Source of the DNA: Candidatus Omnitrophota bacterium
GTDB taxonomy: Bacteria > Omnitrophota > Gorgyraeia > Gygaellales > Profunditerraquicolaceae
Direction of reading: 5' to 3'
NCBI GenBank assembly: GCA_049517335.1
Contig: JBEKSD010000004.1
Span: forward strand, 1 to 64,000
Length of the DNA stretch: 64,000 nucleotides
The first letter of the stretch is position 1, and every line of letters begins with the position of its first letter. The notes beneath the pieces are model-generated. The model did no database searches. It worked only from the letters and a program-made list of their open reading frames with translations, and was not told the DNA's origin. Of this stretch, positions 1 to 64,000 are shown one piece after another. The position numbers were made by a program, and so were the translations under genes.

Positions 1-20
1 GCAGAAAACAGGACAGGGTA

Positions 21-760
21 ATGAAACGCGAGGCCATTGAGAATATCGCTAAATGTATGCATATAGCTGACGGTAGGGCAGGGGTATGCGACTCCGGTTT
101 AAGCGAAATAGGCTATGAGGATACGGCAAATCTAGGCACACCCATTAACACTGATTTCTTTGATCCCGCGATAGTTGATAGGTATGAGTTCAGAGACAGG
201 AATAAAATAGGGAGAGACAAATTTATGATTTTACTTCCCCACCGCGTCAATCCTCTCAAAGGGCAACTTGATTTAATCCGCGCACTAAATTTATTAGAAG
301 ATAAAACTGACTACGTAATTGTGCTGATGGGGGGGGTGGATGATGAGGCCTATTTGGAGAAGATGCACGCTTTCTCAAAAGAAAATGGTTTAGCAGCTAA
401 TGTAATAGTGCTTCCTGAATTATCGCGGGAGGAAGTACGTTTGGCCTATGCTGCTTCTGACCTCGTGGCCTTACCCACTTATGATGAAGGCTTGTCTACG
501 GTCATACTTGAAGCTCAGTCGATGACCAGGCCCGTTATTGCCACCAATATAGGCGGCAATAGAGAGGCCTTGGTAGATGGTCAGACTGGTCTAATAGTTG
601 AAGCCGGAAATCCTGAAGAATTGGCCAGACAAATCCGTGGGTTAAGAAACGATAACGAAAGAAGAAATAGATTAGGACATAATGGCCGTAGATATGTCAT
701 GCGTTTTGATGTCAAGAATTTAATAAAGAGACACCAGCAGTTCTATTTGCGCGTGATTAA
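21..760 (+). other. Giant protein domain: GT4 (GT-B) glycosyltransferase, partial copy 1
   Basis: RVNPLKGQ, DEGLSTVILEA, ATNIGGNRE and GQTGL motifs typical of the GT4 C-terminal half. Confidence 0.85.
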
Positions 761-3700
761 TAAGAAAGAAACAAGAGGAATGCCTAAGGAAGTTAAGGTC
801 GGCATCCGAAACTGGTTAATGGCCAACTTAAGGGGACCCATGCAGGCAGAATTTAATTACATAAGTTATGCCTTAGGCCTGCCGATTGAGCGCGAGCCGT
901 CATTAGAAAATAGAGTAATTTTAAGATATTCAGAAGCATATGATACTGTGGGGGGTGTTGAATTCCATCTACAGAGTCTAAACCGTTGGCTGCTGGAAAG
1001 AAATAAAGGTTTGACTATTATTCAAGCTTATCTTACTGATAAGAGCTCTGGAGAGTGGAGTGAGAATGTTGGCAGAGGAAAAATAATTTATCTTCCTATA
1101 CCGAGGATTTACGATAAGGACTATAACGCTACAAAAACAGATGCATTAGTTGCAGAAAAAATAACATTCCTCCTTAAAGAATACTCAGTTGATTTGTGTA
1201 TTACTAATTCTCCTTATCACCATTCTTCGGTAACCTTCTGTAAAGTAGCGAAAGAAGCAGGTCTTCCTTTAATCGTCCAGTATCACGGAGGAGAGATGGT
1301 GCTTAATCGTAACCTTTCCGATACTCATCCATTCAATAATAATTTTTTATTTGCTAAAAGAAATTTGCGGGCTTGCATGCAATTAGCAAACGGTCGCGCA
1401 GGGATAAGTAATTCCGGTCTTAGCGAAATTAATTATGCGGATGCAGTAAATTTAAGTAACTCAGTAGATACCATATTCTTTGATCCACAAAAGGCAAACT
1501 GGGGTAGCGTTAGAAACCGTCTCGGCCTTGGCGGTAGGTACACCATCTTATTGCCTAGTAGAATTACTCATGATAAGGGGCAACTAGATTTACTTCGGGC
1601 ATGTAAGTTACTGAAGGATAGAGGATATGATTTTGTTGCTATATTTGTAGGAGATGTGAATGATGAGGTATACAAGACAGAGCTAATAAGATTTTTAGAA
1701 CAGGATACAGAACTTGCTTCGAGGGTTTTTATACTCCCCGCAGTTAATCAGGAAGACCTTAGAGACATGTATGCTGATGCCAATGTAGTAGTTTTGCCTA
1801 GTTATAATGAAGGATTAGGTAGGACAATTATAGAGGCCGAAGCTATGGAGACGCCCGTAGTTGCTTCTAATGCAGGAGGTATTCCTGAGGCATTAGTAAA
1901 TGAGGATACAGGATTACTCTTTAAACCTGGTGATATAGAAGCCATAGCCAAGCATATAGAATTTTTAATAAATGATAAGGTCGCAACAATTGAAATGGGC
2001 CAGGCAGGAAGAAAGTTTGTCCTCGAAAAATTCTCACCCCAAGCGCATGTCAGGCGTCACGAGGCATTTTATTGTAGATTTTTATTAAGGAGTTCTTTAG
2101 TCCATACAGCTGCTTCTGCAGGGAATTTATATCAAGATGCCGCTTATGGTGGATACTCCTTCACGCGCACATCATCTACTTCTCGGATACATGTTAAGCA
2201 TCATCCAGAGTTTTCCCCTCAAGAGGATGCTTTGGGTGTTGTTTCTTTTGGGTTGGTCATGGGTAAAGATGCAATTAGGACTACCTCAGAAGGCAATGGA
2301 CCTAATCAAAATATAGCACAGGATTATATGGAGGCAAATCTGGAAGGGGTATTAGAGAAATTGAAACAATTAATTGAGAAATTGGGTAGTAAGATGCCCA
2401 AGAAAATCTCCGACACACTGATACCGGTTGAGTTTTCTCCGGAGACTCCGTTAAAAAGGCTGGCAGAGACTGTCGGCGAAGGCAGCAATAGGAAAATAAT
2501 CTTTTCCTGGGCCATGATGACCCGCGCCCCGCCTCTCATCGCTCAGCTTACCATTGCCGAAGAAATCCTGCATTATTTCCTACCAGAATGCGATGATCTT
2601 ATCCATAACTTAATTGACGATAATTTTGTATTAAACACTAGTTACCATGAGTGGAAACATTTTGTCCGCAAAGCAGAACCGCGGGGAATATTTGTTCCGG
2701 CTTTCCGGTGTTTGAATTGCGGCTTAGATGTACCTATACCTCAAATAGGGGCGCATAGGAGGGATCATTGCCCGAATTGTTTATGGGCGTTGCATGTAGA
2801 TGATACAAGGCCGGGTGACAGGTTGTCTTCTTGTAAGGGTTTGATGAAACCGGTAGGGGTTGAAGTAAATACAAAGTATGGCTGGGATATAATATACTGT
2901 TGCACCAAGTGCAACGCCATAAAGAAAAACAGAGCCGCCCCTGATGATAATATTGATGAGATGGCACGTATTGTCCATCCACGCGTAATAACACAGATCC
3001 TTGAAGGCGGGCAAGAGGAAGCCAGCTCGTCGGCTGAGGCGGGAGCGCTTATCAGAGAAGGCGTTGACAGCTTCATTCTAGCCAACCTGCGTCATTTTAT
3101 AGAAGTCCAGCATTTACAGGTGCCTGAAGATACCCTAATAGAAATAGCCAGGATTTGGGAGAAGGCGCAGCAAAGCGGAAAGAAAGTAGACTTATCAGTC
3201 CTTGGTCTTGAAGAAACCGTAAGGATACGCATTGAGGATTTTGCCAATGATCCGAATGCTTTAAGAGGAGGAATCCCAGTTGGCAAGGATAATCAGCCCG
3301 GTAGTGACAACTCACAGGTTGGGGCTGAGGCGAAGCAGAGTGTTTCCCAGATGAACGTCTCCGGAAGCACCATTTTGGATGAGTTGAGATTTGAATCTGT
3401 GCTGGGAATGTTTATAGAAGATAGCGAATCTCCTCTGGTAACTACTGAGAATTTAATAAACCAAAACAGTGCATCTTTAATTATAAAAGGTCAAAGAGAT
3501 GGTGAGATATTTTATAAAATTGCAAGACCTGGAAAGAATAAAAAAGAATATTTGTCAAACAACGATGATGCTATCAGAGAAGCGAGGGTGTTGGCCCAAC
3601 TCAATAGAAACGGCTTAACCGGCATACCGAAATTGCTGGCAATTGGCGTAAATAAAGACGGCAACGTCTGGATGAAATTGCTGGGTATAAAAAATGCAGA

Positions 3701-6700
3701 GAATCTGCGGTCACCTCGCTGGCAGAGATTTACGCACTCTCAAAAACTAGATATCCTTATCCATACAGCAAATATAATAAAAGGCATGCATGAGGCAGGG
3801 TGGGTCCATAATGATATCGCCCCCAAAAACATTCTTGTAGATGAAGAAGCCAATGTGATGCTGATTGATTTTGGCATAGCTTGCAAGGCAGGGTGCAGAG
3901 TTCTTGCGGGAACAAAAGGATTTGAGCCTCCGGAAGAGCAGCGCACCGCTAAGTCCGACGTGTATAGTTTTGGCCAAACCTTGCGCCATCTGTTTATTTT
4001 TACCTCAGGGGAGAAGATGGCCCTGGATGACATCCGGACAAGCGGGCTACAGGTCCTTGTCGATGGAACGACGCAAAGTAATCTGGATAATAGAAACCCG
4101 GGAAATATGGATGAGGTTATAAATAACCTCAATGCCGTAAGGGGTTATTTTAAGATAAGGGGGAAATCTAAACCCGCGCCAGCTGCGGTCGCATCTCCGG
4201 CTGAGGCTCGGTCAGAAACCGCCTCTTCGCCTTCCAAAGGTACTATAGAAATCATTGCACCTTTAAATTCTCACGAGCAAATCGTACCTTTGATTAAAGA
4301 GTGGCATAAGGCTCATCCAAATAAAAAGCTGCTTATCTTCAATTTTGATTCACATAGCGATAAGATAGTTAGTGAAGATGCGGATGCCCTTGATTATAAC
4401 TGGGCTATGAAAGTTGAAGAAAAGGGAATGGCGTGGGTGATACATTTTGGTTCACAATACCGTAGTATGGGATATCGTATGAGGGATAATCTTTGGAGTC
4501 TTCCGGAGCGAAAAAAAGAGATATTGCGACAGATTCAGGCACTTAATGGGCAATACGACGAAATTTGGTTGACGATTGACTACGACTTTTTTTCAACAAT
4601 TAACCAAGCATCTTGGCTTACTGAAGAACCTCTGCCAGCTTTTATTATGAGTAGCAATGAAATAAAAGCTGCCCTATATGAATTAGCAGAATTTTTGATT
4701 TCAAATAATTTGAGGGTTACCCGTTTGATACCAGCAATAAGTTGGGGTTATTTGGGCGTATCGCAGGGTATGAAAGCAGAATATGTTGAAGGAATTACCT
4801 CTCAAATTAAAACTATTTTTGGCCGCCCGTTTCATGAGATTGCCGAAGTAGTCCATACTGATAGCGCTGCGGGCGAACAAAAATCGCCGCTAGCTGCGGC
4901 TGCGAAATCCACCGCCGAAAAACGAGTTTTTGGTCAAGGGGATTTAGAGCAGCACTATTTTAGTCCTGACGCTTATAATTTTCATACAGAGACTCTTGAT
5001 TTTCATGAGGATAGCGTTGTCAATATGGCGTTCGCAGGTGACATCATTGATATTGGTGCTGGTAGTGGTGTTCTTTGGAGGGAATCTTTAAGTCGTCTTC
5101 CAAAGATACGGCGGCTTACGTTAGTCGATCTTTCTGAAGCATCGCTTGAAAAAGGCAGGGAAATTGTTAAAGATAAAAGAGCAAGTTTTGAATATGGGAG
5201 TGCCTATGACGTTGGTAAAAAGCATGAGAGGGAATTCGATTATGCATTGATGCGAGGTGCGCTCCATCATTTTGAACATGCTCAAGAAGCAGTAAATAAT
5301 GCGGTTCAGGCATTGCGAGAACAAGGAAAACTTGTCCTTATGGATGTGCTTGGTTATGAAGATGCGGAAGTTGACAGCTTGTTTAAAACAATTACACAGA
5401 TGCGTCAGCCTTTAGATTATAAATTTTACTCTAAATCAGAGTTAGAACGCATGCTGACAAAGGCGGGTTTTAAAATTACAGAGTTTCGCACTAATGTTTT
5501 TGAATTAGATTTAGATTTGTGGCTTAGTGAATACAAAGACGCGGCAGGTGTTTTAAATCTCTATGAAAACGCACCGGAAAAGGCCAAGAAGGCCTTTGGT
5601 TATAGAAAGGCTGGGGGTAAAAAATTCGCTTCTTTTACCGCTTATGTTCTTGTTGCTTCAAAAGCCAGCTCGCCGATAGAAAATGTTCTCCTTTCAAAGG
5701 CTGAAAATAATCCGCCCTCCGCCGCGCCTACGCCCGTCGCCGCTAATACAGCTAATGCCTTGAGCGTGTTCTTTCTATTAGAAAACCCTAATCTCACCGT
5801 CAGCCTGATTTTAGCTTACTTCTTGGCATGTTTCTTTAGGCGGGAGATTCTTAATTCCTGTATTATTAGCCGCGCTCCTCCTTTGGTAAAACAACTCCTT
5901 ACTGCACTTCTCTCTCCCGAAAGACTTTTATTTTTCCTCAAACAGAAAACGTTTTCCTTTATCCGGTCGCTGCAGAGTTTTATTGAATATTTGGTTAACT
6001 TCTTCCATGGCTGGTGGGTGACCAAATTCACCGCAGCGGCCGCGAATATTTCAAAAGGAGACACTGCTAGGTTCCATACAGGCCATATACAAGATTTGCG
6101 ACCCACCCCCGCAATGATAGGTGCTATGGCAAGCACTCCCCAGCCGCTTCGGGTACTGATACTGAACAGTTCACCAAGTAATATTTCTCCTATGGATAGA
6201 TCTTGGATAGAGGGGTTCTTTAGAAGCAATGGAATAAATTTTGTTCTCAAGGAAGTTTGTGATGAGTATGGTAGAAATCTGCGTAATAGTGAATTTGACC
6301 TTATCATTTCAGATACTCGCGTTATGTATGCAGTCTCCCCTGGATTCATACACTCCCTAAGAGAAGAAGATTCACGCAAGAGACACCATACGCATCTTCT
6401 TTATTCTCATGGGTCTCATCGTAGCATAGATGAGGTAGAAGCATTTATCGACCAGATAGAGGAAGAATGGTTTCGTAATCAGGAGGCAATTAATAAGGCA
6501 TTGATGTGCGCACTTCAATCCATTAACTGTCTTAGCTATGCCCTGCACAGAGCCACTGGAATGCCGTTTAAGACAGTATTATCTTGGCTTGCTCCGGCTA
6601 GAGGTGCATTCAAAGACAACCGCTGGCAGTGGTATCTGGGTAGTGCGCTTAGAGAGTTAATGAAACAGGGTATCCCTGTGTTTCAAATAGATAACAGCGT

Positions 6701-9700
6701 TTTTATCCTGCGTTGTCGTAAGAGAGATATCAAGCTATTTAAGATCACAGAGAACCTGTGCCATGCTGAGGTGCTGGAAGAAGAATTTGACTTAGGCGGT
6801 AGACAGCAGATTAAGAGAGTTCCAGAAGTATTAGAAGAGCAGTTTGTGCGAGGCGAAGATAGCTGTCAATCGTCCACTGAAAATTCTGCTTTCAGAAAAG
6901 CAGTAAATGACCTTATCCGCTTCTTCTGCGGTAAAGATTTGCCGGCATTTCCATTCTATGGCCGCTGGGAGATTGAGAGGTACGTGGGAGATTTGTCTGA
7001 ATTGCCGGCCCTTGAGGCCAAATTAAAGGCAACCTTTCCGGCTTTGGCGAAGAACTTACCTCTTAGACTTTTGCGAAAAGAAGTATTTGCATGGGCAAAA
7101 ACCCATCACCCTGACGTCTTAAAAGAAGAGATAGAATCTGAGTTTGAAGGAGTAACTTTTAGATTTAGCGTTGAGGAGATAATTGAATATGTTTTAAAAC
7201 CTGATGGAGAAAAAGTTGCAGAGTATAAAAATCCCGTAAGGATAGTTTATAGAACCCCTATTTCAGATAGAAGCCAGGCAGCGCCTTGGGCATATAAAAG
7301 AAAGGCAGCCTTATTGAGGCTGATAGTCTATCGAGACGATATTGCTTCTGATGAAGACAAGGACCTCTACCGTTTGTGGACAAATCAGATTAGGTTCTCA
7401 GCTATATCAACATATGAATTCTCAGCTATATCAACATCTAAATTAGTATATATGCTTCACTCTTCGTCAGAAGCAACAGCAAGAGACATTACGGACGAGC
7501 TGGTAAGGCGTGCTTGGATAGAACCAGACTACGTTGCAGGCCTAATTGTAAGAGTAGCGTTGGGTGATAAAACCTGTCAGAGGGTAGTGATAGAAGCTCT
7601 GTTAGCAATTGCCACCAAGATAGATATAATTGCGGTTAAAAATCCGCTACTCGGCGCATTTGCTGACCCGTTATGCACAGAGCCAGCCGCAGAGGTCTTT
7701 TTAAAGATTGCAGCGTTAAGACCAGACCAAGTAGAGGATTTTGAACGGCACATTAAGCATATATTAGTAACTAATAAAAACGAACAATTCGTAAAGACAG
7801 CGGAAAAAGTACTTGCCTCGCTTGAAGCTAACACAGGGCACCTAGGTGATAAAGCTGCCTATTCAATTCTTATTTTTCCGATGTTTGCAGCTATGCTTCC
7901 TTCAACCGGTAAGCTCATCGCTGCTGTATTATTAATCTCTGGCTTCTTAATTTTTATTTTATCCAGAACAAAAGCATTTTGTAAAATTATCCGGTCGCTG
8001 CGGAATATTATAGAGTATTTGGTCAACCTCTTCCGTGGCTGGTGGGGGACCAAAAATCTCGCCGTAGCGGCCGGCCTTTCATGCGAGCAGGCAAATGAAG
8101 GCGAGATAAAGCTGTTGGAAAGATTCAAGACCCCCATTTTAGATAAAGAAGTAACTCCCGCACAATTTAGGGAGAGTCTCAGATTTATAAAGAGTATATT
8201 TAAAAAGGTAAATAGAGAGGTGGCTTCAAGATATGACATTAGGACTATTATAAAAGAGATAAGGTATGAAGATTTTAGAGACATTAGAGGTCAACCTTGT
8301 CTCCTGCCTTCGTGCAGACCCGGTAGAAAAGTAGTATTAAACGCAAATTTTATAAAGTTTATTGCCTACTTGAAAGCAAAGGGATTAAACAAAGCTCCTC
8401 CCCTAAAAGATAGTCAATCAGGTAAAGAATCAGATTTATTATCCTCCTTTGTTTATTCCATAGCCCTGCATGAAATCCGCGGACATTTTAAGATGTCCAA
8501 GGGGCAGCTTATCTTTAATAGCGATGAAGATTCTGCTCAATCTCAAAGAGGGAATAACTACCTATTTATAAATATTCTGGTAATCTTATTTTACTGGCTC
8601 TGCCTCGTGGAAGGACACACTGGTGAGGAGTTAAAGAGAAGGGCAGAAGAGTTTGTCAGGGCTAATCCACAGTATATATTTGAAAGGCTTGAAGGTTCAC
8701 AGAAGAAAGATTTAGTTTCGCAACTCGGTGAGCTTTGTAGTGCTACTTCCGCAATAAGGCCCGCGGTACGCGAATATGTAAAACCCATTGCTCTTTATAG
8801 GACAAGTAGCCGTAGAGGAGAAGCTGGTTGGAAAAGGGTCGTTACTGCCGCACTACTTCAGGGAGAGTTTCCTAATCTTGAGCTTGACCGAAGATTGAGG
8901 ACTGGAAAATCAATTTACTTCACAACCATTTGGGGTGATGAATTAGTGTTGTATCAGTGGAGCAAGCCTCCAGAGAGAGAGAAACTACCTCCTGGTATAG
9001 GGTTATGCCTAACAGAGCAGAAGCCAATCGAATTTATGGCCAGCGATGGTGTAACAATAGAACTTGGCTGCATCGTATTCCCTGCATCTACCCGCGTAGA
9101 TTGTTCCAATGAAGGCAGGTTGATAGGGCAGAATTTAGAAGCACCGTCATTCTGGCGTCGAATAGATGACCAACTGATTGTAGAGCGTGTAGGCGAAGAT
9201 AAGAGAATAATCATAGAGATTGTTGGTATTTTTGAGGAAGAAATCCATTTCAGATGCCGTGGAGATGAATCTACGATGATGGAAACAAGAGAAGGATTTA
9301 AGCCTTCGCATTCACTAGACCATTGTTTTTTTGTGGAATATATGCAGTTAGGAGAGATAGTTAGATTTAGCATAGGAAATGAAATTATAGAGGTTGAATT
9401 AGTGTCCCTTGACTACGGGGGCCAAAGATGTGAGTTAATCGTAATAGCTCCAGGTAATTATAAGGTAATGTCTGCAGAGTTTAGAAGAGAATTCTTCATT
9501 GATTCAGATTCATCCCGTTCATTTCGTGTCGATTTAAAAAAGAGATGGAAATACGCCTCTCCTGACCTTGAGGTTATCCGTACGAGAGGTTATATAAAAA
9601 GATTTGCAGTGAGAAATCCTGATGGAAACTTTGAATTAGTAAGAGGAAAGAGTTTTGGCTTTGCCGGTTTTATTCCTATCATTGGTTTGTTACACGAAAA

Positions 9701-12700
9701 TATCAATTTATTTTTACCTGCTATTATTGCACTCACAACAATAGTAATTATTACTACCTATTTCCGTGCTCCGTTAGAAAGAATTTATTTAATCGTGAGT
9801 TCTCGCCTCGCCGTGGCTGGTGGGAGAATTCGCAGCTTTCTAACGGGGCATGGCTGGTGGGTGACCAAAAATTTCGCCGCAGCGGCCGGAATGATAATTC
9901 TGACGGGATTAGCTTATTATTTTCTTGGCTTGCCACATCTTCTTTCTGGTCTAAACACGGCAGTGCTGACCCTGATGCCGCTTATGGGTATGGTGCAACA
10001 TAAGCGAAAAGGATTTCCGGCGCCTATCCTTCAAGAAATTGAAAGGCGTCTGAAAGGAGAGCAGCGCTTAGAGACAAATCAAGCACCAAAACATGACCCG
10101 GCTCGCACTAATAAACCTTTACGCAATAGAAAAGTCATAGAAAAGCTAGAAAGTATAGTTAGAGAGCAGGGAGACGAGATTACTACCTTTCCTGTTGCGC
10201 AAGACGCTTTAGAAGTCCGAGAAAAAATAGCCCAGCTTCTAGAAACGAAAAATAAAATAGCAGCCACTGCTTTAAGAAGAGCAAAGATTATACGCGCGCC
10301 TCCAGAATCTGTATTGATGCAAAGAATAAGGGAATTACAAGAAGAACATAAGCTTAAGGTTTATGCGCTTAATGACGCAGATAATACAATTATTATCATC
10401 CCCGAGAATAACCCCACAGAGTTAGAGCTCTCCAAATCCCTCATCTATGAGGCCATCGTCATTCGCTATCGAACTAATATGAAGAGTCTTCATAACTACG
10501 CGCGCAGGGTAGCTATAGAGTTAACGCGTCCTACCGAAGTAAAGGAAGTCGTTACTCGTATCTCCACAATAGAAAAGGATTTTACTGATACCGCTGCAGC
10601 AGAAGAACCTTTTAGCGGTATCCCCTTTCAGCGCGGAGTGGATGATCAACTAATCGTGCAAGGTATAGACAACGGAGGAAAGAATACGTTGATCATAGAA
10701 GTTTCTTATATCAAGGGAGCAAGAATTATGATTAGGATACGTGCTCCAGAATTTATTGAGGTAGAAATGCCCGGTGTTCCTAGCGTATCGCAAACAAATA
10801 CCTGGAAATTTTTTGCTAAGCAGGGATCTATATTTACCATAAAAGATACCCAGAGGCATGAAGCCATAAGAGTAAAAGTGGAATTAATCCAGCCGGCTGG
10901 GAAAGCCTGGGTTTTAAAGGTTGAACTTCCTCCTTGTTTTACTATAGAGCGTGCGGAGGATAGAAAGGTTACTATAGAGGGTTCTCCGGTTGTTGATTTA
11001 CCAGTCGGATATAAATACTTCCATTATGGTCTTGACGCCATATGCAGAAAAGGGAAAGATAGTTCAGAAATAATATCAAGGGGAGCTGACGGAAGATTCA
11101 ACCAGCAAACCGACCGCTGTTGCGACGGGAAAAACCACCTTGAAACTATCGCTTACCGCCAACGCATTATCCAAAAAGCAATAGCCGCCAAAGTAACTGA
11201 GGAAATTGCTTGGGGGCATATGGAAGATATTGCAGGATATTTTGAACGGTACGGATTAGATAATTTAGCTAATTTAATCAGGGCGATGTGGGAAAAGAAA
11301 TTCTTCTGGATTGTGTACGGGTTTCAGATTTCAAAGCGATACAATACCGAAACTTACCAGGTTGATTTTGGCGGCGGTTTTATTGCCCATGATGGCTGGT
11401 GCTTCATTCAATCCGGAGGCACTGCAGAACTCAATGAAATCGCCGTACTCTTCCACGAGTTCTTAGCTCGCATAGGCCTTGAACACGAAATCAGTGAACG
11501 CCTGACTGATTATTTTAGCAAAGGAAGGAGGCCTATACCGGATACGATTACGGTAAAAGGCAAGAAAATCAGGATTAAAGACAAGCTGAGAAAAGTTTCA
11601 TCGCGCATTGAAAATTTGCCTGCAGTAAAAGAGCTTCATGACCGTTCAGCCGATAATACGAGACGGCCAGATAACCGGTCGCTGCGTACTGCAAATAGGA
11701 AAAGAATTTTAATTTCTAAAGGATATTTCGGGGATCTAACACCGGAACAGATTGAACAATTTACACAAGACATAGGAGAAGGAATTATAACAATTGAACC
11801 CATAAACGAATTCAATACATACAGAATACCGCTTAATGGAAAGTCTGCGGAGTTTTACTTATTAGGGTCATATTTACGTAACCCGCCTTTTATCTTTGCT
11901 ATACAGGAAGAAGGCGAGGATATCTTAAAGGTTATCTTCTCAGATCGAGCCTTGAATAGATTTAAAGAGGCATTTCCGTATAATAAACCAGCACAGAAAG
12001 GGGCGCGCATAAAAGCATTGAAGGCAATCGCTTTTCATGAAAAAATTGAAATGGAATTAATAAAAGAAGGGACGGATCCGGAAGACGCTCATGAGGAAGC
12101 AGCGAGGCGGATAATTAGCTTATACCCTAATGACATAATCATAATCCATACTATAAACAATATCTTTTCTGAAGATTCAGGAGTAAAACCGCAACGAATA
12201 GTCTCCATAAACCAAAGCGGTTCTTCACCCGAAAATATAGATTTGCTTGATTGGGCTAAAGATTCTATGTTTCGGGGATTGGTAAGATTAGTGGAATCAG
12301 GTCTGGATGATTTTTCTGTCTTGTTAGAGGCCGGTCAAAAGCTTCCTGCTAAAGAAGGGCAGCCTTGGAGAAGATATATTTCGTACCTTGCACGCGTAAA
12401 AAATGAATTTATTCAAGAAGGCGTTTCAAAAGAGGAAATCTTTTTGCAGATATGTGCTTTGATAAGTGAAAGATGGTTTGAAAGTCAAGGATACATTATT
12501 TATGAAGGGGCATTAATGGATCTTCCAAGTATTCCCTTCTCTCTAATCATCGCTAAACTTACTAGAGAAACCGAATATTATAGGATTATTGATCGTATAA
12601 TTCCGCTGTATTTTGTAAAAGATGCATCTTTAATGAATACCGAGAAAAGTTTACCTCACTTCGTAGGAGGTTGGTACGCTAGTGGTAGATGGATATTTGA

Positions 12701-15700
12701 CCTTGATAGATTAGATGAACAAACAGAAATATATTGGAAAAATATTAATAAGCAATTAGCAATATTGTCCGGTGTACAGTCTCCTCTTGCGAGGGCTAGA
12801 CGCATGCTTTATGGCAAAATAAATGACATATATCCGGACAAGCTTTCTCTTAAGAGTCGTTTATTAGAAGAGCATTGGCTGGAAGCATATCGTCGTGCCT
12901 TTGACCATACCTCACTGGAAAAAAAGATTGGGAGAAAATTTAGATTTGACCGTATTTTCTATAGCGAATTCTGCGAAAGTCAGCTTTCAGAGAAAGGCTT
13001 ATTAAGAGGACTATTCAATAGTTTACCAGAACAAAATAGGGTTTTCTTTACAAAATGTTGCGTAGTGCTTTCCAGCCAATTAGCCAGCGCAGCTATGGCG
13101 CAAGATCCTTTTATAATCTTAGCCTACTGGCTAGACAATTTTGTGAATACTAGAAAAGTTCCTCCAGAATATGTTATCGCGGCAAACTTAGGGGTTAAAC
13201 TTTTAGCCAAGCAGTTAGGTTTAGAGTGGGGGTCTTCCGTAAAGAGTGACTGGAGAACAAATACTCCTGAGAATTGCTTTGATTTTGCCAATGAAGTTTT
13301 AAGGCATCCCGGAAGGGAAATCAGCGACGCCTTACGAGAAGTCTGTAATCACGAATTTAAGGAACCCGCTGAAGAATTGTTATTTCTCTCTAATTGTCTT
13401 ATCTCGGCACTCAAGGAAATATTGGACGAGCCCATAGACACTGCACTATTCAATAAGGTAGAACGAGAAATTTATGCAAGGAGGTTATATTTTAATTTAA
13501 AACAGGCCTTGGAAGTAATACTGGAAGAGTTTGCAGATAAAATTGCATATCTAAAGGCGATAGACAGGGATAATATAGAAATTGCATTTAGGAAGACATC
13601 CCTTTCCATCCACATTACCCGTGAATCAGAAAATCGTTGGCATGCTGACGTAGTTGAAGCTGTTTCTTCGTCCGTCGGCCATAGTCTAGAGGTAGCGGAC
13701 ATTAATACCCATGCCATGGTAGGAGGCGCTGCCAGGCCAACTGCACCCTTTGCCTGCCTTGCTATACCGCTTCTAATGTTTTTGTATCCGTATCTGGGTG
13801 ATAGCATAAGCGTATTCCTTATCCATCTCAAAGAGCTCATCGCGCCTCTGTTTGCTACAGGTACGCACTGGCTCTCGCATTGGCTCTTAGGTAGTATGCT
13901 CTTGCCCCTGTTAGGTGAGATTAATCCACCGTGGCCTGATGATTTAAGAGAGAGAGACGTTGATGACGTAAGAGAGAACTCCGACGAGAACTACACCTAT
14001 GAGTTCCCCTTCGTCTTTACGGCCAGTAACGGAGACAAATTAAAGATTAAGGTAGGTATAAGACAAGTTGGCAAAAAGACCGCAATCAAAATTTTTGTCG
14101 ATTACAGCAAAATAAAAATAAAAAAGTATTATTTTCCTCTGGTATTAGTATCCGTAGAAGGCCCTAAAAATATAGCTGGCCTCATCAAGAAAATGATATC
14201 ATTAGGGCTTTCCCAGATTATTCATGATGAGAATGGGCTTGCGCCGGAAGAACGGACGCGCCTTTCGCAGGAAGTTGAGGAGTTTATCCATACAAAAATA
14301 CCTCTTAGGCTTGCGCAAAGCATTTGTTTTATTCAGCACCTCAATGCGGCATTCCCATTTCTTGAATTTAAAGAAGAGAGGTTAGAAGAGATTATTCATT
14401 TCTTGCCAGTAATAGTCTATAAAGGAAACCCTACTTTTTACTTTGGGTCTATTTTAGAAGGTTTATCTTCTATTTTAAGGAAGATAATAGATACCGGCGA
14501 GTCTACTGATATTCTGGTTAAAAAAGCGGAGGAGATTAAGCCGAATAGCGGCATCTTCTTATGGCACACTGAGCTGGCGGACAGAGTAGAATCCGAAGAG
14601 AGGCTTCAGATTCCTACAGACCCATCGGCTAAAATCCCGCCAGAGAATATACCCGTGGGTTTCTATGTACCACTTGACCGTTTGGATACAACTAAGTTAA
14701 ATCCCGAAGATTTAGTCGGCGCTCAACCAGGTCTATTTTCTGTTTCTGAGAAAGCTCCTTGTACATATCAGCTTACTGCCATAGGATTGCCAAAGCCAAT
14801 TGTCTTAATTTCTCACAATTCCCCAACATTGCAAAGGGAAATTAGTAAGATTCTTCCCAACACCACAGTAAGTTTACCTCTTAATACTAATAGAATAAAT
14901 ATTGTATTTGAATCCGGTCTCGAAAGGAAAAAGACAATTATAATTATAACATTGGATAGCTTAGAAGATGCCGAGAGAGCGGTTAAGGTACTTAATACTA
15001 TTGCAAGAGGCGATTCCTTAGAGGCCATAGCGTTAGAAGCTAAACAGGTAGAGCAATCTAAGGTAGCATCGTCACAGAAAGCACTAGCAGAATCAACAGC
15101 TACCCCAAAAAATGAAGGCAGGTTTCTAGACGAAAAAGTCCTTCGCTCTTTCACTATGGCTGATCCAAGGCTAATATGCAGTGGAGTATTCGCAAGCCTA
15201 CAACATGTATTAGGAGAAAAAAGGTTGTATGCCCAAGCAGCAAATTTAGACAGGCGACAGGTAATCCTGCTTAGTTTTGGAGAAAGTAATGACCCTAAAT
15301 CAGATAAATTTAGAGCATTTTACCAGACCCAAGAAGGCGGATTAGGTTTTATATATAATGGCGTGGAGGTTTTCTTTAGTTCAATAATGGTAGTTATGTC
15401 CAGAGACGCCAAGACATATTTTTCTTGGCAACAGAGTTCTTTGCTTGGTTTAGTTCAAAATAAAGATAGCCATATGTTTATTCCTGTTGTCAGCCAGCAG
15501 CGCATGCAAGAGATTGCCGGAAATGAAAAGATTAGAAAGCTTCTGGAGAAGGCAGGGATTACTTTTACTACTCCCGAAGAGGTTGCGCATGTCCCTGATG
15601 CCGTTACTATCACCTGGCCGTGTACTCAAGAAGAGATGGTGTATAGAGAACTTTCAGATTCATACAGAAAGCGAGATGCTGACCCCTCTGAGAATGGTTT

Positions 15701-18700
15701 CCGCAGGACAGACAATAATGGAATGGAATTGGCAATTGGAGAATATTTTATGCGCTGGGAACCGGAAGGGGCTGTTTTGAAGGCTCCGAACTTCAAGAAA
15801 CCAGTGGAATTCCCTAAGAGCGTGCGACTTTTAGGTTGGGCATATGGCAGAGAAGAAACAGATGAAGACCCTAACTTTCAATGCTTGTATGCGGTTTATA
15901 TTGATACTGCGGGCAGTTATGTTCCTCCTGAGCACAATGGTTTGCTACGTTTTATAAACAATAAAGACTATTTAGCAAGTAGGGGTTCTTTTACTGAGTT
16001 AGCTTATGTACCTTTGCCTCAAGACCTCATTCAACAACAAGGCACTCCACCGGATTTAACCTCGGCTGATGAGCCGCTTGACAAAAAACAGGTAAGGCGC
16101 CTGTTTGATTATTTAGGCGATTTTATTCAAGAGGAAGTCACTCCTGAGATGACAAGGGAGATAGCAAAGATTTTGAACATAACGCTATTAAGCCATAACA
16201 TTGGTTCGCTACAGGAGAATGAAGAGTTGATTAATCAGGCGCTGGAAGGTTATAAAATTAAGAAGGTATATATTATGGGCCGTAAGGAATTATTCGGCCA
16301 GCAGTTAGGCACAGAGATACGCTCGGCCATACATCCGGATAAAAAAGAAATCATTGTGCTTATCCCTGAAGAGCATGATTATTTTGCCGAAGATAAACTT
16401 ATCATCATGCGGCTCTGCCATGAATTTAGTTCTTTGGCTTTTAAGACCAGCCACCAAGTAAATAGTGAAATTGAAGAACTACTCCTGGAAAATAAGCAAG
16501 GCAGGTTATCGCCACGCAGAAAATTAACCAAGCCGGCCAGGACGGAGTTAAAAAATAACCTTGCCGAAATTTACCAAGATAAAAAACTGCCTACGATTGA
16601 CTTTTGTGCCGCAGAAGGAGAGAGACTAAGCGCACTAGAATATGCTAAACTACTTAAAAAAGAGTTTGAGGCTTCCAAGGCGCGGATATGGAAGAGGTCT
16701 TCTCTAGCTACGATTAATCAGCAGATGAAAGACTATACTGAGCTTGTGGATAAGTTTGTGAAGAAGGTTTTTCAAGAGGCGCTGCGCCGTTATTCCAAGG
16801 CAAAAGAGTCAGTAGCGCTAGTAGCAACAGGCAGCTACGGACGCCGACAACTCATTTCCCTTTCAGATGTTGATATTAAATTCCTTATATCGGAAGAGCC
16901 GGAAAGAAAGCAAGATACCGCCAGGGAGATTAGGGAAGTAACTAATTTTCTGCAGGAAGCCCTATACAGTTTATTCAAAGACAAGCATTGTCGCCCCGAT
17001 ATTTCTACGCATTTTACTCTTACTGTGGTAGAAAATATTTTAGGAGTACAGCACCATCAAGATATAGACTATATAGAATTAGTCACCGGACTACTTGATT
17101 TACGCTTAGTTACAGGTGATAAACATATTTACGCGGCATTTCAAGATAAAATAAATGCTCTTTTAACAGAGCAAAAACCCAAATTACTTTCAGCTTTCAA
17201 AAAAGAGCTTACCTCAAGACGCGGAGTAGAAGATATAGCACTGAGCGCTAGGCCGGTGAATTTGAAGAAAGGGACCGGTAGCACTTTTGACTTTCAATTC
17301 CTGGGCTGGATAGAAAAGATTGGGAAGAGGAGAAGCTTAAGAGAGTGGGAAGGAAAAGAGACGCAGGAGGCATTTGAATTTATGCAGCTTTTGCAGGTTC
17401 AAATATTTCAGCTTATGCAGCAATGTCCTCAGGTAGCAGCTATCGCGCCTGATTTCTTAGCAGATAGAGAGTTTACTCCTGAACTCCAGAAGGCATTTGT
17501 TCGCTGGCTCGTAGTAGGATTAACCCCTTATTTAGATTTGAATGAACCGGCTTCAGTAAAAGAGCAATTGGAACATATCCGCCTGATGCAGCGGGTTTCA
17601 CATTACAGGCGAGTACTTGCGGAAACTGCGATTTCAGCCATGAACCGCACGCAGCTGCCTTTACAAGACCAGCCGCAGGCGAATCCGTTTGAAAGTGACC
17701 CAGCCAAGATTATGGAGCGGTTTGCGTCTGTTGCGGCCTCATATACTCTAGTTTGGATTCCAGAGTTAGAATTAATGAAACAGGCCTTACCTGTATTTAG
17801 AGCCGAGATGGAAAAAGCGCTTGCCGCTCGACCAGGAGAACGGGGTGTATTCTTTGCGCGCGTGAATAAGGCGCTCCTTGATATTCTGGAAGTGGACAAA
17901 GATATTTCAAGGGTGATGTGGCAGCTTCAGCGCTTAGGACTATTAGCTACCATTCTTCCTGGATGGCGGCGTGTTGACGGCGTAGTTAGTAAAGACCAAT
18001 GGCATATTTTTACAGTGGAAACACATATCCTTAAGGTGCTGGAAGCAGTTGAGAAATTAAGAACAGATGACCCGCGTGGGCGATTAGAGGATGCTATGTG
18101 TTGGGCAAGAGAACATAAGCATTTATCCACCCTGCGCCTGGCAGTTTTAACCCACGACTTAGGAAAACCAGGTTTACTTAATTTACCTGGAACTTCGCAT
18201 GAAAGGGTAGGTGCGCATCAAATCGTACCGCAGATATTGCAACGTTTGGGTATCCCTGAGAATAGCTTACGTTTTCGTTTGGTACGCTGGTTAGTGTTAA
18301 ACTCCGATTTACTTATACAATACCAGGATCGCGACCCTGATGATCCGGAGCACCTCTTGGCGCTTGAAGTCAACCGTTTAGGCCAGGATACGTTTGGCCA
18401 GAATCTCTTTACAGCTTTAAAAAATGAGCCGACGGAGTTTATTGAAGGGACTACCTATCTTCTGCCACTTTTGGAATTTGCCGACCATTCAGCCACTAAG
18501 CCAGATAGTCCACATGTTGATACAATCAGGAGGACATTAAACCATTATTCTCCTTGGCCAAAACTTGCCAGACAGGATTTTGATTTAGACCAGATGCAAG
18601 ATGAAGTCTGCAGCGGTATTAAGCCCGAGGTCTTAGCCGAAGTAAAAAGGTTGACCAAAAACAAATACGGCCGTCAGGCGAAAAAAGAAGTAGATTATTA

Positions 18701-21700
18701 CTTTAAACATGTGCCTGCGATAATTTGGTTAACCAGGCCGAAGAAAAAGATGGTCAGTTATATTTGCGAAGAGGTTATTTTAATGTTACGCTTGCGTAAT
18801 GAAAGTCTTTCAGCAGGAGTTATCATCCGGCCGCCTCAGAATATTTTAGAGGAGCCATGGGAGATTATTGTCTTGAACCCCAGGGATGAGCCCGGAGTGC
18901 TTGCGAAAATATCCGGCGTATTATCAGCATATGGTTTTGATATCCAGGTTGCCCAGGCTATCTCCGGTAATTCCGGAGCTGTAATTGACCGTTTCTTAGC
19001 CAGGCTTCCTGAGCCGATATTTATGGATCATTCTATGCCTGAGATTGAGCGCTTGGCCGTAACTATACAGCGGGCGCTGCAGATAGATATGCGGGCGGTC
19101 TTTAAAGATAGATGGGAACTGGGTGCCGCCAAGAGCGTAAAGCAGGTTTTCTCAGAGCGCGGCAAGGATTACCTGTTCCATAATCCCTGTAAAGTCCCCT
19201 TTGAGGTTAATTTTTCCGATGGGCCTGAGCCGACGGTAAGGATGGCCTTTAAGGGAAGCGATTTTGTAGGCTCACTCCATGTTATCTCGCGCATACTGGC
19301 TGAGAATTTTAATATTAATATCCAGTTCGCCAGCATTGATACCCACGGTTCAACAGCGGTTAATGTTCTTTATATTGAACAGATATCTGGTGGTAGAGCC
19401 GTAAGGCCTTCTCAGGAAACGCTGGCAGAGATTACGCGCGTATTGACCGATATCTTAAGCCGCAAGGATATTGATCTTGATGAAGAGGAACATACTCCAC
19501 AGGCACTAAATTCTTTTATCTCTCCTGTACTGTTCGCCGCATTTTTCTACGGCACAAAATCTACTTTCTTGGCTAATCTACTTATCCATAACCCTGCCTT
19601 ATGGGTAGCCGGCGGTATTGCTTTGTTGATTATTTTAACGATTATTATATCAAACCAGCTTAAAAAGGACGTTCCGACAAAACTGGGAGAGTTTATAACT
19701 GTGTCCATCGCAGGAATTATAGGTATCCTCGGAGCCCTAGGGTTCTTCATTGGTAGCTTATGTCGCGGTCTTAATGCTACACTAAGGTTTTTCTGGTTGA
19801 AAATTTCCCCATCGCGCTGGCCGCCACAGAAACTTCAGCTAAGCACCCCCACTTTATTACCTATTACTTGTCATGCAGGAGGCAATATAGTACATCAACT
19901 TCAGGAGTCTTTTGGTAATGCTTGGTTAGAGGTGCTGACTTTTGCGGGCATTCGTTCCCAGACAATCGTAGAATATTTAACGCCATTCAATGTAAATGGA
20001 GACCTATGTGCGGCACGTGCGGTTTATAGACATACTTTTATGCTTTCTAATGGCAGGCAAGTTGTTTTATTTGAAAAAGAGTTTGGTTTTGGCAATCCAA
20101 CATTGATGGATCTCTTTCTCCAAGGGGAGTGTAGACGCACTCAAAAGGCCTATAATGGTGGCCACAATAGCGTTGGCCCTAAATCCGCTGTGATATGGAT
20201 CGGGAATGAACCGAGGCTTTTTAACATGGCTGTTAGTGGGAGAGAATTGCAAGAGGCAGAGGTGGATAAGGACATCCTCGTTGCCGCAGGGCTAGGAAGG
20301 TCTTTAGGGTTTCTGCACAGGTATTACCACATTGCCCATGGCGATTTATATTTTATTGATAGTGACGGCAAGGTGCGGCTGAAAACAGAACATGTCTATC
20401 TTGGTGAAGATGTAGATGGATTTCCATGGATAAGATTCATTGATTTTAGGCCTTTGGCATTATTTAAGAGCAAGAATAAGGAACGCAAAAATATTACCTA
20501 TGTATTCTCTGGAGCAAGCCGTAGTGCATTTTTAATGGAATACGATAGAGCTATTAGCGGTATTTTTTCTTATTATCCTGCTCCCGGATGTTTTGGCGAC
20601 GTCGAACCGCAACATATCAAGATGTTTTTAGAATTGATTGAGCAAAAGAAATTCCGCGAGGTCACAGAAGCTAAAATATTAGTTTCGCAGGTTGAAGGCA
20701 TTCCGGTGAAGGTTTTTGTATTCGACCCCGAGATTAGCCGTGCTCCGCCGGTCTGGGAACGGCTTGTTCAAAGAAAAGATGCTTGTCTTGAAATTTACTT
20801 CACCACCGAAAGCAACTATCAGCGCCTAAGTCCCTATCTAGAAGAACTCTCCTATCATGGTCTGGTTGAAAACCGGCTTTTAAACCAACCCGGAGTAACC
20901 CCTCGATCTGCCCACCGGGGGGCTGTTTTAGCCGTACGTAAGAAATTCCCGCATACCGCGCCAGGATTAGAAGCGGCTGGTAAGCCAAACGTTCCCGCAG
21001 AATTTGTTACTGACAACTATTCAATTATAAGCGGCAATGGTTTTGTTACGGTGCAACAGGAAATACGCCGTTTCGATAGACGCTACATTCCCTTTGGCTG
21101 GTATTTTAAGAAAGGCGAAAGAGGAAGGGTTATTGTGCCGAAGAGGGTTTTTGGAAAGGCAGGGCGCTCATTTGTTGAAGTAAAAGTTCCGCAACAATCC
21201 GAAGAAACCTACTTAACCTTTTTCTTCGTACCCCACCCATTAAAAAATGATGCTGGGAAAAAACTTGAGCTGGTTGCACAATCCATATGGCTTAATTATC
21301 TTCAGCTTTTTATGTGGAACAAACATAGAGATGAAAAAGCATTCAGAATGGGTTTTAAGATTATCTGGAGGAATTCCGACGGAAAAGATATTCTTATACC
21401 GAAGCTCACCGTTGAAGAACAGAGAGGAGAATTAAAAGTTACTACTGGGGCCAAAAGCAATTCCTTCAGCCAATTTGCAGTTCTCTTTAGTATTATCTGT
21501 CTTGGTCTTGCCTTTACCGCGCCGCTGTGGTTGCCGGTACTAAAGCTTATTCTTGCTGGCATAGGCACGGCCAACGTTGCCCTTGCCCCACCGGTTTCTC
21601 TCAAGCTCCTCGTCGCAGGCGCAATGCTTGGGGCAATATCCACCCATAAGTCCGCATGCCGTGCCTCCAGACCGGCGGATGTTTCCCTGCCGAGGATTAT

Positions 21701-24700
21701 TATTATCGGAGCGGGCATCGCCGGTTCATACGCTGCATCATATGCAGCTTCTCAGGGATTTGAGGTAGTTGTATTAGAAAGAGCTAGCTTAGAGGAATCT
21801 CGGCACCCGTTATTTGGCAGAAAATGTGCAGAAGGGATATGGCTGGAGAAAATGCAAAAAGCTGGTTTGAGTTGTGATATCCATGCTTTACCTGCCTGGG
21901 TTGACTACGTAACCGAAAGGCTTCTTATCGGGCGACTGGACTCAAGTAGCGAAATTCAGACCGCTGAGTTTGATACAAAACCGTACCTTTATCTAAACAG
22001 GCAAGCCTTTGAGCAGGATAATTTAAATAAGGCGAAAAAGATGGGCGCGGTCTTGCGCTATGGTCAGCATGTGCAATATTTGAAACAGGTAGTTGATGCT
22101 AACCCCGGAGCCATCATCATCCTTGCCACAGGAGTAAGCAGGCATCTGGTAAAAGAGATGCTAAAGCCGGAAAGGCAAGCACAATACAGCGCAGAGAATA
22201 ATTATGTGATTGAGGCGCAGTACACTTTCCGTGGCGTAGATTTAACGCGCTTAGGCCATTTTAAAGCGGTGTTCTTTGCTGATGATCCCCGGGTGGCATA
22301 TTTCCATGTTTTTCCCAAAGGAACTCTTCGAGACTGCGAGGTTAATGTAGGTGTTATGTGCGCGAAATACCATATCAAAGAGATATTTACCTTATTAGAT
22401 AATTTTATTGGGGCAGCCAACCGGCATTTCGGTGGTATTTTTGAGGGTGCGCAAAAAATCAAGGAGAGGACGTTTACCAAGCCGAATACTAGCGGCAGGC
22501 CCATAGTATTAGAAGATATGGACCGTCAGCAGTTTGCCAATGTATTACCTGTTGGTGATGCCGCCAAGCATGTTGGTTCATTGAGCGGCGGAGGAATCGG
22601 GTATGCGCTCTTTGCTGCAAAAATGGCCATAGATACAATACGAAATAACCCAGATGTTCCTGCAGAAGCGATTCAGGAAAGATACTTCCAGGCAATTGAA
22701 GAACTCACACAGGACTTAGAGGAAGATGCAGCAAAAAGAGAATCATTTTTTCCAAGAGACCCAACTATTAAAAAGAAATTCCTCGATCGTTTTATGGCCC
22801 TTGCTACTGCGGGCATTGAGTCCAGAAAGGTTTCTCTTTCATTTAGCAGGCTTACGGATATGGTAGTAGGATTTAATCCGCAACTGGCGGCCCTAAAGCC
22901 CTGTTTCTTAAATGCCATATCGGAAGTGAAGGCTTTATTTGAAGAAGCGGATATCCCTTACGCCGCAATTGGCGGTGTGGCTGCCAAAATAATGGGGTCT
23001 CCAAGAGAATTGAGTCAGGATGTGGATTTTATGACAACCACTGACGGCCTTGATCGTTTTATCGCAATGGCAGGGAAATATGGCTTGTCACTCTCGCACT
23101 TTGCTTGGCAGGGATATGGAGCGAGAGCCGATGTGCTAGAATTCTATATTAGCAGAGCAAAGATACACATCGTTGGTAATATGGAAATCAATGATGCCGC
23201 CGGGAATACCCATCATTTTTATCCTGACACAGAGATGATGAGTAGGGCTCTTGAGAGAGAATGGATAGGAGAGATTGATAAAATTAAAGTATTGTCTGCA
23301 GAAGATCAGTTCATTCTCAAAGCCCTTTGGCAAAGAAGCACAGACGTAGACAAACATGATATTGACGATGCAGTTGCCGTCTTCCAATATAACAATAAGA
23401 ATTGGGATAGCGAATATTTTATAAGAAGAATTAGGGCTGTTGGAGGAGAGCTTGCTTTGGCCAGGATAGCGAATTTCTTCCGTCAACACATTGACTCAAG
23501 TGAGAGAGCATTCAATCTGATTTTAGAAAAAAATGCTGCAACTGAAAAACGAACCTCCAACCCGGCGGAAATTGATCTCGACACAGAATACGAACTCAGG
23601 TGGCAGGGAGGCGAGGCGGATATTTATCAGCATAAAAAGAAGCCTACATTAATTAAAGTATTTCATCTTAAGGGAGTATCAGCAGCGCATATTAGAGAAT
23701 ATGTTAGGATTGTCACAAAACTCATTGGTTTTGGGCTTCCAATTATACCGATGGAGACAGTCCAATTAAAAAGTGGTGTATGGGCCGTAAAGATGCCTCT
23801 GATAGAAGGTAAGACGTTGGATGTAAGCACCAAAAAAGATACTAAGGATATTAAATCTTCGAAGGCCACTGCAAGGAGAATTCAGCAAGAGATCGACAAA
23901 TTAACATTATCTTGGACAGGAATGGAATTGGCTGATTGGCACTATGTCTACTTGATGTTCGACTTTTTCCTTATACCTGTAGAAGCATTTCCATGGGCAA
24001 ACTATATGGTTCAGGCCGATAGCACGGTAATTTGTATTGACCCTATTTCTATAAGGTTGCTAATGAAACAAATGGCTGCCTCCTCGCCCGCCACCCCGAG
24101 AACAAAACCCACTCGTAGGACCAAGGGTGATTCCTTCAGTCAATTTGCAGTTATCCTTGGTATTATCTGTCTTGGTCTTGCTTTGACCGCGCCACTCTGG
24201 TTTTCAGAGCTAAAGTTGGTCCTCGCTGGCATCGGTACGGCAATTACTGCTTGCGCACCGCCAACTTCCCTCAATCTCCTCACCGCAGGCGCAATGCTAG
24301 GGACGATAGTGGAAAGTTCCAATCCCGTAGGCGATGAAGGCCGCGCAAAATCTACCTGCTTCTCGTCCGCTTGCAGTAAGCCACGCCGAAGGGCCGCTAC
24401 TCCATCCTTAGGTATTAGCGCAGTTTTGCAAAATATTACCCGAAGAATGCAAGACGGGGACTTAAAACAGTATCGCCTTCCCATACCGGATTGTATTGCT
24501 AATCATGAGCCGTACTCCGACCCCCCTCTTCCATTAAGGGAATTTTTAAGAAGCGGTGCGGTAAATAATTTCTTTAGGCTATTCCCAGAATTAAGGCAAA
24601 GGATATCTGATAAGCGTAAATTTAATCGTCTCCTGCAAGATTTATATACTTTTGCTAACCGACAAGCTAAGAGCGCATATGGAGATTTCCGTCATTATTG

Positions 24701-27700
24701 CCATACTGAACAAAAAGAAGCCGCAGCTTTAATGTGCGCAGGATTTAAGAGGCTAGGTTACCCCTCTACTACTCTTTGCACACCTTCACTTGAAAGCTTA
24801 AATGACTGGTGGCCTTCCGCTGGTGGTATACACTATGCTATCGTCGTAGACATTAAAGGAATAAAGTTATTCGTGGATATCAGTTTTCCGTTTATCGCCA
24901 GATTTGAAAGTGTCAATCATGCATTAGGATTAGTAGTGATGCCGCAGGAATTATTAGAACACGATACACAGTTACGCCAGCTTTATCAGGAAACAGAACC
25001 AGTCGTTACTAGTGCGCCTAGTAAGTTCTTAGACGACCCAGATTCTGTCACAGAGCTTGCGGTAGCGGCTAATCATCCTGAAGAAATCAGAGATGTTATT
25101 AAACACATCGCGTCATCACCTCAGAAGTTAAGACATTTGAACGGGGTTACGCCAGAATATGGGGAGCAGCTCATAATGAAAGTAGCGCAGGGAAGGACAC
25201 ACGTCTATACCTTCAGTATTCAAGGCGCAAAAGTTATTGGTTTGGTGGTGACTCAAGAAGCGACAGGGCACCAATGGGATATTTCTATGTTTTATCTGGA
25301 TTGCCGGTATGTGGGAAGAGGAATCAGCAAAATTATGTTGAGCTCGGTACTGAGTGACTTAAAAATAAGGGTAAAAAATATCTCATGTGTAGGATTGACT
25401 CCCGGATTCGCTCAGGCGATAGAAGATAGGCCACTATTAGATTTCTTCGAGCGCGAAGGGTTTTCTCGTGACAGACATTTAAAGGATTTGAGACAAGTCC
25501 GCGCCTCCAACCTGACTAAATACTGCTTAACTGGTGGTTCCATCGTGCTGGGTGTTATCATTCTCAGCCTTGCCTTAACTGCGTCCTGGTGGCTACCAGC
25601 GTTAAAGCTCGCCCTCACAGGATCTGAGGCGGATTTTGCTTTTTCATCCGCCTTACCTATATTAGGGCTCGGGAAAGGAATAGGTCTATATTTGTTGTTG
25701 GGCATGTGCGCGCAGCCAAGAGGTGTTTCGACTTCAGAACTGCACCTACAAGCTGAAAAGGTAATAACTGAGCCGCCGAGGCAGATAAAAGAGCGGCTTT
25801 ACAAGAAATTAGATTTAGCCAGTAGGCTGGTGGATGCAGGTTTTCCTAGTCGCGCTAGACGCTTACTCATCGCTGTTACGGCTGATTGTAAAAAGATGAT
25901 TGAGGCAGCCAAATCCAAGAGCCGCTTGGCGTCTGTAGCTGAACTGGCAAAGTTAGCTGATGAAATTCTGGCAAAAGTAGAAGATATAGTCGATGAAGCG
26001 GGAATAGAGATGCCTGAAGGGGCGGATGAAACTCAGGAGAAAGAAGTTTCAGCCGGAAATTCTGCTTTGTCTGATGAGAGAGTGGCTTTACTCAGGCAGC
26101 TCGGAGAGAGTGAGTCTTCTGTAGCCATGATAACGGAGCGGATAGACAAGCATAACTATGATGCTGCCATCGGCATATACTTGCTTTATCCAAATAATTT
26201 CAATTTGAATTGTCTTAAGGAGGCCTGCCGTAAGGACCTGAGTGTTACATTAGAGTTATTGTCTGCCCTTGAGAATCGTAAAGAATTCGAACGGGAATTA
26301 CCAAGGGAAGGCTCTATCGCTAAAATAGAAGACCTTGAGCACAAGCTGAGAAGGGCAGGGATAGGTGTGGTGGCTAACCAACGTGCCAAAGCCAGCCCAA
26401 GGACACTCTTGGCCATAGTGAGGCTTAAAGCATTTTATGTGCACAACTACTTGGATATTCCCAAAGGCGAGTATGAAAAAAGCTCTTATCCTAAGGACGC
26501 AGAATTATTCCACGCATCATGGAATAATGGTAGAGAAAAGATTTTCAGTTTTCACCACAAAGAGACCGAGGTAAGGTTTAGCTTTACAAGCACTAAAGCA
26601 TTGATTAAGAAAAGGCCGTATCTGGCCTGTAGGCTGGGAGAAGATAACCGCCTGGTTTTAAAGGCCAGAGAATTAAACGCTGAAAAAGAAACTACATATT
26701 GGTTGATTTGTGACGAAGCGCCCTATCTTAGGGAGATAGAAGCCTCTCCCCGTTTATTCATAAGATGGCTGGTAAAGGAGAGAAAATATAAAGATCCTCA
26801 AGTCGTCCGTTTACTGGCTTCACTTCCTTATTCAAAAAGACCTAGATACGCACTTAAAGGAGAACGCCATACCCACGCATGTTGGGCTCAAGGGAATAAA
26901 ATCATGCAGATAACAAATGATATACCGGATCAAACAAGGAGGGCTGAATATACCCTTTTGACAGCTTCTGAAGTACAACAGAGAATACCTGTTGTTAAAG
27001 ATGAACGCCTGCAGGAAGAACAGTTGGTCTTGATGGCTGAAACCAGACATACGTTTGGTTTTTACTTTTTTACAGATGTGGGTAATCATATTAATTTTAT
27101 CGGTCGCCTGATTAAAGCAACAGGAGAGATGCAAAGGGATCACCATGCGAAGTTAGGACCTGTGGCAGAAATTCTGGAATTCATAAAAAGAGGAGTGTTT
27201 GATAATCCCGGTCAACCGCCGATGACTCCCGAAAGCTTTCCCTTTGTTTTTAACAGAGATGGCTTTGTATATTTAGGTAGTTTTGTCTTGAGAAAAGGAG
27301 GCAAACCCCATAATATTTACCTTTACCATGGTAAACAAATAAAGAAGGGGACAGCGGTAGAAATAAGACGTGTCTTCTCGCGAAAAGACTCTGCAGGATC
27401 CCGGGGGCAGTGGCTTCTTGAAACTCAACCGCAAGGGGGGGGTGTCTATCGTTTCTACTTTTTTAAGTACGGGATACGAGGACAGCATCTCGCTGTCGTA
27501 GGTAGGTGGGTGGCAGAGCTAAAGGCCAACGGACAGCATAATCTATCGTCCGCCGCCCCACGAGCACCTGAAGTAGGTAGGTCTATTGTAATAGGAAACA
27601 CTCATCCAGGAGTAACCGCATTTATCCTGAAGAAGCTAAATTTAAGAGGCGATGAGAAGATATGCGACATCGGATCAAACAGGGGAGACTTTTGCCTTGC

Positions 27701-30700
27701 TGCTGCTGAGGTTTATCCGGCCACGCAAATAACTGGTATTGAGCTAGAGAGGGAGTCTTTTGAAGAAAGCTTAAGGTGTCAGGAAGAAGCAGGGGTTGCC
27801 AATGTTGAGTTTATAAACTGTGATGCCTTAAGTGAGGAGATAGATTATTCTCAGTTTGACGTAATCTATATGTACTTTCCTATTACTTGTGATTTAGGGT
27901 TCTACCATAGTTTGGCTAAGAGATTAGCATCGCAGATGAAGCCGGGAGCGCGCTTCGTCTGCTTTAGGGTTCAGAAGTGTAGCGGGGAAGAAATGCGCCG
28001 TATAAAGAATTACCTAAAGGGCAGCCTTACAAAACTAGTGTATCAGAGAAAGTTTAGTTGTGATTCGTTTGTACTTCCTAAGGTAGGGGCGTCATGGAGA
28101 TTCTGCTCACCCCATATGGGGGAAGTGTATACAAAGCTGGCTGAGTTGGCTTTACACAAAGAACCCGCGTTTGCACCGGAGACACCCCTTAACCGCGGCA
28201 TGTGCCCGGATAAACCTGACGCCGCGCCAAAAGGTACCGTCTCCTCTCCCGCCACCCCAAGAACAAAACCCACTCGTAGGACTAAGGGCGATTCCTTCAG
28301 CCAATTTGCAGTTATCCTTGGTATTATCTGTTTCAGCCTTGCCTTGACCGCGCCCTGGTGGTTGCCAGCGCTAAAGCTTATTCTCGCTGGCATAGGTACG
28401 GCCATCGCTGTTCTTGCCCCACCGGTTTCTTTCAAGCTCCTCGCCGCAGGCGCAATGATGGGGACGATGGTTGAGAATAGTAATTCCGCTGGCAGCTTCA
28501 AGACAGATCTGAAAAAAGGAGAACAATTTAAAGTCCCTGGGCACAATGTCTGGATTACGTTTTTAGGCAAAGTAACCCTACAAGACGAGGATACTCTTGA
28601 GTTTTACGCACCCGAATACATCATCGCATACGGCACTGAAAAAAATTACATAGGAAGAGGAACAAGGCCTTTTGGGAAGTCTGTAAGAGTAGGATGGCCA
28701 ATGTTATGTTATGTCCCAGATTATGCGCCAAAAATAAAAAAATCGTTTGTAATGACCGTAGAAGATATTGATGAGGCCGCAGAGACAGTAAGTATAATTT
28801 TTGAAGGAGCGTATGAGTCAGAACCGTGCCTGCGATCTGATGAGACGGATGAGAATAAGGCAGGGGTATGGGGGGTTCCGGCAGGAAGGGTAGATTTGGA
28901 ACCCAACCTAAAAAAACTGGATTCTGATGATGAAACAGAACAGCAAAGCGCGATGAAGGAGATTCTCTCCGTTGGAGAATGGATAGTGCCTCGTTTACAA
29001 GAGGAAACACGTAAGACAGAAGAGGCTTTAAAGGAGGAGATAGGAGGTAAGGCAAGGGTTTATAAAATAGAACAATTAACTAAATTCAGGGCCTCGCTTC
29101 TTAAATTGTTGCGTTGCTTTGCCATGCAAACCTGTATTATGCAGTATCTCCTTGAGAAGAAGCGCGACGATATCATCAACGCTATTTTGGAAAACATTCT
29201 AAGCGTGCTCAGGCATAAACTAAGCGCGGACTTATGGAGTTTCTTCTTAAGCATCGGTGTGTCGAAAACAATCGAAGGGAGAGATTATATACTCTTTGAT
29301 GTTGATTGCAAGTCCCAGACCAAACTCGCTGATATTTTTGATGCGATGGATAAACATCTATATCACAAGCGGCTCTATCTCGGAGCTGCACCACTTCTTA
29401 CGCCGTCAGATTTCCGCAAGATTAAACTTGAGCTTTCTGGATGTAGAGATGAGGTACAGAATCAATTACTTGGTATGGTCTTGGGGCATATGGATAAGCC
29501 AGATGATGGGAGACTTGAATGTAATATGGGTTTCCTCGGGAAAGACTGGCCGGTTACCGTAGGAAAAGAATTCAGGGAAGCTGCTGGCTGCTGGTTAATC
29601 AGAGTTGACACAGGGCATCCTGCATACGGCACAGTTTATTATGAAGTTTCTGCGAAGAAAACATTACGCAGATTTAAAGAAGTCCAATCCGCCCCGTCGC
29701 CCGCCACTACTGCGCTACCGAATAAGGACACAAAGGAGAGTCACCCTCAACATGCTCGGGTGATTACACAACTTTTTGGGACAGCCTGCTTTGGTCTGCT
29801 AAGCCTCGTGTTTAAGCGTGATACAAGAGTCATAAAAGGGTTCTTAAGAGTGGCTCACGAATCTTATATAGAAAAAATAGATTATCTTAGTAATTTAGTT
29901 ATCCGCGGTCCGCCTTTAGGATTAGGGTATATTTTACTCATCCCTGCTCTTCCGTTTATACTCTTCCTCGCTTTTATCCTGCCCATCGCTACTGCAGGAG
30001 AACTAATTCAATGGCATATTCCTGATAATGGGCAAGGTCTTTCCGAGTTCGTCAGGAATTCAATCGTTATCCACCATGAAAATGCACATTTAAAAGGCGA
30101 AGGAGAACTCTTTGCCCTCAAAGCCCAAGCCGAAGATTTCCAGAAAATACCTACGCCGCAAACCTTAGAAAGTTGCCCTACAAGCACCGTATCTGCAGCA
30201 AGGATTTTCGTCAGCGTCTTCACAAAAACATTGATTGTAACCGCTTTTATCGTAGCCGGTATTTATTTATGCTTACCGGATATCTCACTGTGGGAATATT
30301 TTGGTTCTCCGGCACTGATATGGCCAATAACCGCTCTGTTAAGTGTCACTAAGTTAAGGGCCTTAATCAGTTTTCTTATTTTCATACCCGCAGGAGAAAT
30401 CTTAGGCCAGTATATTAATATTAAGCTGGCTAACCCCGGCGAGAAGTCGTTTAGGCTAAATTTTGTCTTACGGATGTTCCTGGCTACCCTATTACTTTTT
30501 GGATGGTTTTGGTCATTGACTTACCTATTATGGGTTGATTCTTTGCCACCTTATTTAATCGGCCTTGCCGACCAGGTGAACACTGCTTTTATTTCAGTTT
30601 TTATCATCTTTCTCCTGCACAGGCAATTTAAAAATCTCTTCCAAAATGTTGGCGATGAGATTCGCACGATGTTGCCGGAATTGAGGCAGGCAGTTGCTAT

Positions 30701-33700
30701 TTTAATGCTAGCGTGGGCCTTGGCATTAGGGATTATATTTTCAATACCTTGCAGTATGGAAACAAAAAGCATTATTGTGGCTATCCTGCAACCATTCTCC
30801 GCTATTACTATGTCCTATCTAGCGAACAGGAGATCTGATAGAGGCGGGCAAATAGAATTGAGGGAGTGGGCAAAACCAGTATTAGTTTTCACTCTTGTCT
30901 TTAATTATCTTTTCTTTGTGGTCGGCACCATGTGGCTTCTAAATATTCCCCGCCTTCGTATTCCTATGCTCCTCACAGGCGTATTTTTCTATGTTGCGGT
31001 AGTTTTATTGGGGTTTAGAAAATCCGTTCCTATGCCGGCAGATGCTTTGCCACTTCTCCAGAATTGCCTTACTATCGCTTGCCTTGATAACTATGCAAGA
31101 GGGCCAAAGAATATATTTAGTGACAGAAGCGATATTAATCAGAGGTTGCGCGAGGTTTTTAGATACGCCGGGCCTTCTATAGAAAATTTTGCCGGGCATA
31201 ACAACCTGATAATCAATGAACCGCAATTGCGCTTTATAAACTGGTATTCAAGTTTCATGGGCGAGGATAGACCTATATTTGATATATTGTATTTACAGGG
31301 ATTATACCGCCTTATACTAAGGTCAGTGAATTTTAATTACAATTTTCAAAAGAATTTTGCTGCCTTATCGATGGCAACTCAACTCCTTTTTCTCAATAAG
31401 GCCAATGAATCCTTAGGCATCATTGAAGGTGAAATTACAGCAGCATATTTGCGTAATCCGGCCAATAGAGGAAAATTAGCTTATCTTTATGAGACAATCG
31501 GTGTAGTCTATATGGTTTCCTACGACGAAGAAATACCCAGCATGATGGATGAAGTTTATATCAATTCTTGCCTTGCCTCAGCAGGCCTGAATCTCTACCG
31601 GTTAACACATATGACGATTGATGAAGTTGAAGGTATTCTTAATATTAACCCTTCAAGGATAACTTCGCGGCGGATATCATACCAGGATGAGTCGGAGGAG
31701 AGAGCCTACTACAGGAGGCTACAGGCAGATATAGAGGCCGCATGCGGTATTACCCCGGGAAAACAATCTGCTGCACGAGCAGATTTGGATGTAATGGTAT
31801 CTTCCCGAAGAAGAACCGAATGGGGACGTAACAGAATGCTCTCCGTTCCGATGGAGGATATCGACCATGCCCTGATAGATTTATTTAGAAACAATGAAGG
31901 CAAATTCATCAGAGATACTTTGAGTAAAAAGGTGGGCCACGAGATTGCCTTAAAACATATTGATAATCATATAGTTATAGAATTAAGGAACGAAGCTGCC
32001 CGTAGCGGCATATATAAAGTGTACACCGGAGTAAGCGAGGGGGATAGCGGTCAATTCAAACCATGCGCTTTTGGCTTGGCGGTTGCAAAATGCGATTTTT
32101 TAAATAGGGCCGTAGAAAATGAGTTTAATACAGTAAATCATTTTCGTCAGATTTGCCGTTATGTAATGCAGCCCTACTGTTGCGATAGGGTTTCTATTTC
32201 TGTCGCGGGAATAAATACTGAATTAGCGGTATTTTCCATGGAGTGGAAAGAGGGATTTGAAGAGGTTAATTTTGTTTCAAGGCGGTTGGCTCGAGACAGG
32301 CCTGAAGATTTCGGGGATTTGGTGCAACCGGCAGAAAGTGGCGCAGGAGTTGTTCTATCCGCCTACAATCCAGCACGGGGATTGACAACACTTGTGCCAC
32401 TGGATAATGAACAGACCGGCAGGAATATCAAAGAAGAGATAGTAAAGATTATCACACTCTGTTTTGACCCCGAGAAAGGCGAGAGATTAGAAGACTCCTG
32501 TTTTAATGCCGGAGATTTTGTCTACAATCCCGATACAAAAGAAGTTTCCCTTATAAGCTGCAGGGGGATTCGGGCCATGAATCAAGAAGGAATGTTTGAA
32601 TATACCAAAGAACAGGTCAATGTATATGATTTTATATTTTGGTTGTTATCAACCAAAACGATCTCTCAAGGAATTTGTTGGTTGCCTCCGGGCCACTGGG
32701 GCGATTACGAAGAGATTATCTTTGAACCTCAAGATGTTTTTAATGGAATTAAGAAAGCACTAATAGAGAAATATGGGCCAAGGGAAGGTATCAGGAAGCT
32801 GGTGGTATGGTTTAAGTTTTATAACGAGGTAACTAAAGACTCTTTGGCTCACTTATTAAAGGATGCGGAGCCGCCCGCTGACCCTGCCGCTTGCAACCCA
32901 GCCGGAGTTGCGCGCACGACGAGCTATGGCCAACGCTACTATGAATTGCTTAAAGATGCACGTTGGTCTAGTCAGGTTCGGGCCTGGTTCATTAAGGTAT
33001 TCGTTACTCCATTTATGGAACCGATTGATTTTATGCGTAAGCCAGGAGGATTTGCACGGTTCATGGCTGCTCATAATGATATCTTGGGTAAGTCATCCTT
33101 GCATAAGGCAGCGCAAGTGTGGTTTAGGCTTCTGAGAGTTGCCCTGCGGTTTAAAAACCCGTTTATCAAATGGGGGATTTGGGGTGTTGGTTATATCCCT
33201 GCAGTAATCTCACATTCATTATACAACCTTGGCCTTCGTCCTCAAGGAGCAGCGGTGGGAGTGGCGAGGAAGAATAATCGAGGAAAGCCGATTCAGCCAA
33301 GGCGAGACCAAGAGTTAGAAGCTCTTGTTGAGTCGATTATGGCAAGTGGACAGCAAGAACAAAAGATTTCTGGTGGGATTGAGATAAATATGGTTACCGG
33401 TCCAAATAAGAAAAGATTTGTGCCCGCAGAAGGGCATACTGCTTCACCGTCGGTCACGCTCTTTCGTGATCGTATTGCAAGAGGAGAAATCTCTGAACTT
33501 GTAGATTTGTGTGGCGAAGAGGAAGTTCAGATTCTTCTGGCTAAGTTAATTGATTCAGCTGATTTTATAGTTGAAGTACCTGATACCCCAAAACATGAAG
33601 CAATCATAGATACTGTATTAAGATTAAAAGCAAAGATTGATCTAATCCAGATGATTAGTATTGCTATGGCGATGGAAGCAGTGGTCAATCACCTCAAGGG

Positions 33701-36700
33701 AGAAAGAAAAGATTATGCACCATTACTCGGATACCTTAATGAGTACCTTATTAACAGTCATACGCGCAACAAACGTTTGGCGCAGATGTACGGTAGTATT
33801 CCAGCTATTAGCAGCGCTACTCAGATACAAAGGTTGGAATTGTGGGGAGTAAAAAGTGGCTACCATGCGGATGTAATTCGGGTAGAGGTGAAACTGGTTG
33901 ACCAGCGCACGCTCCGTTTTGCGGTCAACGTTAGCAGGGATTTACGTGATGCAGTAGGTGAACTGCAAAGGGCCTTTGATTCATTAAAAGCTAAATTTGC
34001 CCAAAATTCTACCTATATTATGGAACCCTTCACTTTGGGCATCGGCAACGTATCTTCATGGCGAGGCGAGGAGTCAGTGCCGCTAATGGTAAGCGAATGG
34101 CTTGATGGATTTGACGAACTGCATCTGATGGAGACAACCGGTTCCCGTATACGTGTACGGTATGGCCAGGATGAATCAAAGGACGCTCTGCCTGAGCCTG
34201 AAAGCGACCAGGTCTGGCAAACCATGACAAGAATTAGGACTCTATATTCCGAGCTGACTACCGAGAAAGGCACTGCATTACAAGCACACGTCATCGCAGG
34301 GGACTTCGTTGGGAAAAAGAATGCAAAGGGCGGGTGGGAAGTAATGGTAGTTTGGACGCAAGATAATATTCGCAAGCAATATGCGCGGGAAGAAATTGTC
34401 TTAAATGCCTTGCTGCAGGGTGAAGTGGACTTTCTGTCTAGTTATATTTTTTGTCCAGGCGCAATATTGTGGGAGCGTTTTGATTTGGCCATTCCAGCAT
34501 TTGTGGCAGGTTTTGTTGAGGCAGGAGGAAGAAAGGAGAATGCCTTAGAAATACTGCGGCTGGTTTATAAAGAAACCCTACCAAGGATATTAAAGAGTTC
34601 CGAATCACACCCTGTGGTTATACGTTTACAAGAAGCCTATGGAGAGGAAATTTTAGTTAGGTTGAGGAAACTCCGGCGTGCCATAGGGAAGTTCTTAGGA
34701 GAAGAAGATGCCGAGCCTAGAAAACAAGAAGTATCTGACGAGGAATCCACTGATAGGCCATCGTTGGTGCAAAATGTAGAACTCGAAGATATTATTGGAG
34801 CCCATCCATTTAAAGTGCAGGCGGTGGTTGGTCCGGATAAAACTCCTCTCTACGGAGAAGATGGAACTTTTCTTTCTAATAAAGGACCTACCATAGGAAC
34901 ACTTGAGCAATTACGAGGCTTTCCTTATCAAAAGTTAATTGCCGACTTAAAAAGAGATTGTAATATCAGCGAAGAAATGCTTTTGTTTATTTTAAGAAAG
35001 AGCCGTAATATTCGTGGCGTTATGGTTCCTACAACGTTGGAAAAAACTATTTTACCTTATCTCGATGCTATTATCAAACTTAAAAAAGCCTTACTTACTG
35101 CCAGAGTTCTTGATGGCGAAGAAATCATTCAAGCAGTAATGCTACATTTAGCCGGAGCAGATTCTTCTTACCAAAACTTGCTACGTTATATAAATCATAT
35201 CCTTTCCAACCAAGGACAAAACCCCAGGTTTGCTGCTATTCTTTCTTCGGAAGATAAAGTAAAGAATGTGCAGGAAATTGAGAGCCTTGAACTATGGTTT
35301 GTCAAAGAAGGCTCTATTACCGAGGTTGTTGCAGTTGAAGTGCAATTACGCGATATTGCCGGCAGGCAATCAAAGGTTAGATTTGTAGTCAATGTTCCCC
35401 TCGACCGCACAAAGTGCGTTGAATGTCTGAGGCATGCTTACTCTCGGCTACATACCTACTATCAGCGTAATCCCAGTTTTGTTATGGAACCTTTTGCTTT
35501 AGGCACAGAAGAGGTACCGCTACTTGTCGGAGAATGGGTGGAGAATAGTGATGAGTTACATTTATATCATGAAACTGGCGCAAAGCAATTTCATGTCTGG
35601 GCAGGGCAGGAGCAGAGAAAAGATGTAATACGCTCGGTTGAAGATTCGCGGGAAATTTGGAAACAGATTATTCAGGCTAGGGTTATGTATTCGCAGCTCT
35701 TACCTGAAATGGGAATCCTACCCTGCTTATTGTTTGTTAACCGGGGGGATTATGTGGTCTATGACGATATGCAAGGCAGTCCCCATGTCGTTTTAATTTG
35801 GGATGGCAGTTTGAGTTTATATAAAGGTATCTATGAAGATATCAAGGTTTTTAACCCCGTAGATATTGTAATAAATATGCTTTACATGTTTGACCGAGAT
35901 TCTGATAGCGGGAAGGAATATCTTATCTGTTTTGATGAGCCTGATTTGGCTATTCAGATTTTGGAAGAAACCTTCCCGCTCTGTCAACCCTATCCTGAGC
36001 TAGCCAAGAGCTTACTCCAAATGTTATTTATCACGGCTTACACTGAGGGTTTTCCAAGTTTAATTGAAATGCTTAAACCAGAAGAATCTCTTGGGAGACT
36101 TTTAGATTCGAGCGAACAACCAAAGCTATATGCCGCAGCAGTAAAGGCTTATGAGGCACTGGGTAGATATTTGAAAGGAAAAGAAACAGGCTTGGGTGGG
36201 ACCGGGATTTATTCGCAGGAAGAAATAAAGCAGATGATTGAAGAAGACAGAAGAGCGGGTAGGATTGAAGCGCCTTCAGCGCAACTTAAGCGGAAACTCT
36301 CGTTTGCGAATTTCCTAGCCAGCCCCAACATTATCTACCTGCGCTATATAAAAGCGCGCGGCCTGATTAACGCCCCGCCGAAAGTCCGTGGTTACCAAAT
36401 CATTAACTCCGAACGAATCCGCTTTGGTGCCTGGCTTTCTGATAACGGCGTTCTTTACCTTGAAAGACCCTACCTTCCCCAGAACCTCACCCTGCTTATC
36501 TCCCACGAACGCATAGAAAAAGTAACTCAAGACCACGCGCTAGCCCAGCGTTTAGCGCCCCTGATTCAGCTGCTATCAGCTAACCCGCCAACAGACACAT
36601 ATCAAATGGTGCAAGTCCCCGGGACCAGGATTATTATTTATTCATCCCGAGATATTCCCCTGTCAGATGACTATACCTTGATGTTTGTTAATCTAATTAC

Positions 36701-39700
36701 TAGGATGCCGCGCTTTTTTAAGAGAAAGAAAGCGCTTGATATGGGAACTGGTTCCGCAGCATTAGCCAAGACACTGTTAGGCTATACCAATATGGAGAAG
36801 GTGGTCGCCAGCGATATAATACCACAAGCGGTAGAGCTTGCGCGGATAAACTTAAGTGAAGAAATTAGTGCTGGGCGGGCTCTAGTAAGACAGAGTGACC
36901 TTTACGAAAACATTAGGGATTTGTTTCCGTTTGACGTTATCCTTTTTGCTAATCCCTTTATAGAAGGCGATCCTGACAGGAAGAATATTCTGAGCTATTC
37001 TACAAAAGCAGGGAAAGGGTATTCAACCGTTATCAAGGCATTACAGGGATTGCCTCAGGCGCTTACGCCGGGTGGTAACGCCTTTTTCGTGGCGACGTCG
37101 GGTTATCTCGGTGAAAATTCACCCTTCTTAAATCAGAGAGATCTTAAGAATAATGTGCCTGCTGGGTGGGATGTGCAAGATGTAGGCGAGTCTTACGAGG
37201 CCCGTCAAGGGATTTATTTCTCCGTGTTTCGGGTCTATGACCTATCAAAAGAAAATGGAGGAGTGTATGTTGAGTTGACGCCGGAAGCGCCACGTTTCCA
37301 TTTAGCTGCGCCGCAAGAGTTCAGCGAGTTAATGCGCGTATTAAGACAATACCTGCCAATATATCATAGAAGAGTAGAATCGCCCTTCGCTCCCGGACAT
37401 TATCCTGGGCGACTTATCCCAGCGGATTTGTCCTGGAGGGCTCCTCCAGAAAAAGCGCAGAGAGAATATTTTGAGCGCGCCTCTAAGCAATATGAGTTAA
37501 GGTATGACTTTGACCCCACGCTTGAGACAGTTGCCGAGTGCTCCTTGTTTGGTGCAACAGCCACCTTTTCAAGCGAACTTCTGGCAAGGGCGCCTCCTTT
37601 AAAGGATACCCGTAACTCCCAACTCTTCCAGGTCCTGATTAATGAATTCTTACGCCATGAAAAAGGCCATTCCGAAAATAAATTAGACCCGCAAATCCTT
37701 ACCGAATCCTTAAACTATTTCATAGCCAATCCAAAAGAACTAAAAGATTTCTTAGAGGCACTCAGGGTCTTTGGCGTAGAGATTACCGATAGGAAATACC
37801 TCGCTGAATTAAAGAAGATAGATAGTCTCACATCAAAAAATAAACCCGTAAAAGCCGCTCCTGAGCCGTCATCCCATGCCTCCAGCCTCATAAGAACCCA
37901 ACAACCCGTTGGTTATTATCTTTTGCGGTATCTTATGTTTATTGATGGTCTAACCGAACAATACAATCTCGTCTCAAGCTTGCAAATTTTCTTCTTCGGT
38001 AAAATGCCGGAGAAGTATTTTAAGTTCAGGAAATTCGGGCTTTCAGGGGCCCAACAACAAGAGGCTCTTAATCTCCTTATGAGAGTCTATAAACAGATCG
38101 TTTCTCAAATGGACGAAACATCTCTGGATAGAGAGCTACTTCAAGATTTACTTAATGGTGTTGTAGATGAGGTCGCTAGGATATACCGGATATCTTGGCA
38201 GGATTTCTCGGATGGTTTTGATGCATCGTTGAGAGAAGATAAAGATGTTGTTGACAGAGAGTTCCGAATTTTCTTGAGTTATCTCGAACCTTGCTTACAG
38301 GAGGAAGCTTCAGATAGAAAGTGGCGTATTGCACAATTCTCTCGAGAAGTAAAGAGTAAGCTCCATGACGTGGCCCTCATTTATTTGCTTCAAAATATTC
38401 CTCTTCCCTGGCAAGTTGGTAAGACCAGAGGCAAAGAAGTTTCATGGAGACAAAAGGGTAAATTCTGGGTATTTGCCACGCAACATTATGGTTGGAAGGG
38501 TGTTTGCTATATAGAGGTGGTTTATGCAGAGCAAGCTGATAACCAGCCGATTTATGTTTATTTCGGCGCTTCGCCTCCAGCAACCGTAATAATTGATGAA
38601 GGACTTTATCGGGAATACGCAGGGAGTAATCGCTCCACCCCCGCCATGCAGCCGACGGATGATACCAAAGCTCGGTTGGCTGAGGCGATGGAGCAAGACC
38701 GAAAGGCTCTGTGGGCTGCGCTTGGGAGAGGCGACACCAGCGTTCAGGGCAACGAGCACGTCCTTGCCTTATCGATTCAGATTGCAGCAGAAGAAGAAGC
38801 TAAGCGGCCACATTGGCAGCGGTTGCTGGTAGTGTCAATTTTCTCGTCGTTCTGGTTTGCCCTCGTGCATATCAGAGGTGTGGTGGATATGGAAAAGGTA
38901 AGAGCGGGAGACCCGAATCTGTGGCGACATCCGAGACTTGGTGAACTGTGGAGTCTGTTTTGTTTAGCTCAGGCCACGGACAAAGTTTATCGAAAAAAAT
39001 ATCACGAGGCAGTCAAGCACTCTCTGGGGTTAAGGTGGCAAAAGGGAATAGCCCGGCAGGATGCCTTTGCTGAGGCAATCCAGGTGCATCAGGAATTTAA
39101 CCGTGCGGCCTTCTTGCAGAAAATCCCGAAAAAATATCATCCTGCCTTAACTAGCCTCTTTGCTCAAGGCGTGCCACGCGTGCCGGCAATGGCGGAAAGA
39201 GAGAATGATGATGAATTAATAATTATTGATCCAAAAAAAGGCACACGCGTAAGAACTATTGATTACAAATCCCCAATTCAACTTATTCTTGGGAGCGAGG
39301 GAAGCAAGAGATTCCTAATTTTAAAAGCCAAAGATTACCTAGAGCTTTGCGGAAAAGATGCATACCCCATAAGTGACTCTACTAACAAGAAGTTATATTT
39401 ATTTGAATTAATCGACCCTGGAGGAGAAAAAGTTATTCCACACGCGCCTCTTGAATTGACAGCAACAACCATTTTGCCTTTAGGTAGCGATATACCTGAC
39501 TCAGTCTCTGAAAAAAATTGCTCTATTAACTTAGCATTAGCAGGTGAAGCTAAGTTAACGATAACTGTCGATGTTAATACCAATGGAACAGCATATAAAG
39601 AATGTAGTGTTGCTTCATTACAGGCTTTGCTGACGCAGGGATATAGAATTTATGACAAAAAGGCAGCTGAGCAGACAGAAGCTAGAGATAGAAAAGCCCA

Positions 39701-42700
39701 GATTAGAGAGGAAGGCGACGATGGATTACAAACTATTCCTTCAGGAGGTACACAGCCTATTCCTTACACTTCCCCAATTCAACTTGTCCTTAGACACAAG
39801 AAAATTTTAATTTTAAAACCCGCAGACTACCTAAAACTTTGTGGAGAAAATGCATTTCCCATAGCCCCTAACATAAATTTCTATATATGCGAATTAATCG
39901 GTCCTGAAGAAGGAAATTTTGCCGCACACATCCCCATACCATTGGAAGCAAATGGTTTGACTTTGGGTAGCAGCGAGCAATGCTCTCACGGTCTACGTAT
40001 GCCTAAATCAGTCTTCCCAGAACACTGCGTTATTAAAGAATCAGAATCAGATACCTTATTAGTAACTGATAAAAGTAATACCAAGAGCACAAGATGGAAA
40101 TACTGTAACTTTGACGAATTAAGCTTATTGCTGGAACAAGGATATAGAACTTATGGCGAAGTTCAGACCACTTCCCCAATTCAACTTATTCTAGGAGACA
40201 AGGTTATTTTATTTTTATGGCCCGATGATTACGAGAGAGTTTCTGGACAAAGTCTACCTAACTTAGACCCTAACAAAATCTATATATTTGAATTAATCGG
40301 CCCTAAAGAATTAATCGGTCCTGAAGAAGGAAGTTTTGACCCCCAGGCGCCTATACCATTTGAAACAACCGAGTTAACTTTAGGCAGAGATACAAACTAC
40401 TCTTACCATATGCATATGCCTGGCACAGTCTCTAGGGTCCATTGCTCTATTAGATTCTCAGAACCAGATAAGCTATTGGTATTTAACAGAAGCCCTAATG
40501 GAACGTTAGCTGAAAACTGTAGCATTGCTTCATTACAGAAGTTGCTGAAGCAAGGGTATAGAATTTATGGCGCACAGCCAGCAGAGACTGTAAAGAAAAA
40601 AGCCCGGATTTTCAAGAAAAATGACATATATTTTGTAGCCTTTACGGCTGAGAGCTGGGAGGATGAACTTCCTTTAGCTAGTTTAGCTGCTGTAATGCCG
40701 GTATTAATAAAACAAAATAAACTAAAGAAATTTAATTTTTCATTCACCAAGCCTTGCCTCTGGTCTTGGTTTAGGCCTATCGTTACCATAAATAAGCAAA
40801 AATACAATCTAAAAGATTCTGCTCAATGTCATGCACTTGAGGCCTTGCTAGAAAGTTTTATGCTTGAGACAACAGAGGTGCAACAAATTAGGCCAGAAGG
40901 AAAACCGACGGAAGAAAAACAGCATCATCTTGTAAGGACGGCACTAATTGTTGTTGTGGCTGTTGCGATTATTATAGCGGCGCTTATCTATCTTCTGAAT
41001 CAATTGGGCGTTATTTCGACTAGCCGTTTAATTCCACACTCTTTTAACTCATCTCCAGTATCTACTTTTCTGCACGATCTGCACTCGCAATCGGGCACCC
41101 GGTGCCCGATTGCGAGTGCAGATCGTGCAGCTTTGCCTTTGCAAACGGTGCTCAGTGTTTGTTGCCTTGTGGGAATGATGAGAAGTGGCGGTACACCCAG
41201 CTCGGCTCGGCCGCAGGACGTAAAGGGTAACCCAGTGAAGACCGAGATAGGTGCAATTTTAGAGTTAAAAGGTTATATTAGAATTTTAGCCTCTAATAAA
41301 ACCCTTTCCGAAACTGATATTAAGAGACTCCATCAGTTGGTTTGCGATTGTTACGCGCCCTCTATGGCAAAGATTATCGGAGGCAGATATCGAACTAAAC
41401 CAACTAGAAAAACTGCAGGCGATGACACAAATTATCTTAGGGTGTTTGATGAAGCCCAGACGAGACAAATCCCGCAAATGATGGTTGCTTTTCTTTATTG
41501 GTTTAATCAGGAATATCAGTCTGTAATAGGCAGAGATGTCGGTTCGTTGGTATTGTTTGCAGCAGAGGCACATTATAGATTGACGCATGAGATCCATCCA
41601 TTTGAAGATAAGAACGGATCTACAGCCAGAGCTTTAGTAAATATAATTTACGAAAAATCAGGCACGCCAAAGAAGTTACCTATAAATTTATCCGAAGTCT
41701 TCTATGATAACCCTGCAAAAGTAGATTACTATGACACTTTTAGATTGTCAGAAAGAAAGCAGGCGATACAGCTTCTGTCGCAATTTATTATTGAAAATTT
41801 AGAGTCTGAAACACCGGCCGTCCCCCCAACAACCAACCCTTCCGCAAAGCGCCTCCGTCAAGAAGGTGGTTTCATCAGTCTGCCGGCGGGGGTAGTCCTG
41901 ACAAAGAGAATGGTATCTTCGAGCCCAGTGGTGAAAGTAGATGGAAGATCGACATCTGAGCAGTTATCAGGTTACCTATATAAACTCCTGGCATGGTTAA
42001 AGAGATTAGCGCATTCTCCTTCGCTATTTATGTTTGTATTCACTCTGGGAGCAATATTTTTTGGTAGCCACAGCCCATACGAGTTTGCAGGGCTGTGCGC
42101 GCTGGGGATGATGATGAACGCAGGGAAAAAACCGCTGGCGCTCTCGAGCCCGGCGGGAGAGGACAAAGCCGAAGAACTGTCTGCGAGTCAAGGGAGCAAG
42201 GTGGCTCCGGAAGGCTCGTTGCGGAATACAAACATGCTACTAACATGGTCGTTTAGTGATGAAAGAGATAGAATCAAAGCACCATCAAAGGCTGATGCTT
42301 TCCTTTCTGTATTGGATGAAAAATTGGTAGAAATAGGTTTATTAAAAAGGGACTGGATATTCATAAAGGTTCCATGCATAGAAATGGCTCTAAATATCAT
42401 GAATCACGGTCAGGGGGGAAATATCGAAGTACGTTGTTTTAAAGATGTGGCCTCTTTAAAGAAAGTTGAAGCAACAGGCATTGACAAAGGGTCGGGCATG
42501 GATAATCCCAATGAGTTCTTACAAAGAAGTATAGTTGCCCACTCTAAAATATCTGCTTATGGGCGTGGAGAAATACCACTAAGCGAAGTTCCTGAAGGAG
42601 GGCGTGGTTTAAGGGATATTGTAATATTTCCGGATGAAGTTATCATTGAAACGAAGGGTAAAAAATGGGTTAGAACCGGAGTTACTGATGAGGATATGAA

Positions 42701-42797: not shown

Positions 42798-43086
42798 GTG
42801 CCTCCAGCATGGGCCTTCGCTTACCCGGAGGAAAGAATGTTATGACAAAATATATCATTCAGCCCGCTCCAGCTGGTTTGATTATTTAATAAGGGTAGGA
42901 TGGAAGAAAAATAAAGCAATGAAGGAAGCGCACAGGAGAGGTATTCAAACCGCCGTTGCCAAGCATTTACTAGAAGATATTGACATCTGGGATAAAAGAG
43001 AAGGGTTTCTGGCAATGGCTTCCGAAATAAGCAGAGTAAGAGTAAATCTTTCTCAAGAAAGCTCAATAAAAAGAAAGGAGGGATAA
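42769..43086 (+). pseudogene. Short ORF or possible frameshifted tail of the giant gene
   Basis: Overlaps the giant gene stop in the +1 frame, has no convincing RBS, and its YDKIYHSA...G...A..EA...AMA pattern resembles an internal giant-protein segment. Confidence 0.35.
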
Positions 43087-43087
43087 A

Positions 43088-43780
43088 GTGCCGACGCAGA
43101 GACGTTATGTAAGATGGGTTTTGCATAAGGACGCAAAGTTTAAGGTAGGCCAGGCCGGTTCGCCTTACATTGATTGCGTAATTACTGATTTAAGTTTTAA
43201 AGGAGCTAAAATCAACACTCATATGAAGCTTCTGCGGGATACTTTTGCGGAGATAAGCATTATTTTGGCTGAAAATGTTGTTTTAAATGTTGAAGCGTGG
43301 ATAGTGTGGCATAAAACGGTAGATGGGATTAATTCCTATGGGGTTTATTTTTCCAAGATACAAGACCATGATAAGGAAAAAATCTACCGTTTTATTTGTT
43401 CAAACTATCCTAAACAATTAAACGAAAAAAGATGGTATGAACCATCGCAAGAAGAAAAGGAGGGTAAGGATATGGAAGACCGCAGGATTTTTCAAAGATT
43501 CTCGGTAGAACGGCCGGTAAGGTTCCTGGATATGGATAGCGGAAGCGAGGGGAAGGCTATGACGCTGGATATCAGCGCTAAAGGGATTGGTTTGGTATCT
43601 AGTTCTGAGCTTAAGCCGCGCGCTGCTTTGGAGATGTGGCTTGAGGTTGCCGATAAAGAGGAGCCTATTTACACGCGCGGAGAGGTGGTTTGGTCTAGAA
43701 AAACAGAATCGGGTAACTTTACAGCCGGGATTAACCTTGAAAAGGCTAATCTGATGGATCTATCAAGGTTATTAAGGTAG
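43088..43780 (+). CDS. Tandem PilZ-domain (c-di-GMP receptor) protein
   Basis: Two RxxxR + DxSxxG pairs (QRRYVR/DLSFKG; DRRIFQR/DISAKG); AAGGAGG RBS before the GTG start. Confidence 0.9.
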   Translation: MPTQRRYVRWVLHKDAKFKVGQAGSPYIDCVITDLSFKGAKINTHMKLLRDTFAEISIILAENVVLNVEAWIVWHKTVDGINSYGVYFSKIQDHDKEKIYRFICSNYPKQLNEKRWYEPSQEEKEGKDMEDRRIFQRFSVERPVRFLDMDSGSEGKAMTLDISAKGIGLVSSSELKPRAALEMWLEVADKEEPIYTRGEVVWSRKTESGNFTAGINLEKANLMDLSRLLR

Positions 43781-43794
43781 CTGTTTTATTTAAG

Positions 43795-43819
43795 AAGGTG
43801 CCGACACTGGCATTTTTTT
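43795..43819 (+). terminator. Probable intrinsic terminator after the PilZ gene
   Basis: GGTGCCG-ACAC-TGGCATT hairpin followed by a T run. Confidence 0.55.
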
Positions 43820-43821
43820 GC

Positions 43822-43850
43822 TTGACCATGCGTTAAACTTATGGTAAATT
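43822..43850 (+). promoter_or_regulatory. Sigma70-type promoter of the sugar cluster
   Basis: TTGACC-17 bp-TAAATT with a TG extended -10. Confidence 0.6.
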
Positions 43851-43936
43851 TAACCCTCATTCCTCATTAAAGAGACTTGATGCGGCGTATTTTGGATGGT
43901 ATACTTAATTTTTTACATTATGGAAGGAATAAGGTA

Positions 43937-45238
43937 ATGTCTGTTAAGAGACTGGTAGGTATTTTTTTGTCTTTATTGATTTTATCAGACTGCTCATCTA
44001 AAGCCCCGGAAGCCAAATCCACAGTCACCGTCTGGCACTGGATGACTGACCGCGAGCCGGCATTCCAGCAATTAGCCAAAAAATATGAAGAAAAAACCGG
44101 AATTAAAGTAAATTTTGAACTCTATGCCCCTTCCGAGGCATATTCCCAAAAAGTCCGCGCCGCAGCGCAGGGCGCAACCCTCCCTGATATTTTTGGAGTG
44201 CTCGGCGAAAAACGCGATTTCGCGTCCTTTATTAAAGCAGGCCACGTTTTAAATTTAACTCCTTATATGAATGAGATGTTGGGCATCTGGAAAAACAGAT
44301 TTTTCAGCAAGGCGCTTGGCGTCGATGAATTCCTCGATGGCAATATTTACAGCGTGCCCGCAGGCATTTATGGCGTGCCCATAGATATCACGACTATCAA
44401 GATGCTTTACAATAAGGACTTATTCAAAGAGCTGGGATTGGATCCAGACCGTCCCCCGGTAACCTTCCAGGAATTTATTCAAACCGCAAGCAAGCTCAAA
44501 GCCAAAAAGGTGCAGGGCCTGGTTTCCGGTTGGAGCGAGCTCTGGTTGATCGACTGTTTTGCCAATAATTACGCCTTTAACATTATGGGCAAAGATAAGG
44601 TCTTGGCAACGATTAGGGGCGAAGTGCCATATATTGACCCTGATTGGATCAGGGTTTTTACTCTCTTTAAAGAAATGCAGGAATCGGGCATTTTGGCCGC
44701 TGGAATAGTGACAATGGGGAATAAAACCGCAGAGCAGCTTTTTGCAACCGGCAAAGCGGCCTTTGCTTTTAACGGTTCCTGGTGCGTGAATGTTTACAAA
44801 GGTATGAACCCGCATTTGAATTACGCGGTAATGCTCCCTCCGAGGGTAACAGACAAAAATCCGATGAGCATCTGGGGAAGCGCAGGCAGCTCTTTTATGG
44901 TCAATGCCCGTTCAAAGAATAAAGAAGAGGCGGTGAAATTCCTTAAATGGCTTACTGATCGCGACCAGCAGGCGTATTTAGCCGAAGCAACTTCAAATTT
45001 ACCGGCGAATAAAGAGTGTTTGGGAGAAATTTCTCCGGTCCTGGCGCAGTTCGCCGATGATATGGAGCTGACCACTCATCCGAATACCTGGGAGGTTTCC
45101 GAATTTCCGTTGGTAATCGAAACATTAGACAGAGGCATTCAGTCGATTATTATCGGAGAAAAAACCCCGGAACAGGTGGCAGCGGAAGTGCAGAAGGTGA
45201 AAGAACGGGAGTCAGCCAAGAAGCGCATTAAACGATGA
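43937..45238 (+). CDS. Carbohydrate ABC transporter substrate-binding (lipo)protein
   Basis: Signal peptide with Cys, VTVWHW, LPDIF, YNKDLF, GKAAF..NGSW; ATG 43937 preferred over TTG 43877 because of the upstream AAGG. Confidence 0.9.
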   Translation: MSVKRLVGIFLSLLILSDCSSKAPEAKSTVTVWHWMTDREPAFQQLAKKYEEKTGIKVNFELYAPSEAYSQKVRAAAQGATLPDIFGVLGEKRDFASFIKAGHVLNLTPYMNEMLGIWKNRFFSKALGVDEFLDGNIYSVPAGIYGVPIDITTIKMLYNKDLFKELGLDPDRPPVTFQEFIQTASKLKAKKVQGLVSGWSELWLIDCFANNYAFNIMGKDKVLATIRGEVPYIDPDWIRVFTLFKEMQESGILAAGIVTMGNKTAEQLFATGKAAFAFNGSWCVNVYKGMNPHLNYAVMLPPRVTDKNPMSIWGSAGSSFMVNARSKNKEEAVKFLKWLTDRDQQAYLAEATSNLPANKECLGEISPVLAQFADDMELTTHPNTWEVSEFPLVIETLDRGIQSIIIGEKTPEQVAAEVQKVKERESAKKRIKR

Positions 45239-46128
45239 AGTTCAAATCTGCTTTAGAAAACTATCTTTTTATCCTCCCGGCCGTTACGATATTTTCCATA
45301 TTCTATATCTATCCCTTTATTCAAATTTTTCATTTAAGTTTTTTTGATTGGGACGGCATCGTTGCTTTTAAGGACGCTACGGCTGTGGGGTGGGGTAATT
45401 TCAAAGAAATAATTTTTGAGGACTCCAACTGGTGGCAGTCAATGCGTAACGCCGGCTATATTACGCTTATTGCCCTCACCTTTCAGAATATCCTGGCGTT
45501 TTTATTGGCTTGGGCCTGCGACCGCGAGATCCGGATGAAGAATTTTTACCGGGTGATATTTTTTATTCCACCGGTACTTTCAGAAATCGTCGTGGGGATG
45601 AGCTGGCGTTTTATCATTAGCGATATTGGCGGGGCAAATGTAATTAACCGGATGTTTACTGCTATCGGCATGCCGAACTTAGTGCACAACTGGTTGTATG
45701 ACCCTAAACTTGTGCTTTCCACGGTTGCTGTTGTGCATTGCTGGAAGGGTTTTGGCTGGGGGTTCCTGATCTTCCTGGCGGGCTTACAGACCATCCCGCG
45801 CGAACTTTACGAAGCAGCGCGTGTTGACGGAGCAAATGCCTGGGAGTCATTTAAGAAAATCACCGTTCCTTTGATGATTCCGGTAATGGTATTAGTCGCG
45901 ATATTGACGGTATTAGGCACGATGCAGGCGTTCGTATTAATCCTCGGGCTTGTGGGTGGAGAATTTGCAGGGCATACCTCTGTGCCGGTGTTAAGGATTT
46001 TGGCTTCCATGCGCAGCTCATCAAGGTTTGGTTATGCCTGCGCACAAGGGATTACCTTTGGCATGATCCTCATCATTATTTCGTTCATACAATACCGTTT
46101 CTCCAGAAGGGCAAAAGCATGGGGATAA
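45235..46128 (+). CDS. Carbohydrate ABC transporter permease (MalF/UgpA-like)
   Basis: LAGLQTIPRELYEAARVDGA EAA motif; hydrophobic helices. Confidence 0.93.
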   Translation: MKFKSALENYLFILPAVTIFSIFYIYPFIQIFHLSFFDWDGIVAFKDATAVGWGNFKEIIFEDSNWWQSMRNAGYITLIALTFQNILAFLLAWACDREIRMKNFYRVIFFIPPVLSEIVVGMSWRFIISDIGGANVINRMFTAIGMPNLVHNWLYDPKLVLSTVAVVHCWKGFGWGFLIFLAGLQTIPRELYEAARVDGANAWESFKKITVPLMIPVMVLVAILTVLGTMQAFVLILGLVGGEFAGHTSVPVLRILASMRSSSRFGYACAQGITFGMILIIISFIQYRFSRRAKAWG

Positions 46129-46973
46129 AAACCACCGTCTATTACAAAACAAAAAAATTTACCCTGAATTTATTGATTCATCTGTTTTTGATAAGCGTTG
46201 CAGTCACCTGCCTTTACCCCTTATTATGGATGGTCTCTGCGAGCTTTAAGACACAGGATGTAATATTCCAGGATATTTCCCTGATACCGCGCCACTTTCA
46301 TTTTGAGAACTATGTCAATGCCTGGCGCGAGGGAGGCTTCGGCCGGAACTTCTTAAACAGTATAGTTTACACGGTTTCCGTTGTCTTCTGTATAGTAATT
46401 GTGGCGTCCTTAGCCGCGTATGCTTTCTCCCGCTTCAGGTTCCGGGGGAGGCTTTTATTGTTTTTTATGTTTTTGGCAGCGATGATGATCCCGGTCCCGG
46501 GAAGTTTTGTTGCGCTCTATGTGCTTTTAAATAAATTGCATTTAAGGAATACCCCTATCGGCTACATCTTATGCATGGTCAACGTCGGCTTATCCGCCAG
46601 CATATTTTTACTTAAAACTTTTTTTGACAAGATGCCTAAAGAATTGGAAGATGCCGCGCGCATTGACGGATGTTCAAAACTGGGGCTTTGGTGGCATGTA
46701 GCTCTTCCTTTGGCAAGGCCGGTTTTGGCAGTTGTGGTGGTATTTAATGCGTTGAATGTATGGAATGAATATATCCTGGCTTTGGTCATTTTTGATTCCC
46801 GCCGCTATATGCCGCTGCAGGTGGCGTTACAGACATTTCAGGGAGAATTTGTGACCAATTATCCGTTGTTGATGGCAGGTCTTACTATCACTGCCCTGCC
46901 TATAATATTGGTGTACCTGTTGATGCAGAAGTATATCGTAAAGGGAGTAACTTCCAGTGCGGTATTCGGATGA
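46119..46973 (+). CDS. Carbohydrate ABC transporter permease (MalG/UgpE-like)
   Basis: MPKELEDAARIDGC, WNEY, QKYIVKGV. Confidence 0.93.
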   Translation: MGIKTTVYYKTKKFTLNLLIHLFLISVAVTCLYPLLWMVSASFKTQDVIFQDISLIPRHFHFENYVNAWREGGFGRNFLNSIVYTVSVVFCIVIVASLAAYAFSRFRFRGRLLLFFMFLAAMMIPVPGSFVALYVLLNKLHLRNTPIGYILCMVNVGLSASIFLLKTFFDKMPKELEDAARIDGCSKLGLWWHVALPLARPVLAVVVVFNALNVWNEYILALVIFDSRRYMPLQVALQTFQGEFVTNYPLLMAGLTITALPIILVYLLMQKYIVKGVTSSAVFG

Positions 46974-47010
46974 AAAAAGTTTATTTAATTGAAAGGAGAC
47001 AGCTTAATTA

Positions 47011-48510
47011 ATGGAACAGCCGACTGCTAAGTCAAAACAAAATACTACAGCTCATAAAGATCGCGTTCCTTTTTTGCAAAAAGCCGCCTACAGTATCGGC
47101 TCGCTTGTTAATCAATTCCAGGCCGCTGCGATCGGGTCGCTGGTTATCGTTCTAAACCTTGGCTTAGGCATGAACCCTGCCTTAGTCGGCCTCATCGGAG
47201 CAATTCCGCGCCTTATTGATGCTTTTTCAGACCCATTGATCGGTTATAGTTCAGACAATACCCGGACCCGCTGGGGCAGGCGTAAACCCTGGATATTCTT
47301 TGGAGCCATTTCTTCTGGGATTCTATTCGCATTGATGTTTCGGTTATACAAGGGCCATACCGAAAGTTTCTATTTTTGGTACTTTTTAATCATCCAATGC
47401 TTCTTTGTCATCTCCTTTGCCTGTTATTCCATTCCATGGATCGCCCTTGGGTATGAAATGACGCCCGATTATCATGAGCGGACCCGGTTACAGGGATTCA
47501 GTAACTTTTTCGCCCAGATTGCCTGGCTTGTCGCACCTTGGTTCTTTAAACTCATGAATAATAAGGCAATGTTCACTGATATTGTTCAGGGGGCACGTTC
47601 CATCGCTATCATGGTAGGCGTTTTTATCGTGGTCGGCGGTATGCTTCCGGCACTCTTTAACAAAGAGTTTTTCGCTAAATTGCGAAGGCCTGAAAAACAA
47701 AAGGGCTATGGTAAAGTCGTAAAAAATCTCTTACATAACTGTGCGAGCTCTTTAAAATGCCGTCCTTTTGTTAAGCTTATCGCCGTAACGTTTTTAATCT
47801 TTAATGGATTTATGCTCGCTTCTGCCTTCACGCTTTATGTTATTGTCTACTATGTTTATGGCGGTGATTGGGGCAAAGGCGGCACATTGCTTGGTTGGTT
47901 TGGGACCGCGAGTTCTGTATTTACTTTGATAGCGATTTCCTTAACCACATGGATCTCCACAAAGATTGGGAAGCGCAAGGCCTTTTTACTTGCCACCTGT
48001 ATTGCTATTTTAGGTTATGCCTTGAAATGGGTGGGTTATAATCCCCACCATCCCTATTTACTGATGATCGCTGTCCCTTTCCTGGCATTTCATTTGGGAG
48101 CGCTCTTTACCATGGTTCCTTCCATGGTTGCTGATGTCTGTGATCTGGACGAGCTGAACTGCGGAACGCGCAGGGAAGGTATGTATAGCGGTATTTACTG
48201 GTGGATACAAAAACTCGGACAGGCAGGCGCGTCGATCCTTGCCGGCGTTCTACTCAATGTGACCGGTTTCAATGTGGCGTTTGGCGCCAACCAGACGCCT
48301 CAAACTTTATTATATATGAGGCTTTGTGATATCGGTATCCCGATTGTGACATCTTCCGTCGCTATTTTCATAATCGCAACTTTTGATATTTCAGAAGCAA
48401 AGGCCTACGACATTCGTTCGCAGGTAGAGCAGCGCAGGGAAGAAAGACGAAAAGAAGAAGCGTGGGTGGAAGAAGATAGGCGCATAATGGAAAGGCGGGA
48501 GCAGGAGTAG
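47011..48510 (+). CDS. MFS glycoside-pentoside-hexuronide (MelB-like) symporter
   Basis: DAFSDPLIG..SD.TRTRWGRRKPW, EMTPDY.ERT, GTRREG. Confidence 0.92.
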   Translation: MEQPTAKSKQNTTAHKDRVPFLQKAAYSIGSLVNQFQAAAIGSLVIVLNLGLGMNPALVGLIGAIPRLIDAFSDPLIGYSSDNTRTRWGRRKPWIFFGAISSGILFALMFRLYKGHTESFYFWYFLIIQCFFVISFACYSIPWIALGYEMTPDYHERTRLQGFSNFFAQIAWLVAPWFFKLMNNKAMFTDIVQGARSIAIMVGVFIVVGGMLPALFNKEFFAKLRRPEKQKGYGKVVKNLLHNCASSLKCRPFVKLIAVTFLIFNGFMLASAFTLYVIVYYVYGGDWGKGGTLLGWFGTASSVFTLIAISLTTWISTKIGKRKAFLLATCIAILGYALKWVGYNPHHPYLLMIAVPFLAFHLGALFTMVPSMVADVCDLDELNCGTRREGMYSGIYWWIQKLGQAGASILAGVLLNVTGFNVAFGANQTPQTLLYMRLCDIGIPIVTSSVAIFIIATFDISEAKAYDIRSQVEQRREERRKEEAWVEEDRRIMERREQE

Positions 48511-48523
48511 GAGAGATTGCAGG

Positions 48524-50836
48524 ATGATAGTGAGATTAAGAAAGCTGTTCATAGCTCATAGTTCATGGTTCATGGTCTTTGCAATAGCAGCTTTTGCTTT
48601 TGCAGAAGATGTTGCATTGCCCTTGAAACAACCTTCCTCCGGCGAGCTGATTAATAAGGCCTGGGAAGCACATGGTAAAGGCGATATCGAGGCGACATTC
48701 AAATATACTCAACAGTGTATCGATATTTATAAAGACCAAGCAGATAAGCTGCAAGCTTCATTAAAGGAGCTGCCGCGCGGCAAAAAAGAAATAGAAACGG
48801 TACAGGCATTAAATGATGTTGCTACAGCTTATTTTATCCAGGGCGAGTCTTATCGTAATCAAGGCAAAAAAGATGAGGCAATTAAAGCCTTTAAAAGCGT
48901 TATCGAGAAATATTCTTTTGGGCAAGCATGGGATCAGCGCGGCTGGTTCTGGCAGGTAGCTAAAACGGCAAAAGAAAGCCTCACTCAACTGGAAGGCGCA
49001 GAAGTCAAACCTGCTGAAGCGAAAATTACTGTAAGCCAAACGCCGACCAAAGTAGTTTTGTATGACCCGGGCGCAGATGGGTTTATCGATTATGCCAAAT
49101 ACGGCGAATTTACAAATGTCGGGACAAAAGATTACAAATATGTAATAAAGGATCAGCAAGGGTTGAGCGCTGCAGCAGGGGAAGGGATTTATCCCAACAC
49201 CACTTCTGTCAGAAGGGACCCTGAATTCAAGAAAGCGCAAAAAGAAAAACGGCTTGAGGGTTCGCAGTGGGATTTTGTGCATTCGCCTGATTTAGAGGCG
49301 GCGTTTTTAAAATGGGCAACTGCTTCTGAGCCGCAAGGGGTACGCCTTTTTTATACTGCAGAAATCTTGGAAAAGTCAGGCTTGATAAAACATGCTATCA
49401 AATGTTATTATGCGATTGTCGTGCATTTTTCCGGCAGTTACGGCTGGACTTATTGGCATACTCCATGGTATTTAGGGCAGGCCGCAATCGCCAAGATAAA
49501 ATACCTTCTAAAAAATAACCCGCAGCTGGGCTACAAATTGGTTGATGCCGACATTAAGATCATAAATGGTTATGACAACGATGTGTCAAATGACGTGGCC
49601 GTAACCAACCCTGGGAAATTCGTAAAGCTGAGCCGTCTCGATAAATCAAGGCCTAAGCCGTCAAAGGGCCCGTTGAGCATTAAAAAACGCAGAGGCAGAG
49701 GCAAAGTCCATCTTTTGCAATACGAGACCGGGGACTGGGAATTGATAGTAAACGGCAAGCCTTATGTGGTCAAAGGTATAACTTATGCTCCGACTAAAGT
49801 CGGTGAATCTCCAGATAACGGCACAATGACCAACTGGATGGAAGATGATTTTAACGCCAACGGAAAAATTGACGGGCCGTATGATTCGTTTGTGGATAAA
49901 AATAAAAATAATATTCAGGATAAAGATGAGCCCGCAGTAGGTGATTTTCAATTAATGAAAGAGATGGGTGTTAATACCATCAGGCTTTATCATCAACCTT
50001 TTGAAGTAAACAAAAAACTTTTGCGTGATATGTATGATAATTACGGCATCAGCGTGATTATGGGGGATTTTTTTGGCAAATATGCTATTGGTTCAGGGGC
50101 TCCCTGGAACCCCGGGACTGATTATAGCAATCCCGAGCAGAGAAAGAAAATGCTTGAGTCGGTGACAAAAATGGTGCTAGAATTTAAAGATGAGCCGTAC
50201 ATTTTATTCTGGCTTCTCGGCAACGAAAATGTTTACGGTTATGGTTGTAATGCCGATAAAGATCCTGATACTTTTTATAAATTTGCCAATGAAGCGGCGC
50301 GACTCATAAAATCCATAGACCCTGATCATCCGGTAGGGGTCAGTAACGGCGATATTTTGTATCTGGATAAATTCGGCAAAGACGCTCCTGATATAGATAT
50401 ATTTTGCGCCAATGCTTATCGCGGGGAATACGGATTTGGTTTTTTATGGAAACAAGTAAAAGAAAATGCCGATATCCCTACTTTGATTAGTGAATATGGC
50501 TGTCCTGCTTATGCGCAAGGAAAAAGCGAAGAAGAAGCAGAAGTACTTCAAGCCGATTATCTTAAGGGAAACTGGTCGGATATAGAAGACAATATGGCGT
50601 TTAAAGGCGGCGCTGGCAATTCCATAGGTGGCATAGTTTTTGAATGGCTTGATGAATGGTGGAAACAGTATGAGCCGTTCATCCACGACACTAAAGGCGT
50701 GGCTATGGGACCGTTTCCTGATGGGTATTACCATGAAGAATGGTTTGGTTTGTGCAGCCAGGGAGACGGAAAGTCCAGCCCGTTCTTGAGGCAGCTGAGG
50801 CAGAGTTATTATATGTATAAAAAGATGTGGAGATAA
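48524..50836 (+). CDS. Secreted TPR + clan GH-A (GH2/GH5-like TIM barrel) glycoside hydrolase
   Basis: Signal peptide, TPR-like N-terminus, MGVNTIRLY, LGNEN (acid/base), SEYG (nucleophile), EWLDEWWK. Confidence 0.8.
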   Translation: MIVRLRKLFIAHSSWFMVFAIAAFAFAEDVALPLKQPSSGELINKAWEAHGKGDIEATFKYTQQCIDIYKDQADKLQASLKELPRGKKEIETVQALNDVATAYFIQGESYRNQGKKDEAIKAFKSVIEKYSFGQAWDQRGWFWQVAKTAKESLTQLEGAEVKPAEAKITVSQTPTKVVLYDPGADGFIDYAKYGEFTNVGTKDYKYVIKDQQGLSAAAGEGIYPNTTSVRRDPEFKKAQKEKRLEGSQWDFVHSPDLEAAFLKWATASEPQGVRLFYTAEILEKSGLIKHAIKCYYAIVVHFSGSYGWTYWHTPWYLGQAAIAKIKYLLKNNPQLGYKLVDADIKIINGYDNDVSNDVAVTNPGKFVKLSRLDKSRPKPSKGPLSIKKRRGRGKVHLLQYETGDWELIVNGKPYVVKGITYAPTKVGESPDNGTMTNWMEDDFNANGKIDGPYDSFVDKNKNNIQDKDEPAVGDFQLMKEMGVNTIRLYHQPFEVNKKLLRDMYDNYGISVIMGDFFGKYAIGSGAPWNPGTDYSNPEQRKKMLESVTKMVLEFKDEPYILFWLLGNENVYGYGCNADKDPDTFYKFANEAARLIKSIDPDHPVGVSNGDILYLDKFGKDAPDIDIFCANAYRGEYGFGFLWKQVKENADIPTLISEYGCPAYAQGKSEEEAEVLQADYLKGNWSDIEDNMAFKGGAGNSIGGIVFEWLDEWWKQYEPFIHDTKGVAMGPFPDGYYHEEWFGLCSQGDGKSSPFLRQLRQSYYMYKKMWR

Positions 50837-50858
50837 AAAAATGGAAGGAGGAGTTGCA

Positions 50859-52028
50859 ATGAGGAAAAGCAGTATTTTTTTGCTGGCGGTGTTGTGCGCC
50901 ATTACCTTTATGGTGCCTGCATTTGCTCAAGAAGCAGTAAAAGGTCAGGAAGCAGCAAAAGGTAAGGAATTTGTAGTATATGCGGATAAAAAATCACCGG
51001 GAAATCATTTTATTCCTTCGGGATGGATGGGAGATACCGGGGATATAAAAATGAACGATCAATCAACGGAAAATCCGCACAGCGGAACTACAAACATCGA
51101 ATTCAGTTATTCCGCCAAAAAATCCCAAGGCCAGGGATGGGCTGGTGTGTATTGGCAAAGCAGCGCTAACAACTGGGGTACTAAGAAGACGGGATTTGAT
51201 TTAACCGGAATGAATAAGCTGACCTTCTGGGCCAGGGGTGCTAAGGGCGGCGAGGTGCTGGCCAAAGTCATGGTCGGCGGACTCAAAGGCACTTACCCTG
51301 ACACGGTAAACGTTGAGGTGGGGCCGATTGAGCTGACTGATACATGGAAGGAATATATGGTCAACCTGGCAGGTAAGGACCTTTCTTACGTAAACGGTGG
51401 ATTCGGTTGGACCACCAATGCTGATCTTAATCCGGATGGCGCTGTTTTTTACATTGATGACATCAAGTTCTCTTACGACCCGGCGCTGAAGCCTGAAGGT
51501 AAAAAGCCGGAAAGCATGCCGCTTTATATTTATTCCGACGCTTCAAGCCCTAAGAATCACTTTATCCCTTCAGGATACATGGGTGATTACAGCGACATAA
51601 AATATGACGGAAGAAGTAAGGAGGACCCGTATCTGGGCGATACCTGCATAAAAATTGTTTACAATAACAAAGCCACTCAAGGGGCGCGTTGGGCGGGCTT
51701 TTTTTGGCAAAATCCCGCCAACAACTGGGGCACCGTTGACGGAGGGTATGACCTTTCCAAGGCAACGAAACTTACCTTCTGGGCAAGGGGCGCTAACGGC
51801 GGCGAGAGGATAGAAGAATTCAAAATCGGCGGCATAATGGGCGAGTTTTCCGATTCGGATTCAGCCGCGATCGGCCCGGTAATCCTGAATAAGGATTGGA
51901 CCCAGTATACGATCGATCTAAAAGGAAAGGATATGTCTTACATCATCGGAGGTTTCTGCTGGTCTGCAAACATTGACAACAATCCCGAAGGTGCGACATT
52001 CTATCTGGATGAGATTAAGTTTGAATAA
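50859..52028 (+). CDS. Secreted protein with two tandem carbohydrate-binding-like (galactose-binding fold) domains
   Basis: AAGGAGG RBS, signal peptide; two repeats NHFIPSG.MGD...WAG..WQ..ANNWG...DL...KLTFWARG...FY.D.IKF. Confidence 0.8.
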   Translation: MRKSSIFLLAVLCAITFMVPAFAQEAVKGQEAAKGKEFVVYADKKSPGNHFIPSGWMGDTGDIKMNDQSTENPHSGTTNIEFSYSAKKSQGQGWAGVYWQSSANNWGTKKTGFDLTGMNKLTFWARGAKGGEVLAKVMVGGLKGTYPDTVNVEVGPIELTDTWKEYMVNLAGKDLSYVNGGFGWTTNADLNPDGAVFYIDDIKFSYDPALKPEGKKPESMPLYIYSDASSPKNHFIPSGYMGDYSDIKYDGRSKEDPYLGDTCIKIVYNNKATQGARWAGFFWQNPANNWGTVDGGYDLSKATKLTFWARGANGGERIEEFKIGGIMGEFSDSDSAAIGPVILNKDWTQYTIDLKGKDMSYIIGGFCWSANIDNNPEGATFYLDEIKFE

Positions 52029-53304
52029 TATTCAAAGTCACAAGACCTATGCTACAGGCCGCAAGAGATTTCTGCTTGCGACCTGTAGTTTGTTTTTTGC
52101 ATTGGTTATTCTGGGCATGGCTCCGGCGCCGAAGAAACCCTGGGTCTATGTTCAAAAACTGAAAAACGATAATTACCGCCTCATTGTTAATAAAGAGCCT
52201 TTTATTATAAAGGGCGTCTGTTATAATCCCATTCCTATCGGCTCAAACCACGAATATGACTGGTGGTCTGATCCCAATAAGCCTTGGCTTGTTGACGGAA
52301 AGCTCATGCAGGAGATGGGGGTAAACACGGTGCGGATTTATCAGGTTTCGGCCAACCCGGACAACGTCAAAACCGTAATCAGGGATTTATATAATCTCTA
52401 CGGAATTCATACTATGCTTGGTTCCTGGCTTGGTTTCTGGGAATACCCCTGTCCACTTTACGGGGATAAGGCGTTTCAGGATAGAATTAAAAAAGAAGTC
52501 TTGGATATGGTTACGCTTTATAAAGATGAACCTGGGGTCTTAATGTGGGTTTTGGGCAATGAAAATAATTTCTCCTGTCTTGGTCGCGTAAACCCGTGGT
52601 CAAGCGATGAGATAGATCGGGAGCCCAGTCCTCAAAAACAAAACGCGATGCGGGCAAAGATTTATTACGCCTTCGTTAATGATCTCACCAAAGAAATCCA
52701 TAAAATTGACCCCAACCATCCCGTGGCTTTGGGTAACGGCGAATTAGCGGGCTTAGAGTACGCGAAAGATTACGCTCAGGACGTAGACCTAGTCGCCTGC
52801 ATAATTTACCGCGGAAGGACTTTTGGTAGTCTTTTTAAGTCTTTAAGGGCCACCTTTGACAAGCCCATTGTCTTATCCGAGTTTGGCGCGGATAGTTACG
52901 ACGCTTATTTAAAAAAAGAAGACCAGAATATGCAGGCTTTCTTTCTTGAGTCCCAATGGAGGCAGATTTATGAAAATCTTGCCACAAGCAAATCCGGCGC
53001 CGGTAATTGCCTTGGCGGGACAATGTTTGAATGGACGGATGAATGGTGGAAGCATAATCCCTCCGACCCTGCCGGCTGGAAAATCCATGATACTGAAGCC
53101 GGATGGTCTAACGGCAGCTATTATTTTGACATAAAAGCCGAAAATGGTAAGAATATGAACGAGGAGTGGTTCGGGATTGTATCTTTGTCCGAAGAGCTTG
53201 AGAACGGCTTAAATAAAAGAACCCCACGCAAAGCATATTACGTAATCAGGGAATTTTGGAAAAATCCCGTATTGGATAATAAAAAAAGGAGTAAATCCAA
53301 ATGA
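51973..53304 (+). CDS. Clan GH-A (GH2-like TIM barrel) glycoside hydrolase, paralog of 48524-50836; true start probably near 52009-52021
   Basis: MGVNTVRIY, LGNEN, SEFG, EWTDEWWK, EEWFG. Confidence 0.8.
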   Translation: MTTIPKVRHSIWMRLSLNNIQSHKTYATGRKRFLLATCSLFFALVILGMAPAPKKPWVYVQKLKNDNYRLIVNKEPFIIKGVCYNPIPIGSNHEYDWWSDPNKPWLVDGKLMQEMGVNTVRIYQVSANPDNVKTVIRDLYNLYGIHTMLGSWLGFWEYPCPLYGDKAFQDRIKKEVLDMVTLYKDEPGVLMWVLGNENNFSCLGRVNPWSSDEIDREPSPQKQNAMRAKIYYAFVNDLTKEIHKIDPNHPVALGNGELAGLEYAKDYAQDVDLVACIIYRGRTFGSLFKSLRATFDKPIVLSEFGADSYDAYLKKEDQNMQAFFLESQWRQIYENLATSKSGAGNCLGGTMFEWTDEWWKHNPSDPAGWKIHDTEAGWSNGSYYFDIKAENGKNMNEEWFGIVSLSEELENGLNKRTPRKAYYVIREFWKNPVLDNKKRSKSK

Positions 53305-54953
53305 CAAGGCCCAAAATTCAAAATAGATTCCAATTCCGAATAAGAAATATCAAACTTCGGGTTTTGCCATTTGCCATTTGTGCTTTGGTATTATTTTGTC
53401 ATTTGTGCTTATGTACCGGCCGTTCATACGCTATTGAGAATCCTAAGCTGGTTGATTTAAGCAAACAAATCATGGAAGCTAAGGATTGTTCCGTTGTCAA
53501 AGCCAAGTTGGAAGAGATGGAAGAGTTTTATTTTAAAGAGAATAAATACAGCGAATTCGTAGATTTCCTGAATTCCGTGTTAAAGCAGAAAAATGATTGT
53601 CCTGCTCAGGTAGATTATTACCTAGCGCTCACCCGTTACCAACAGCTTAAATACCTTGAAGAATCGCAAGGCTGGGATGAATATTTCGCCAAAGGCAACG
53701 ACTATCGGCTGCAAATTACGGAGAGTGCTCAAAAGGCACTTGAAAAGTTAACTGTTGATGATCCTCTGACTGTGGCAACCCAGCTCCTGCTTTGGCAGTT
53801 CCACCGTGACCAGCAAGATACTTTTCATGAGCAGGCCATGAATGACTTGATTAGTTCTTTAAAGGAATACGCAAAGAGTTCAAAAGAGCCTGAGATAATC
53901 AAGGCGGCTGCGGATAAGATTTATGCATACGGCGAAAAAGGCAAGGCAAAGGAGATTTACCAGCTTTATGTATCTAAGATCGTTGCTTCTTCAATCAGCG
54001 ATGATGAATTGAGTAATATTGCTGCGGGTTTCTTGAAAGAAGGTAATACTGAACTTGCCGAAACCATTTATGATGTTTACATTGAACGCTTGAGTAAAAA
54101 GAGCACTAAGGACAAATTGTGTTCTTACCTGACCGGCTTAACCAAAGAGTTTGCTTTAGCTAAGGATATGCTTTATGCCGAAAAGCTCTTCGCTAAAATC
54201 GTAGAAACCTTAGGGCTATCCTGTCTTGATGAGGGGCTAAACTATTTACGCGCCTTAAATTTAGAGAAAGCCAAAGAATACCATAAGGCGATGGATCTTT
54301 ATCTTGATTTTTCCCAAAAATACCCGCAAAGCATCCATCATGATGAAGCTCTTTTTAAGGCAGCCGTAATTGATACCTACATATTACGCGAGAGGAAGAC
54401 GGGAAGTGATTATTTTGTAAAATTAACGGAGCAGGAAAAATTATCCACCCAGTCAGTTTCCGCGCTTTATCATTTGGGATTATTAGCGCAATGGGATAAT
54501 GATGCACAAAAGGCAAAGGCCTACTATAATAAACTTATTGAGAAAGCGGGACAAGATTTTTCTGAAGTAGTATTAAACGTAAAAGACAGATTAAAGGAAA
54601 TTGAGGGTTCTCAGCCGCTAGAGAATAACCTCAGACTATTTTTAGACCTTACCTTTAAAGAGGCGAATTCGCAATTTGATATGTCTCAGGTTAATTTAAC
54701 CGCTTCGCCTTATTTTGTAAAAAAAGATACGCAGGCAACGATTAATTCCAATACCAACGCAGCCTCTTCCGGCTGTTTGCCCGTTGACCTGCAGTATTTC
54801 TGGGCAGGGGACTTAGGCTCCGCCAAACCGCAGGCCAATATGGCAGGTTTTCCTACATCTTATAAGGAGCCTGGCACTAAAGTTATCTTTCTCGTGGTGA
54901 CCGTATCTGGCTCATTCCTCGACCGCTCGCTGGATATGCTTGACATAGAGTAA
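53301..54953 (+). CDS. Exported TPR-repeat protein
   Basis: N-terminal hydrophobic segment; TPR-like helices (KYPQS..HDEALF, ALYHLG...AKAYY). Confidence 0.75.
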   Translation: MTRPKIQNRFQFRIRNIKLRVLPFAICALVLFCHLCLCTGRSYAIENPKLVDLSKQIMEAKDCSVVKAKLEEMEEFYFKENKYSEFVDFLNSVLKQKNDCPAQVDYYLALTRYQQLKYLEESQGWDEYFAKGNDYRLQITESAQKALEKLTVDDPLTVATQLLLWQFHRDQQDTFHEQAMNDLISSLKEYAKSSKEPEIIKAAADKIYAYGEKGKAKEIYQLYVSKIVASSISDDELSNIAAGFLKEGNTELAETIYDVYIERLSKKSTKDKLCSYLTGLTKEFALAKDMLYAEKLFAKIVETLGLSCLDEGLNYLRALNLEKAKEYHKAMDLYLDFSQKYPQSIHHDEALFKAAVIDTYILRERKTGSDYFVKLTEQEKLSTQSVSALYHLGLLAQWDNDAQKAKAYYNKLIEKAGQDFSEVVLNVKDRLKEIEGSQPLENNLRLFLDLTFKEANSQFDMSQVNLTASPYFVKKDTQATINSNTNAASSGCLPVDLQYFWAGDLGSAKPQANMAGFPTSYKEPGTKVIFLVVTVSGSFLDRSLDMLDIE

Positions 54954-54967
54954 TTCCTTAAAAATAC

Positions 54968-55017
54968 TTGACTTATAATCTTTTTGGTAGTATAAATAAA
55001 CTAATAAATTAGTTTAT
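54968..55017 (+). promoter_or_regulatory. Sigma70 promoter with an overlapping inverted repeat (putative operator)
   Basis: TTGACT-17 bp-TATAAA; ATAAACTAAT-AA-ATTAGTTTAT at 54996-55017. Confidence 0.65.
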
Positions 55018-55072
55018 AAAAATAGTTTATTAATTATTTTTTAAACTTTTAGAAGAATTATCCTGCCTAAAA

Positions 55073-56308
55073 ATGAAAGAAACTGATTTTCAGGAAGAAA
55101 ATCTCACGGAAAAAGAAAAACGTAACATTGATATATTGGAAATTTTGCGTAAGCACGGTCCTATATCGCGGCCGGATATATCAAAAGAGATGGGACTGAA
55201 TGTCGTCACCGTTTCAAACTACGTTGACGAATTCATCAAGCGTGATATCGTTTTTGAAAAAGAACTTGATGTTTCCGAGGGAGGAAGGCGGCCCGTCCTT
55301 ATTGATTTAAATCCTCAGGCCGGTTTTGTAATCGGAGTGGGGCTTAACCTTATGAGTATGGTGGGGCTATTGGTTGACTTAAAAGGCAATATCGTCACCA
55401 AAACGCAGATTGCCCGACCCAAAGCTTCAGTTAAAGAGATTTCGGAATGCCTGCTGGAGATCGTGCGCGAAATCTTAAGGCGCTCAAAAGAACAGCTAAA
55501 ACATATTAAAGGCATAGGCATAGGAGTCGCCGGTTTAATCAATAAGGAAACTGGCTCAGTTCATTGGCCGCAGAAGATGGACCACTATTATACTTACGCC
55601 TCGGTGGACGTGCCATTAAAGGCGCTGATGGAAAAAGAATTCAACCTGCCGACTTTAATTGAGAACGACGCCACGGGTGCCTGTTTCGGCGAATATTGGC
55701 TGGGCTTAAAGCAGGGTTATAAGAATGTGATTTATATGTTTTCCGGAGTCGGTTGCGGCATAATGCTCAATGGTCAGCTTTACCGCGGCTCGCAGGGGTA
55801 TGCCGGAGAAGTATCCATATATAATTTTAAAGAGCAGGACCTCTTTAACTGCAAGACCGGGAACAGCTGTTTTCTCAAGCGCTGGGAAGTGGATATGGGC
55901 ATTATTGATGGTGTTAAAGAGCTTCTTTTAAAAGATAAAGAAAGGGCAAGAGAATTTTTCCGGTTTACCTCAAGTAATATTGATAATGTGGACTTAAAGA
56001 GCGTTTTTATCGCAGGGCGCGCAAAAGATCCGATAGCCCTTTCTGCGCTTGATGCGGCAGCCAAAAGGCTGGGGATTAAGATTGCTTCAATCGTAAATTT
56101 ACTTAACCCGGAAGTGGTGGTAATCGGGGGCGGGTTTGAAGAAGCCGGGGAGGAGTTTATTAATAAGGTCAATTCTACTGTCAGGGACTGGGCTTTCAGG
56201 GAAGCGGTTGAGAATTTGAAGATTGTGCCGTCACAGTTAAAAGAAAACGCGGTTGCTTTGGGAGCGGCGAGCGTGGTAATGCAAAAAATATTTGCCCGGA
56301 TGTGGTAA
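55073..56308 (+). CDS. ROK family transcriptional regulator (NagC/XylR-like)
   Basis: HTH GPISR.DI....GL...TVS, GGRRP, IENDA, G.GCGI.LNG.LYRG..GYAGE, NPEVVVIGG. Confidence 0.92.
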   Translation: MKETDFQEENLTEKEKRNIDILEILRKHGPISRPDISKEMGLNVVTVSNYVDEFIKRDIVFEKELDVSEGGRRPVLIDLNPQAGFVIGVGLNLMSMVGLLVDLKGNIVTKTQIARPKASVKEISECLLEIVREILRRSKEQLKHIKGIGIGVAGLINKETGSVHWPQKMDHYYTYASVDVPLKALMEKEFNLPTLIENDATGACFGEYWLGLKQGYKNVIYMFSGVGCGIMLNGQLYRGSQGYAGEVSIYNFKEQDLFNCKTGNSCFLKRWEVDMGIIDGVKELLLKDKERAREFFRFTSSNIDNVDLKSVFIAGRAKDPIALSALDAAAKRLGIKIASIVNLLNPEVVVIGGGFEEAGEEFINKVNSTVRDWAFREAVENLKIVPSQLKENAVALGAASVVMQKIFARMW

Positions 56309-56341
56309 TAGCTTTAAGCGGGGCCTACTTAAGGAGGGTTG

Positions 56342-57511
56342 ATGGAACAAAAAATTAAATTTATTATCATAGGTTTGATAGGTTTTTCAGTTATCTGTCT
56401 TTTTCTTTTTTTATCAACCCTGAATTCAAAACAACTGCTCATCCACGAAAGGAATGACCTGAAGACCAAAAATACTTCTTTAAACGCTAACATTGACAAG
56501 CTTCAGGATAATTTACGGGAATACGATAAGAAGATGGCTTCTTTAAACAAAGATATGGAGCAGGCAGTACAGGAAAAGTCTGACCTTCAGGCTAAATATT
56601 CCGAAGTTGCCAAAAGCAGGGATGACTTGGCGGCTAAATTAAAAGAACTGCAGGCGCGGCCAGCGGAAGTAAAACAGGAACCAGTGGAAGCTCCCCAGAC
56701 CAATGATGCTTACTGGGCAAGCATTATAAAAGCCAAGACCGATTTGGAATTCCAGATAAACAGCCTGCGTGATGAATTAAAGAATATCCAGATTAGTAAC
56801 GAAAGTTTATCCAGAGAAAAGAGCGCGCTGGAACTGGAGTTGAATAATTTAAAACATGAGCGGGAAGATTTAAAGCGCCAGCTTGATTATAATCAGAAAT
56901 TAACCGATAGTATTTCGCAGGAATTAGTCAGGGAAAAGAACGACAAGAGCCAGATAGAGGACAGTTTTAAAACCTTAAAAAATGAAAATACCGTTTTGAC
57001 CCGTCAGATAAGGACTTTAAATAGCCACCGTACGGAATTAGAAAAGAAAATAGAACAGCTTCAGGAGGGTAAAGCCGCGGTAGAGCGCAGGGTTAATGAG
57101 ATGGAAAGCATACTTACCGACAAAATGGGTCAGATTGATAACCTAAAAACTCAGATAGACGCCGTGCGCAGCGGTAAGCCGCTTGATGCTCCTCAGGGAA
57201 AAGGCGAATCCGTAGAATTGCCGGCGATAGTAGTAAAACCTTCAAGCCAGGTAATAAATCAGGTAAATATGCAGAATACGCATTTAGAAGAACGCAGGAC
57301 AGGAAAGATTCTGGCTGTAAACCGCGATAATAATTTCGTGATTATTGATTTGGGACAGGCTTCAGGGATTAAAACCGGCGATAAATTGAAGGTTTACAGG
57401 GCAGATAAGAATATCGGTTACCTTGAAGTAATACAGGTGAGGCAGGATATTTCCGCCTGCGACATAAAAAAAGAAAACGCAGCGCTTAAAATCGGCGATA
57501 TAATTAGATAG
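56342..57511 (+). CDS. Membrane-anchored coiled-coil protein with a C-terminal beta domain
   Basis: N-terminal TM helix, long heptad region, GKILAVN...FVIIDLG...GIK.GD C-terminus; AAGGAGG RBS. Confidence 0.8.
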   Translation: MEQKIKFIIIGLIGFSVICLFLFLSTLNSKQLLIHERNDLKTKNTSLNANIDKLQDNLREYDKKMASLNKDMEQAVQEKSDLQAKYSEVAKSRDDLAAKLKELQARPAEVKQEPVEAPQTNDAYWASIIKAKTDLEFQINSLRDELKNIQISNESLSREKSALELELNNLKHEREDLKRQLDYNQKLTDSISQELVREKNDKSQIEDSFKTLKNENTVLTRQIRTLNSHRTELEKKIEQLQEGKAAVERRVNEMESILTDKMGQIDNLKTQIDAVRSGKPLDAPQGKGESVELPAIVVKPSSQVINQVNMQNTHLEERRTGKILAVNRDNNFVIIDLGQASGIKTGDKLKVYRADKNIGYLEVIQVRQDISACDIKKENAALKIGDIIR

Positions 57512-57535
57512 GTTTTTCGGCTTTATTAATATATC

Positions 57536-58558
57536 ATGACACGCCTCAAAAAAACTCCTTCCCGGAATGTTTCTATTGAAGATGTCGCACGCCTTGCCGG
57601 CGTATCCATTACTACGGTTTCCCGCGTAATCAATAAATTTCCCTCGGTAAAAGAGAAAAACCGCATCTTGGTGCTGGATGCCGTCAAGCAGCTTAAATTC
57701 CAGCCGTCGGTTTTTGCCCAGCGCCTTGCTACCGGAAGGAGCAACGTAATTTCGCTGGTCATCCCGCGCTATGAAGGGGTCTTTTACTCATTTTACGCGC
57801 TTGAATTAATCCGCGGTATCGGGACATTGTGCGCGGTATTAAAGCTGGACCTACTGCTTCAGTTAACCGACAGCCGTTCGCCTTTAAATGTGAGGGGCTC
57901 GGGTGGGATAATCTTTGCCGATATAATCAGCAACCGCCAGCAGGTTGAGGAAGCAGTTGCTCAGGGGTTACCTTGCGTGGTAATCAATAATTACGTCAAG
58001 GACTTATCTATAAGCTGCTTCGCTATAGATAATGTCGGGGGGGCGCAGGATGCGGTAGATTACCTGGTTAGTTTAGGGCATAAGAAAATCGCGCATATTA
58101 CCGGGGACGTAGTTACCCAGGCGGCAGCCGAACGGCTTGAAGGTTACAAGCGCTCGTTAAAGAAAAACAATATTCCCTTAAAGGACGAATATATAGTCAA
58201 GACGGATTACTCGCGCGGGCAGGCAAGGGCCGCATCATTGGAGTTATTAAACTTGGCTAATCCTCCCACGGCGATATTTGTCGGCTCCGACTCAATGGCC
58301 CTTGAAACAATTACAGTAGCAAAAGAATTGGGAAAGGAAATTCCAAAAGACCTTTCTATCGTGGGATTTGACGATAATCCCTCTGGGCTTTACGGCCCGG
58401 TATCTTTGACCACGGTCAGGCAGCCGTTAATTAAAATGGCCGAGGAAAGTGTAAAAGAGCTTAACCGTCTAATGAATGATAAAGCCTCAAAGATAAAGAA
58501 GCTTATCCTGCCGACTGAATTGGTAATTAGGGAATCTACTGGAGGACTCGCTTCATAA
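57536..58558 (+). CDS. LacI family transcriptional regulator
   Basis: SIEDVARLAGVSITTVSRVIN, IPKDLSIVGFDD, LTTVRQP, LVIREST. Confidence 0.95.
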   Translation: MTRLKKTPSRNVSIEDVARLAGVSITTVSRVINKFPSVKEKNRILVLDAVKQLKFQPSVFAQRLATGRSNVISLVIPRYEGVFYSFYALELIRGIGTLCAVLKLDLLLQLTDSRSPLNVRGSGGIIFADIISNRQQVEEAVAQGLPCVVINNYVKDLSISCFAIDNVGGAQDAVDYLVSLGHKKIAHITGDVVTQAAAERLEGYKRSLKKNNIPLKDEYIVKTDYSRGQARAASLELLNLANPPTAIFVGSDSMALETITVAKELGKEIPKDLSIVGFDDNPSGLYGPVSLTTVRQPLIKMAEESVKELNRLMNDKASKIKKLILPTELVIRESTGGLAS

Positions 58559-58574
58559 GGAAGTAAAATTAAGA

Positions 58575-58621
58575 ATCCCTTATATTGTGGTTTAGGATTT
58601 ATAAAATACTATATATTGTAT
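58575..58621 (+). promoter_or_regulatory. Tandem NrdR boxes
   Basis: ATCCCTTATATTGTGG (58575) and ATACTATATATTGTAT (58606), 31 bp apart, match the acaCwAtATaTwGtgt consensus and lie upstream of a ribonucleotide reductase. Confidence 0.8.
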
Positions 58622-58630
58622 TTTTTTTGC

Positions 58631-58658
58631 TTGACCGAACAGGAAAAAGTGGTATCAT
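58631..58658 (+). promoter_or_regulatory. Sigma70 promoter of nrdJ
   Basis: TTGACC-16 bp-TATCAT with TG extension. Confidence 0.65.
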
Positions 58659-58702
58659 AGCTTTAAAAAATAATCGGGCACAATTTGGGAGGTAAAAGAA
58701 AA

Positions 58703-60997
58703 ATGGTTCTGAAACTCTCCGAAAATGCTTTAAAAGTTCTAGAGCGCCGCTACCTGATGAAGGATGAGGCAGGCAAGGTAATTGAAACGCCTGAGCAGTT
58801 ATTCCTCAGGGTCGCCTCTGCTATTGCAGGGGCGGATAAGCTATACGGCGCAAGCGAATTGGAAATTGAGAAGTTAACGGATGCGTTTTTTAACATCATG
58901 TCTTCATCGGTATTCCTTCCTAATTCCCCGTGTTTGATGAATGCGGGAAAAGATTTAGGCCAGCTTTCGGCATGCTTCACGCTTCCTATTGAAGATTCAA
59001 TGGAGTCTATTTTTGAGACTTTAAAAGTCACGAGCTTAATTCATAAGTCAGGGGGCGGCACGGGATTTTCCTTTTCCCGCTTACGGCCGAAGAATGCGGT
59101 GGTAAAAACTACCGGCGGAGTGGCTTCTGGTCCCATTTCTTTCATGAGGGTCTATGATGCGGCAACCGAAGCGGTGAAACAGGGAGGGACCCGCCGCGGC
59201 GCGAATATGGGAATTTTGCGCATTGACCATCCGGATGTGATGGAGTTTATTAGCTGCAAAGAAAATAACAACCACATCACTAATTTTAATATCTCTATTG
59301 CCATAACCGACGAATTTATGCGTAAGTTAGCTAAAGGCGAAGATTACGATTTAATTGACCCACATACCCATAAACCGGTAAAACGCGTAAGCGCCAAAGA
59401 AGTATTTGCTTTGATAGTAAGGCAGGCGCATAATAACGGCGAGCCAGGAGTCATATTCATTGACCGCATTAATCAGCAGAACCCCACCCCGAAATTAGGG
59501 AATATTGAAAGCACGAACCCCTGCGGCGAACAGCCTCTCCTGCCTTACGAAAGCTGCGATCTGGGTTCAATAAATATGGACCAGATGTGGAAGAAGAATA
59601 ATGCGCACTGCGAAATTGACTGGGCAAGGTTGAAAGAGGTAACGCGCCTTGCCGTGCATTTCCTTGATAACCTGATTGACGTGAATAAATTCCCGCTTCC
59701 CCAGATTGAAAAGGCGACAAAGGCAACGCGCAAGATAGGCCTTGGCGTGATGGGCTGGGCAAGCCTTTTAATCCGCTTAGGGATTCCTTATAATAGCGAA
59801 GAGGCAGTGGCTTTGGCAGAAAAGATTATGTCTTTTATCCTGAATGAGGCGACCAAAAAATCCCTTGAATTAGGAAAAACAAAAGGGGTTTTCCCGGCGT
59901 TTAAGGGAAGTATATACGATAAGAAAGACGGCTCTACAAAAATGCGTAATGCCACATTAACCACCATTGCGCCTACCGGGACAATCAGCATTATTGCCGG
60001 GCCGTGCTCATCGGGGATTGAGCCGCTGTTTGCCATTTCGTATTACCGTAATGTCATGGATAACGACAAGCTTGTTGAGGTTGAGCCGCTGTTTGAGCAG
60101 GTGGCAAAGGAAAGGGGTTTTTACAGCCGGCAGCTTATGGAGAAAATCGCAGAAAACGCCTCAATCCAGAATGTTGACGCTATACCCGCGGACATAAAAA
60201 GAATTTTTGTCACCTCGCACGATATTTCGCCGGAGTGGCACGTGCGTATGCAGGCGGCATTCCAGAAATACGTGCATAACGCGACTTCCAAAACGATTAA
60301 CTTCCCGCATGAGGCCTCACTAGAGGACGTAAGGAAATCTTACCTTCTGGCTTTTGACTTGGGCTGTAAAGGCATCACCATTTACCGCGACAACAGCCGC
60401 GAAGAACAGGTGTTGAACGTGGGCAAGCCAAAAGAGAAAGAAGAAACAAATAATCCGGTTGCCAAGAATGAGATTGTCCCCCGGCCGCGGCCTGAGGTAA
60501 TTATTGGCACTACGACAAAAGTAGCGACAGGGTGCGGTAACCTTTATGTGACTATTAACGTTGATGAAGAAGGCAGGCCTTTTGAGTTGTTTACCCAGAT
60601 GGGTAAAGCCGGCGGTTGCGCTGCAAGCCAACTTGAAGCAGTGGGCAGACTTGTTTCATTAGGTTTTCGTTCGGGAATAGAAGTTAAGGCAATAATCGAA
60701 CAGTTGCGTAATATCCGTTGTCCCAGCCCTTCGTGGGAAAAGGGCCAGAGGATATTTTCCTGTTCTGATGCCATTGCGCGCGTAATTGAGAGAAGGTTGG
60801 TGAACGCGCAGGCAGCAAATGTTGTAGCGGATTCAGCGCCGGTTGCAATGAAGCATTCATCCGAAGATGCGCCTGCAACAGAAGAATTTAACGAGCGGGG
60901 GGGGGATATAGTCGGAGTTTGCCCGGATTGCGGAGGGGCGCTGCGGCATGAGGAAGGCTGCGTCAAATGCCATGCCTGCGGTTTCTCAAAGTGCTAA
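58703..60997 (+). CDS. nrdJ: Class II (adenosylcobalamin-dependent) ribonucleotide reductase
   Basis: PNSPCLMNAG, QLSACF, GGTRRGANM, TNPCGEQ, TIAPTGTIS, C-terminal TSCPD-like domain and CPDC..CHAC zinc ribbon; GGAGG RBS before ATG 58703. Confidence 0.92.
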   Translation: MVLKLSENALKVLERRYLMKDEAGKVIETPEQLFLRVASAIAGADKLYGASELEIEKLTDAFFNIMSSSVFLPNSPCLMNAGKDLGQLSACFTLPIEDSMESIFETLKVTSLIHKSGGGTGFSFSRLRPKNAVVKTTGGVASGPISFMRVYDAATEAVKQGGTRRGANMGILRIDHPDVMEFISCKENNNHITNFNISIAITDEFMRKLAKGEDYDLIDPHTHKPVKRVSAKEVFALIVRQAHNNGEPGVIFIDRINQQNPTPKLGNIESTNPCGEQPLLPYESCDLGSINMDQMWKKNNAHCEIDWARLKEVTRLAVHFLDNLIDVNKFPLPQIEKATKATRKIGLGVMGWASLLIRLGIPYNSEEAVALAEKIMSFILNEATKKSLELGKTKGVFPAFKGSIYDKKDGSTKMRNATLTTIAPTGTISIIAGPCSSGIEPLFAISYYRNVMDNDKLVEVEPLFEQVAKERGFYSRQLMEKIAENASIQNVDAIPADIKRIFVTSHDISPEWHVRMQAAFQKYVHNATSKTINFPHEASLEDVRKSYLLAFDLGCKGITIYRDNSREEQVLNVGKPKEKEETNNPVAKNEIVPRPRPEVIIGTTTKVATGCGNLYVTINVDEEGRPFELFTQMGKAGGCAASQLEAVGRLVSLGFRSGIEVKAIIEQLRNIRCPSPSWEKGQRIFSCSDAIARVIERRLVNAQAANVVADSAPVAMKHSSEDAPATEEFNERGGDIVGVCPDCGGALRHEEGCVKCHACGFSKC

Positions 60998-60999
60998 CC

Positions 61000-62283
61000 A
61001 TGAAAAAGATAATTTATGTTGTTCTTGACGGTCTGGGGGATTTACCGATAAAAGAGTTAGGCAATAAGACTCCCCTGGAAGCAGCTGCTACACCGAATAT
61101 GGATCGTCTTGCCCAGAAAGGCAAAACCGGGATAGTATATCCGGTAGGCAAGGGAATCGCTCCTGAGTCGGATATTGCGGTCATCAGCCTGCTTGGATAT
61201 GATGCACATAAATATTATAGCGGGCGCGGCCCCTTGGAATCGTTTGCCGAAGGGTTGGTTGTTAATGACGGCGATGTTGCTTTCCGGGTTAATTTCGCCA
61301 CGGTTGCTCCTGACGGCAAAACCATTAAAGACAGGCGCGTAGGCAGGAATCTTACCACGGAAGAAGCGACAGCCTTGGCAAAAGAAATCAACTCTAAGAT
61401 TACGCTTTCAGGCGGGACATTTGAATTTAAAAATACCATCGGCCACCGCGGTATTCTGGTGATCAGGGGAATACGTTCCAAATTATCCGGCTGGATTACC
61501 AATACTGATCCTGCTTATGACAGGGAAGGAGTATTTGGAGTAGCAAAAGAAAAGTTTGAGAATATCGTTGCTTTCTCAATGCCCATGCCCGGATACGAGA
61601 AGTCCCCAGAGGCAATTGAAGCTGCTAAACTCTTAAATGAATTTACCGAGAAATCAAACAAGGTTTTAAATGAGTCCGCGGTAAACAAGAAAAGAGTTTC
61701 AGAAGGGAAAATGCCCGGTAATATAATCTTGTCGCGCGACGCAGGGGACCATCTTCCTAAATTCCCTCCGATACAGAAAGAATTCGGGTTAAAGTTTGGT
61801 TCCTTCGTACAGATGCCGGTTGAAAAGGGGATCGCACTTTTAACCGGAATTGATATTATCGATATACCTGCGTCCAGCGGGCATCTTGACGTGGATTATC
61901 CTGTCTGGGCAAAGATAGCGCTCGATTCGATTAAGAAATATGACGCTATTTATGTCCACATTAAAGGCCCGGATGAGCCGGCGCATGACGGAAACTATAA
62001 ATTAAAGAAAGAGATAATTGAGGCGATTGACAAATATTTCTTCGGGAAACTACTTTCTGCCCTAGACATAAAGAATACCGTTATTGCAGTTACCGCAGAC
62101 CACTCTACCGTCTGTAGTGTTAAAGCGCACACCGCAGACCCTGTCCCTCTCTTGATTTCGGGCGGGAATGTAAAACTGGATGGTTCTTTAAGTTTCTCGG
62201 AAAAATCGGCAAAGCTCGGCTCTATCGGTGAGATATTGGGCCGCGAAATTATGCCCCTCTTAATCAAAACCGCCAAAGAATAA
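61000..62283 (+). CDS. apgM: Cofactor-independent phosphoglycerate mutase, archaeal type
   Basis: VLDGLGD.P...LG.KTPLEAA.TPNMD, PESD, GRGPLE, DEPAHDG, TADHST, HTADPVP. Confidence 0.88.
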   Translation: MKKIIYVVLDGLGDLPIKELGNKTPLEAAATPNMDRLAQKGKTGIVYPVGKGIAPESDIAVISLLGYDAHKYYSGRGPLESFAEGLVVNDGDVAFRVNFATVAPDGKTIKDRRVGRNLTTEEATALAKEINSKITLSGGTFEFKNTIGHRGILVIRGIRSKLSGWITNTDPAYDREGVFGVAKEKFENIVAFSMPMPGYEKSPEAIEAAKLLNEFTEKSNKVLNESAVNKKRVSEGKMPGNIILSRDAGDHLPKFPPIQKEFGLKFGSFVQMPVEKGIALLTGIDIIDIPASSGHLDVDYPVWAKIALDSIKKYDAIYVHIKGPDEPAHDGNYKLKKEIIEAIDKYFFGKLLSALDIKNTVIAVTADHSTVCSVKAHTADPVPLLISGGNVKLDGSLSFSEKSAKLGSIGEILGREIMPLLIKTAKE

Positions 62284-62299
62284 AGTTAGAGAATAAGTC

Positions 62300-62341
62300 T
62301 AAAAAAGGGGACGGGCTCCATGGAGCCCGTCCCCTTTTTTA
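62300..62341. terminator. 42-bp perfect palindrome, probable bidirectional intrinsic terminator
   Basis: TAAAAAAGGGGACGGGCTCCA|TGGAGCCCGTCCCCTTTTTTA. Confidence 0.85.
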
Positions 62342-62348
62342 AGATTCG

Positions 62349-62357
62349 TGGTATAAT
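62349..62357 (+). promoter_or_regulatory. Extended -10 promoter of mnmG
   Basis: TGGTATAAT ends 6 nt before the ATG. Confidence 0.6.
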
Positions 62358-62363
62358 CATTTT

Positions 62364-64000
62364 ATGAATAAATTTGATCTTATAGTCGTAGGTGCTGGCC
62401 ATTCAGGGATTGAAGCGGCATGCGCAGCAGCTAATATGGGCCTTAAAACGCTCATCTTTACTTTAAAGGCGGATACAGTTGGAGCAATGAGCTGTAATCC
62501 GGCTATCGGAGGAGTAGGCAAGGGCCAGCTGGTCAAAGAGATAGACGCCCTCGGCGGGCAAATGGGTAAGGCTGCGGATATCTGCGGCATCCAGTTCAGG
62601 GTGTTGAATGCTTCAAAGGGCCCGGCAGTGCAGTCATCCCGCGCGCAGATTGACATGTATGAATACAACCGTTATATGTGCGATATACTCAGAAAAACCC
62701 CAAATTTATTGCTTAAAGAAGGAGAAGTTAAGGAGCTTATTGTTGAAAATGGCAAAGTGAGGGGGATAATTAGCGATAAGAAAGACGAAATAATCGCGGA
62801 AGCGGTAATTATCTGCACCGGGACATTTTTGGATGGTTTAATCCATATAGGTTTAAAGCATTTTAGCGGCGGAAGGATTAATGAGCGCTCATCGATTGGC
62901 TTAGGTAAGCAGTTAAACAGATTAGGTTTTAATATTCTGCGTTTTAAAACTGGAACCTGTCCCCGTCTTGATAAGAATACAATTGATTTTTCAAAACTTA
63001 TTGTGCAAAACGGAGATGATCCGACGCGTCCGTTCTCATTCTCTAGCGAAAGAATCACGCAAACGCAAATCCCCTGCCATATTACTTATACGAACCCTAA
63101 AACTCACAAAATCATCCGTGATAATTTAGACCGTTCTCCTTTATATACAGGAAAAATTAAAGCAACCGGGGTGCGCTATTGCCCTTCTATTGAGGATAAA
63201 ATCATAAAATTCGCGGGCAAAGAAAGGCATCAGGTTTTTTTAGAACCGCAGGGAAGGAATACGGATGAAATTTACCCTAACGGTATCTCTACCAGTCTGC
63301 CTGAAGATGTCCAGCTTGAGCTGATTCATTCTATAGACGGCCTGCAAGAGGCAAAAGTAATCCGCTTCGGATACGGAATTGAACATACAGTAATAGATTC
63401 AACCCAGCTTTACCCGACTTTAGAATCAAAATTGATAAAAAACCTATACCTTGCCGGTCAAATCAACGGGACAACCGGATATGAAGAAGCCGCCTGTCAG
63501 GGCCTGGTTGCCGGGATTAACGCCAGCTTACGGTTTAAGAATAAGGAGCCTTTGGTTTTAGACCGCGCATCGGGTTATATCGGAGTCCTCATTGATGACC
63601 TGACCACTAAAGGGACTAACGAGCCTTATCGTATGTTTACATCGCGCGTTGAATACCGTTTGATTCTGCGGGAGGATAACGCGGATTTGCGTTTGAGAAA
63701 GACAGGGTATGAATTAGGCTTGGTTACGAAAAAAGAATATGAACGCACGCTTACTAAGATAAAAGCGATAGGAGAAGGGATTGAATATTTGAAAAATACC
63801 CGAGTAAAACCCTCAAAAGAAGTGAATGCCATGCTCACAAAAAATAATACACCTGCCTTAAAGAGGACAGCAACTTTAGAGCAACTGTTAAAAAGGCCGC
63901 AGGTAACTTTAAATGATATTAAAAGCCTTAAAGAAACGAAACTGGATATTCCAGATTCTGCTTCTTTACAGGTAGAAATAGAGGTAAAATACAAAGGCTT
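62364..64000 (+). CDS. mnmG: tRNA uridine-5-carboxymethylaminomethyl modification enzyme MnmG (GidA), 3'-truncated by the window
   Basis: Translated by hand: MNKFDLIVVGAGHSGIEAA...MSCNPAIGGVGKGQLVKEIDALGG...RYCPSIEDK...AGQINGTTGYEEAA.QG; absent from the ORF track because there is no stop in the window. Confidence 0.96.
   Translation, partial: MNKFDLIVVGAGHSGIEAACAAANMGLKTLIFTLKADTVGAMSCNPAIGGVGKGQLVKEIDALGGQMGKAADICGIQFRVLNASKGPAVQSSRAQIDMYEYNRYMCDILRKTPNLLLKEGEVKELIVENGKVRGIISDKKDEIIAEAVIICTGTFLDGLIHIGLKHFSGGRINERSSIGLGKQLNRLGFNILRFKTGTCPRLDKNTIDFSKLIVQNGDDPTRPFSFSSERITQTQIPCHITYTNPKTHKIIRDNLDRSPLYTGKIKATGVRYCPSIEDKIIKFAGKERHQVFLEPQGRNTDEIYPNGISTSLPEDVQLELIHSIDGLQEAKVIRFGYGIEHTVIDSTQLYPTLESKLIKNLYLAGQINGTTGYEEAACQGLVAGINASLRFKNKEPLVLDRASGYIGVLIDDLTTKGTNEPYRMFTSRVEYRLILREDNADLRLRKTGYELGLVTKKEYERTLTKIKAIGEGIEYLKNTRVKPSKEVNAMLTKNNTPALKRTATLEQLLKRPQVTLNDIKSLKETKLDIPDSASLQVEIEVKYKG

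Follow-up and report, generated by a model that had tools for sequence, protein, structure and literature searches.

The window analyzed here comprises the first 64,000 nucleotides of contig C4 (G000:C4:1-64000) of an Omnitrophota MAG of about 1.45 Mb that is 92% complete. Its plus strand carries one stop-free frame from base 3 to base 42797, with the first ATG at base 21. The frame runs past the first base of the contig in the middle of a glycosyltransferase: the first of two GT4 copies is present as its C-terminal half alone (Glycos_transf_1, amino acids 61-230), with too little upstream space for an N-terminal half, and the second copy has its N-half at amino acids 316-445. Since the first GT4 copy is cut and the frame exits the contig start, the ATG at base 21 is not the true start. 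The ORF is the 3′ 42.8 kb of an incomplete Omnitrophota giant gene; the single ORF of more than 42 kb described in the earlier note is confirmed, open from base 3 to 42797, but it is not complete. Its length of at least 14,264 amino acids lies above the threshold of at least 10,000 amino acids that Nielsen & Lui give (bioRxiv 10.64898/2026.06.07.730766); West-Roberts et al. use more than 90 kb, or 30,000 amino acids (bioRxiv 10.1101/2023.11.21.568195).

Only two short antisense frames of at least 150 amino acids accompany the giant ORF in its region. A ribonucleotide reductase on the same contig is 83% identical to Candidatus Omnitrophota sequences, and the 40 nearest genomes all belong to the same family or order, many of them with giant ORFs. 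That the ORF is an assembly chimera or a decaying pseudogene is extremely unlikely. Contig C4 does begin in the duplicated glycosyltransferase region, in which the assembly graphs fork, with two joints (136->450, 1097->1462) and three loose ends (136, 498, 1814), but 14,264 codons without a stop speak against decay and chimerism alike, and beyond base 1462 there was no graph joint within bases 1-20000, the range covered by the sample-contig check (Logan contigs). Sample X1 is a possible source sample, and its unitigs, as long as 9.4 kb, cover bases 93-20000 with zero mismatches. Two more, independent samples hold pieces of at least 99% identity in 30/30 and 24/30 bins of the first 20 kb; these pieces are at most 800 nt long and indicate presence rather than long-range linkage. 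A search for close full-length relatives gave no match at E≤1e-5 (10,000-aa reference, region 1-5000; proteins of 5,500-17,500 aa), and amino acids 1801-4800 gave just two domain-sized matches against five genomes of the family with giants.

Pfam, NCBIfam, and PDB-sequence searches of the giant ORF returned 16 domain-sized matches that account for 20% of its residues, where the earlier note had counted more than 20 domains. Four of the 16 scored below the curated cut-off (Glyco_transf_4 N-half, ACT, NTP_transf_5, and HATPase_c_2). The ORF, its domains and repeated units, and the downstream genes are as follows (all on the plus strand):

3-42797 (+): giant ORF, 14,264 codons plus stop, 5′ end open at the contig start
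141-761 (+): GT4 glycosyltransferase, C-terminal half (Pfam Glycos_transf_1, NCBIfam)
948-2090 (+): GT4 glycosyltransferase, copy 2, sharing 41% identity with copy 1 (Glycos_transf_1 and a weak Glyco_transf_4 N-half)
2700-2954 (+): RNHCP domain (Pfam, E 3.6e-29)
3516-4130 (+): protein-kinase-like domain, catalytic loop HNDIAPKN and DFG present
5022-5525 (+): SAM methyltransferase 1 (profile matches, Pfam and NCBIfam)
16647-19487 (+): GlnD-like block of nucleotidyltransferase, HD, and two ACT domains (pieces of NCBIfam TIGR01693; Pfam DUF294, ACT)
21693-22772 (+): geranylgeranyl-reductase-like FAD enzyme (TIGR02032, 107 bits, cut-off 158.8; PDB 3oz2 over 353 residues)
22902-23471 (+): weak nucleotidyltransferase-like region (NTP_transf_5, E 0.003)
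27615-28043 (+): SAM methyltransferase 2 (profile searches)
33606-35630 (+): two copies of a unit of ~195 aa with no recognised fold (amino acids 11202-11396 and 11687-11876)
36663-37100 (+): HemK/PrmC-like methyltransferase 3 (profile searches)
39186-40625 (+): three units of 137-173 aa in tandem, with a significant FHA match in the final one (40377-40559)
41304-41672 (+): Fic-like domain, motif HPFEDKNGSTAR, with two departures from the canonical motif
42297-42668 (+): HATPase_c_2 (RsbW-type), below cut-off (E 4e-4)
43088-58558 (+): downstream genes for PilZ, a sugar ABC importer (binding protein and two permeases), MFS_2, two GH2-like TIM barrels, TPR, ROK, and LacI

The regulatory and modifying cargo proposed earlier was recovered in part. 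Methylation and glycosylation functions (three SAM methyltransferases, two GT4 copies) and the pairing of a kinase with FHA are borne out by these matches. The proposed nitrogen-signalling module keeps the nucleotidyltransferase-HD-ACT-ACT order (TIGR01693 positions 13-195, 329-536, and 666-842), but its 45-111 bits fall far short of the equivalog cut-off of 519 bits; judged by sequence, the block is GlnD-like and is not classed as a GlnD equivalog. It is the sole complete GlnD-like block of the genome, and four P-II genes are located elsewhere, on contig C9. The canonical Fic motif is HxFx(D/E)GNGRxxR, from which HPFEDKNGSTAR deviates by Gly to Lys and first Arg to Ser. The match to Pfam Fic (36.5 bits, cut-off 24) points to a likely Fic fold, whereas the degenerate motif leaves the AMPylation activity suggested earlier uncertain. 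From the proposed RsbT/W pair, the weak RsbW-type HATPase_c_2 was retained and RsbT gave nothing significant in the giant ORF (Pfam, NCBIfam). The CsrA-like and acetylation modules had to be dropped, with no CsrA match at E≤0.5 and GNAT at E=0.17 at best in the giant ORF. The metallopeptidase-like scaffold fared no better: HEXXH occurs three times (amino acids 882, 10025, and 12552; 0.4 expected), in no case inside a recognised peptidase family, and class B homologues (see below) have lost the second His of the site at 12552. Pfam and NCBIfam yielded no peptidase family at all in the assembled body.

A candidate for the missing N-terminus was found at the 3′ edge of contig C22, in the sole long ORF of the genome that leaves a 3′ contig end. 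It starts with a signal anchor followed by a C39-type peptidase (Pfam 31.5 bits, cut-off 22), the single C39 match in the genome. Among 41 related genomes, this head is present in 23, G000 being one of them, with 33-63% identity. Across the phylum it turned up in 88 of 301 genomes, where it starts very long ORFs; the head-led ORFs of relatives reach 82,151 codons, and in two of them (G008, G021) they also carry RNHCP modules like those of the giant ORF. Cys, His, and Asp are invariant in four of four aligned heads. Beyond the peptidase head, the C22 fragment continues for more than 1,300 residues without a Pfam match. From this sequence evidence, the C22 ORF is probably the missing N-terminus of the giant gene. 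Against the join stand the contig ends of C22 and C4, which share no common sequence, the 92% completeness of the genome, and the two or three head-type genes that relatives may carry.

Enzyme or regulator domains and hydrophobic segments alternate along the giant ORF. A Kyte-Doolittle hydropathy scan, on which the helix assignments rest, gave 18 peaks with a threshold of KD≥1.8 and, with KD≥1.5, 33 segments, and self-comparison revealed a TM cassette in four copies with identities of up to 76%:

7905-9995 (+): hydrophobic helices at amino acids 2635, 2853, 3236, 3292, and 3313 (Kyte-Doolittle scan)
19596-19751 (+): TM hairpin, amino acids 6532-6583 (hydropathy scan)
21435-21638 (+): TM cassette copy 1, amino acids 7145-7212 (self-comparison)
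24078-24332 (+): TM cassette copy 2, amino acids 8026-8110; the repeat unit starts exactly at SSP
25482-25709 (+): TM cassette copy 3, diverged, amino acids 8494-8569 (self-comparison)
28239-28493 (+): TM cassette copy 4, amino acids 9413-9497; starts at SSP
29904-31016 (+): RGPP (amino acid 9968), 9 residues ahead of ~8-10 clustered hydrophobic helices (amino acids 9977-10338) with one HEXXH inside
40941-40997 (+): strongest single TM helix, amino acids 13647-13665 (hydropathy scan)

The helix cluster at amino acids 9977-10338 had no family match, and an ESM Atlas search with amino acids 9900-10400 gave no usable match. The alternation of domains with hydrophobic segments and a recurrent cassette was confirmed, and the picture of a membrane-threaded string of cofactor-dependent enzymes was supported. 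The TM cassette was rejected as a family scaffold, its profile matching just this genome (one of 41); the variable body behind a conserved head fits the conserved scaffold with variable cargo anticipated among relatives, and the cassette does not. With the scan taken at face value, single TM helices such as that at amino acid 13647, between FHA and Fic, would place ATP-dependent domains on opposite sides of the membrane, which would count against an array on the cytoplasmic face.

Two short motifs recur between the domains. The tripeptide SSP, whose recurrence had been noticed before, is found 10 times in the giant ORF versus about 2.6-2.8 expected (2.8 in shuffles; 0 of 300 shuffles reach 10), corresponding to a bias of 3.8 in the giant and 0.92 in the rest of the proteome (Fisher p 5e-5); one relative's giant contains up to 93. 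None of the 17 SSP or R[AG]PP sites of the giant ORF lies inside any of the 16 annotated domains. In the giant G023:C5, the 19 domains contain none of the 52 SSP sites (P 0.0002), and SSP occurs at most 60 aa upstream of eight of the 19 domains versus 2.9 expected. The flanks of SSP differ per lineage ([LIV]SSP[AS] in G188, SSSP[VI] in G023), as expected for a co-evolving protein factor. Among giants, the abundances of SSP and RAPP are inverse, TM-rich giants being RAPP-rich and TM-poor ones SSP-rich. This hints at one shared role, for which a cleavage or recognition site would be a better fit than two roles.

No tetrapeptide of the giant protein is more enriched than RAPP (six versus 0.16 expected, plus one RGPP), and the genome's other ORFs of at least 200 aa contain a single RAPP in all of their 359,880 aa (Fisher 2e-8 versus the giant). 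The sites and associated modules are:

2481-2696 (+): RAPP class A module, common to the G008 and G021 giants, RAPP at 2523-2534 invariant
5871-5882 (+): RAPP site 2 (amino acid 1957), 11 residues past a hydrophobic stretch
10293-10304 (+): RAPP site 3 (amino acid 3431), class D context common to G021
20739-20750 (+): RAPP site 4 (amino acid 6913; motif search)
37437-37817 (+): RAPP sites 5 and 6 (amino acids 12479 and 12529) and class B module, in which RAPP does not vary among four giants; a helical bundle follows

Across nine giants RAPP was counted 39 times versus about 1.62 expected (Markov-1), in 23 unrelated contexts, and it does not vary within two module families whose members otherwise share 20-32% identity. 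Structure prediction gave a mean pLDDT of 43 for the class A module and was confident for residues of about 40-115 alone in the class B module, for which a fold search returned generic helical bundles (best Z 5.5). A role of RAPP or SSP as a DNA-level signal was rejected because the codons vary from site to site. From placement and counts we infer that both motifs are selected at the protein level and mark module borders. The main texts of West-Roberts 2023 and Nielsen & Lui 2026 make no mention of such RAPP/SSP punctuation; the border motifs are what is new here, while the multi-enzyme membrane-threaded giant itself is an already described class.

RAPP is a ribosome-arrest motif and one of the most avoided tetrapeptides in bacteria, and published work describes RAPP and RGPP as robust, RAGP as supportive, and RAPG and AAPP as defective in arrest, with R/HxPP selected as stallers (PMC12992588, PMC10951233). 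The variant spectrum in seven giants (RAPP 21x, HAPP 16x, RGPP 6x, RAGP 3x, RAPG 0, AAPP 0) parallels this arrest competence. RAPP-like sites are located within 20 aa of a TM-like segment in 24 of 70 cases versus about nine at random. Since stalling by RAPP requires a permissive upstream context (PMC10951233), arrest may fail at some or all of the giant sites. Where a TM segment lies 5-20 aa upstream of RAPP, it would still be in the ribosomal tunnel at the arrest point, and the classical release by pulling force does not readily apply to such sites. Exposure of an internal start by arrest was rejected as a function, given that a Shine-Dalgarno sequence (SD) plus start follows one of 70 RAPP-like sites versus 7.9 at random.

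The best explanation of the whole, to which we give about even chances, is a multi-enzyme chain anchored in the producer, with motif-marked module borders. The giant would be made as a single chain and inserted co-translationally, with helical hairpins anchoring it in the producer's inner membrane. Cofactor-dependent enzymes and regulators would then be arrayed on the cytoplasmic face: glycosyl-, methyl-, and nucleotidyltransferases, a kinase together with FHA domains, the GlnD-like block, and the Fic-like domain. By sequence, the recognisable enzymes would need cytoplasmic cofactors (nucleotide sugars, ATP, SAM, and FAD), and the GlnD-like block together with the genome's own P-II genes is no less compatible with a role in the producer than with one elsewhere. 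RAPP and RGPP, often beside TM segments, would be programmed translational pauses that allow the preceding module to fold or insert, and SSP-[V/I/A] would be an inter-domain linker or a recognition motif for a lineage-specific factor, either a protease or a modifying enzyme. Only tentatively do we assign RAPP to built-in ribosome checkpoints and SSP-[V/I/A], which replaces RAPP in TM-poor giants, to recognition and perhaps cut points; cleavage into separate proteins is possible.

A self-processing polyprotein, cut at SSP and/or RAPP by the C39-like head or another protease into separate enzymes, some of which may be passed to an attached prey or host cell and change its regulation, would account for several of the same observations. 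The confinement of both motifs to positions between domains (0/52 inside domains in G023:C5, 0/17 in the giant ORF) resembles that of cleavage sites, the duplication unit of the TM cassette begins exactly at SSP, the lineage-specific flanks fit co-evolution with a protease, the inverse abundance suggests interchangeable sites, the catalytic triad of the conserved head is intact, and kinase and Fic domains are weakly similar to the secreted effector families XopAU, LegK1, and XopAC (NCBIfam, far below cut-off). C39 peptidases are known for double-glycine sites, however, which are neither SSP nor RAPP, and a head placed after a signal anchor would point to the outside, whereas cytoplasm-type enzymes border most of the sites. 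Further, no secretion system was found in the 21 kb downstream (PilZ only), type I secretion genes are absent from the neighbours, and neither an S8 peptidase in the genome nor a peptidase family in the assembled body was detected. The RAPP variants follow ribosomal stalling rules and not those of any nameable protease, and the GlnD-like block with the genome's own P-II genes favours action at home. Overall we judge the polyprotein reading rather unlikely.

We consider it unlikely that most of the chain lies outside the cell as an extracellular coat or a machine for prey-wall digestion, used in attachment and in breaking down polysaccharide or peptidoglycan, as put forward for Velamenicoccus archaeovorus and the 'Archaeovorins'. 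The sugar ABC importer, the MFS sugar transporter, the two GH2-like proteins, ROK, and LacI nearby recall what is reported beside giants, the C22 fragment has its more than 1,300 unassigned residues after the head, and the giant of the relative G021 has SleB-like, M15, and M23 cell-wall hydrolases. Against this, the 14,264 assembled residues gave no match to a glycoside hydrolase, lytic transglycosylase, adhesin repeat, dockerin, HEAT, or NUDIX domain, and ATP, SAM, nucleotide sugars, or FAD, needed by the recognisable domains, are absent outside cells. The motifs might also be structural linkers only (helix caps or stop-transfer elements) within a plain long fusion. Pro-rich linkers are common, Arg and Pro-Pro following a helix might simply stop transfer or break the helix, one third of the RAPP-like sites border TM helices, and class B RAPP is predicted in a non-regular stretch directly before the confident helical bundle. 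What makes this reading very improbable is the extreme specificity: each of the 11 remaining orderings of R, A, P, and P occurs 0-5 times versus 34 for RAPP, PP is otherwise avoided (in seven giants PPP 0 versus 13 expected; 4 of 11 PP dipeptides of the G019 giant located in RAPP), and the remaining proteome avoids RAPP.

The anchored multi-enzyme chain has close parallels in its own phylum. Omnitrophota giants with glycosyltransferase, methyltransferase, and HATPase modules, TM threading, and an N-terminal C39 domain are described in two preprints (bioRxiv 10.1101/2023.11.21.568195; bioRxiv 10.64898/2026.06.07.730766), and by its sequence features the giant ORF is assigned to this class of membrane-threaded multi-enzyme giants. 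West-Roberts et al. also raised the idea of autoproteolysis for giants (bioRxiv 10.1101/2023.11.21.568195), and the earlier contrast with MARTX, RHS, and CDI overlooks this literature, which already has such modules, TM threading, C39, and autoproteolysis. The 'Archaeovorins' or 'multi-enzyme' class 1 (Pfam modules 1 and 2) share with the giant ORF the phylum, an ORF of tens of kb, and a large number of TM helices; modules of the GT1, methyltransferase, and HATPase types (here two GT4 and three SAM methyltransferases); an N-terminal C39 domain beside a signal sequence (here that of C22, with a probable join); GH2 and sugar-import genes nearby; a body of poor conservation; and contig breaks within the gene. 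Unlike them, the assembled part has no match to SecA_DEAD, HEAT, NUDIX, glycoside hydrolase, or dockerin, and it has GlnD-like, geranylgeranyl-reductase-like, FHA, and Fic-like modules and RAPP/SSP punctuation of its own. SecA_DEAD is reported there in most, not all, full-length giants (bioRxiv 10.1101/2023.11.21.568195; bioRxiv 10.64898/2026.06.07.730766); the genome's one PF07517 match is the canonical SecA on contig C3.

MARTX toxins resemble the giant in being very long proteins with several unrelated enzymatic modules and a cysteine peptidase, here probably on the same chain, but whole-ORF Pfam and NCBIfam scans gave no RtxA repeats, MARTX cysteine protease domain, or RHS/CDI elements, nearby type I secretion genes are missing, and the giant ORF has dozens of TM helices and housekeeping-like enzyme modules. 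With viral and other polyproteins it shares a short motif that recurs between unrelated domains with lineage-specific flanks; it differs in its bacterial host and in that no matching protease specificity is known, cleavage here being putative.

The arrest peptides ApdA, ApdP, and SecM (RAGP) have the same core as the giants, with RGPP, RAGP, and H for R likewise tolerated, and in both the motif is often near TM or secretory segments and avoided by the rest of the proteome. In the known cases a small leader ORF carries the motif close to its C-terminus and regulates a downstream gene, whereas the giants have several RAPP sites, at which arrest is putative, deep inside one ORF and with no SD plus start downstream. 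The key questions for giants are how a cell with a genome of ~1.4 Mb makes, folds, and inserts them, and whether they end up as one chain or many; SSP and RAPP between domains offer concrete sites at which their fate can be tested. SSP, if it is a cut point, would provide the 'cleavage points' described as missing in earlier work, and RAPP checkpoints, if real, would allow proteins of 14,000 to more than 80,000 residues to be synthesised without error. RAPP is about 20-fold enriched in the longest bacterial ORFs, which would be, in the literature searched, the first repeated use of an arrest motif within a structural gene as opposed to a leader peptide.

The frame at bases 3–42797 of the window (+ strand) is open from base 3 up to a stop codon at 42795–42797 and comprises 14,264 codons, confirming the single ORF of >42 kb described in an earlier note on this DNA. 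Of other ORFs of ≥150 aa, only two overlap the frame, both short and antisense. Because the window is the opening 64 kb of contig C4 in the genome under study (1,446,715 bases in 31 contigs, completeness 92%, contamination 0.06%), the frame runs off the contig at its 5' end. The protein starts within a GT4 glycosyltransferase, of which the Glycos_transf_1 half alone is present (aa 61–230); a second GT4 copy follows with a Glyco_transf_4 half (aa 316–445) and then a Glycos_transf_1 half. Since the N-terminal half of the first copy is missing, the ATG at base 21 is not the true start. The giant gene is longer than 42.8 kb; what the window contains is a truncated ORF belonging to a known class of giants.

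Contigs from sequencing runs were compared with bases 1–20000 of the window and were concordant with the assembly across this stretch. One run, possibly from the source sample, tiled bases 93–20000 with zero mismatches in unitigs of up to 9.4 kb, and two other peat samples gave pieces of ≥99% identity in 30 of 30 and 24 of 30 bins. Joints and loose ends of the run contigs were confined to the first 1.8 kb, the duplicated glycosyltransferase region, which explains the contig break at the start of C4. In contigs from other runs, joints at 136–450 and 1097–1462 skip 313 and 364 bases of the glycosyltransferase repeats, and loose ends lie at 136, 498 and 1814 in the same duplication; these may reflect repeats that vary in copy number or in sequence close to where the contig breaks.

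Among ORFs of ≥1,500 aa in the assembly, the giant ORF alone runs off a 5' contig end, and a single one runs off a 3' contig end (contig C22, 13806–18758, + strand, locus L082, 1,651 aa). The latter opens with a basic tail and a single hydrophobic helix, followed by a Peptidase_C39 match, the sole C39 match in the genome; the >1,300 residues after this head gave no Pfam match. Its first 280–440 residues have 33–63% identical matches in 23 of 41 related genomes (including the one under study). With aa 1–300 as query, matches were obtained in 88 of 301 genomes sampled phylum-wide, nearly all of them opening ORFs whose lengths range from thousands to 82,151 codons. The papain-like triad Cys, His and Asp was invariant in all four aligned heads. 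The peptidase head is conserved in the giant-protein family. The head-bearing ORFs of the relatives G008 and G021 also contain RNHCP modules like that of the giant ORF. The 3' end of C22 and the 5' end of C4 have no sequence in common, and relatives can carry two or three headed giant genes. On balance, the C22 ORF is a reasonably probable start of the giant gene. The same break pattern was seen in the relative G023, where a headed 12,627-aa ORF is cut off by an end of contig C7 (L112–L113) and a headless 18,962-aa ORF begins at an end of contig C5 (L122–L126); the two may be halves of a single gene.

A search of 600-aa tiles against Pfam and NCBIfam, together with a comparison with PDB chains, identified 16 domain-sized matches in the giant ORF, covering 20% of its residues.

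Domain content of the giant ORF (+ strand, aa positions)
47–253 and 316–696: GT4 glycosyltransferase copies, the first without its N-half
900–984: RNHCP
1172–1376: kinase-like, HNDIAPKN and DFG present
1674–1841, 9205–9347 and 12221–12366: SAM methyltransferases, the last HemK-like
5549–6495: GlnD-like block (NTase, HD, two ACT), 45–111 bits versus a cut-off of 519 bits
7231–7590: geranylgeranyl-reductase-like flavoenzyme
7634–7823: nucleotidyltransferase, weak match
13459–13519: FHA, within the last of three tandem units of 137–173 aa each
13768–13890: Fic-like, two motif positions deviating from canonical
14099–14222: HATPase_c_2, sub-threshold match

The earlier note had claimed >20 recognisable domains, a count that the searches did not confirm. 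A relaxed scan of the unannotated 80% (45 tiles, E ≤ 0.5) gave no further significant match: a CsrA-like translation-control module was absent at this threshold, and GNAT appeared only at E = 0.17. The approximately 11,000 unannotated residues surely contain further folds. Among the other functions named, glycosylation, methylation and phosphosignalling (kinase-like and FHA) have domain matches. The putative nitrogen-signalling block has the NTase-HD-ACT-ACT arrangement and is GlnD-like, scoring well under the cut-off; AMPylation has a Fic-like match with a deviating motif as its possible counterpart, and RsbT/W-like sigma control a sub-threshold HATPase_c_2 match. The observation as a whole is partly confirmed.

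Among relatives, the head is conserved and the body is not. When aa 801–2000 were searched against 40 genomes belonging to its family or order, only isolated domain-sized matches appeared (RNHCP 38–50%, kinase 26–31% identical), the stronger ones mostly within further giants 5,879 to 57,756 codons long; aa 1801–4800 gave two small matches in five genomes. The order of shared modules differs between giants: RAPP of the class A and class B modules, two RAPP-bearing families common to several giants, lies at aa 841 and 12529 in the giant ORF and at aa 24311 and 16723 in G008. The full NTase-HD-ACT arrangement was found in the giant ORF only, and a partial block in two long ORFs of G016 and G032; the GlnD-like block is sporadic among relatives, nearly all 40 of which share an HD protein of ~480 aa instead. 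With a length of about 480–550 aa, this HD protein is conserved in the genome under study (contig C1, 48578–49174) as well as in 39 of 40 relatives, and its similarity to GlnD is limited to the HD part (profile positions about 320–565). The genome contains four P-II genes (PF00543) within 7 kb (contig C9, 17766–24460), one of which forms part of a 653-aa ORF, and no other or stand-alone GlnD-like gene. The G021 giant ORF (contig C5, L127–L135; 57,756 aa in one frame) encodes SleB-like, M15 and M23 cell-wall hydrolases, an M50 peptidase, glutaredoxin, sugar-nucleotide enzymes, receiver domains and a run of HTH_3 domains, whereas the assembled part of the giant ORF contains no cell-wall hydrolase.

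An unbiased k-mer count over the giant ORF revealed six RAPP tetrapeptides (aa 841, 1957, 3431, 6913, 12479 and 12529). Composition predicts 0.16 such sites, and a first-order model 0.17. The remaining 902 ORFs of at least 200 aa (359,880 aa) contain one RAPP (bias 0.59; Fisher 2e-8) and no RGPP, HAPP or RSPP. The six sites differ in their codons, and their contexts are unrelated save for two neighbouring sites. Eight giant ORFs from relatives were examined end to end for motif counts. In seven pooled giants (221,135 aa), SSSP (47 versus 2.05 expected), SSPV (44 versus 2.04) and RAPP (34 versus 1.59, P 5e-33) ranked highest in enrichment among all tetrapeptides; in nine (342,973 aa), RAPP occurred 39 times versus 1.62 expected, in 23 context clusters. 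The remaining 11 permutations of R, A, P and P occurred 0–5 times each. Enrichment in the seven giants was 21-fold for RAPP, 16-fold for HAPP, 6-fold for RGPP and 3-fold for RAGP; RAPG, AAPP and RDPP were absent. PP was scarce overall, PPP was absent versus 13 expected, and 4 of 11 PP dipeptides of the giant on contig C4 of G019 lie in RAPP. In the two module families (four giants, 20–32% identity), RAPP is the sole invariant four-residue block.

This spectrum of variants parallels published rules for translational arrest. The arrest peptides ApdA and ApdP have RAPP as their core, with which Pro-tRNA can bind the A site while peptide-bond formation is blocked; genetic selection yielded RxPP and R/HxPP as strong stallers, and residues upstream modulate the effect (PMC10951233). 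RAPP and RGPP cause robust arrest refractory to EF-P and are among the most under-represented tetrapeptides of bacterial proteomes; RAGP, the SecM motif, supports arrest, whereas RAPG and AAPP do not (PMC12992588). Of 70 RAPP-like sites, 24 have a TM-like segment no more than 20 aa away, versus about 9 at random; in the giant ORF, RGPP precedes a polytopic hydrophobic cluster (aa 9977–10338) by 9 residues, and RAPP-1957 lies 11 residues past a hydrophobic stretch. An internal Shine-Dalgarno sequence plus start followed 1 of 70 sites versus 7.9 at random, so classical leader-peptide logic does not apply. The giant ORF on contig C1 of G273 (L159–L171) has several RAPP/RAGP sites 5–8 residues after a hydrophobic helix and repeated units of helix, short spacer and RAGP.

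The SSP motifs proposed in the earlier note proved real and family-wide, with 10 in the giant ORF versus 2.6–2.8 expected.

SSP in giant ORFs of relatives
G023, contig C5, 18,962 aa: 52 observed, 3.3 expected
G023, contig C7, 12,627 aa: 19 observed, 1.8 expected
G019, contig C4, 17,444 aa: 18 observed, 3.1 expected
G188, contig C1, 39,687 aa (complete 1.97-Mb genome): 93 observed, 7.4 expected

SSP codons are varied and the flanks lineage-specific (SSSP[VI] in G023, [LIV]SSP[AS] in G188). In the C5 giant of G023, all 52 SSP fall outside the 19 Pfam domains (9.8 expected inside, P 0.0002), and 8 of these domains are preceded by SSP at a distance of at most 60 aa (2.9 expected, P 0.003). Likewise, none of 17 SSP/R[AG]PP sites of the giant ORF falls inside its 16 annotated domains (3.4 expected, P 0.023). 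Selection on the RAPP/SSP punctuation acts at the protein level. Giants rich in SSP are poor in TM segments and devoid of RAPP; those rich in RAPP are TM-rich, with SSP at expectation.

Hydropathy analysis gave 18 strong peaks in the giant ORF, and 33 at a lower threshold. The recurrent TM cassette of two to three hydrophobic stretches is present four times, its exact start marked by SSP in two cases. With 5 Lys/Arg within 15 residues upstream and 1 downstream, a cytoplasmic N-flank fits. Among 41 genomes, the cassette profile matched the one under study alone, so the cassette is a local duplication rather than a family scaffold. HEXXH occurs three times (0.4 expected), never inside a recognisable peptidase; the supposed metallopeptidase-like motifs are probably His-containing helices after two RAPP modules rather than zincin sites.

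As the most likely mode of action, we propose that the chain would be inserted co-translationally with hairpins as anchors, placing cofactor-dependent modules on the cytoplasmic face; by analogy with the arrest peptides, RAPP-type sites could act as programmed pauses, and SSP as a linker or recognition motif. Alternatively, the giant chain could be a polyprotein cleaved into separate proteins. The inverse use of SSP and RAPP among giants and the lineage-specific SSP flanks would both fit a cleavage site, and autoproteolysis by C39 or S8 domains was proposed earlier, with cleavage points unknown (West-Roberts et al.); we regard this reading as less likely but as a serious alternative. The interpretation offered in the earlier note is supported in part, though not as regards delivery to a prey cell, and is largely anticipated by the available giant-protein literature. 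The giant gene belongs to the Omnitrophota giant-protein class and is ordinary for the phylum; it differs from the published profile in its particular modules and in that its assembled part gave no SecA_DEAD match. The main text of neither giant-gene preprint (West-Roberts; Nielsen & Lui) mentions the RAPP/SSP punctuation, and none of the papers listed in the literature search links the RAPP motif to Omnitrophota. As far as searched, the punctuation is unreported; as a testable feature, it gives the giant gene its added interest.

Downstream of the giant ORF, the window contains ordinary chromosomal genes, all on the same strand, encoding PilZ, a sugar ABC importer, an MFS_2 transporter, two GH2-like TIM barrels, TPR, ROK and LacI proteins, ribonucleotide reductase (83% identical to Candidatus Omnitrophota records), phosphoglycerate mutase and MnmG. 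On contig C11 (3769–24245, + strand), adjacent ORFs of 2,423 and 4,416 aa (L083/L084; RAPP 0, SSP 2) with TPR, M28 peptidase, HAD and HEAT content overlap by 40 bases in different frames, and possibly represent a second long gene divided by a frameshift.

Follow-up and report, generated by a model that had tools for sequence, protein, structure and literature searches.

Omnitrophota giants are described as ORFs of >10,000 amino acids (aa) in small genomes, with many transmembrane helices, a C39 domain near the N terminus, and strings of methyltransferase, HATPase, GNAT, HAD, GT1, ROK, and similar domains (10.1101/2023.11.21.568195; 10.64898/2026.06.07.730766; PMC10066038). The giants studied here share their size, transmembrane helices, enzyme-domain strings, and N-terminal C39 domain with these multi-enzyme proteins, as the available text of the three sources presents them. 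In the available part of West-Roberts 2023 (10.1101/2023.11.21.568195), cleavage of such chains is left as an open question and the cleavage points are given as not known. A recurrent joint motif is not described in the available text, supplements excluded, of West-Roberts 2023, the 2026 preprint (10.64898/2026.06.07.730766), or Seymour 2023 (PMC10066038); in the same text neither preprint contains the word "linker", the 2026 preprint does not contain "motif", and PMC10066038 contains neither "cleav" nor "polyprotein". Our literature searches found no paper describing SSP-type punctuation.

Many units per ORF, short low-information joint sites, a protease within the chain, and a free order of units are features of polyproteins and multi-effector toxins, such as those with picornavirus 3C sites, the coronavirus PLpro site LXGG, or the MARTX cysteine protease domain. 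Unlike these, the giants are cellular, membrane-anchored, and 10 to 50 times longer, their processing is only proposed, and two or more interchangeable site types occur in one bacterial family. Pro/Ser/Thr/Ala-rich interdomain linkers, for example the PT linkers of cellulases, are likewise found between domains and include Ser and Pro, whereas the giants carry one exact, order-specific, and conserved SSP in ordinary rather than low-complexity sequence, and local shuffles fail to reproduce the SSP count of the window protein. PCAT/AMS double-glycine leader cleavage, as described in the available part of PMC10885120, resembles the giants in having a C39 domain of the papain type that carries the catalytic Cys and His, and its GG/GA/GS cut matches the DGG of sister giants. 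However, the candidate sites in the giants are dozens of internal joints of their own chain rather than one leader, no ABC transporter part is seen, the -4/-7/-12 pattern is absent, and the mark in our window is SSP, not GG.

The window is a 64,000-nucleotide stretch of a Candidatus Omnitrophota genome (GCA_049517335.1, JBEKSD010000004.1:1-64000; contig C4 of genome G000 in our set) and contains one giant ORF (Table 1). Its frame is open from nucleotide 3, and its 5' end is probably cut off by the contig start. Pfam matches cover 12.6% of the protein and comprise two GT1 domains (the first without its N-terminal half), RNHCP, Pkinase, three methyltransferases, nucleotidyltransferases, ACT, FAD/NAD, FHA, Fic, and HATPase_c_2, and 30 hydrophobic 19-aa windows (Kyte-Doolittle mean of at least 1.8) were counted. 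The product is predicted from its sequence to be a multi-enzyme, multi-pass membrane protein.

Table 1. The giant ORF, its SSP sites, and its internal repeat, with nucleotide positions counted from the first letter of the window
Feature	Nucleotides	Strand	Residues	Context
Giant ORF	21..42797	+	14,258 aa	Frame open from nt 3
ASSP	4221..4232	+	1401-1404	Joint of kinase with following unnamed domain
ASSP	5664..5675	+	1882-1885	C-terminal edge of methyltransferase 1
NSSP	6165..6176	+	2049-2052	No Pfam or homologue boundary match
GSSP	12219..12230	+	4067-4070	Region without Pfam match
ASSP	24078..24089	+	8020-8023	Repeated transmembrane-hairpin module begins with these SSP residues
ASSP	25110..25121	+	8364-8367	No Pfam match at E <= 0.05 (tiles 23-25)
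VSSP	28239..28250	+	9407-9410	Start of second full transmembrane-hairpin copy
NSSP(V)	41046..41057	+	13676-13679	17 aa past hydrophobic helix 13641-13659, 85 aa before Fic envelope
VSSSP(V)	41913..41927	+	13965-13969	91 aa past Fic envelope
LSSP(A)	42141..42152	+	14041-14044	51 aa ahead of HATPase_c_2 envelope
Repeated transmembrane-hairpin module	24081..24332	+	8021-8104	Further copies 7139-7206, 8488-8534, 9408-9491

SSP occurs 10 times in the giant protein, about once per 1,400 aa, with gaps of up to 4,269 aa and at one quarter of the density seen in the giant of genome G023. The SSP sites listed in the preliminary description all lie in frame in one ORF, and two more, the NSSP sites at 6165 and 41046, were absent from its list. 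The looser variants it had counted as part of the signal (ASSS 3021, VSSS 13662, ASSL 37878, and APSP 29691) are also in frame in the giant ORF; they have no support of their own. Pro is followed by A at three sites, V at two, and I at one (6 of 10 hydrophobic), and otherwise by S (two), E, or Q (one each), while position -1 holds A four times, N twice, and G, V, S, and L. Only the VSSSP(V) site at 41913 shows the complete SSSPV seen in relatives.

A module-border position can be shown at 4 of the 10 sites. Around residue 1401, kinase homologues stop at 1390 to 1396, homologues of the next domain begin at 1399 to 1408, and HSPs of the G023, G097, and G121 giants to the window begin at 1401 to 1411; in the AF2 model this ASSP lies in coil (pLDDT < 50), with the first strand 5 residues later. 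The equivalent joint carries SSSPV in G023 and DGG in G121, G114, and G097, and is without SSP in the closest homologues of the following domain (P0004, 83% identical, and P0002, 60%). At residue 1882, methyltransferase homologues end at 1881 to 1889, the ASSP directly follows the last modeled strand (pLDDT 98) with a helix beginning at the Pro, and the window's SKASSPIEN aligns with KKASSPLTN in P0046 and EKSSDAIED in P0003. Residues 8020 and 9407 mark the starts of two copies of an internal repeat, a basic stretch plus transmembrane hairpin (8021 to 8104 and 9408 to 9491, 77% identity), and the second of these sites is not independent of the first. None of the 10 sites falls inside a Pfam envelope, which is uninformative for the other six, since only 1.3 would be expected at the present coverage. 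The claim that the motif sits between folded domains therefore stands for four sites, and the remaining six are simply outside Pfam envelopes. The domain names UPF0489, GNAT, and kinase-like (24078) given to the flanking regions found no Pfam match at E <= 0.05.

The 10 SSP in the window giant compare with about 2.6 expected, and the order controls give 5 SPS and 2 PSS (each about 2.63 expected), a weak excess specific to SSP. None of 400 global shuffles attained this count, nor did any of 300 local shuffles at each of three window lengths (100, 30, and 15 aa; means 2.5 to 2.8), and ASSP occurs 4 times versus 0.20 expected. As a single prespecified test, 10 versus 2.63 gives a p value of 4e-4, and 9 versus 2.63, after removal of the repeat, gives 1.6e-3. 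Nevertheless, SSP is only the fourth most enriched of 8,000 tripeptides (p 4e-4), ASSP is ninth among tetrapeptides, and under a first-order Markov model SSP ranks 14th with an expectation of 3.84. Because SSP is only fourth of 8,000 and two sites belong to one repeat, enrichment from the window alone is not convincing; it is about what multiple testing gives. The remaining G000 proteome shows no excess (63 versus 58.1 expected), and a 4,416-aa ORF on contig C11 of this genome has 2 SSP. One mark per module, as the median spacing of about 200 to 340 aa in relatives would imply, is not seen in the window giant: several dozen joints are expected and only about 10 are marked, and SSP therefore cannot delimit all of its units.

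The stronger signal comes from homologues and same-family giants. Across 151 homologues, SSP occurs 72 times versus 36.6 expected (SPS 44, PSS 47), and it is the top tripeptide in 45 domain-border windows (7 versus 0.73), although 39 of the 45 are without it; border windows contain 7.6% S and 5.8% P compared to 6.5% and 4.6% overall. Observed and expected counts are 52/3.27 in the G023 giant, 29/2.23 in G048, 36/2.72 in G049, and 40/2.51 in G061, with SPS and PSS at 0 to 3 per giant (2 and 3 in G023). Further SSP-type pieces are G023:C7 (19/1.85), G048:C12 (13/1.73), and G049:C34 (13/0.69), along with G019 (18/3.1), G059 (14/2.3), and G102 (15/1.6). The form is [S]-S-S-P-[V/I/L/A]: in G023, S stands at -1 in 29 of 52 sites and V/I/L/A/M at +3 in 50 of 52, with other columns at <=0.6 bit. 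All six Ser codons, of both the AGY and TCN classes, are used at the marks, and codons also differ among the window sites, in agreement with the earlier view that codons vary and the signal is at the peptide rather than the DNA level.

Placement of SSP in these relatives follows module borders. None of the 52 G023 sites falls inside a Pfam envelope versus 11.0 expected (P 4e-6), and a CofD module bounded by SSP 11740 and 12142 is 402 aa long, where free-standing homologues have 408 to 445 aa. Median spacing is 243 aa in G023, 339 in G019, and 200 in G102. HSP ends between giants lie within 10 aa of an SSP for 48% of 42 starts and 62% of 42 ends, compared to 5% of 1,680 random points, and module order varies among giants. 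Raw Pfam envelopes give a lower contrast (SSP within 45 aa of 28% of 25 starts and 24% of ends; random 12% and 11%), and one 2,541-aa stretch of G023 with six Pfam domains is without SSP. Between G023 and G048, all 12 alignable SSP are retained, with flanks (-8 to -2) only 33 to 67% identical; between G023 and G049, 1 of 4 is kept, in a tandem-repeat region. Two expectations of the preliminary description are borne out by these comparisons, namely enrichment over shuffled sequence, with local shuffles, SPS/PSS controls, and border-window composition all opposing generic Ser/Pro/Ala-rich linker composition, and recurrence at borders in homologous giants, where the motif is order-specific, kept while flanks diverge, outside domain cores, and replaceable by DGG.

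This replacement is a second mark: other giants of the family carry (K/R/A)DGG at the places where SSP stands. DGG occurs 66 times versus 7.43 expected in G121, 38 versus 3.82 in G114, and 11 versus 0.39 in G097; G087 is also of the DGG type. Of 19 HSP starts, 47% are no more than 10 aa from a DGG, as are 47% of the 19 HSP ends; for 760 random points the share is 3%. One module, 79% identical between two giants, has SSP at both borders in G049 and DGG at both in G121, and the domain after the kinase begins with SSP in G000 and G023 but with DGG in G121, G114, and G097. The mark type is uniform within each genome; the window giant has 0 DGG versus 2.6 expected. The G084 giant has PTPT runs instead (36 versus 0.1).

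What could read such marks? A C39 cysteine peptidase domain lies near the N terminus of giant ORFs in 65 of 101 genomes of the order, with catalytic C34 and H120 invariant in 6 of 6 aligned domains. The only C39 match in G000 is in a 1,651-aa ORF on contig C22, open to the contig end, the probable head of the window giant; its domain shares 67 to 68% identity with the G023 and G048 domains and lies within the SSP-type clade. In the C39 tree, all six SSP-type domains fall within one clade (support 100/99) and all four DGG-type domains lie outside it, on long branches whose placement is unsure; the SSP-type clade also contains 7 giants without evident mark in the first 20,000 aa or less. Because both are in one gene, C39 type and motif type would covary by linkage alone. 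Pro beside the scissile bond is unfavorable for most proteases, a point against SSP as a cut site. The DGG-type mark fits C39, since C39 enzymes cut after GG, GA, or GS, according to the available part of PMC10885120. Such a pair at -2/-1 is found at the marks of G121, G114, G097, and G087 and not at the SSP of the window. The hydrophobic -4/-7/-12 leader pattern is not seen, with upstream columns at <=0.63 bit in G121 and <=0.57 bit in G023, position -12 being computed for G023 only.

At the nucleotide level, GACGGCGG is exact in 64 of 103 DGG sites and TCGCCG occurs in 26 of 92 SSP sites, while G097 keeps DGG without the GACGGCGG word. The biased codon choice is locked to the reading frame; G114 prefers GAC and GGC at DGG, and GGC is its commonest Gly codon. 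This bias hints at junction-to-junction copying or a translation-level role. A separate observation concerns the ribosome-arrest motif RAPP, which bacterial proteomes strongly exclude according to the available part of PMC12992588: it occurs 40 times in the giants versus 2.46 expected (16-fold) and 0 times versus 1.94 in the rest of the G000 proteome. RAPP is not adjacent to SSP, the nearest-SSP distances being mostly over 100 aa.

Several explanations other than cleavage have to be weighed. Window SSP might be chance plus relics brought with modules from SSP-type giants and functionless in G000 today, as its rank among tripeptides, the repeat that supplies two sites, the density four times below that of G023, the unmarked 1401 joint of P0004 and P0002, and the counts in the rest of the proteome and the C11 ORF would allow; with the prespecified test, with or without the repeat, four sites exactly at module borders, and two sites common to homologous modules elsewhere against it, we regard this as very improbable. 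It is also improbable, if less extremely so, that Ser-Pro serves as the target of a kinase, a glycosyltransferase, or a parvulin-type prolyl isomerase or chaperone handling the giant module by module. The motif does resemble a short linear motif in disordered joints, and the window giant itself includes Ser/Thr kinase and FHA domains along with two GT4 glycosyltransferases; according to the available text of West-Roberts 2023 (10.1101/2023.11.21.568195), a gene for a Rotamase_2 prolyl isomerase is conserved in the vicinity of giant genes. The replacement mark DGG lacks Ser, Thr, and Pro, so that a single chemistry cannot act on both marks, and no modifying enzyme could be tied to either mark type in our comparisons.

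Ribosomes form peptide bonds poorly with Pro and Gly, and the motifs might slow the ribosome at module ends and let each module fold or insert before the next emerges. The RAPP enrichment in the giants, its absence from the rest of the G000 proteome, and the strongly biased, frame-locked codons at the marks are in line with such punctuation of translation, but to our knowledge SSP and DGG are not stalling motifs, the preferred codons are not consistently rare (GGC in G114), a ribosome signal would be expected to stay constant inside one genus rather than alternate between SSP and DGG (G023 versus G121), and RAPP sites are not beside SSP sites. We consider this account unlikely. Still rather doubtful, though less so, is a passive joint, in which SSP and DGG would be helix- and strand-breaking insulators in the tethers of an uncut membrane metabolon, made uniform by copying of junction DNA (concerted evolution) with no reader. 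P, G, and S are classic breakers, the two ASSPs examined in the AF2 model stand exactly where structure stops or starts, the nucleotide bias at both marks fits copying, and G084 does with PTPT runs; the available part of the 2026 preprint (10.64898/2026.06.07.730766) reads the giants as membrane-anchored cytoplasmic arrays. On the other hand, a tether has no need of an exact, order-specific tri- to pentapeptide (52 SSP versus 2 SPS and 3 PSS), SSP is kept at 12 of 12 sites while neighboring residues drift, Ser codons of both the AGY and TCN classes argue for selection on the residue, DGG persists in G097 without the GACGGCGG word, and the 79%-identical module has its mark swapped in a giant of the other type.

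Judged from these comparisons, SSP is very probably a real, order-specific motif that is selected at the peptide level and stands at module borders. The window copy is probably a weak, diluted version of the strict mark of related giants, and it may show where giants are cut. In the model we favor, (A/V/S)-S-S-P-(V/I/L/A) punctuates one family of giant modular proteins. These consist of self-contained enzyme modules in series, many of them as large as an entire free-standing protein, connected by short unstructured joints with the motif. In this model, modules are gained, lost, and reordered between giants, each giant keeping one uniform mark, SSP or (K/R/A)DGG, and the window protein belongs to the SSP group with the mark kept at only about 10 joints. 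The motif would then be a recognition site for endoproteolytic processing, read most likely by the C39-type cysteine peptidase at the N terminus of the giant itself or by another dedicated protease, and the giant would be a polyprotein anchored in the membrane and split into its modules once synthesized. The full reading, in which the module-boundary mark is a proteolytic cleavage site with putative cleavage included, is tentative, and we give it somewhat less than an even chance; the earlier interpretation of the motif as a signal delimiting released units is, overall, partly supported. Possible but doubtful is the broader proposal that the giants are true bacterial polyproteins with lineage-specific punctuation (SSSP[V/I] or (K/R/A)DGG in this order), a fast-evolving head protease that would read it, mobile modules repunctuated to match the host giant, and RAPP arrest sites that would pace translation with membrane insertion. 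If true, the motifs would map, for the first time, the mature products of proteins 10,000 to 70,000 residues long.

The Ser-Ser-Pro (SSP) motif noted in the giant protein of the window is genuine: it depends on residue order, is under selection at the peptide level, stands at module borders, and can be exchanged for a second mark, DGG. The window protein itself has 10 SSP where 2.64 are expected, a count reached neither in 400 global shuffles nor in 300 local shuffles per segment size (100, 30, and 15 aa). Hence, the sites do not result from local Ser/Pro richness, and the generic Ser/Pro/Ala linker composition that the preliminary description had set against its own reading does not produce them. 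All coordinates assigned there to the motif, loose variants included, proved correct when each site was checked in the window, the codons are as varied as claimed, and two NSSP sites can be added. SSP ranks 4th among 8,000 tripeptides (p 4e-4) and 14th under a Markov expectation, ASSP is 9th among tetrapeptides, and an unbiased gapped-motif scan of this protein found no delimiter stronger than SSP. Four of the 10 sites were shown to be at module borders, and at 6 a hydrophobic residue follows Pro; a repeated module present at residues 8021 to 8104 and again at 9408 to 9491 (77% identity) opens with ASSP at 24078 and VSSP at 28239, respectively. The remaining proteins of the genome show no excess (63 versus 58.1 expected). 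Taken by itself, the signal from the window is unproven. Chance plus an internal repeat was considered as its cause, the rank being in the multiple-testing range, and was abandoned after replication in homologues and in G023, a genome of the same family. The window giant carries a diluted form of the SSP code.

Pfam recognizes in this protein two GT4-type glycosyltransferases, RNHCP, a Ser/Thr kinase, three methyltransferases, nucleotidyltransferases, ACT, an FAD/NAD fold, FHA, Fic, and HATPase_c_2, together only 12.6% of the chain, which also has 30 strongly hydrophobic 19-aa windows and several internal repeats. The N-terminal half of the first glycosyltransferase is absent, so the gene was probably cut by the contig start; the genome assembly is 1.45 Mb and 92% complete. 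The genes 3' of it are ordinary chromosomal genes. When homologues of comparable size were sought, one protein only came up, covering 6% of the query, a contig search with residues 1401 to 1890 returned a single weak unrelated locus, residues 7901 to 8200 had no match in 40 relatives, and a HATPase_c family search of 101 genomes listed ordinary kinases only and no giants. A module in which a hydrophobic hairpin follows a basic segment is present in four copies, two of which start with SSP, and the residues following SSP in these modules resemble a signal-anchor N terminus.

Homologues of the kinase/methyltransferase region provided the first replication. A full-library phmmer search with residues 1101 to 2250 matched 10,158 proteins (E <= 0.001), and all 150 matches listed were analyzed together with the homologue P0001 (191,583 aa in all). 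These 151 proteins have 72 SSP versus 36.6 expected, with 44 SPS and 47 PSS as reordered controls. This surplus is carried mainly by a few multi-domain proteins (P0035, 8 versus 0.59; P0060, 5 versus 0.19; P0024, 4 versus 0.31; P0046, 3 versus 0.24), and 5 of the 151 among the matches listed reach p < 0.01. Domain borders of homologues, where the preliminary description had proposed to look for the motif, were represented by the 45 of 234 domain hits that reach the domain end with 45 aa of flank (2,025 aa, among the matches listed). SSP is the top-enriched tripeptide in these windows (7 versus 0.73), spread over 6 of them and absent from 39. At the end of methyltransferase 1, KKASSPLTN of P0046 aligns to SKASSPIEN of the window; at the kinase joint, SSP is missing in P0004 and P0002, the two closest homologues of the next domain among the matches listed. 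In an AF2 model of residues 1380 to 1960 (33-row alignment, mean pLDDT 72.5), ASSP 1401 is in coil (pLDDT < 50), five residues ahead of where the next domain enters its first strand. ASSP 1882 immediately follows the strand that ends the methyltransferase (pLDDT 98), and a helix begins at its Pro.

The code is plainest in same-family giants. An 18,962-aa ORF of G023 has 52 SSP versus 3.27 expected, with 2 SPS and 3 PSS, and three further giants of its genus have 29, 36, and 40 versus 2.23, 2.72, and 2.51. At the 52 sites, SSP is preceded by S (29), V (8), or A (4) and followed by V (28), I (9), L (6), A (5), or M (2), other positions carrying no information, and the median spacing is 243 aa. 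This protein is a string of whole enzymes according to Pfam (PRK, PMI, RPE, carbamoyltransferase, ROK, HAD, GH77, GDE, CofD, radical SAM, GNAT, and others). No SSP lies inside a Pfam envelope versus 11.0 expected (P 4e-6), and the CofD module between two SSP is 402 aa long, free-standing CofD-like ORFs of relatives being 408 to 445 aa. Proximity of envelopes to SSP is a weak measure (28% and 24% versus 12% and 11% for random points), and many envelopes are partial. SSP is absent from one 2,541-aa segment that contains PMI, RPE, carbamoyltransferase N and C, ROK, and HAD; it may be a single undivided unit, or its joints may bear another mark.

G023 and its congener G048 are 79% identical across 4,937 aligned residues, and all 12 of the 52 SSP that have fully aligned flanks are kept, with positions -8 to -2 only 33 to 67% identical; between G023 and G049, 1 of 4 alignable SSP is kept, in a tandem-repeat region. 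The order of shared blocks varies among giants. These blocks tend to end at the mark: an SSP lies within 10 aa of 48% of HSP starts and 62% of HSP ends (42 each) compared to 5% of 1,680 random points, HSP ends up to 30 aa from a protein terminus being excluded. The sole block common to the G023 and window giants begins at SSP in both (residues 14278 and 1401).

Three other giants of the family (G121, G114, and G097) are nearly free of SSP and carry DGG instead, mostly as RADGG in G114, with a median spacing of 261 to 303 aa. Block ends again lie near the mark, with a DGG within 10 aa of 47% of starts and 47% of ends (19 each) compared to 3% of 760 random points. At equivalent positions, homologous modules bear the mark that belongs to their giant, SSP or DGG: a module 79% identical between G049 and G121 exchanges the marks at both ends, and the domain after the window's kinase starts with A-SSP-SKGTIEII, with S-SSP-VKVVIL in G023, and its homologues with M-DGG-INK (G121), A-DGG-SLS (G114), and M-DGG-NIE (G097). 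The mark type is uniform over separate contigs of one genome. A survey of 21 giants over their first 20,000 aa or less included 5 of SSP type from three genera, 2 of clear DGG type, 1 with PTPT runs, and 7 without a dominant mark, the DGG signal of G114 being weak in the surveyed part. Repeated words in three of the other giants (table) are probably other linker or repeat-domain types, and R[SA]ExR and LASN are at background level in all 29 giant pieces examined. Immediately 3' of the 14,085-aa giant of G114, six large ORFs stand head to tail, with only 1 to 4 DGG each.

Coordinates of the giant gene, its repeats, the marks, and related loci (window positions unless a genome and contig are named)
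Feature	Position	Strand	Detail
Giant ORF	21..42797	+	14,258 aa; frame open from nt 3, the start of contig C4
NSSP	6165, 41046
Basic stretch and hydrophobic hairpin (FSQFAV...LALTAP...)	21435-21638, 24081-24332, 25482-25622, 28242-28493		four copies
Duplicated ~360-aa block	within 33570-36152		aa 11184-11540 and 11667-12044
Three ~165-aa repeat units	within 39186-40625		aa 13056-13535; FHA match included
RAPP	2523, 5871, 10293, 20739, 37437, 37587		aa 835, 1951, 3425, 6907, 12473, 12523
Only C39 of the window's genome	C22:13806-18758 (L062), outside the window		1,651-aa ORF open to contig end; C39 at aa 180-258, Cys and His intact
(K/R/A)-D-G-G at module borders	G121:C35 (L043-L047)		66 DGG versus 7.43 expected
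(K/R/A)-D-G-G at module borders	G114:C41 (L038-L041)		38 DGG versus 3.82 expected
(K/R/A)-D-G-G at module borders	G097:C50 (L042)		11 DGG versus 0.39 expected
(K/R/A)-D-G-G at module borders	G087:C6 (L079-L081)		31
SSP-free stretch	G023:C5 giant, aa 1819-4360 (L013)
PTPT runs	G084:C2 (L073-L075)		first 20,000 aa; 36 versus 0.1 expected
YTP and TTQP	G021:C5 (L070-L072)		first 20,000 aa
DIWG and FWYY	G081:C6 (L084-L086)		first 20,000 aa
Six large ORFs	G114:C41:42394-76806 (L040-L041)		1,353 to 2,809 aa

The claim that the peptide rather than the DNA is conserved also stands. All six Ser codons are used at the G023 sites, AGY and TCN alike. The exact word GACGGCGG occurs at 64 of the 103 DGG sites of G121 and G114, is confined to frame 0 (36/36 and 29/29) and almost never found antisense, and low-GC G097 retains DGG without it. 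These observations indicate that selection acts on the peptide and rule out a DNA-level signal. An in-frame Shine-Dalgarno word (GGAGG) is ruled out for DGG by its codons, GAC-GGC-GGN, and a common CGCCG/CGGCG core of both marks in opposite orientation was set aside; such words are frequent elsewhere in these genes and present in less than one third of SSP sites. The second Ser of SSP sites is TCG in 28 to 45% versus 6 to 12% overall. A strong frame-locked synonymous-codon bias (AGY-TCG-CCG; GAC-GGC-GGN) marks the SSP and DGG sites of G023, G061, G049, G048, G121, and G114, possibly from copying between joints or from a codon-level effect.

What, then, reads the mark? Some factor specific to the giant would be expected, and the most economical idea is that the giant may be processed at its joints by its own head C39 peptidase. 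Of 101 genomes of the order, 65 encode giant ORFs (up to 68,606 aa) with a C39 domain near the N terminus, usually a single one in each genome, in agreement with West-Roberts 2023, and the Cys and His do not vary among the six domains that were aligned. The only C39 of the window's genome, on another contig, probably belongs to the missing head of the window's giant; it is 67 to 68% identical to the SSP-type heads of G023 and G048 and 41% to that of DGG-type G121, of the same genus as G023. C39 is the sole Pfam match in that ORF, so a gap would remain between the two pieces. With mark types assigned before tree building, all 6 SSP-type heads among 21 group in a single clade (100/99) that also contains 7 unmarked or other giants, and all 4 DGG-type heads fall outside it, on long branches of unsure placement.

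Processing by the head peptidase would fit the order-free modules, their whole-protein size, the GG-type sister mark, and the transcription-factor-like modules (GerE and sigma-70 region 4 in the G023 giant by Pfam). Against it, SSP is unusual as a cleavage site, some junctions and whole giants lack the mark, and the correlation of C39 with mark type could stem trivially from linkage. C39 enzymes are described to cut after GG, GA, or GS (PMC10885120), a preference that would suit DGG and not SSP. Alternatively, the joints may be passive hinges that evolve in concert, places of translational pausing, or modification or chaperone sites. A helix N-cap (S-P-x-E) fails as a full explanation, with V/I dominant at +3, E at +4 in only 9 of 52 sites, and DGG substituting for SSP. 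Literature searches, and term counts in the main texts of three Omnitrophota papers, found no description of the joint motif.

In the window giant, no tetrapeptide is more enriched than RAPP, which forms the core of known ribosome-arrest peptides (6 copies versus 0.16 expected, p 2e-8). It occurs 40 times versus 2.46 expected in 414,922 aa of giant pieces from >20 genomes and 0 times versus 1.94 expected in the remaining 415,115 aa of the window genome's proteins; RAPP is described as strongly excluded from bacterial proteomes (PMC12992588). Its sites may be programmed pauses coupled to membrane insertion. They do not adjoin SSP sites, and the internal repeat at residues 1954 to 2011 begins immediately after RAPP 1951.

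Analysis of whether giant bacterial proteins function as a single chain or as separate pieces was blocked by the absence of known cleavage points, according to West-Roberts 2023. A strict conserved border mark in two interchangeable forms makes the question directly testable: the marks show where to seek neo-termini in metaproteomes, guide in silico splitting of giants before structure prediction, and indicate which two-module substrates to present to the C39 head domain. The window itself is of smaller value here because it holds only a diluted copy of the code. Overall, the marks show these giants to be mosaics, with modules shuffled at the marked borders, a point relevant to the growth of such genes.

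Follow-up and report, generated by a model that had tools for sequence, protein, structure and literature searches.

The 64,000-nucleotide stretch of DNA analysed here (the window) contains a single giant ORF of 14,264 aa (3..42797, + strand), which is open at the 5′ contig end, begins inside a GT1 domain and carries all of the modules described below. Its enzyme domains include glycosyltransferases, methyltransferases and kinases, among others. A first-pass annotation had reported 10 RAPP-like tetrapeptides, most of them followed by a metal-ligand-like helix, and all 10 sites and all 10 listed helices were recovered, with the residues as reported, in frame 0 of this one ORF: RAPP at aa 841, 1957, 3431, 6913, 12479 and 12529; the variants KAPP (2797), RNPP (3959), RGPP (9968) and NAPP (12123); and the helices EEILH, HEIRGH, YEAIV, HEKIE..AH, HGLVE..AH, HENAH, HERIE..H, HEKGH, HEFLA..H and HEFSS..H. 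The strings KAPPLKD and RAPPLKD are likewise both present.

RAPP is strongly over-represented in the giant protein, with six copies against 0.16 expected from composition (at least six were reached in 0 of 2000 shuffles). This 37-fold excess ranks it first among the 12,838 distinct tetrapeptides of the protein (Poisson 2e-8), while enrichment of the helices is weaker (HExxH, 3 against 0.44 expected; HExxE, 5 against 1.6). In the remaining genome, sampled as six-frame ORFs of at least 150 aa (446,100 aa in total), RAPP occurs twice (2.4 expected) and RGPP not at all (2.2 expected); the combined depletion, 2 against 4.6 expected, is not significant. The codons of the RAPP sites differ synonymously, and the signal therefore lies at the protein level and is not a DNA repeat. 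A 68,606-aa protein of a relative also holds six RAPP against 0.7 expected, and 87 related proteins hold 53 RAPP (1.0 expected) and 8 RGPP (0.8 expected). Outside the profile-defined modules of these 87 proteins, 21 R[AG]PP sites were found, and 13 have HExx[HE], HExxxH or EExxH within the next 106 aa (background 9.9 %), showing that the coupling of RAPP to a downstream HE helix extends beyond the window.

By profile and alignment, seven of the 10 RAPP-like sites belong to modules of ~140–200 aa in six subfamilies (A, C twice, D, E, F and G); a seventh subfamily, B, was observed in relatives only. These seven align in relatives, and for them the proposal of a divergent repeated domain holds. 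The subfamily F module (2292..2714, +; aa 764–904), a profile HMM match, carries RAPP 841 and the helix EEILH (853–857), with a second His ~11 residues on; in its alignment (A4, n=17), P78, P79, E88, E89, H92 and H103 are invariant and R76 is conserved in at least 90 %. Also recovered by a profile HMM match, the subfamily E module (10017..10562, +; aa 3339–3520) has RAPP 3431 and reads YEAIV where relatives have HE (in the alignment, RAPP 11/15, HE 14/15). Subfamily C is represented by copy 1 (11700..12173, +; aa 3900–4057; RNPP 3959, HEKIE..AH 4012) and copy 2 (20583..21020, +; aa 6861–7006; RAPP 6913, HGLVE..AH), the latter with Gly in place of the catalytic Glu; in its alignment (A3), the H, E and H of HExxE..H are invariant and PP is conserved in at least 90 %. 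The subfamily G module (29706..30302, +; aa 9902–10100) carries RGPP 9968, a hydrophobic segment (9970–10003) and HENAH 10025 followed by GE, and the five aligned sequences read RGPP, RGPP, KAPP, RAPP and RGAP at the motif, four of them with HExxH. NAPP 12123 and HERIE..DH 12168 mark the subfamily D module (36162..36665, +; aa 12054–12221), whose 10-sequence alignment has PP in every member, R[AG]PP in four and HExxE..H in seven. Finally, the subfamily A module (37386..37841, +; aa 12462–12613; alignment A2, n=30) contains the conserved RAPP 12529 and HEKGH 12552 together with a non-conserved RAPP (12479); within the motif, only Ala-Pro forms an invariant core across A2.

One further candidate module (8181..8723, +) pairs KAPP 2797 with HEIRGH 2823; it is suggested by its relatives and by a weak match to the D profile at aa 2780–2801, and both relatives keep HExxH (HELAH or HEFGH) without xAPP. 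Natural variants of RAPP are mostly RGPP, RSPP and RAGP, with KAPP, RNPP, NAPP and IAPE also found at the motif position. The placement of the motif in the fold differs, following the third strand in type A and lying in types B, D and E between a helix and the first strand, but in every case it precedes the HE helix.

The modules share homology among themselves and recur in giant ORFs of related genomes. Comparison of alignments A3 and A2 with hhalign returned a probability of 86 % (E 5e-6), with RAPP placed on RAPP and HE on HE, and A4 against A2 gave 89 % (E 2.1e-6). Modules occur in 37 of 151 genomes of the order, with all matches in open frames of 1,124 to 68,606 aa. Relatives of every subfamily are giant ORFs of up to 68,606 aa from the same order, labelled Omnitrophota (five of seven relative loci as Candidatus Omnitrophota). 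The type A profile matches 87 of 1.84 billion representative proteins; the member sequences are interrelated, so these counts are not independent.

In a set of 101 non-redundant type A modules, the ligand pattern is HExx(x)H..E in 35 and HExxE..H in 25; 33, about a third, are without HE, so many copies cannot be enzymes. Canonical HExxH is otherwise seen in subfamily G, whereas HExxE..H is invariant in C, and F and E carry EExxH and HEAxA, respectively. A third metal ligand, His or Glu, lies ~10–11 residues after the first His, and its identity swaps with that of the +4 position. The two ligand positions covary, supporting the view that the HExxH and HExxE..H helices are variants of one metal site, and the His-Glu pair with two further ligands forms a covarying triad (HExxE..H or HExxH..E). 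EEILH, YEAIV and HGLVE align as variants or degenerate forms of the same helix. Intact HE is present in 49 of the 55 type A modules with exact RAPP, compared with 19 of the 46 without.

No Pfam or NCBIfam model matches the modules, and no PDB sequence supporting a peptidase identity was retrieved. Neither Peptidase_M48 (PF01435) nor Peptidase_M56 (PF05569) exceeded its curated cut-off in any of 30 type A members or eight scanned window modules, while true M48 ORFs from relatives matched PF01435 at E 2.7e-24 in the same scan. A subfamily F query did find true M48 peptidase ORFs (E 8e-6), with ...RAPP-LIAQLTIAEEILHY aligned to ...KYTP-DEIEVILAHEFAHY; when A4 or A2 was compared with a true M48 sequence by hhalign, the result was not significant (E 0.13 and 0.098).

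Structure prediction pointed in a common direction for the two subfamilies that were modelled. The AlphaFold (AF2) model of the type A module (RAPP 12529) has a pLDDT of 93.5 (96 around RAPP), and that of type C (RNPP 3959) has 85.8. In Foldseek, the first 10 rows for type A were selecase and jannalysin (best E 0.015, prob 0.99), and an independent aligner returned selecase (Z 8.4, rmsd 2.9, 95 aa), abylysin (7.4), jannalysin (7.3) and BlaR1 (5.6), followed by M48s, SPRTN and Wss1. Type C matched Ste24p (Z 7.1, 127 aa), ZMPSTE24 (7.0), BlaR1 (5.8), selecase (5.2) and BepA (5.1). Zincins thus occupy most of the top ranks for the two models. These scores are middling, a best Z of 7–8 being common for models without a true relative. 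Both models have the zincin layout of a backing helix, mixed beta-sheet, active-site helix and ligand-bearing helix, which supports, for subfamilies A and C, the zincin-like fold put forward in the first-pass annotation. In the type A model, RAPP occupies residues 68–71 ahead of a helix at 76–96, with HE at 91–92; the motif lies in the connector after the third strand, just ahead of the long HE-bearing helix. It is probably far from the metal in this model, and its conservation is explained neither by a part in catalysis nor by a module cutting its own RAPP.

The best structural matches of type A are minigluzincins (selecase, proabylysin and projannalysin; PDB 4qhf, 4jiu and 4jix), with 92–96 residues aligned over chains of 104–109. 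They resemble the modules in size and in the succession of a helix, a three-stranded sheet, the HE helix and a next helix bearing the third ligand a few residues on; in selecase this ligand lies ~11 residues after the first His, as in the modules. However, minigluzincins are free-standing archaeal proteins of ~110 aa with HExxH and a third ligand, whereas many modules have HExxE..H and the modules add RAPP, a YPxxL segment at the N-terminal end and a further pair of helices at the C-terminal end; the type A profile returned no relevant match among PDB sequences, minigluzincins included. For type C, the best matches come from the peptidase families M48 (to which Ste24, HtpX and BepA belong) and M56 (BlaR1), and the hydrophobic segment inserted before the HExxH helix in subfamily G is reminiscent of membrane-embedded M48/M56 peptidases. 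The modules nevertheless lack the M48 N-terminal membrane domain, and their third ligand is much closer to HExxH than in M48/M56.

We favour, as more likely than not, the reading that RAPP...HExx(H/E) is the signature of a new superfamily of small (~140–200 aa) zincin-like metal-binding modules, probably embedded metallopeptidases with some inactive copies, whose nearest known folds are those of minigluzincins and M48/M56 peptidases. The giant protein holds at least seven copies in six subfamilies, plus the candidate at aa 2797. Where both triad and Glu are intact (aa 3959, 9968, 12123 and 12529, perhaps also 2797 and 841), the copies are putative Zn-dependent peptidases within the polyprotein and may cut either the giant protein itself or other substrates, whereas copies such as 3431 (YEAIV) and 6913 (HGLVE) would be inactive. 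We infer that self-processing of the giant protein could follow. The earlier description of the modules as spacers between cargoes is only loosely true: they do stand among enzyme domains, with no regular arrangement evident. The self-cleavage and translocation roles put forward with it are hypothetical.

For the question of how bacteria produce chains tens of thousands of residues long, and whether such chains are then processed into pieces, a repeated embedded zincin-like module offers a concrete candidate processing enzyme with defined sequences. The giant Omnitrophota proteins described as 'Archaeovorins', and others, are the same kind of protein, with enzyme domains in one ORF. Their cleavage into smaller products has been proposed (bioRxiv 10.1101/2023.11.21.568195), and C39 and S8 peptidase domains are the only candidate processing enzymes named in the preprints searched; the terms 'RAPP', 'zincin', 'stall' and 'arrest' are all absent from their main texts. 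The family also places a recognisable domain on unannotated stretches of giant proteins, one covered by no public family library.

It is also conceivable, if unlikely, that the modules are non-catalytic, namely pseudo-peptidase scaffolds or peptide-binding connectors holding the enzyme domains, with RAPP as a structural turn (helix cap plus Pro-Pro kink) that starts the long helix. The 33 type A modules without HE and the two window copies without a catalytic residue (3431 and 6913) fit this idea, as do the Ala-Pro core of the motif and its position at the N-terminal end of a helix, far from HE. However, the compensating His/Glu ligand swap, together with the invariance of H, E and H in A3 and of EE..H..H in A4, indicates a maintained metal site with a general-base Glu in most copies, and four identical residues are rarely retained in a purely structural turn once subfamilies have otherwise diverged beyond HMM detection.

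A further possibility, compatible with the zincin reading but to be held with little confidence, is that RAPP/RGPP is a programmed pause or arrest site upstream of the catalytic helix, which would pace synthesis of a 14,000–68,000-aa chain or hold it back until the part that has emerged is folded or inserted in the membrane. RAPP and RGPP are published ribosome-arrest cores, a point not made in the first-pass annotation; they are refractory to EF-P and are the most excluded tetrapeptides in many bacterial phyla (PMC12992588), avoided because they arrest translation. According to the same source, Arg cannot be replaced, an Ala-to-Gly change is permissive or stronger and Ser/Asp/Pro are permissive in part, while arrest needs N-terminal context, the motif by itself being insufficient (PMC12992588). 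The window holds six RAPP and one RGPP, and the motif, conserved in relatives, is the same four-residue core as in the arrest peptides ApdA and ApdP (SecM has RAGP), and the Ala to Gly/Ser substitutions of the modules resemble the arrest-permissive ones (PMC12992588). The excess of RAPP in the giant protein, the 68,606-aa relative and the 87 related proteins points the same way, as do the deficit in the remaining genome, non-significant as it is, and the retention of motif identity over seven subfamilies with little else in common, which differ even in their metal ligands; its place in the fold varies, yet the motif invariably precedes the HE helix. In this type of arrest the ribosome stalls with Pro-tRNA in the A site. 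Known arrest peptides are, however, small proteins, secreted or membrane-bound, that bear the motif close to their C-terminus, those of the ApdA/ApdP type being encoded upstream of genes that they regulate (PMC12992588), whereas the motifs here are internal to a 14,264-aa ORF, inside folded enzyme-like domains and repeated many times. The type A motif also lies in a confidently folded part of the model, the non-permissive KAPP, RNPP, NAPP and IAPE are found at the same position, and loss of RAPP accompanies loss of HE, pointing to a link with protein function.

In its specific form, this idea makes RAPP/RGPP a built-in checkpoint of giant Omnitrophota proteins, one per module, with a pause just upstream of the catalytic helix that is resumed only once the chain already made has been folded, membrane-inserted or pulled. 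We regard this version as quite doubtful; if true, synthesis of 14,000–68,000-residue chains would be paced and completion of each protease delayed. A protein family conserving RAPP/RGPP many times over either tolerates or exploits stalling, and either would inform translation arrest and the limits of protein length.

It seems less probable again that RAPP is a cut or recognition site of the giant protein, one processing site per module, used in trans by neighbouring zincin modules or by another protease. Coupling to HE modules with variable placement in the fold is how a short linear motif behaves, and exact RAPP and HE are lost together. The M56 zincin BlaR1, which undergoes self-cleavage within the zincin domain, counts for such a reading. 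Cleavage has been proposed for giant Omnitrophota proteins, with no sites known (bioRxiv 10.1101/2023.11.21.568195). A cut at RAPP would, however, split the zincin core between sheet and catalytic helix, and the type A model shows the motif as well ordered; zincins do not usually cleave before or within Pro-Pro, and six of the 55 type A modules that keep RAPP have no HE.

Chance, i.e. unrelated RAPP strings and common HE helices in a very long protein, has almost no plausibility, since the shuffles and Poisson estimate oppose it and relatives from up to 37 of 151 genomes keep the motif where the sequences align; the alignments rule it out for seven of the 10 sites, although the other three (1957, 12479 and the KAPP of 2797) lack conservation in relatives and do not fit the pattern. 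RAPP 12479 showed no conservation among 29 relatives. RAPP 1957 (5871..5882, +) adjoins hydrophobic segments, has no HE helix and is absent from an internal paralog (aa 2633–2693); it is probably not a module. The HEFSS..H helix (16329..16484, +; aa 5443–5494), which occurs without RAPP, gives a weak match to the subfamily E profile in its strand-helix portion (iE 5e-4, for a database of one sequence) and is a lead only.

The giant ORF of the window (bases 3–42797, + strand; 14,264 aa) has its 5′ end open at the start of contig JBEKSD010000004.1 (C4). The window covers the first 64 kb of this contig, and the genome assembly comprises 1.45 Mb in 31 contigs and is 92 % complete. The first-pass annotation had placed RAPP-like motifs and HE helices (putative metal-ligand helices, HExxH, HExxE..H or variants) at 20 coordinates, all of which are in frame and read as described (sites are numbered here by amino acid position). 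RAPP also proved to lie above chance in the composition check: the giant protein contains six copies against 0.16 expected, none of 2000 shuffles reached six, and RAPP ranks first in over-representation among the protein's 12,838 tetrapeptides (Poisson 2e-8), while RGPP occurs once (0.13 expected). Outside the giant ORF (446,100 aa of the genome in six-frame ORFs of 150 aa or longer), RAPP was counted twice (2.4 expected), both times in what we judged from sequence to be doubtful short ORFs, and RGPP not at all (2.2 expected). A DNA-level repeat as the origin of RAPP is excluded by synonymous codon differences among the ten RAPP-like sites, which place the signal at the protein level.

Self-BLAST of the giant protein returned 12 repeat pairs, none joining RAPP sites; the link between the sites and conserved modules emerged from searches of related genomes. 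Each search covered 150 genomes sampled from the order; absence means none found among those searched, and counts are drawn from mutually related sequences. The segment at RAPP 12529 and HEKGH 12552 (type A) hits giant ORFs in 8 of the 41 genomes searched, counting relatives and the genome itself. With a 10-sequence profile of this segment, 37 of 151 genomes from the order gave matches, all of them within open frames 1,124 to 68,606 aa long. The alignment of this subfamily (A2, 30 sequences) has a consensus starting YPAxL... and continuing xTxxGxxADxxTxxGKIxILxxLAxRAPPF......SxxFQxLINDIIRHExxE....SHxxAC..S..YF...P.EL, with an invariant Ala-Pro and with H91 shared by at least 90 % of sequences.

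The remaining sites fall into further subfamilies. Type C (alignment A3, 14 sequences; window sites RNPP 3959 and RAPP 6913) has PP in at least 90 % of sequences and invariant H, E and H of HExxE..H, and type F (alignment A4, 17 sequences; RAPP 841) has invariant PP, Arg in at least 90 % and an invariant EE..H with a later His. Among the 15 sequences of type E (RAPP 3431), RAPP is found in 11 and HE in 14, the window copy reading YEAIV, and type D (NAPP 12123, 10 sequences) has PP in 10/10, R[AG]PP in 4/10 and HExxE..H in 7/10. The five type G sequences (RGPP 9968) read RGPP, RGPP, KAPP, RAPP and RGAP, with HExxH in four of them and a hydrophobic segment separating motif from helix. A seventh arrangement, type B, was found in relatives only and consists of a helix, RAPP, three strands leading to FIHPYFFSL and then HExxELETGSH. 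Profile–profile comparison joins subfamilies: hhalign aligned A3 with A2 (probability 86 %, E 5e-6), RAPP on RAPP and HE on HE with a hairpin-plus-helix insertion after RAPP in type C, and A4 with A2 (probability 89 %, E 2e-6). One module in a relative is a hybrid, its first half type A and its second half type F.

A seed HMM built on three sites misaligned the 12123 site and was discarded, the type A HMM gave only below-threshold hits at other window sites (iteration converged at 43 domains), and single 250-aa segments reached a probability of at most 28 % against A2 in hhalign, the top 'random' controls overlapping the same sites. A related-locus search with the window module gave no loci; with a relative's module, it gave seven, five labelled Candidatus Omnitrophota and one, from Dolosigranulum (E 4e-5), probably spurious. 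Among 1.84 billion representative sequences, the A2 profile found 87 proteins at E ≤ 0.001, with lengths of 103–6,743 aa, many of which are taken to be contig fragments. As a side observation, several relatives (genome:contig G021:C5, G143:C62, G120:C96 and G120:C116) have type E modules within an ORF that also carries type A modules, 1–4 kb away from them, which hints that module types follow a conserved order.

The aligned segments and profiles thus bear out a divergent repeated domain, as originally proposed, and place most of its sites in modules conserved in relatives; RAPP 1957, RAPP 12479 and KAPP 2797 do not fit. No HE helix accompanies RAPP 1957, whose internal paralog (aa 2633–2693) lacks the motif. 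RAPP 12479 belongs to the N-terminal part of the type A module, but its position shows no conservation across 29 relatives, and KAPP 2797 is missing in both relatives found, which keep HELAH or HEFGH against HEIRGH in the window. Two helices had been listed without RAPP, HEFLA..H at aa 3818 and HEFSS..H at aa 5473; the latter weakly matches the strand-helix part of the type E profile. Elsewhere in the genome, a 3′-open 938-aa ORF on the minus strand of contig C30 has two copies of ...YLRxIAxKGLIRAGPYA..., in a context resembling window sites 2797 (YLKAKGLNKAPP) and 12123 (YIKARGLINAPP); RAGP is the core of SecM-type arrest.

We modelled types A and C. The type A model, built from A2 (pLDDT 93.5, pTM 0.88), comprises a strand, helix 22–36, strands 39–43, 50–52 and 58–62 and short helix 63–67, followed by RAPP 68–71, helix 76–96 (HE at 91–92) and helices 101–114, 116–128 and 136–151. 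Foldseek returned no match for it at E ≤ 0.001; selecase and jannalysin fill the first ten rows (best E 0.015, prob 0.99), and PprI and abylysin come next. An independent aligner (48,161 chains), whose Z values for both models are middling by its own note, ranked selecase top (Z 8.4, rmsd 2.9, 95 aa), followed by abylysin (7.4), jannalysin (7.3), BlaR1 (5.6) and the predicted zincin 3e11 (5.4) and, lower, M48 enzymes, SPRTN, YbeY, aminopeptidases and Wss1, together with Hsp90 C-domains (Z ~5); for the type C model (pLDDT 85.8), it gave Ste24p (Z 7.1, 127 aa), ZMPSTE24 (7.0), BlaR1 (5.8), selecase (5.2) and BepA (5.1). Zincins are top-ranked, with moderate matches, and since two independent models converge on one zincin group, two aligners agree and the motif fits, the suspected zincin fold is supported. 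We consider a module superfamily with a zincin fold very probable.

The ligand pattern fits such a fold. The 101 non-redundant type A modules include 25 with HExxE followed by His, 35 with HExx(x)H followed by Glu or Asp, 8 with another HE form and 33 without HE. His and Glu swap in a compensating manner between position +4, counted from the first His, and a position ~10 residues past that His, an exchange expected of a three-ligand metal site. Most type A modules retain the Glu that adjoins the first His and acts as general base in zincins. By ligand pattern, window copies 3959, 9968, 12123 and 12529 look intact, and copies 2797 (HExxxH) and 841 (EExxH, a conserved variant) are possibly so; 3431 and 6913 lack a key residue, in agreement with the earlier suggestion that several copies are degenerate.

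Links to named families are few. Pfam has no family common to A2 members (0/30) and no match to any window module; the 18 different singleton hits over the 30 members, such as DUF922 for the window copy (E 0.16), were rejected as family identity. NCBIfam gave nothing relevant for the modules, the A2 profile found only an irrelevant transketolase (E 1.4) among PDB sequences, and the ESM Atlas gave no match of at least 0.9, a cluster with Peptidase_M78 in 10 % of its members standing at rank 11. The type F segment matches ORFs of 373–379 aa in three relatives (E 8e-6, 6.7e-4 and 7.7e-4), and the two scanned, L124 (G065:C42) and L125 (G091:C71), hit Peptidase_M48 (PF01435, E 2.7e-24 and 1.8e-25). 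Both are free-standing Ste24-like peptidases with Peptidase_M48_N plus Peptidase_M48; the third match is in genome G051. In the alignment of M48 with type F, RAPP falls on the connector between the M48 strand and HExxH helix, and EEILH falls on HEFAH. This one sequence link to a named family is suggestive only, as hhalign found no significant match between that M48 sequence and either A4 or A2.

RAPP itself is the top conserved feature of the modules, more conserved across subfamilies than the metal ligands. HE is present in 49 of 55 type A modules with exact RAPP versus 19 of 46 without, an association for which the relatedness of the sequences precludes a valid statistical test. In the type A model, the motif lies five residues ahead of the long helix and HE at its far end, and the predicted distance from RAPP to the metal is likely more than 20 Å, which argues against a catalytic Arg and against a module cutting its own RAPP. 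In types B, D and E, a helix precedes the motif and the first strand follows it. Its identity is thus constant while its place in the fold varies, always upstream of the HE helix, which is unusual for a purely structural turn.

According to Fujiwara et al. (EMBO J 2025, PMC12992588), RAPP and RGPP are cores of known arrest peptides and, in many phyla, the tetrapeptides that are excluded most strongly. The arrest is refractory to EF-P; no other residue can replace Arg, a change of Ala to Gly is permissive or even strengthens arrest, and the motif is insufficient alone, requiring N-terminal context. Against this background, the counts are striking. RAPP is found six times in a relative's 68,606-aa protein (0.7 expected), and the 87 related proteins contain 53 RAPP (1.0 expected) and 8 RGPP (0.8 expected), a set biased by its selection with the type A profile, with 13 RAPP and 8/8 RGPP outside type A envelopes. 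Either stalling does not occur with these ribosomes or sequence contexts, or it is tolerated, or it is used. We regard programmed pausing at RAPP/RGPP as unlikely. The words 'RAPP', 'stall' and 'arrest' are absent from the main texts of the two Omnitrophota giant-protein preprints searched, one of them bioRxiv 10.1101/2023.11.21.568195.

The modules themselves are repeated, conserved and zincin-like, maintain a metal-ligand triad and were found here in very long ORFs only. Intact copies would be Zn peptidases, for which the giant protein itself would be a reasonable target of processing. For giant Omnitrophota proteins, bioRxiv 10.1101/2023.11.21.568195 proposes cleavage at sites not known, with C39 and S8 domains as candidates. 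Self-processing by the modules is a tentative proposal that we lean against, though less so than programmed pausing; given this and the much firmer superfamily and fold, we favour the statement as a whole (module superfamily, zincin fold and self-processing) by a modest degree.

Besides the modules, the giant protein has Pfam domains for two GT1 glycosyltransferases, RNHCP, a protein kinase, several methyltransferases, a DUF294 nucleotidyltransferase, FAD/NAD Rossmann starts, ACT, FHA and Fic, and long parts without Pfam annotation. With its Fic, FHA, kinase and nucleotidyltransferase domains, this set resembles conflict or effector-type repertoires. One GT1 copy (aa 503–628) also scores for Pfam GT4-conflict (E 4.8e-13), and the RNHCP domain (aa 894–978) immediately follows the type F module. 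At the ORF start, a truncated GT1 domain (window 3–700) lacks its N-terminal half; the open terminal ORFs of contigs C22 (1,651 aa) and C30 (938 aa) were considered as the missing N-terminus and rejected, neither being similar to the window ORF. Three paralogous segments (aa 7145–7219, 8027–8110 and 9414–9497; nt about 21435–28493; 61–77 % identical) each have a hydrophobic stretch, an AGIG glycine motif and an xAPP[VT]S[LF] string, the APP strings lying outside zincin modules; the segment at 7225 scores as the start of an FAD/NAD Rossmann domain. There is also an internal repeat pair (aa 11202–11451 and 11687–11933, 33 % identity over ~250 aa) and a triple repeat (aa 13062–13541, ~36 % identity) N-terminal to the FHA and Fic domains. 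Ordinary genes lie 3′ of the giant ORF (PilZ, sugar ABC transporter, MFS, glycoside hydrolases, ROK, LacI, ribonucleotide reductase and GidA). Relatives with genomes of ~1.5–1.9 Mb contain single open frames of 68,606 aa (G010:C1), 59,091 aa (G071:C2), 57,756 aa (G021:C5), 40,752 aa (G082:C40) and 39,957 aa (G143:C62), the first by itself making up ~14 % of its genome.

What the first reader, a model, noticed from the sequence alone, without database searches (positions are those of the whole stretch)
16630..19460. A complete GlnD (PII uridylyltransferase/removing enzyme) embedded in the giant protein
Seen: NTase (GSYGR..SDVD, 16830-16875), HD (HDLGK, 18153) and two ACT domains in canonical order. 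Known: GlnD is normally a standalone cytoplasmic glutamine sensor that modifies PII proteins. Its presence as an internal, TM-flanked module is unusual. Inference: a captured gene that could alter nitrogen signalling in a host or in the cell itself.
Basis: partly seen in the sequence, partly recalled or inferred. Interest (0 to 1): 0.78.

Follow-up and report, generated by a model that had tools for sequence, protein, structure and literature searches.

The report
Complete GlnD-like module in giant protein
A 14,264-residue membrane protein of an uncultured Omnitrophota bacterium contains a full-length but very divergent copy of the nitrogen-sensor enzyme GlnD, one of a whole clade of such built-in copies that seems to have been retargeted away from its classical substrate.

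Summary
Window 16614-19457 (aa 5538-6485 of the 14,264-aa ORF 3..42797) encodes the full GlnD domain order: nucleotidyltransferase (NTase), helical linker, HD, ACT, ACT. All 9 NCBIfam hits are GlnD models (best E 1.7e-48), but at 165 bits against a 519-bit cut-off.

It is not a fresh capture of a standalone glnD. In 401 Omnitrophota genomes only 1 has a GlnD over the cut-off, and that copy groups with E. coli. At least 24 other genomes carry GlnD-like matches inside open frames of 1,122-38,333 aa. In two trees all embedded modules fall on one side of a branch (SH-aLRT 99 and 98).

The clade has split into writer-type units (NTase kept, HD residues lost) and eraser-type units (NTase domain lost, HD kept). 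The window's module is the only 1 of 22 with both signatures.

The genome has no other glnD and four PII genes, one with Tyr51. PII is still a weak candidate target. Nine relatives have Tyr51-PII without any module, and 8 of 10 writer-bearing genomes lack Tyr51-PII.

Most likely it is a ligand-gated nucleotidyl writer/eraser tethered to the membrane, with an unknown target. This scan had already noted GlnD-like modules in other Omnitrophota giants.

The parts
3..42797 (+). Giant ORF, 14,264 aa, open at the contig start. It is the host protein of the module.
   Evidence: One search gives the ORF. One search gives the other Pfam domains: 2x GT1, RNHCP, protein kinase, several methyltransferases, FAD/NAD-binding motif, FHA, Fic. 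One search gives about 50 hydrophobic peaks, many of them in pairs.
16614..17324 (+). N-terminal helices plus GlnD/GlnE-type nucleotidyltransferase domain (aa 5538-5774)
   Evidence: TIGR01693 positions 13-195. Own GlnD profile 9-243. Pfam DUF294 NTase, E 4e-7. The fold resembles GlnE 3k7d/1v4a and DrrA 6yx5_B.
16830..16886 (+). NTase signature GSYGRRQLISLSDVDIKFL (G-S ... D-x-D)
   Evidence: G-S and both Asp are kept. The Glu of GRxE is Gln here.
17259..17294 (+). Degenerate K..GGLRD motif (NLKKGTGSTFDF)
   Evidence: GGLRD is at least 90% conserved in 72 standalone GlnD. Here it reads GSTFD, so the Arg is lost.
17343..17825 (+). Helical linker, the counterpart of the GlnD_UR_UTase region, poorly conserved
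   Evidence: No PF08335 hit at E <= 1. Not matched by my profile at columns 243-343. Helices with pLDDT 42-84.
17844..18509 (+). HD phosphohydrolase domain (aa 5948-6169). It carries His 6008, H6051-D6052, His 6066 and Asp 6161.
   Evidence: TIGR01693 positions 329-536. Motif table: H..HD..H..D are kept, and one accessory His (E. coli RQH) is Ser. The fold matches HD-bearing CCA/poly(A) enzymes 3wfo-3wfs.
18510..18800 (+). Helical linker between HD and ACT1
   Evidence: helices 641-737 of the model.
18816..19103 (+). ACT domain 1
   Evidence: Pfam ACT, E 1.1e-6 on the C-terminal slice. Profile columns 625-874. Secondary structure.
19203..19457 (+). ACT domain 2
   Evidence: TIGR01693 positions 666-842. 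Alignment. Secondary structure. The fold resembles the threonine dehydratase regulatory domain 9d2s.
19596..19751 (+). Pair of strongly hydrophobic helices (aa 6532-6550 and 6565-6583), followed by a basic stretch
   Evidence: Kyte-Doolittle 2.56 and 2.36. Sequence.

Best explanation
The stretch is a genuine, full-length, highly divergent descendant of GlnD. Its order is NTase, helical linker, HD, ACT, ACT. It belongs to an Omnitrophota-specific clade of GlnD-like modules that exist almost only inside giant multi-enzyme membrane proteins.

I think it works as a small-ligand-gated reversible nucleotidylylation unit. The two ACT domains probably bind an amino acid. They would set the balance between adding a nucleotidyl group (NTase) and removing it (HD). 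The unit would be held at the membrane by the helix pair just after ACT2, on the side where nucleotides are available.

Its substrate is most likely no longer restricted to PII. It may be another cellular protein or part of the giant protein itself.

Shown: the homology, the architecture, the state of each motif, the clade, the writer/eraser split in the clade, and the lack of a standalone glnD. Inferred: catalytic activity, ligand, topology and target.
For: - Homology and architecture.
- Catalytic signatures: G-S...DxD of the NTase and H..HD..H..D of the HD domain are kept.
- Clade: all embedded modules, plus one 936-aa ORF of the same class, separate from standalone GlnD. SH-aLRT is 99 (95 rows, LG+G4) and 98 (55 rows, LG+C20 PMSF).
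- Phylum pattern: 1 of 401 genomes has a GlnD over the cut-off. Among the 150 listed matches, 25 genomes including this one carry matches in frames of 1,122-38,333 aa.
- Subfunctionalisation: subclade A keeps D-x-[DE] in 9 of 10 covered rows and has HD in 0 of 10. Subclade B has HD and the final Asp in 11 of 11, and the NTase motif in only 1 of 11, the window.
- One giant (G080) carries a writer unit and an eraser unit about 270 aa apart.
- Retargeting: 9 relatives have Tyr51-PII but no GlnD-like module. Only 2 of 10 genomes with writer-type modules have a Tyr51-PII.
- Neighbours in the same polypeptide are other protein- or small-molecule-modifying enzymes: kinase, Fic, methyltransferases, FHA.
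Against: - No activity has been shown.
- The window's NTase has lost the Arg of GGLRD and the Glu of GRxE. GGLRD is at least 90% conserved in standalone GlnD, and the GRxE Glu is in most of them and in all 10 covered writer-type units. The NTase may be decaying.
- The module's nearest relatives in the tree are eraser-only units.
- This genome does have a Tyr51-PII next to amtB, glnK and glnA, and it has no other GlnD. A classical PII role here is not excluded.
- All 10 writer-bearing genomes have PII-family genes.
- Topology is not established. A third weak hydrophobic stretch lies before the helix pair, and I had no topology predictor.
- The trees are 'quick' searches with long branches, and treekit warns about these.
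Confidence: 0.45

Rival explanations
1. It is the cell's own working GlnD, merely fused into the giant protein. It uridylylates and deuridylylates the Tyr51-bearing PII encoded on contig C9, in response to glutamine.
For: - The genome has no other glnD.
- It has a PII with Tyr at position 51, aligned without gaps to E. coli and Aquifex PII, in a cluster with amtB, glnK and glnA.
- Both catalytic signatures and both ACT domains are present.
- All 10 writer-bearing genomes have PII-family genes.
Against: - 27 of 40 relatives have PII. Nine of them have a Tyr51-PII but no GlnD-like module, so PII works without GlnD in this lineage.
- 8 of 10 genomes with writer-type modules have no Tyr51-PII among the PII genes found.
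- The score is a third of the TIGR01693 cut-off.
- The near-invariant Arg of GGLRD is lost.
Confidence: 0.22
2. It is an effector module. The giant protein, or a fragment of it, is exported to a prey or host cell, where the GlnD-like unit nucleotidylylates host PII or other host proteins.
For: - Omnitrophota giants have been proposed as predation or attachment factors (West-Roberts 2023 preprint, abstract and sections 7-8).
- Other long proteins with GlnD-like parts (P0019, P0049, P0076, P0090, P0110) begin with signal-peptide-like hydrophobic N-termini.
- The same ORF carries Fic and protein kinase domains.
- The NTase fold resembles the Legionella effector DrrA (6yx5_B, E 4.7e-3). Recalled: DrrA AMPylates a host Rab tyrosine.
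Against: - The N-terminus of this ORF is missing, because the contig starts inside it. No signal peptide is known for it.
- The many paired hydrophobic helices fit anchoring better than release.
- ACT-gated sensing and an eraser domain are features of a regulator, not of a one-way toxin.
- I looked for no delivery machinery.
Confidence: 0.13
3. It is a catalytically silent sensor or scaffold. The ACT pair still binds a ligand, the NTase and HD domains no longer turn over, and the unit only regulates neighbouring domains allosterically.
For: - The window has lost the GGLRD Arg, the GRxE Glu and one accessory His.
- Whole domains or catalytic residues have been lost repeatedly in the clade.
- End branches are very long, 1.26-1.64 changes per column.
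Against: - The metal-binding D-x-D and the complete H..HD..D tetrad are kept despite only 21-25% overall identity. That suggests selection on the active sites.
- Across the clade, each unit keeps at least one of the two sites.
Confidence: 0.2

Closest known systems
GlnD, bifunctional [protein-PII] uridylyltransferase/uridylyl-removing enzyme (TIGR01693; E. coli b0167)
   Same: The domain order is the same: NTase, helical region, HD, ACT, ACT. The G-[GS]...DxD and H..HD..D signatures are kept. My GlnD profile is matched end to end, columns 9-874 of 876.
   Different: - It is embedded at aa 5538-6485 of a 14,264-aa membrane protein instead of being a soluble protein of about 890 aa.
- It is 21-25% identical to standalone GlnD.
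- It scores 165 bits against a 519-bit cut-off.
- There is no PF08335 hit.
- GGLRD reads GSTFD, and one accessory His is Ser.
- It lies in a separate clade.
- The substrate is unknown.
Writer-only and eraser-only GlnD-like units of other Omnitrophota giant proteins (for example G080, G345, G375, G016; earlier scan notes e1-870989 and e1-1008143)
   Same: Same clade, same phylum and same kind of host protein.
   Different: Those units have lost either the HD residues or the whole NTase domain. The window's unit is the only 1 of 22 compared that keeps both signatures. The host giants are not orthologous: only the GlnD-like part aligns, at 22-25% identity.
GlnE adenylyltransferase and the AMPylation domain of Legionella DrrA/SidM
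   Same: The nucleotidyltransferase fold is related: Foldseek 3k7d_A E 7.1e-4, 1v4a E 2.3e-3, 6yx5_B E 4.7e-3. Recalled: these enzymes nucleotidylylate a protein tyrosine.
   Different: They have no HD domain and no ACT domains. Pfam GlnE scores only E 0.006-0.022 here.
Omnitrophota giant proteins ('Archaeovorin' type, West-Roberts et al. 2023 preprint)
   Same: A very long ORF with many membrane helices, GT1 and methyltransferase domains. Carbohydrate-uptake genes lie downstream, as the preprint describes (abstract and sections 7-8 read).
   Different: In the main text of that preprint and of the 2026 preprint, 'GlnD', 'uridylyl' and 'nucleotidyltransferase' each occur 0 times. No SecA, NUDIX or peptidase domain was found in the part of the ORF held here.
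HD-bearing class II CCA-adding/poly(A) polymerase-type enzymes (PDB 3wfo-3wfs)
   Same: They are the best solved-structure matches for the HD region, by sequence (E 1.4e-4) and by fold (E 1e-4). The genome's own 487-aa frame on C1 also matches GlnD models only over the HD part.
   Different: Only the HD region corresponds. They have no ACT domains. They rank first only because no GlnD chain came up in the PDB searches.

Membership tests
GlnD (TIGR01693, EC 2.7.7.59) | Domain order NTase, HD, ACT, ACT in one unit | tested here: met
GlnD (TIGR01693, EC 2.7.7.59) | Score over the curated equivalog cut-off (519.4 bits) | tested here: not met
   165.5 bits.
GlnD (TIGR01693, EC 2.7.7.59) | NTase signature G-[GS]-x(9-13)-D-x-D | tested here: met
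   GSYGRRQLISLSDVD.
GlnD (TIGR01693, EC 2.7.7.59) | K..GGLRD motif, at least 90% conserved in 72 standalone GlnD | tested here: not met
   It reads K..GSTFD. The Lys, first Gly and Asp are kept and the Arg is lost.
GlnD (TIGR01693, EC 2.7.7.59) | HD metal-binding residues H..HD..D | tested here: met
   ETH, THD and FAD are kept. One accessory His is Ser.
GlnD (TIGR01693, EC 2.7.7.59) | Groups with standalone GlnD in a tree | tested here: not met
   It lies on the embedded-module side of a branch with SH-aLRT 99 and 98.
GlnD (TIGR01693, EC 2.7.7.59) | Uridylylates and deuridylylates PII Tyr51 under glutamine control | not testable with these tools
   Indirect evidence only. The genome has a Tyr51-PII, but across genomes Tyr51-PII and the modules do not go together.
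GlnE (glutamine synthetase adenylyltransferase) | Two GlnE-type NTase domains, no HD or ACT | tested here: not met
   Pfam GlnE E 0.006-0.022, under the cut-off. The architecture differs.
Class II CCA-adding enzyme / poly(A) polymerase with HD domain | PolyA_pol head domain followed by HD, about 400-500 aa, no ACT | tested here: not met
   Only the HD part aligns. No PolyA_pol Pfam hit was listed at E <= 1.
Omnitrophota giant multi-enzyme membrane proteins (Archaeovorin type) | Omnitrophota genome; ORF of many thousands of residues; numerous TM helices; GT and methyltransferase domains | tested here: met
   The best MnmG hits, at 67-71% identity, are mostly Candidatus Omnitrophota MAGs.
Omnitrophota giant multi-enzyme membrane proteins (Archaeovorin type) | SecA DEAD-like domain, reported in most full-length giants | tested here: not met
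   Not among the Pfam hits at E <= 0.01. The N-terminus of the ORF is missing, so this is weak.

The most novel reading that the evidence does not exclude
Omnitrophota giant proteins carry a self-contained, ACT-gated, reversible protein-nucleotidylylation system. It descends from GlnD but has been cut loose from PII. Writer and eraser are usually separate units. The window holds the undivided form. The system would control other domains of the giant protein or other cell or prey proteins in response to an amino-acid signal, which would make it a new post-translational signalling circuit.
Probability: 0.3. Interest if true: 0.8.

Novelty: new variant of a known kind. Interest (0 to 1): 0.55.

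Why it matters
GlnD is the textbook master sensor of bacterial nitrogen status. As far as I recall, it is known as a standalone enzyme with one substrate family, PII.

Here a phylum that otherwise lacks GlnD has built GlnD descendants into giant membrane proteins. It has split them repeatedly into add-only and remove-only units. The presence of these units does not track a modifiable PII tyrosine.

If the modules are active, they define a new target range for GlnD-type chemistry. They would also give a first handle on how the enigmatic Omnitrophota giant proteins are regulated. The window's undivided unit is the natural construct to test first.

Tried and rejected
- **GlnE or CCA-enzyme identity:** rejected.
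- **Recent horizontal capture with a nameable donor:** not supported. No representative scores E <= 1e-30. The sister group is unresolved. There is no GC anomaly. The protein libraries carry no taxon names, so no donor could be named.
- **Orthologous giant in kin:** rejected. G375 (12,948 aa) and G016 (3,699 aa) share only the HD-ACT part with the window's ORF.
- **Membrane helices as a conserved flank of embedded modules:** not found. Most of the 22 modules examined have no strong peak next to them.
absent from this ORF.
- **Internal repeats in the giant:** none at blastp E <= 1e-8.
- **Locus search in genome contigs with the embedded-module alignment A2:** failed because no stretch was conserved enough. 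I used the one scan for taxonomy instead.
- **Pfam on the 1,566 aa before the module:** 0 families at E <= 0.1.
- **Not run:** a complex prediction of the module with PII, because I do not claim that they bind.
Full report
**What is there.** The window is the first 64 kb of contig C4 of a 1.45-Mb, 92%-complete genome. One open frame, 3..42797 (+), encodes 14,264 aa and is open at the contig's first base. GSYGRRQLISLSDVD starts at nt 16830 and THDLGKP at nt 18150.

NCBIfam gave 9 of 9 hits to GlnD equivalog models. The best is TIGR01693 at E 1.7e-48 and 165.5 bits, a third of the 519.4-bit cut-off. Its three matched pieces cover model positions 13-195, 329-536 and 666-842 of 850.

Pfam alone is weak. 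It finds DUF294 NTase at E 4e-7, ACT at 4e-5 (1e-6 on a shorter slice) and HD at 0.07, with no GlnD_UR_UTase hit. A profile built from 134 standalone hits matches columns 9-243, 343-556 and 625-874 of 876 (E 2e-92).

AlphaFold2 on a 26-row alignment gave pLDDT 79 and pTM 0.65, with two clear ACT units. Foldseek matched three parts:
- the HD part to HD-bearing CCA/poly(A) enzymes (E 1e-4);
- the NTase to GlnE (7e-4 and 2e-3) and to DrrA (5e-3);
- the ACT pair to a threonine dehydratase regulatory domain.

No GlnD chain appeared in either PDB search. That explains why CCA-type enzymes top those lists.

**Flanks.** A strong hydrophobic helix pair (aa 6532-6550 and 6565-6583) follows ACT2 and is followed by a basic stretch. 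Upstream, the nearest peak is weak and about 400 residues away. The 1,566 aa before the module have no Pfam hit at E <= 0.1. 'TM-flanked' is therefore half right. Elsewhere the ORF carries two GT1 domains, RNHCP, a protein kinase, several methyltransferases, an FAD/NAD motif, FHA and Fic.

**Organism.** The window's MnmG is 67-71% identical to its best hits. Most of those are titled Candidatus Omnitrophota MAGs. This fits notes on other pieces of the same genome.

Omnitrophota are the phylum known for giant membrane proteins with glycosyltransferase and methyltransferase domains (West-Roberts et al. 2023 preprint; abstract and sections 7-8 read). A 2026 preprint reports that 46% of 916 long proteins are TM-only, and it reads that as cytoplasmic domains anchored in the inner membrane (section 21 read).

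In the main text of both preprints, 'GlnD', 'uridylyl' and 'nucleotidyltransferase' each occur 0 times. Three library searches found no paper linking GlnD to these proteins. The preprints' supplements were not open to me.

**Relatives.** Against 1.84 billion representatives, the 971-aa module has 2,169 hits at E <= 1e-3, 661 at <= 1e-10 and none at <= 1e-30. The best is 1.2e-27. Most of the top 150 are 800-950-aa proteins at 26-32% identity. Seven are 2,021-5,367 aa and hold GlnD-like parts internally. The word-indexed search gave 17 standalone-sized hits at 21-32% identity. Those covering 90-97% of the query are 21-23% identical, and one is named PII uridylyltransferase by its source.

Among 40 genomes of the same family or order, 15 gave a match. 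Thirteen of these are only in 475-544-aa frames over the HD part, like this genome's own 487-aa frame on C1. G003 gave only a weak ACT-only match, and G010 has one beside its HD-part match. Only G016 has an HD-plus-ACT match in a 3,699-aa frame.

Across 401 genomes of the phylum, 1 has a GlnD over the cut-off. That genome is G224, with an 892-aa frame and 7% contamination, and its protein groups with E. coli GlnD at support 100. It is probably foreign. Among the 150 listed matches (111 weaker ones were not listed), 25 genomes including this one have GlnD-like matches in open frames of 1,122-38,333 aa. One of them contains stops.

The giants are mosaics, not orthologues. G375 (12,948 aa, a whole contig) and G016 share only the HD-ACT part with the window's ORF, at 22-25% identity.

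**Phylogeny.** I aligned the HD-ACT columns of four groups of rows:
- the window's module;
- 21 other embedded modules (15 from genome loci, 6 from long library proteins);
- one 936-aa ORF (L041);
- 72 standalone GlnD (70 drawn at random from 151, plus E. coli and G224).

All 22 embedded modules plus L041 form one side of a branch with SH-aLRT 99 (IQ-TREE quick, LG+G4).

A second tree used the site-heterogeneous model (LG+C20 PMSF). It had 20 embedded-side rows (L041 counted among them) and 35 standalone rows. I left out two gappy rows, one duplicate and one long-branch row. It gave the same split at 98.

Both are short searches with long branches, and treekit flags this. The sister group of the clade is unresolved (support 48), so no donor can be named. 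P0019 has only the NTase part and was not in the trees.

**Motifs.** The clade has two halves.
- Subclade A (11 rows, full-length architecture) keeps D-x-[DE] in 9 of 10 covered rows and mostly keeps K..GG.R. It has the HD dipeptide in 0 of 10 covered rows.
- Subclade B (11 rows including the window) has the first His, HD and the final Asp in 11 of 11. The NTase motif is present in 1 of 11, the window.

The window's unit is thus the only 1 of 22 with both signatures. It is not pristine, though. GGLRD reads GSTFD, the Glu of GRxE is Gln, and one accessory His is Ser. Its nearest relatives are eraser-only units, so its NTase may be on the way out.

In G080, one giant carries an HD-dead writer unit and an HD-intact eraser unit about 270 aa apart. 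This matches what this scan noted on other DNA.

**Is PII the target?** The genome has four PII-family genes in one cluster with two amtB genes and glnA.
- One has Tyr51, aligned without gaps to E. coli and Aquifex PII.
- Two amtB-linked copies have Glu51.
- One is fused to an amino-acid-permease-like transporter and has Asp51.

PII is found in 27 of 40 relatives. Of 33 distinct PII sequences, position 51 is E in 18, Y in 10, D in 2, and F, H and Q in 1 each. The nine relatives with Tyr51-PII have no GlnD-like module.

Conversely, all 10 genomes with writer-type modules have PII-family genes. Only 2 of them (G167, G371) have Tyr51. Two have Phe51, and the rest have E, H, V or short loops. Several of these genomes are incomplete (67-98%) and kin are not independent, so this is a pointer and not a test. 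It argues that the clade as a whole does not depend on PII Tyr51. It cannot exclude PII as the target in this genome.

**Verdict.** This is a real, complete, very divergent GlnD-derived unit. It is a new variant of a known enzyme kind, in a known kind of host protein. My best reading, at about 0.45, is a ligand-gated nucleotidyl writer/eraser tethered at the membrane whose target is no longer confined to PII. The rivals are:
- a plain GlnD for the cell's Tyr51-PII (0.22);
- a silent sensor or scaffold (0.20);
- an exported effector (0.13).

The scan had already found GlnD-like modules in other Omnitrophota giants. What this window adds is the undivided form and the phylum-wide picture.

Noticed in passing
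G000:C9:16161-18098 (locus L009:2162-4099): A 645-aa ORF fuses an amino-acid-permease-like polytopic transporter to a C-terminal PII domain with Asp at position 51. A similar 632-aa frame occurs in relative G020. It lies upstream of a porin-like gene, a Tyr51-PII, two amtB-glnK pairs and glnA.
   Followed up: partly
window 39300-41500 (aa about 13,130-13,880 of the giant ORF): An FHA domain (E 1.6e-5) and a Fic domain (E 7e-8) lie close together near the C-terminus of the giant ORF. A strongly hydrophobic helix at aa 13647-13665 lies between them and the end.
   Followed up: no
window 21477-21640, 24144-24200, 28296-28460: A similar hydrophobic hairpin recurs at least three times in the giant ORF. 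Examples are ...ILGIICLGLALTAPLW... and ...LPALKLILAGIGTA.... It is too short to show up as an internal repeat at blastp E <= 1e-8.
   Followed up: partly
window 2700-2960 (aa 900-984): An RNHCP domain (PF12647, E 3e-28) sits between the two GT1 domains and a protein-kinase domain at the N-terminal end of the giant ORF.
   Followed up: no
window 43088-58558: Directly downstream of the giant ORF lie a tandem-PilZ protein, an ABC sugar-uptake set (binding protein plus two permeases), an MFS sugar transporter, a GH2-like TIM-barrel protein with TPR, a ROK protein and a LacI regulator. This is the carbohydrate-import neighbourhood reported next to Omnitrophota giant genes.
   Followed up: no
window 19900-20600 (aa about 6,630-6,870): After the helix pair that follows the GlnD-like module comes a stretch with a kinase-like signature...HGDLYF...IRFIDF.... 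Pfam does not recognise it at E <= 0.1.
   Followed up: no
G224:C111:3221-5734 (locus L023): This is the only GlnD over the cut-off in 401 Omnitrophota genomes. It groups with E. coli GlnD at support 100 and sits in a genome with 7% contamination, so it is probably a binning contaminant or a recent transfer.
   Followed up: partly
G345:C10 (locus L155): A 38,333-aa open frame in a same-class genome holds a writer-type, HD-dead GlnD-like unit with an altered NTase motif, AADRDG.
   Followed up: partly

Follow-up and report, generated by a model that had tools for sequence, protein, structure and literature searches.

Why does one very long gene of this Candidatus Omnitrophota genome repeat a short hydrophobic cassette between enzyme modules that have nothing in common? 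The first-pass annotation of the window (the whole 64-kb stretch of DNA analysed here) gave the cassette two roles, as a peptide under selection and as repeated DNA at which enzyme modules are inserted, deleted or shuffled. We examine the copies, the blocks between them and the signs of selection and exchange, and then ask how the encoded peptide may sit in the membrane.

Four cassettes in one giant reading frame

The reading frame of the giant ORF is uninterrupted over 42.8 kb (Table 1). Pfam domains along it include two GT1 domains, RNHCP, Pkinase, methyltransferases, a DUF294 NTase, ACT, FAD, Fic and FHA, and hydrophobic clusters are scattered between the many unrelated enzyme domains. Pfam detected no peptidase domain in the ORF, and no SecA-DEAD-like domain in the part of the gene inside the window, outside which its 5′ end may lie. 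Sugar ABC, MFS and GH2 genes follow on the 3′ side; giant-protein loci reportedly have such sugar-uptake-type neighbours.

Table 1. Giant ORF, cassettes and intervening blocks in window coordinates
Feature	Position	Strand	Description	Basis
Giant ORF	3..42797	+	at least 14,264 aa; open at window 5′ end; ATG at nt 21	ORF list
Cassette c1	21411-21656	+	giant protein aa 7137-7218; N-flank unlike c2 and c4	nhmmer E 5.5e-71; hmmsearch 1.6e-42
Block 1, part 1	21696..22949	+	geranylgeranyl-reductase-family flavoenzyme module	TIGR02032, PDB 3oz2
Block 1, part 2	22902..23444	+	nucleotidyltransferase-like region (weak)	DUF2204 1.3e-4; NTP_transf_5 1.6e-3, below cut-off
Block 1, part 3	23451..24080	+	possible small kinase-like domain (lead only)	Atlas 0.78-0.83 to Pkinase/RIO/APH/Kdo clusters
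Cassette c2	24081-24326	+	aa 8027-8108; Thr/Pro/Arg/Lys-rich basic N-flank common to c4	nhmmer 7.8e-74
Block 2	24327..25502	+	Transglut-core-like + GNAT-like unit (lead)	Atlas, weak Pfam
Cassette c3	25503-25730	+	about aa 8492-8570; most divergent, indel, charged residues in second hydrophobic stretch	D2 family; nhmmer 1.2e-42; hmmsearch 5.3e-26
Block 3, part 1	25731..27647	+	about 640 aa without recognisable family	no significant match in Pfam, NCBIfam, PDB
Block 3, part 2	27648..27965	+	class I SAM-dependent methyltransferase domain	Methyltransf_31, PDB N-methyltransferases
Cassette c4	28242-28487	+	aa 9414-9495; first 90 nt 94% identical to c2, second half nearer c1	nhmmer 8.2e-79
Block 4	28488..29894	+	about 470 aa without family match in Pfam or NCBIfam; reaches multi-helix membrane domain at about 29895-31030	

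The four copies first reported are exactly the four that we recover, all in frame in the giant ORF and about 82 aa each. Each begins with a polar flank, which in c2 and c4 is strongly basic, followed by a hydrophobic helix of 22-23 residues, a four-residue turn (x-x-L-K) and a second hydrophobic stretch, some 32 residues long. This stretch has a Pro-Pro break in three copies (c1, c2 and c4) and closes with an invariant G-x-x-x-G. BLASTP of 200-aa fragments joined c2 to c4 (79.7% over 74 aa, E 2.7e-36), c1 to c2 (67.9% over 56 aa, E 1.1e-19) and to c4 (61.8% over 68 aa, E 1.8e-19), and c3 to c4 (44.7% over 47 aa, E 4.9e-9) and to c2 (36.2% over 47 aa, E 6.2e-5). A profile built from the DNA of all four found only these on both strands of the window (E 8e-79 to 1e-42), and a protein profile run against all six frames returned the same four with one noise match (iE 2.6). 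We read the cassettes as paralogues of one membrane-anchor module.

A genome-wide search for further copies in other giant genes had been suggested. No copy beyond the four came up in the window, in 1.84 billion representative proteins or among 91 pattern matches in GTDB species genomes, and these protein-collection and GTDB searches also yielded no relative with the cassette or with a variant cargo arrangement. The sole other sequence found is a 1,397-aa fragment, identical to the window, on a separate 4,362-nt contig represented in the protein collection; it starts inside c3, covers block 3 and c4 and reaches into block 4.

That contig bears on the possibility that the repeats are chimeric joins made by the assembler, for which only the general risk of metagenome assemblies speaks. 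DNA identity among the copies is 63-82% and the longest exact runs that they have in common are 30, 23 and 22 nt, so they are too divergent to confuse an assembler; with the long open frame and the separate contig, an assembly artefact is scarcely credible. The cassette is also very unlikely to be a mobile or selfish element inserted in frame, like the Rickettsia palindromic elements or MITEs. It has the look of one, being a short (about 250 nt) dispersed repeat, always in frame and with sharp similarity boundaries. However, the four regions hold just 3, 1, 0 and 0 weak, unrelated inverted pairs and no terminal inverted repeats common to the copies, the searches above place no copy outside the giant gene, and selection acts on the encoded peptide (see below), which together largely refute this reading.

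Unrelated blocks between the cassettes

That the cargo sets are unrelated was confirmed: BLASTP found no block-to-block similarity at E<=1e-4. Homologous cassettes thus bracket non-homologous blocks, which requires at least three independent copying or insertion events, of either cassette or cargo.

The labels first given to the cargo held unevenly. The FAD reductase of block 1 is solid at family level: its Rossmann motif begins about 17 aa past c1, it covers positions 3-297 of the 297 in TIGR02032 (NCBIfam, E 6e-31, 108 bits, the curated cut-off of 158.8 not being reached), and residues 18-376 match digeranylgeranylglycerophospholipid reductase (PDB 3oz2, E 1.3e-4). It resembles that family in full profile coverage and the FAD Rossmann motif, and differs in its score and in being embedded in a giant protein right behind a putative membrane hairpin. 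Also solid is the block 3 methyltransferase, with Methyltransf_31 at 4.4e-11 (above cut-off) and PDB N-methyltransferases at 5e-5; this domain gave a generic match to PADLOC 'mad2' as well. The nucleotidyltransferase is weak. The kinase, which matched nothing in Pfam, NCBIfam or PDB, and the transglutaminase-like and GNAT pair are leads only. For the pair, the Atlas score is 0.90 against clusters named 'GNAT family N-acetyltransferase' that contain PF01841 and PF00583, and Pfam gives Acetyltransf_10 (E 0.041) and Acetyltransf_2 (E 0.2); PDB returned no match, and the AlphaFold model (pLDDT 41) is unusable.

The only homologue found for any part of the region is P0003, a Candidatus Omnitrophota MAG protein with 39% identity to the reductase module over 408 aa. 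The module is the only cargo found elsewhere; in this second Omnitrophota giant protein it lies directly after a different anchor, a TM helix non-homologous to the cassette.

Selection on the cassettes and exchange between them

As had been noted, c2 and c4 differ at 5 of their first 90 nt (24081-24170 and 28242-28331), always synonymously, leaving 30 residues identical. With 23 synonymous and 67 nonsynonymous sites, five synonymous and no nonsynonymous differences have a probability of about 0.001 under neutrality, and dN/dS over 76 codons of the pair is 0.31 (Nei-Gojobori). The protein-level selection proposed from the first comparison is therefore real and purifying, and it would be what maintains the cassettes.

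Across the polar 16-residue flank, c2 and c4 encode the same residues in spite of four synonymous changes (pN 0, pS 0.29). Such exact conservation of a Thr/Pro/Arg/Lys-rich segment exceeds the needs of a mere anchor and hints at an additional role. Cassette and flank might mark processing units, at which the protein is cleaved into anchored enzymes, each beginning with a cassette, or a phosphorylation or docking site for its own kinase and FHA domains; both domain types are present, and cleavage of giant proteins is raised as a possibility in the accessible part of a preprint (West-Roberts et al. 2023, 10.1101/2023.11.21.568195). We consider this unlikely, since only two of the four copies have the flank, the ORF has no peptidase domain and there is no sign of cleavage or phosphorylation. 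The basic residues of the flank are also demanded by the positive-inside rule.

The further proposal, that the cassette supplies homology for recombination, divides into past exchange between copies and present traffic in cargo. The evidence for exchange is suggestive but fragile. The basic flank is common to c2 and c4 alone. In the 78 nt that align in register across all four copies, five sites group c1 with c2 against c3 with c4, two group c1 with c4 against c2 with c3, and none groups c2 with c4 against c1 with c3. In the loop and TM2 segment pS is 0.75 for c1-c2 against 0.28 for c1-c4 (Fisher P 0.007, uncorrected), and 24 core sites have c4 equal to c1 against 15 with c4 equal to c2. A max-chi-square of 25.6, reached in 0 of 10,000 permutations, is obtained with the N-flank included, but this arises because the flank of c1 cannot be aligned; on the alignable core alone the value is 4.18, reached in 1716 of 5000 permutations, which is not significant. 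The cassettes may have swapped short tracts by gene conversion.

Present-day insertion, deletion or shuffling of cargo, with population-level variation in the enzyme array, is unsupported and unlikely. Homologous cassettes do flank non-homologous blocks, different cassette segments back different groupings, and c4, c2-like at its 5′ end and more c1-like at its 3′ end, is what a deletion by crossover between direct repeats would leave. Cassette GC3, 0.46-0.55 where the ORF averages 0.397 (sd 0.069 in 246-nt windows), is compatible with GC-biased conversion, and the reductase module has been found in another giant protein in another context. Against this, RecA-dependent exchange in E. coli needs at least 23-27 bp, about the length of the longest identical runs, and synonymous divergence (pS 0.12-0.75) makes the copies old, with no recent exchange. 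The core mosaic test is not significant. Cargo GC and GC3 equal the background of the gene and so give no sign of recent import; the reductase module stops partway through block 1, some 380 aa short of c2, and its boundary is thus not at a cassette; and the sole other sequence shows no variant order.

Membrane anchoring and known giant proteins

The highest Kyte-Doolittle means in 19-aa windows are 2.06-2.28 in the cassettes and 1.45, 1.56 and 0.97 in blocks 1-3, where no TM-grade hydrophobic segment was found by this measure. The C-terminal side of one cassette must then share a compartment with the N-terminal side of the next, and if homologous cassettes have one topology each would have an even number of membrane passages, an argument that assumes a single topology for all copies, including the divergent c3 with charged residues in its second stretch. 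Even crossings would place all cofactor-dependent blocks on one side, presumably the cytoplasm; their predicted chemistries depend on cofactors of the cytoplasm, namely FAD/NAD(P)H, NTP or ATP, acetyl-CoA or SAM. Counts of Lys plus Arg fit N-in/C-in by the positive-inside rule: the N-flank (20 aa) has 3-6, the turn has 1 and the C-flank (20 aa) has 2-4. The two-helix nature of the cassette, as first described, is thus a plausible reading of the sequence, and the cassette would be a helical hairpin whose two ends emerge on one face of the membrane. Counting against the hairpin, the AlphaFold model (low confidence, pLDDT 61) has three helical segments of 19-22 residues, which would give an odd topology if all span the membrane.

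Modular polyketide and non-ribosomal peptide synthases also have similar segments repeated within a giant gene, which can undergo gene conversion and can be joints for module exchange. Those repeats are catalytic domains, each over 1 kb long and with extended identical tracts, whereas the cassette is an anchor of 250 nt, identical over no more than 30 bases, in which exchange is only weakly indicated. MARTX-type multi-effector and polymorphic toxins likewise array unrelated enzymatic modules in one very long polypeptide, with a repertoire that varies between relatives, and their effectors typically include Fic, kinase, acetyltransferase and papain-like domains. In MARTX toxins the modules are separated by cleavable linkers, here by putative membrane hairpins with no sign of export; Pfam found no glycine-rich repeat regions, autoprocessing cysteine protease domain or secretion signal in the giant ORF.

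The gene fits the known Omnitrophota-type giant, TM-rich, multi-enzyme proteins. In the accessible parts of the two sources, such proteins have numerous TM helices, with SecA-type domains common in all subtypes (West-Roberts et al. 2023, bioRxiv 10.1101/2023.11.21.568195), and, among 916 long proteins, 422 fall in a 'TM-only' class that is interpreted as anchored in the membrane, with its domains in the cytoplasm, methyltransferase, GNAT and GT1 being among the contents listed (Nielsen & Lui 2026, 10.64898/2026.06.07.730766). An ORF longer than 10,000 aa in which helices lie between unrelated enzymes is common to our gene and, as far as those parts go, to the 'Archaeovorins' of the former and the 'multi-enzyme' and 'TM-only' classes of the latter. 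Further likenesses to Omnitrophota giants are the GT1, methyltransferase, GNAT-like and kinase domains, the adjoining sugar-uptake genes and the origin of P0003. The present gene differs in that four of its anchors are demonstrably paralogous and under measurable purifying selection, and in having no SecA-DEAD-like domain in its windowed part. The word 'recombination' does not occur in the accessible text of either paper, nor 'hairpin', 'gene conversion' or 'shuffling' in that of Nielsen & Lui.

The cassettes could stem from an anchor that was duplicated by itself, or from cargo inserted between anchors. Characterised relatives of the geranylgeranyl-reductase-like module act, going by family names, on membrane lipids or quinones. 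We think it somewhat probable that the cassettes are paralogous membrane staples of helical-hairpin form, which purifying selection maintains, in a giant multi-enzyme membrane protein of the Omnitrophota type, where they would act between the enzyme blocks and most likely pin them to the cell membrane.

Gene context and known giant-protein classes

The cassettes lie in one giant ORF (nt 3..42797, forward strand) of 14,264 codons, open from the first bases of the window through nt 42797; there is an ATG at nt 21, yet the frame is unclosed at the 5′ edge. The length fits the Omnitrophota-type giant proteins, which have at least 10,000 aa. A hydropathy scan (19-aa Kyte-Doolittle mean >1.6, as distinct from a dedicated TM predictor) gave ~15 hydrophobic clusters between aa 2528 and 14020, set among enzyme domains. 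Pfam identified two GT1 domains, RNHCP, a protein kinase, several methyltransferases, a DUF294 nucleotidyltransferase, ACT, an FAD Rossmann motif, FHA and Fic, and many distinct enzyme families per polypeptide are likewise a mark of the Omnitrophota-type class. On the 3′ side come ordinary chromosomal genes: PilZ, a sugar-type ABC importer (SBP_bac_1 and two permeases), MFS_2, a GH2-like protein, ROK and LacI, as well as genes for class II ribonucleotide reductase, for phosphoglycerate mutase and for MnmG; neighbours for carbohydrate import or secretion are again typical of Omnitrophota-type giant genes. No type II secretion genes occur within the window.

The accessible parts of two papers describe Omnitrophota proteins that are rich in TM helices, have multi-enzyme content and range from 10,000 to 147,155 aa (West-Roberts et al., bioRxiv 10.1101/2023.11.21.568195; Nielsen & Lui, 10.64898/2026.06.07.730766). 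The latter, as far as its available text goes, classes 422 of 916 long proteins as 'TM-only' and reads them as anchored in the inner membrane with cytoplasmic domains, their route of membrane insertion being called unvalidated (10.64898/2026.06.07.730766). Our gene agrees with this class in length and domain mix, in the pattern of its TM segments and in the genes next to it. It differs in that a SecA-like domain was not seen: the available preprint text has a divergent SecA DEAD-like domain as common to giant proteins of all subtypes (10.1101/2023.11.21.568195), and the part of the ORF within the window has no SecA family match (Pfam, E<=0.01), which does not exclude membership because the 5′ end of the gene may fall outside the window.

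Other classes fit less well. A MARTX-like multi-effector toxin would have glycine-rich repeats and an autoprocessing cysteine protease, and the giant protein, scanned in four chunks at E<=0.01, has no such Pfam family. An anti-phage defence system has no support from PADLOC, which matched generic domains only, namely kinase (PD-T4-6, mad6), methyltransferase (mad2) and Fic (SoFic), and no system-specific model.

Positions of the cassettes and of other features, on the window unless the contig of P0003, a giant protein from a Candidatus Omnitrophota MAG, is named (L001)
Feature	Position (nt)	Strand	Residues (aa)	Remark
GT1 glycosyltransferase modules	198-2080	+	11-252 and 451-694	N-terminal duplicates, 43-53% identical
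RNHCP domain			900-984	
Pkinase domain			1178-1337	
Second in-frame short repeat family, same gene	5949-6038 and 7977-8066	+	1960-2017 and 2633-2693	
Cassette c1	21411-21656	+		In-frame, hydrophobic, ~82 aa
Cassette c2	24081-24326	+		In-frame, hydrophobic, ~82 aa
Cassette c3	25503-25730	+		In-frame, hydrophobic
Antisense ORF	28043-28570	-		175 codons, overlapping c4
Cassette c4	28242-28487	+		In-frame, hydrophobic, ~82 aa
Multi-helix hydrophobic domain	29895-31030	+	9965-10342	~Ten dense segments, after block 4
Internal duplication, ~230 aa	33570-35720	+	11190-11418 and 11673-11899	31-37% identity
MTS-type methyltransferase			~12230-12330	Near the ~230-aa internal duplication
Diverged tandem units, several, ~135-165 aa	39186-40620	+	13062-13541	
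FHA domain	~40380	+		Close to the C-terminus
Fic/DOC domain	41300-41650	+		Close to the C-terminus
Very hydrophobic single helix			13647	Downstream of the tandem units
Hydrophobic cassette pair of P0003	L001 3446-3598 and 4397-4549		3509-3559 and 3826-3876 (P0003)	
Second open frame after the P0003 gene	L001 11649-21218	+		>3,190 codons; starts at the P0003 gene end and leaves the locus

For the multi-helix domain that follows block 4 (the ~470 aa after c4), neither Pfam nor NCBIfam gave a match; it may form a core of the transporter or insertase kind. The tandem units near the C-terminus are 33-48% identical in protein and 71-78% in DNA stretches; TRF missed them, finding only two trivial arrays in the giant ORF. 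An Rfam scan of the window gave 0 matches.

Four cassettes and the blocks between them

The first-pass annotation had reported four copies of a hydrophobic cassette in the giant gene, and both BLASTP and profile searches confirm them. Their mutual similarity is far above chance (BLASTP E from 2.7e-36 for c2-c4 to 6.2e-5 for c2-c3, the weakest), a DNA profile has exactly four matches on both strands of the 64 kb, and a protein profile recovers the same four in six frames. Fifteen columns are invariant across the copies, including a W, an L-K-L turn and a G-x-x-x-G.

The cassette was also said to be under selection at the protein level. The count on which this was based is exact: the first 90 nt of c2 and c4 differ at five positions, all synonymous, leaving 30 identical residues. 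The neutral probability of this 5:0 split over 30 codons is ~0.001, which bears the claim out. Over 76 codons, Nei-Gojobori dN/dS is 0.31 for c2-c4, 0.45 for c1-c2 and 0.91 for c1-c4, this last value being inflated because c1 cannot be aligned in the N-flank. The polar, basic, Thr/Pro-rich flank of 16 residues is identical in c2 and c4 in spite of four synonymous changes, a constraint that exceeds what a mere spacer needs.

Cassettes are also richer in G+C (0.50-0.54; GC3 0.46-0.55) than the ORF background (0.431 and 0.397, GC3 sd 0.069), as either GC-biased gene conversion or the codon choice of membrane segments could produce; the blocks equal the gene background in both measures. The antisense ORF over c4 is most likely a by-product of local G+C (0.54 vs 0.43) and not a gene.

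Successive cassettes enclose three blocks of enzyme cargo. That these are unrelated, as the annotation held, agrees with our finding no similarity among them; its labels fared unevenly. Block 1 starts with a flavoenzyme of the geranylgeranyl-reductase family (TIGR02032, E 6e-31, full profile coverage; PDB 3oz2, E 1.3e-4), so the FAD reductase label holds; at 108.2 bits it falls under the curated cut-off of 158.8, and we therefore regard it as a divergent relative and not as a certified member. The nucleotidyltransferase after it is a weak match, and the 'kinase' of the last region is an Atlas lead only (0.78-0.83). For block 2 the transglutaminase-like plus GNAT label comes from a resemblance to clusters of ~340-aa proteins combining Transglut_core and GNAT (Atlas 0.90), with no noteworthy match in Pfam, NCBIfam or PDB; an AlphaFold model of c2-block 2-c3 (550 aa, no alignment) had a mean pLDDT of 41, unusable for fold assignment. 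Block 3 is as labelled, ~640 residues that have no family assignment and a clear SAM methyltransferase. Between 20.5 and 29.5 kb, internal promoters (13 seen vs 14.1 +/- 3.6 expected) and terminators (10 seen vs 8.6 +/- 2.9 expected) are not enriched.

Predicted topology of the cassettes

By hydropathy, blocks 1, 2 and 3 have no membrane-grade segment, with maximum 19-aa means of 1.45, 1.56 and 0.97, compared to 2.06-2.28 in the cassettes. The side on which the chain leaves one cassette must therefore be the side on which it enters the next. If the homologous cassettes share one topology, each makes an even number of crossings and all the blocks lie on the same side. Judged from sequence features, that side would be the cytoplasm, which fits the basic flanks of the cassettes, their turn of four residues, and the need of the blocks for FAD/NAD(P)H, NTP, acetyl-CoA and SAM.

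AlphaFold with a four-row alignment drew three helical segments in the cassette at low confidence (pLDDT 61). Read by eye, segments two and three, after a Pro-Pro break, have 14-16 hydrophobic residues each and so are too short for single spans. Hairpin packing was modelled with c2 and c4 as two chains; the complex score of 0.00, obtained without controls, is evidence neither way. We think it somewhat probable that the cassettes are paralogous helical-hairpin staples by which a giant Omnitrophota-type protein has its cytoplasmic enzyme blocks tethered to the membrane. Each staple would return the chain to the cytoplasmic side, holding the enzyme blocks at the membrane.

Relatives, exchange between copies and cargo

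Further cassette copies elsewhere, which the first-pass annotation proposed to look for, did not appear in the collections searched. An exhaustive HMMER search of 1.84 billion representative proteins with the cassette profile returned one match, our own gene again as an identical 1,397-aa piece on a 4,362-nt contig; the same fragment was the one hit among 1631 candidates in a word-indexed search of proteins of 145-2000 aa. GTDB species genomes gave 91 pattern matches with 0 confirmed, and neither P0003, P0004 nor six frames of L001 matched the profile.

The region aa 7130-9960 was compared with larger and smaller proteins. From 1787 candidates of 5500-17500 aa we retained one, P0003 (6,297 aa), its sole real relative; from 7999 scored candidates of 30-5499 aa came two, the own fragment and a GGDEF protein with a weak match (E 1.8e-4). 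When genomes were scanned a second time, now for the reductase module, one of 142 pattern matches was confirmed, P0003's own contig. P0003 comes from a Candidatus Omnitrophota MAG and is the single homologue from which the phylum of our gene is deduced. The two proteins have in common the reductase module only, 39% identical over 408 aa. In P0003 it is the last module, directly behind a single TM helix that is non-homologous to the cassette, and in our gene it begins ~17 residues after c1; in both genes, therefore, homology starts on its N-terminal side where a membrane anchor stands. On the C-terminal side it stops ~380 residues before c2, within block 1, so the unit that moved was a domain and not an inter-cassette block. 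The second long frame that follows the P0003 gene places giant genes in tandem in that MAG.

The first-pass annotation had also proposed that the cassettes serve as homology joints at which cargo is inserted, deleted or shuffled. Selection on the cassette stands, as does, by logic, a modular assembly in the past; for recombinational shuffling at present we found no evidence. Copies share identical runs of at most 30, 23 and 22 nt, lengths that lie at the lower limit for RecA-type exchange. Among the copies pS is 0.12-0.75, so they have long been separated, and cargo does not depart from the background in GC or GC3. Compared block by block, the 5′ end of c4 is near-identical to that of c2, and further on c4 is nearer to c1; max-chi-square for c1, c2 and c4 over the full cassette is 25.6, reached by 0 of 10,000 permutations. 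That signal arises because the N-flank of c1 has a wholly different sequence. On the core common to the three, the value is 4.18 (reached by 1716 of 5000 permutations), and we therefore do not claim recombination as demonstrated. Over the 78 nt in which c3 is in register, site groupings conflict (c1 with c2 and c3 with c4, 5; c1 with c4 and c2 with c3, 2; c1 with c3 and c2 with c4, 0), and in the loop and TM2 segment pS is 0.75 for c1-c2 vs 0.28 for c1-c4 (Fisher P 0.007, uncorrected). Together with the raised GC3, these groupings and uneven pS are suggestive, short of proof, of old gene conversion or crossover.

An in-frame mobile repeat of the RPE/MITE type was rejected, as the cassette has no terminal inverted repeats and no copies elsewhere in the sequences searched. 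At the cassettes we found no terminal inverted repeats, Rfam matches or excess promoter- or terminator-like sites, and a search for dispersed copies in the window, the representative proteins and the GTDB species genomes gave none outside the giant gene.

Both giant genes contain further repeats. The second family in ours, probably 'family A' of the first-pass annotation, is a pair 46% identical over 61 aa, with a core of 65/90 identical nt and one 68-nt stretch at 87%; its second copy stands behind a TM helix at aa 2635-2653. P0003 has its own hydrophobic pair, ~317 aa apart and 84% identical over 51 aa (136/153 nt), with 6.5 synonymous and 10.5 nonsynonymous differences and, by eye, a long identical central run. 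By this hint, repeated cassettes of the anchor type may be common among Omnitrophota giant genes. A bolder reading, which we consider improbable, is that short hydrophobic hairpin cassettes are 'punctuation' for building and remodelling Omnitrophota giant genes, with gene-sized enzyme units accreted, lost and exchanged at the anchors while being kept at the cytoplasmic membrane face; exchange at such joints would be a bacterial analogue of exon shuffling. This might be general, given the second repeat family and P0003's own pair.

As far as our searches go, paralogous anchor cassettes have not been described in the giant-protein literature, and they add a detail to a class already known: 'recombination' occurs in the available text of neither paper (10.1101/2023.11.21.568195; 10.64898/2026.06.07.730766), and 'hairpin', 'gene conversion' and 'shuffling' are absent from that of the 2026 paper (10.64898/2026.06.07.730766). 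A full-text literature search led to work on Apilactobacillus giant proteins, which in the accessible part of their description are extracellular with no TM domains predicted, and to work on archaeal DNA methylation. The finding is a clear example inside the described class and not a new system. For the origin of bacterial genes tens of thousands of codons long, and for the way in which the cell arranges their products, this locus offers a concrete, testable unit: a paralogous, probable hairpin anchor that has no detectable homologue elsewhere and parts non-homologous enzyme blocks. Variants with junctions inside the cassettes, if found, would reveal a mechanism of module exchange. If the hairpin topology is true, a polypeptide exceeding 14,000 residues could run along the inner membrane with its cofactor-dependent enzymes all in the cytoplasm, a layout that would speak against an extracellular role for this giant-protein class.
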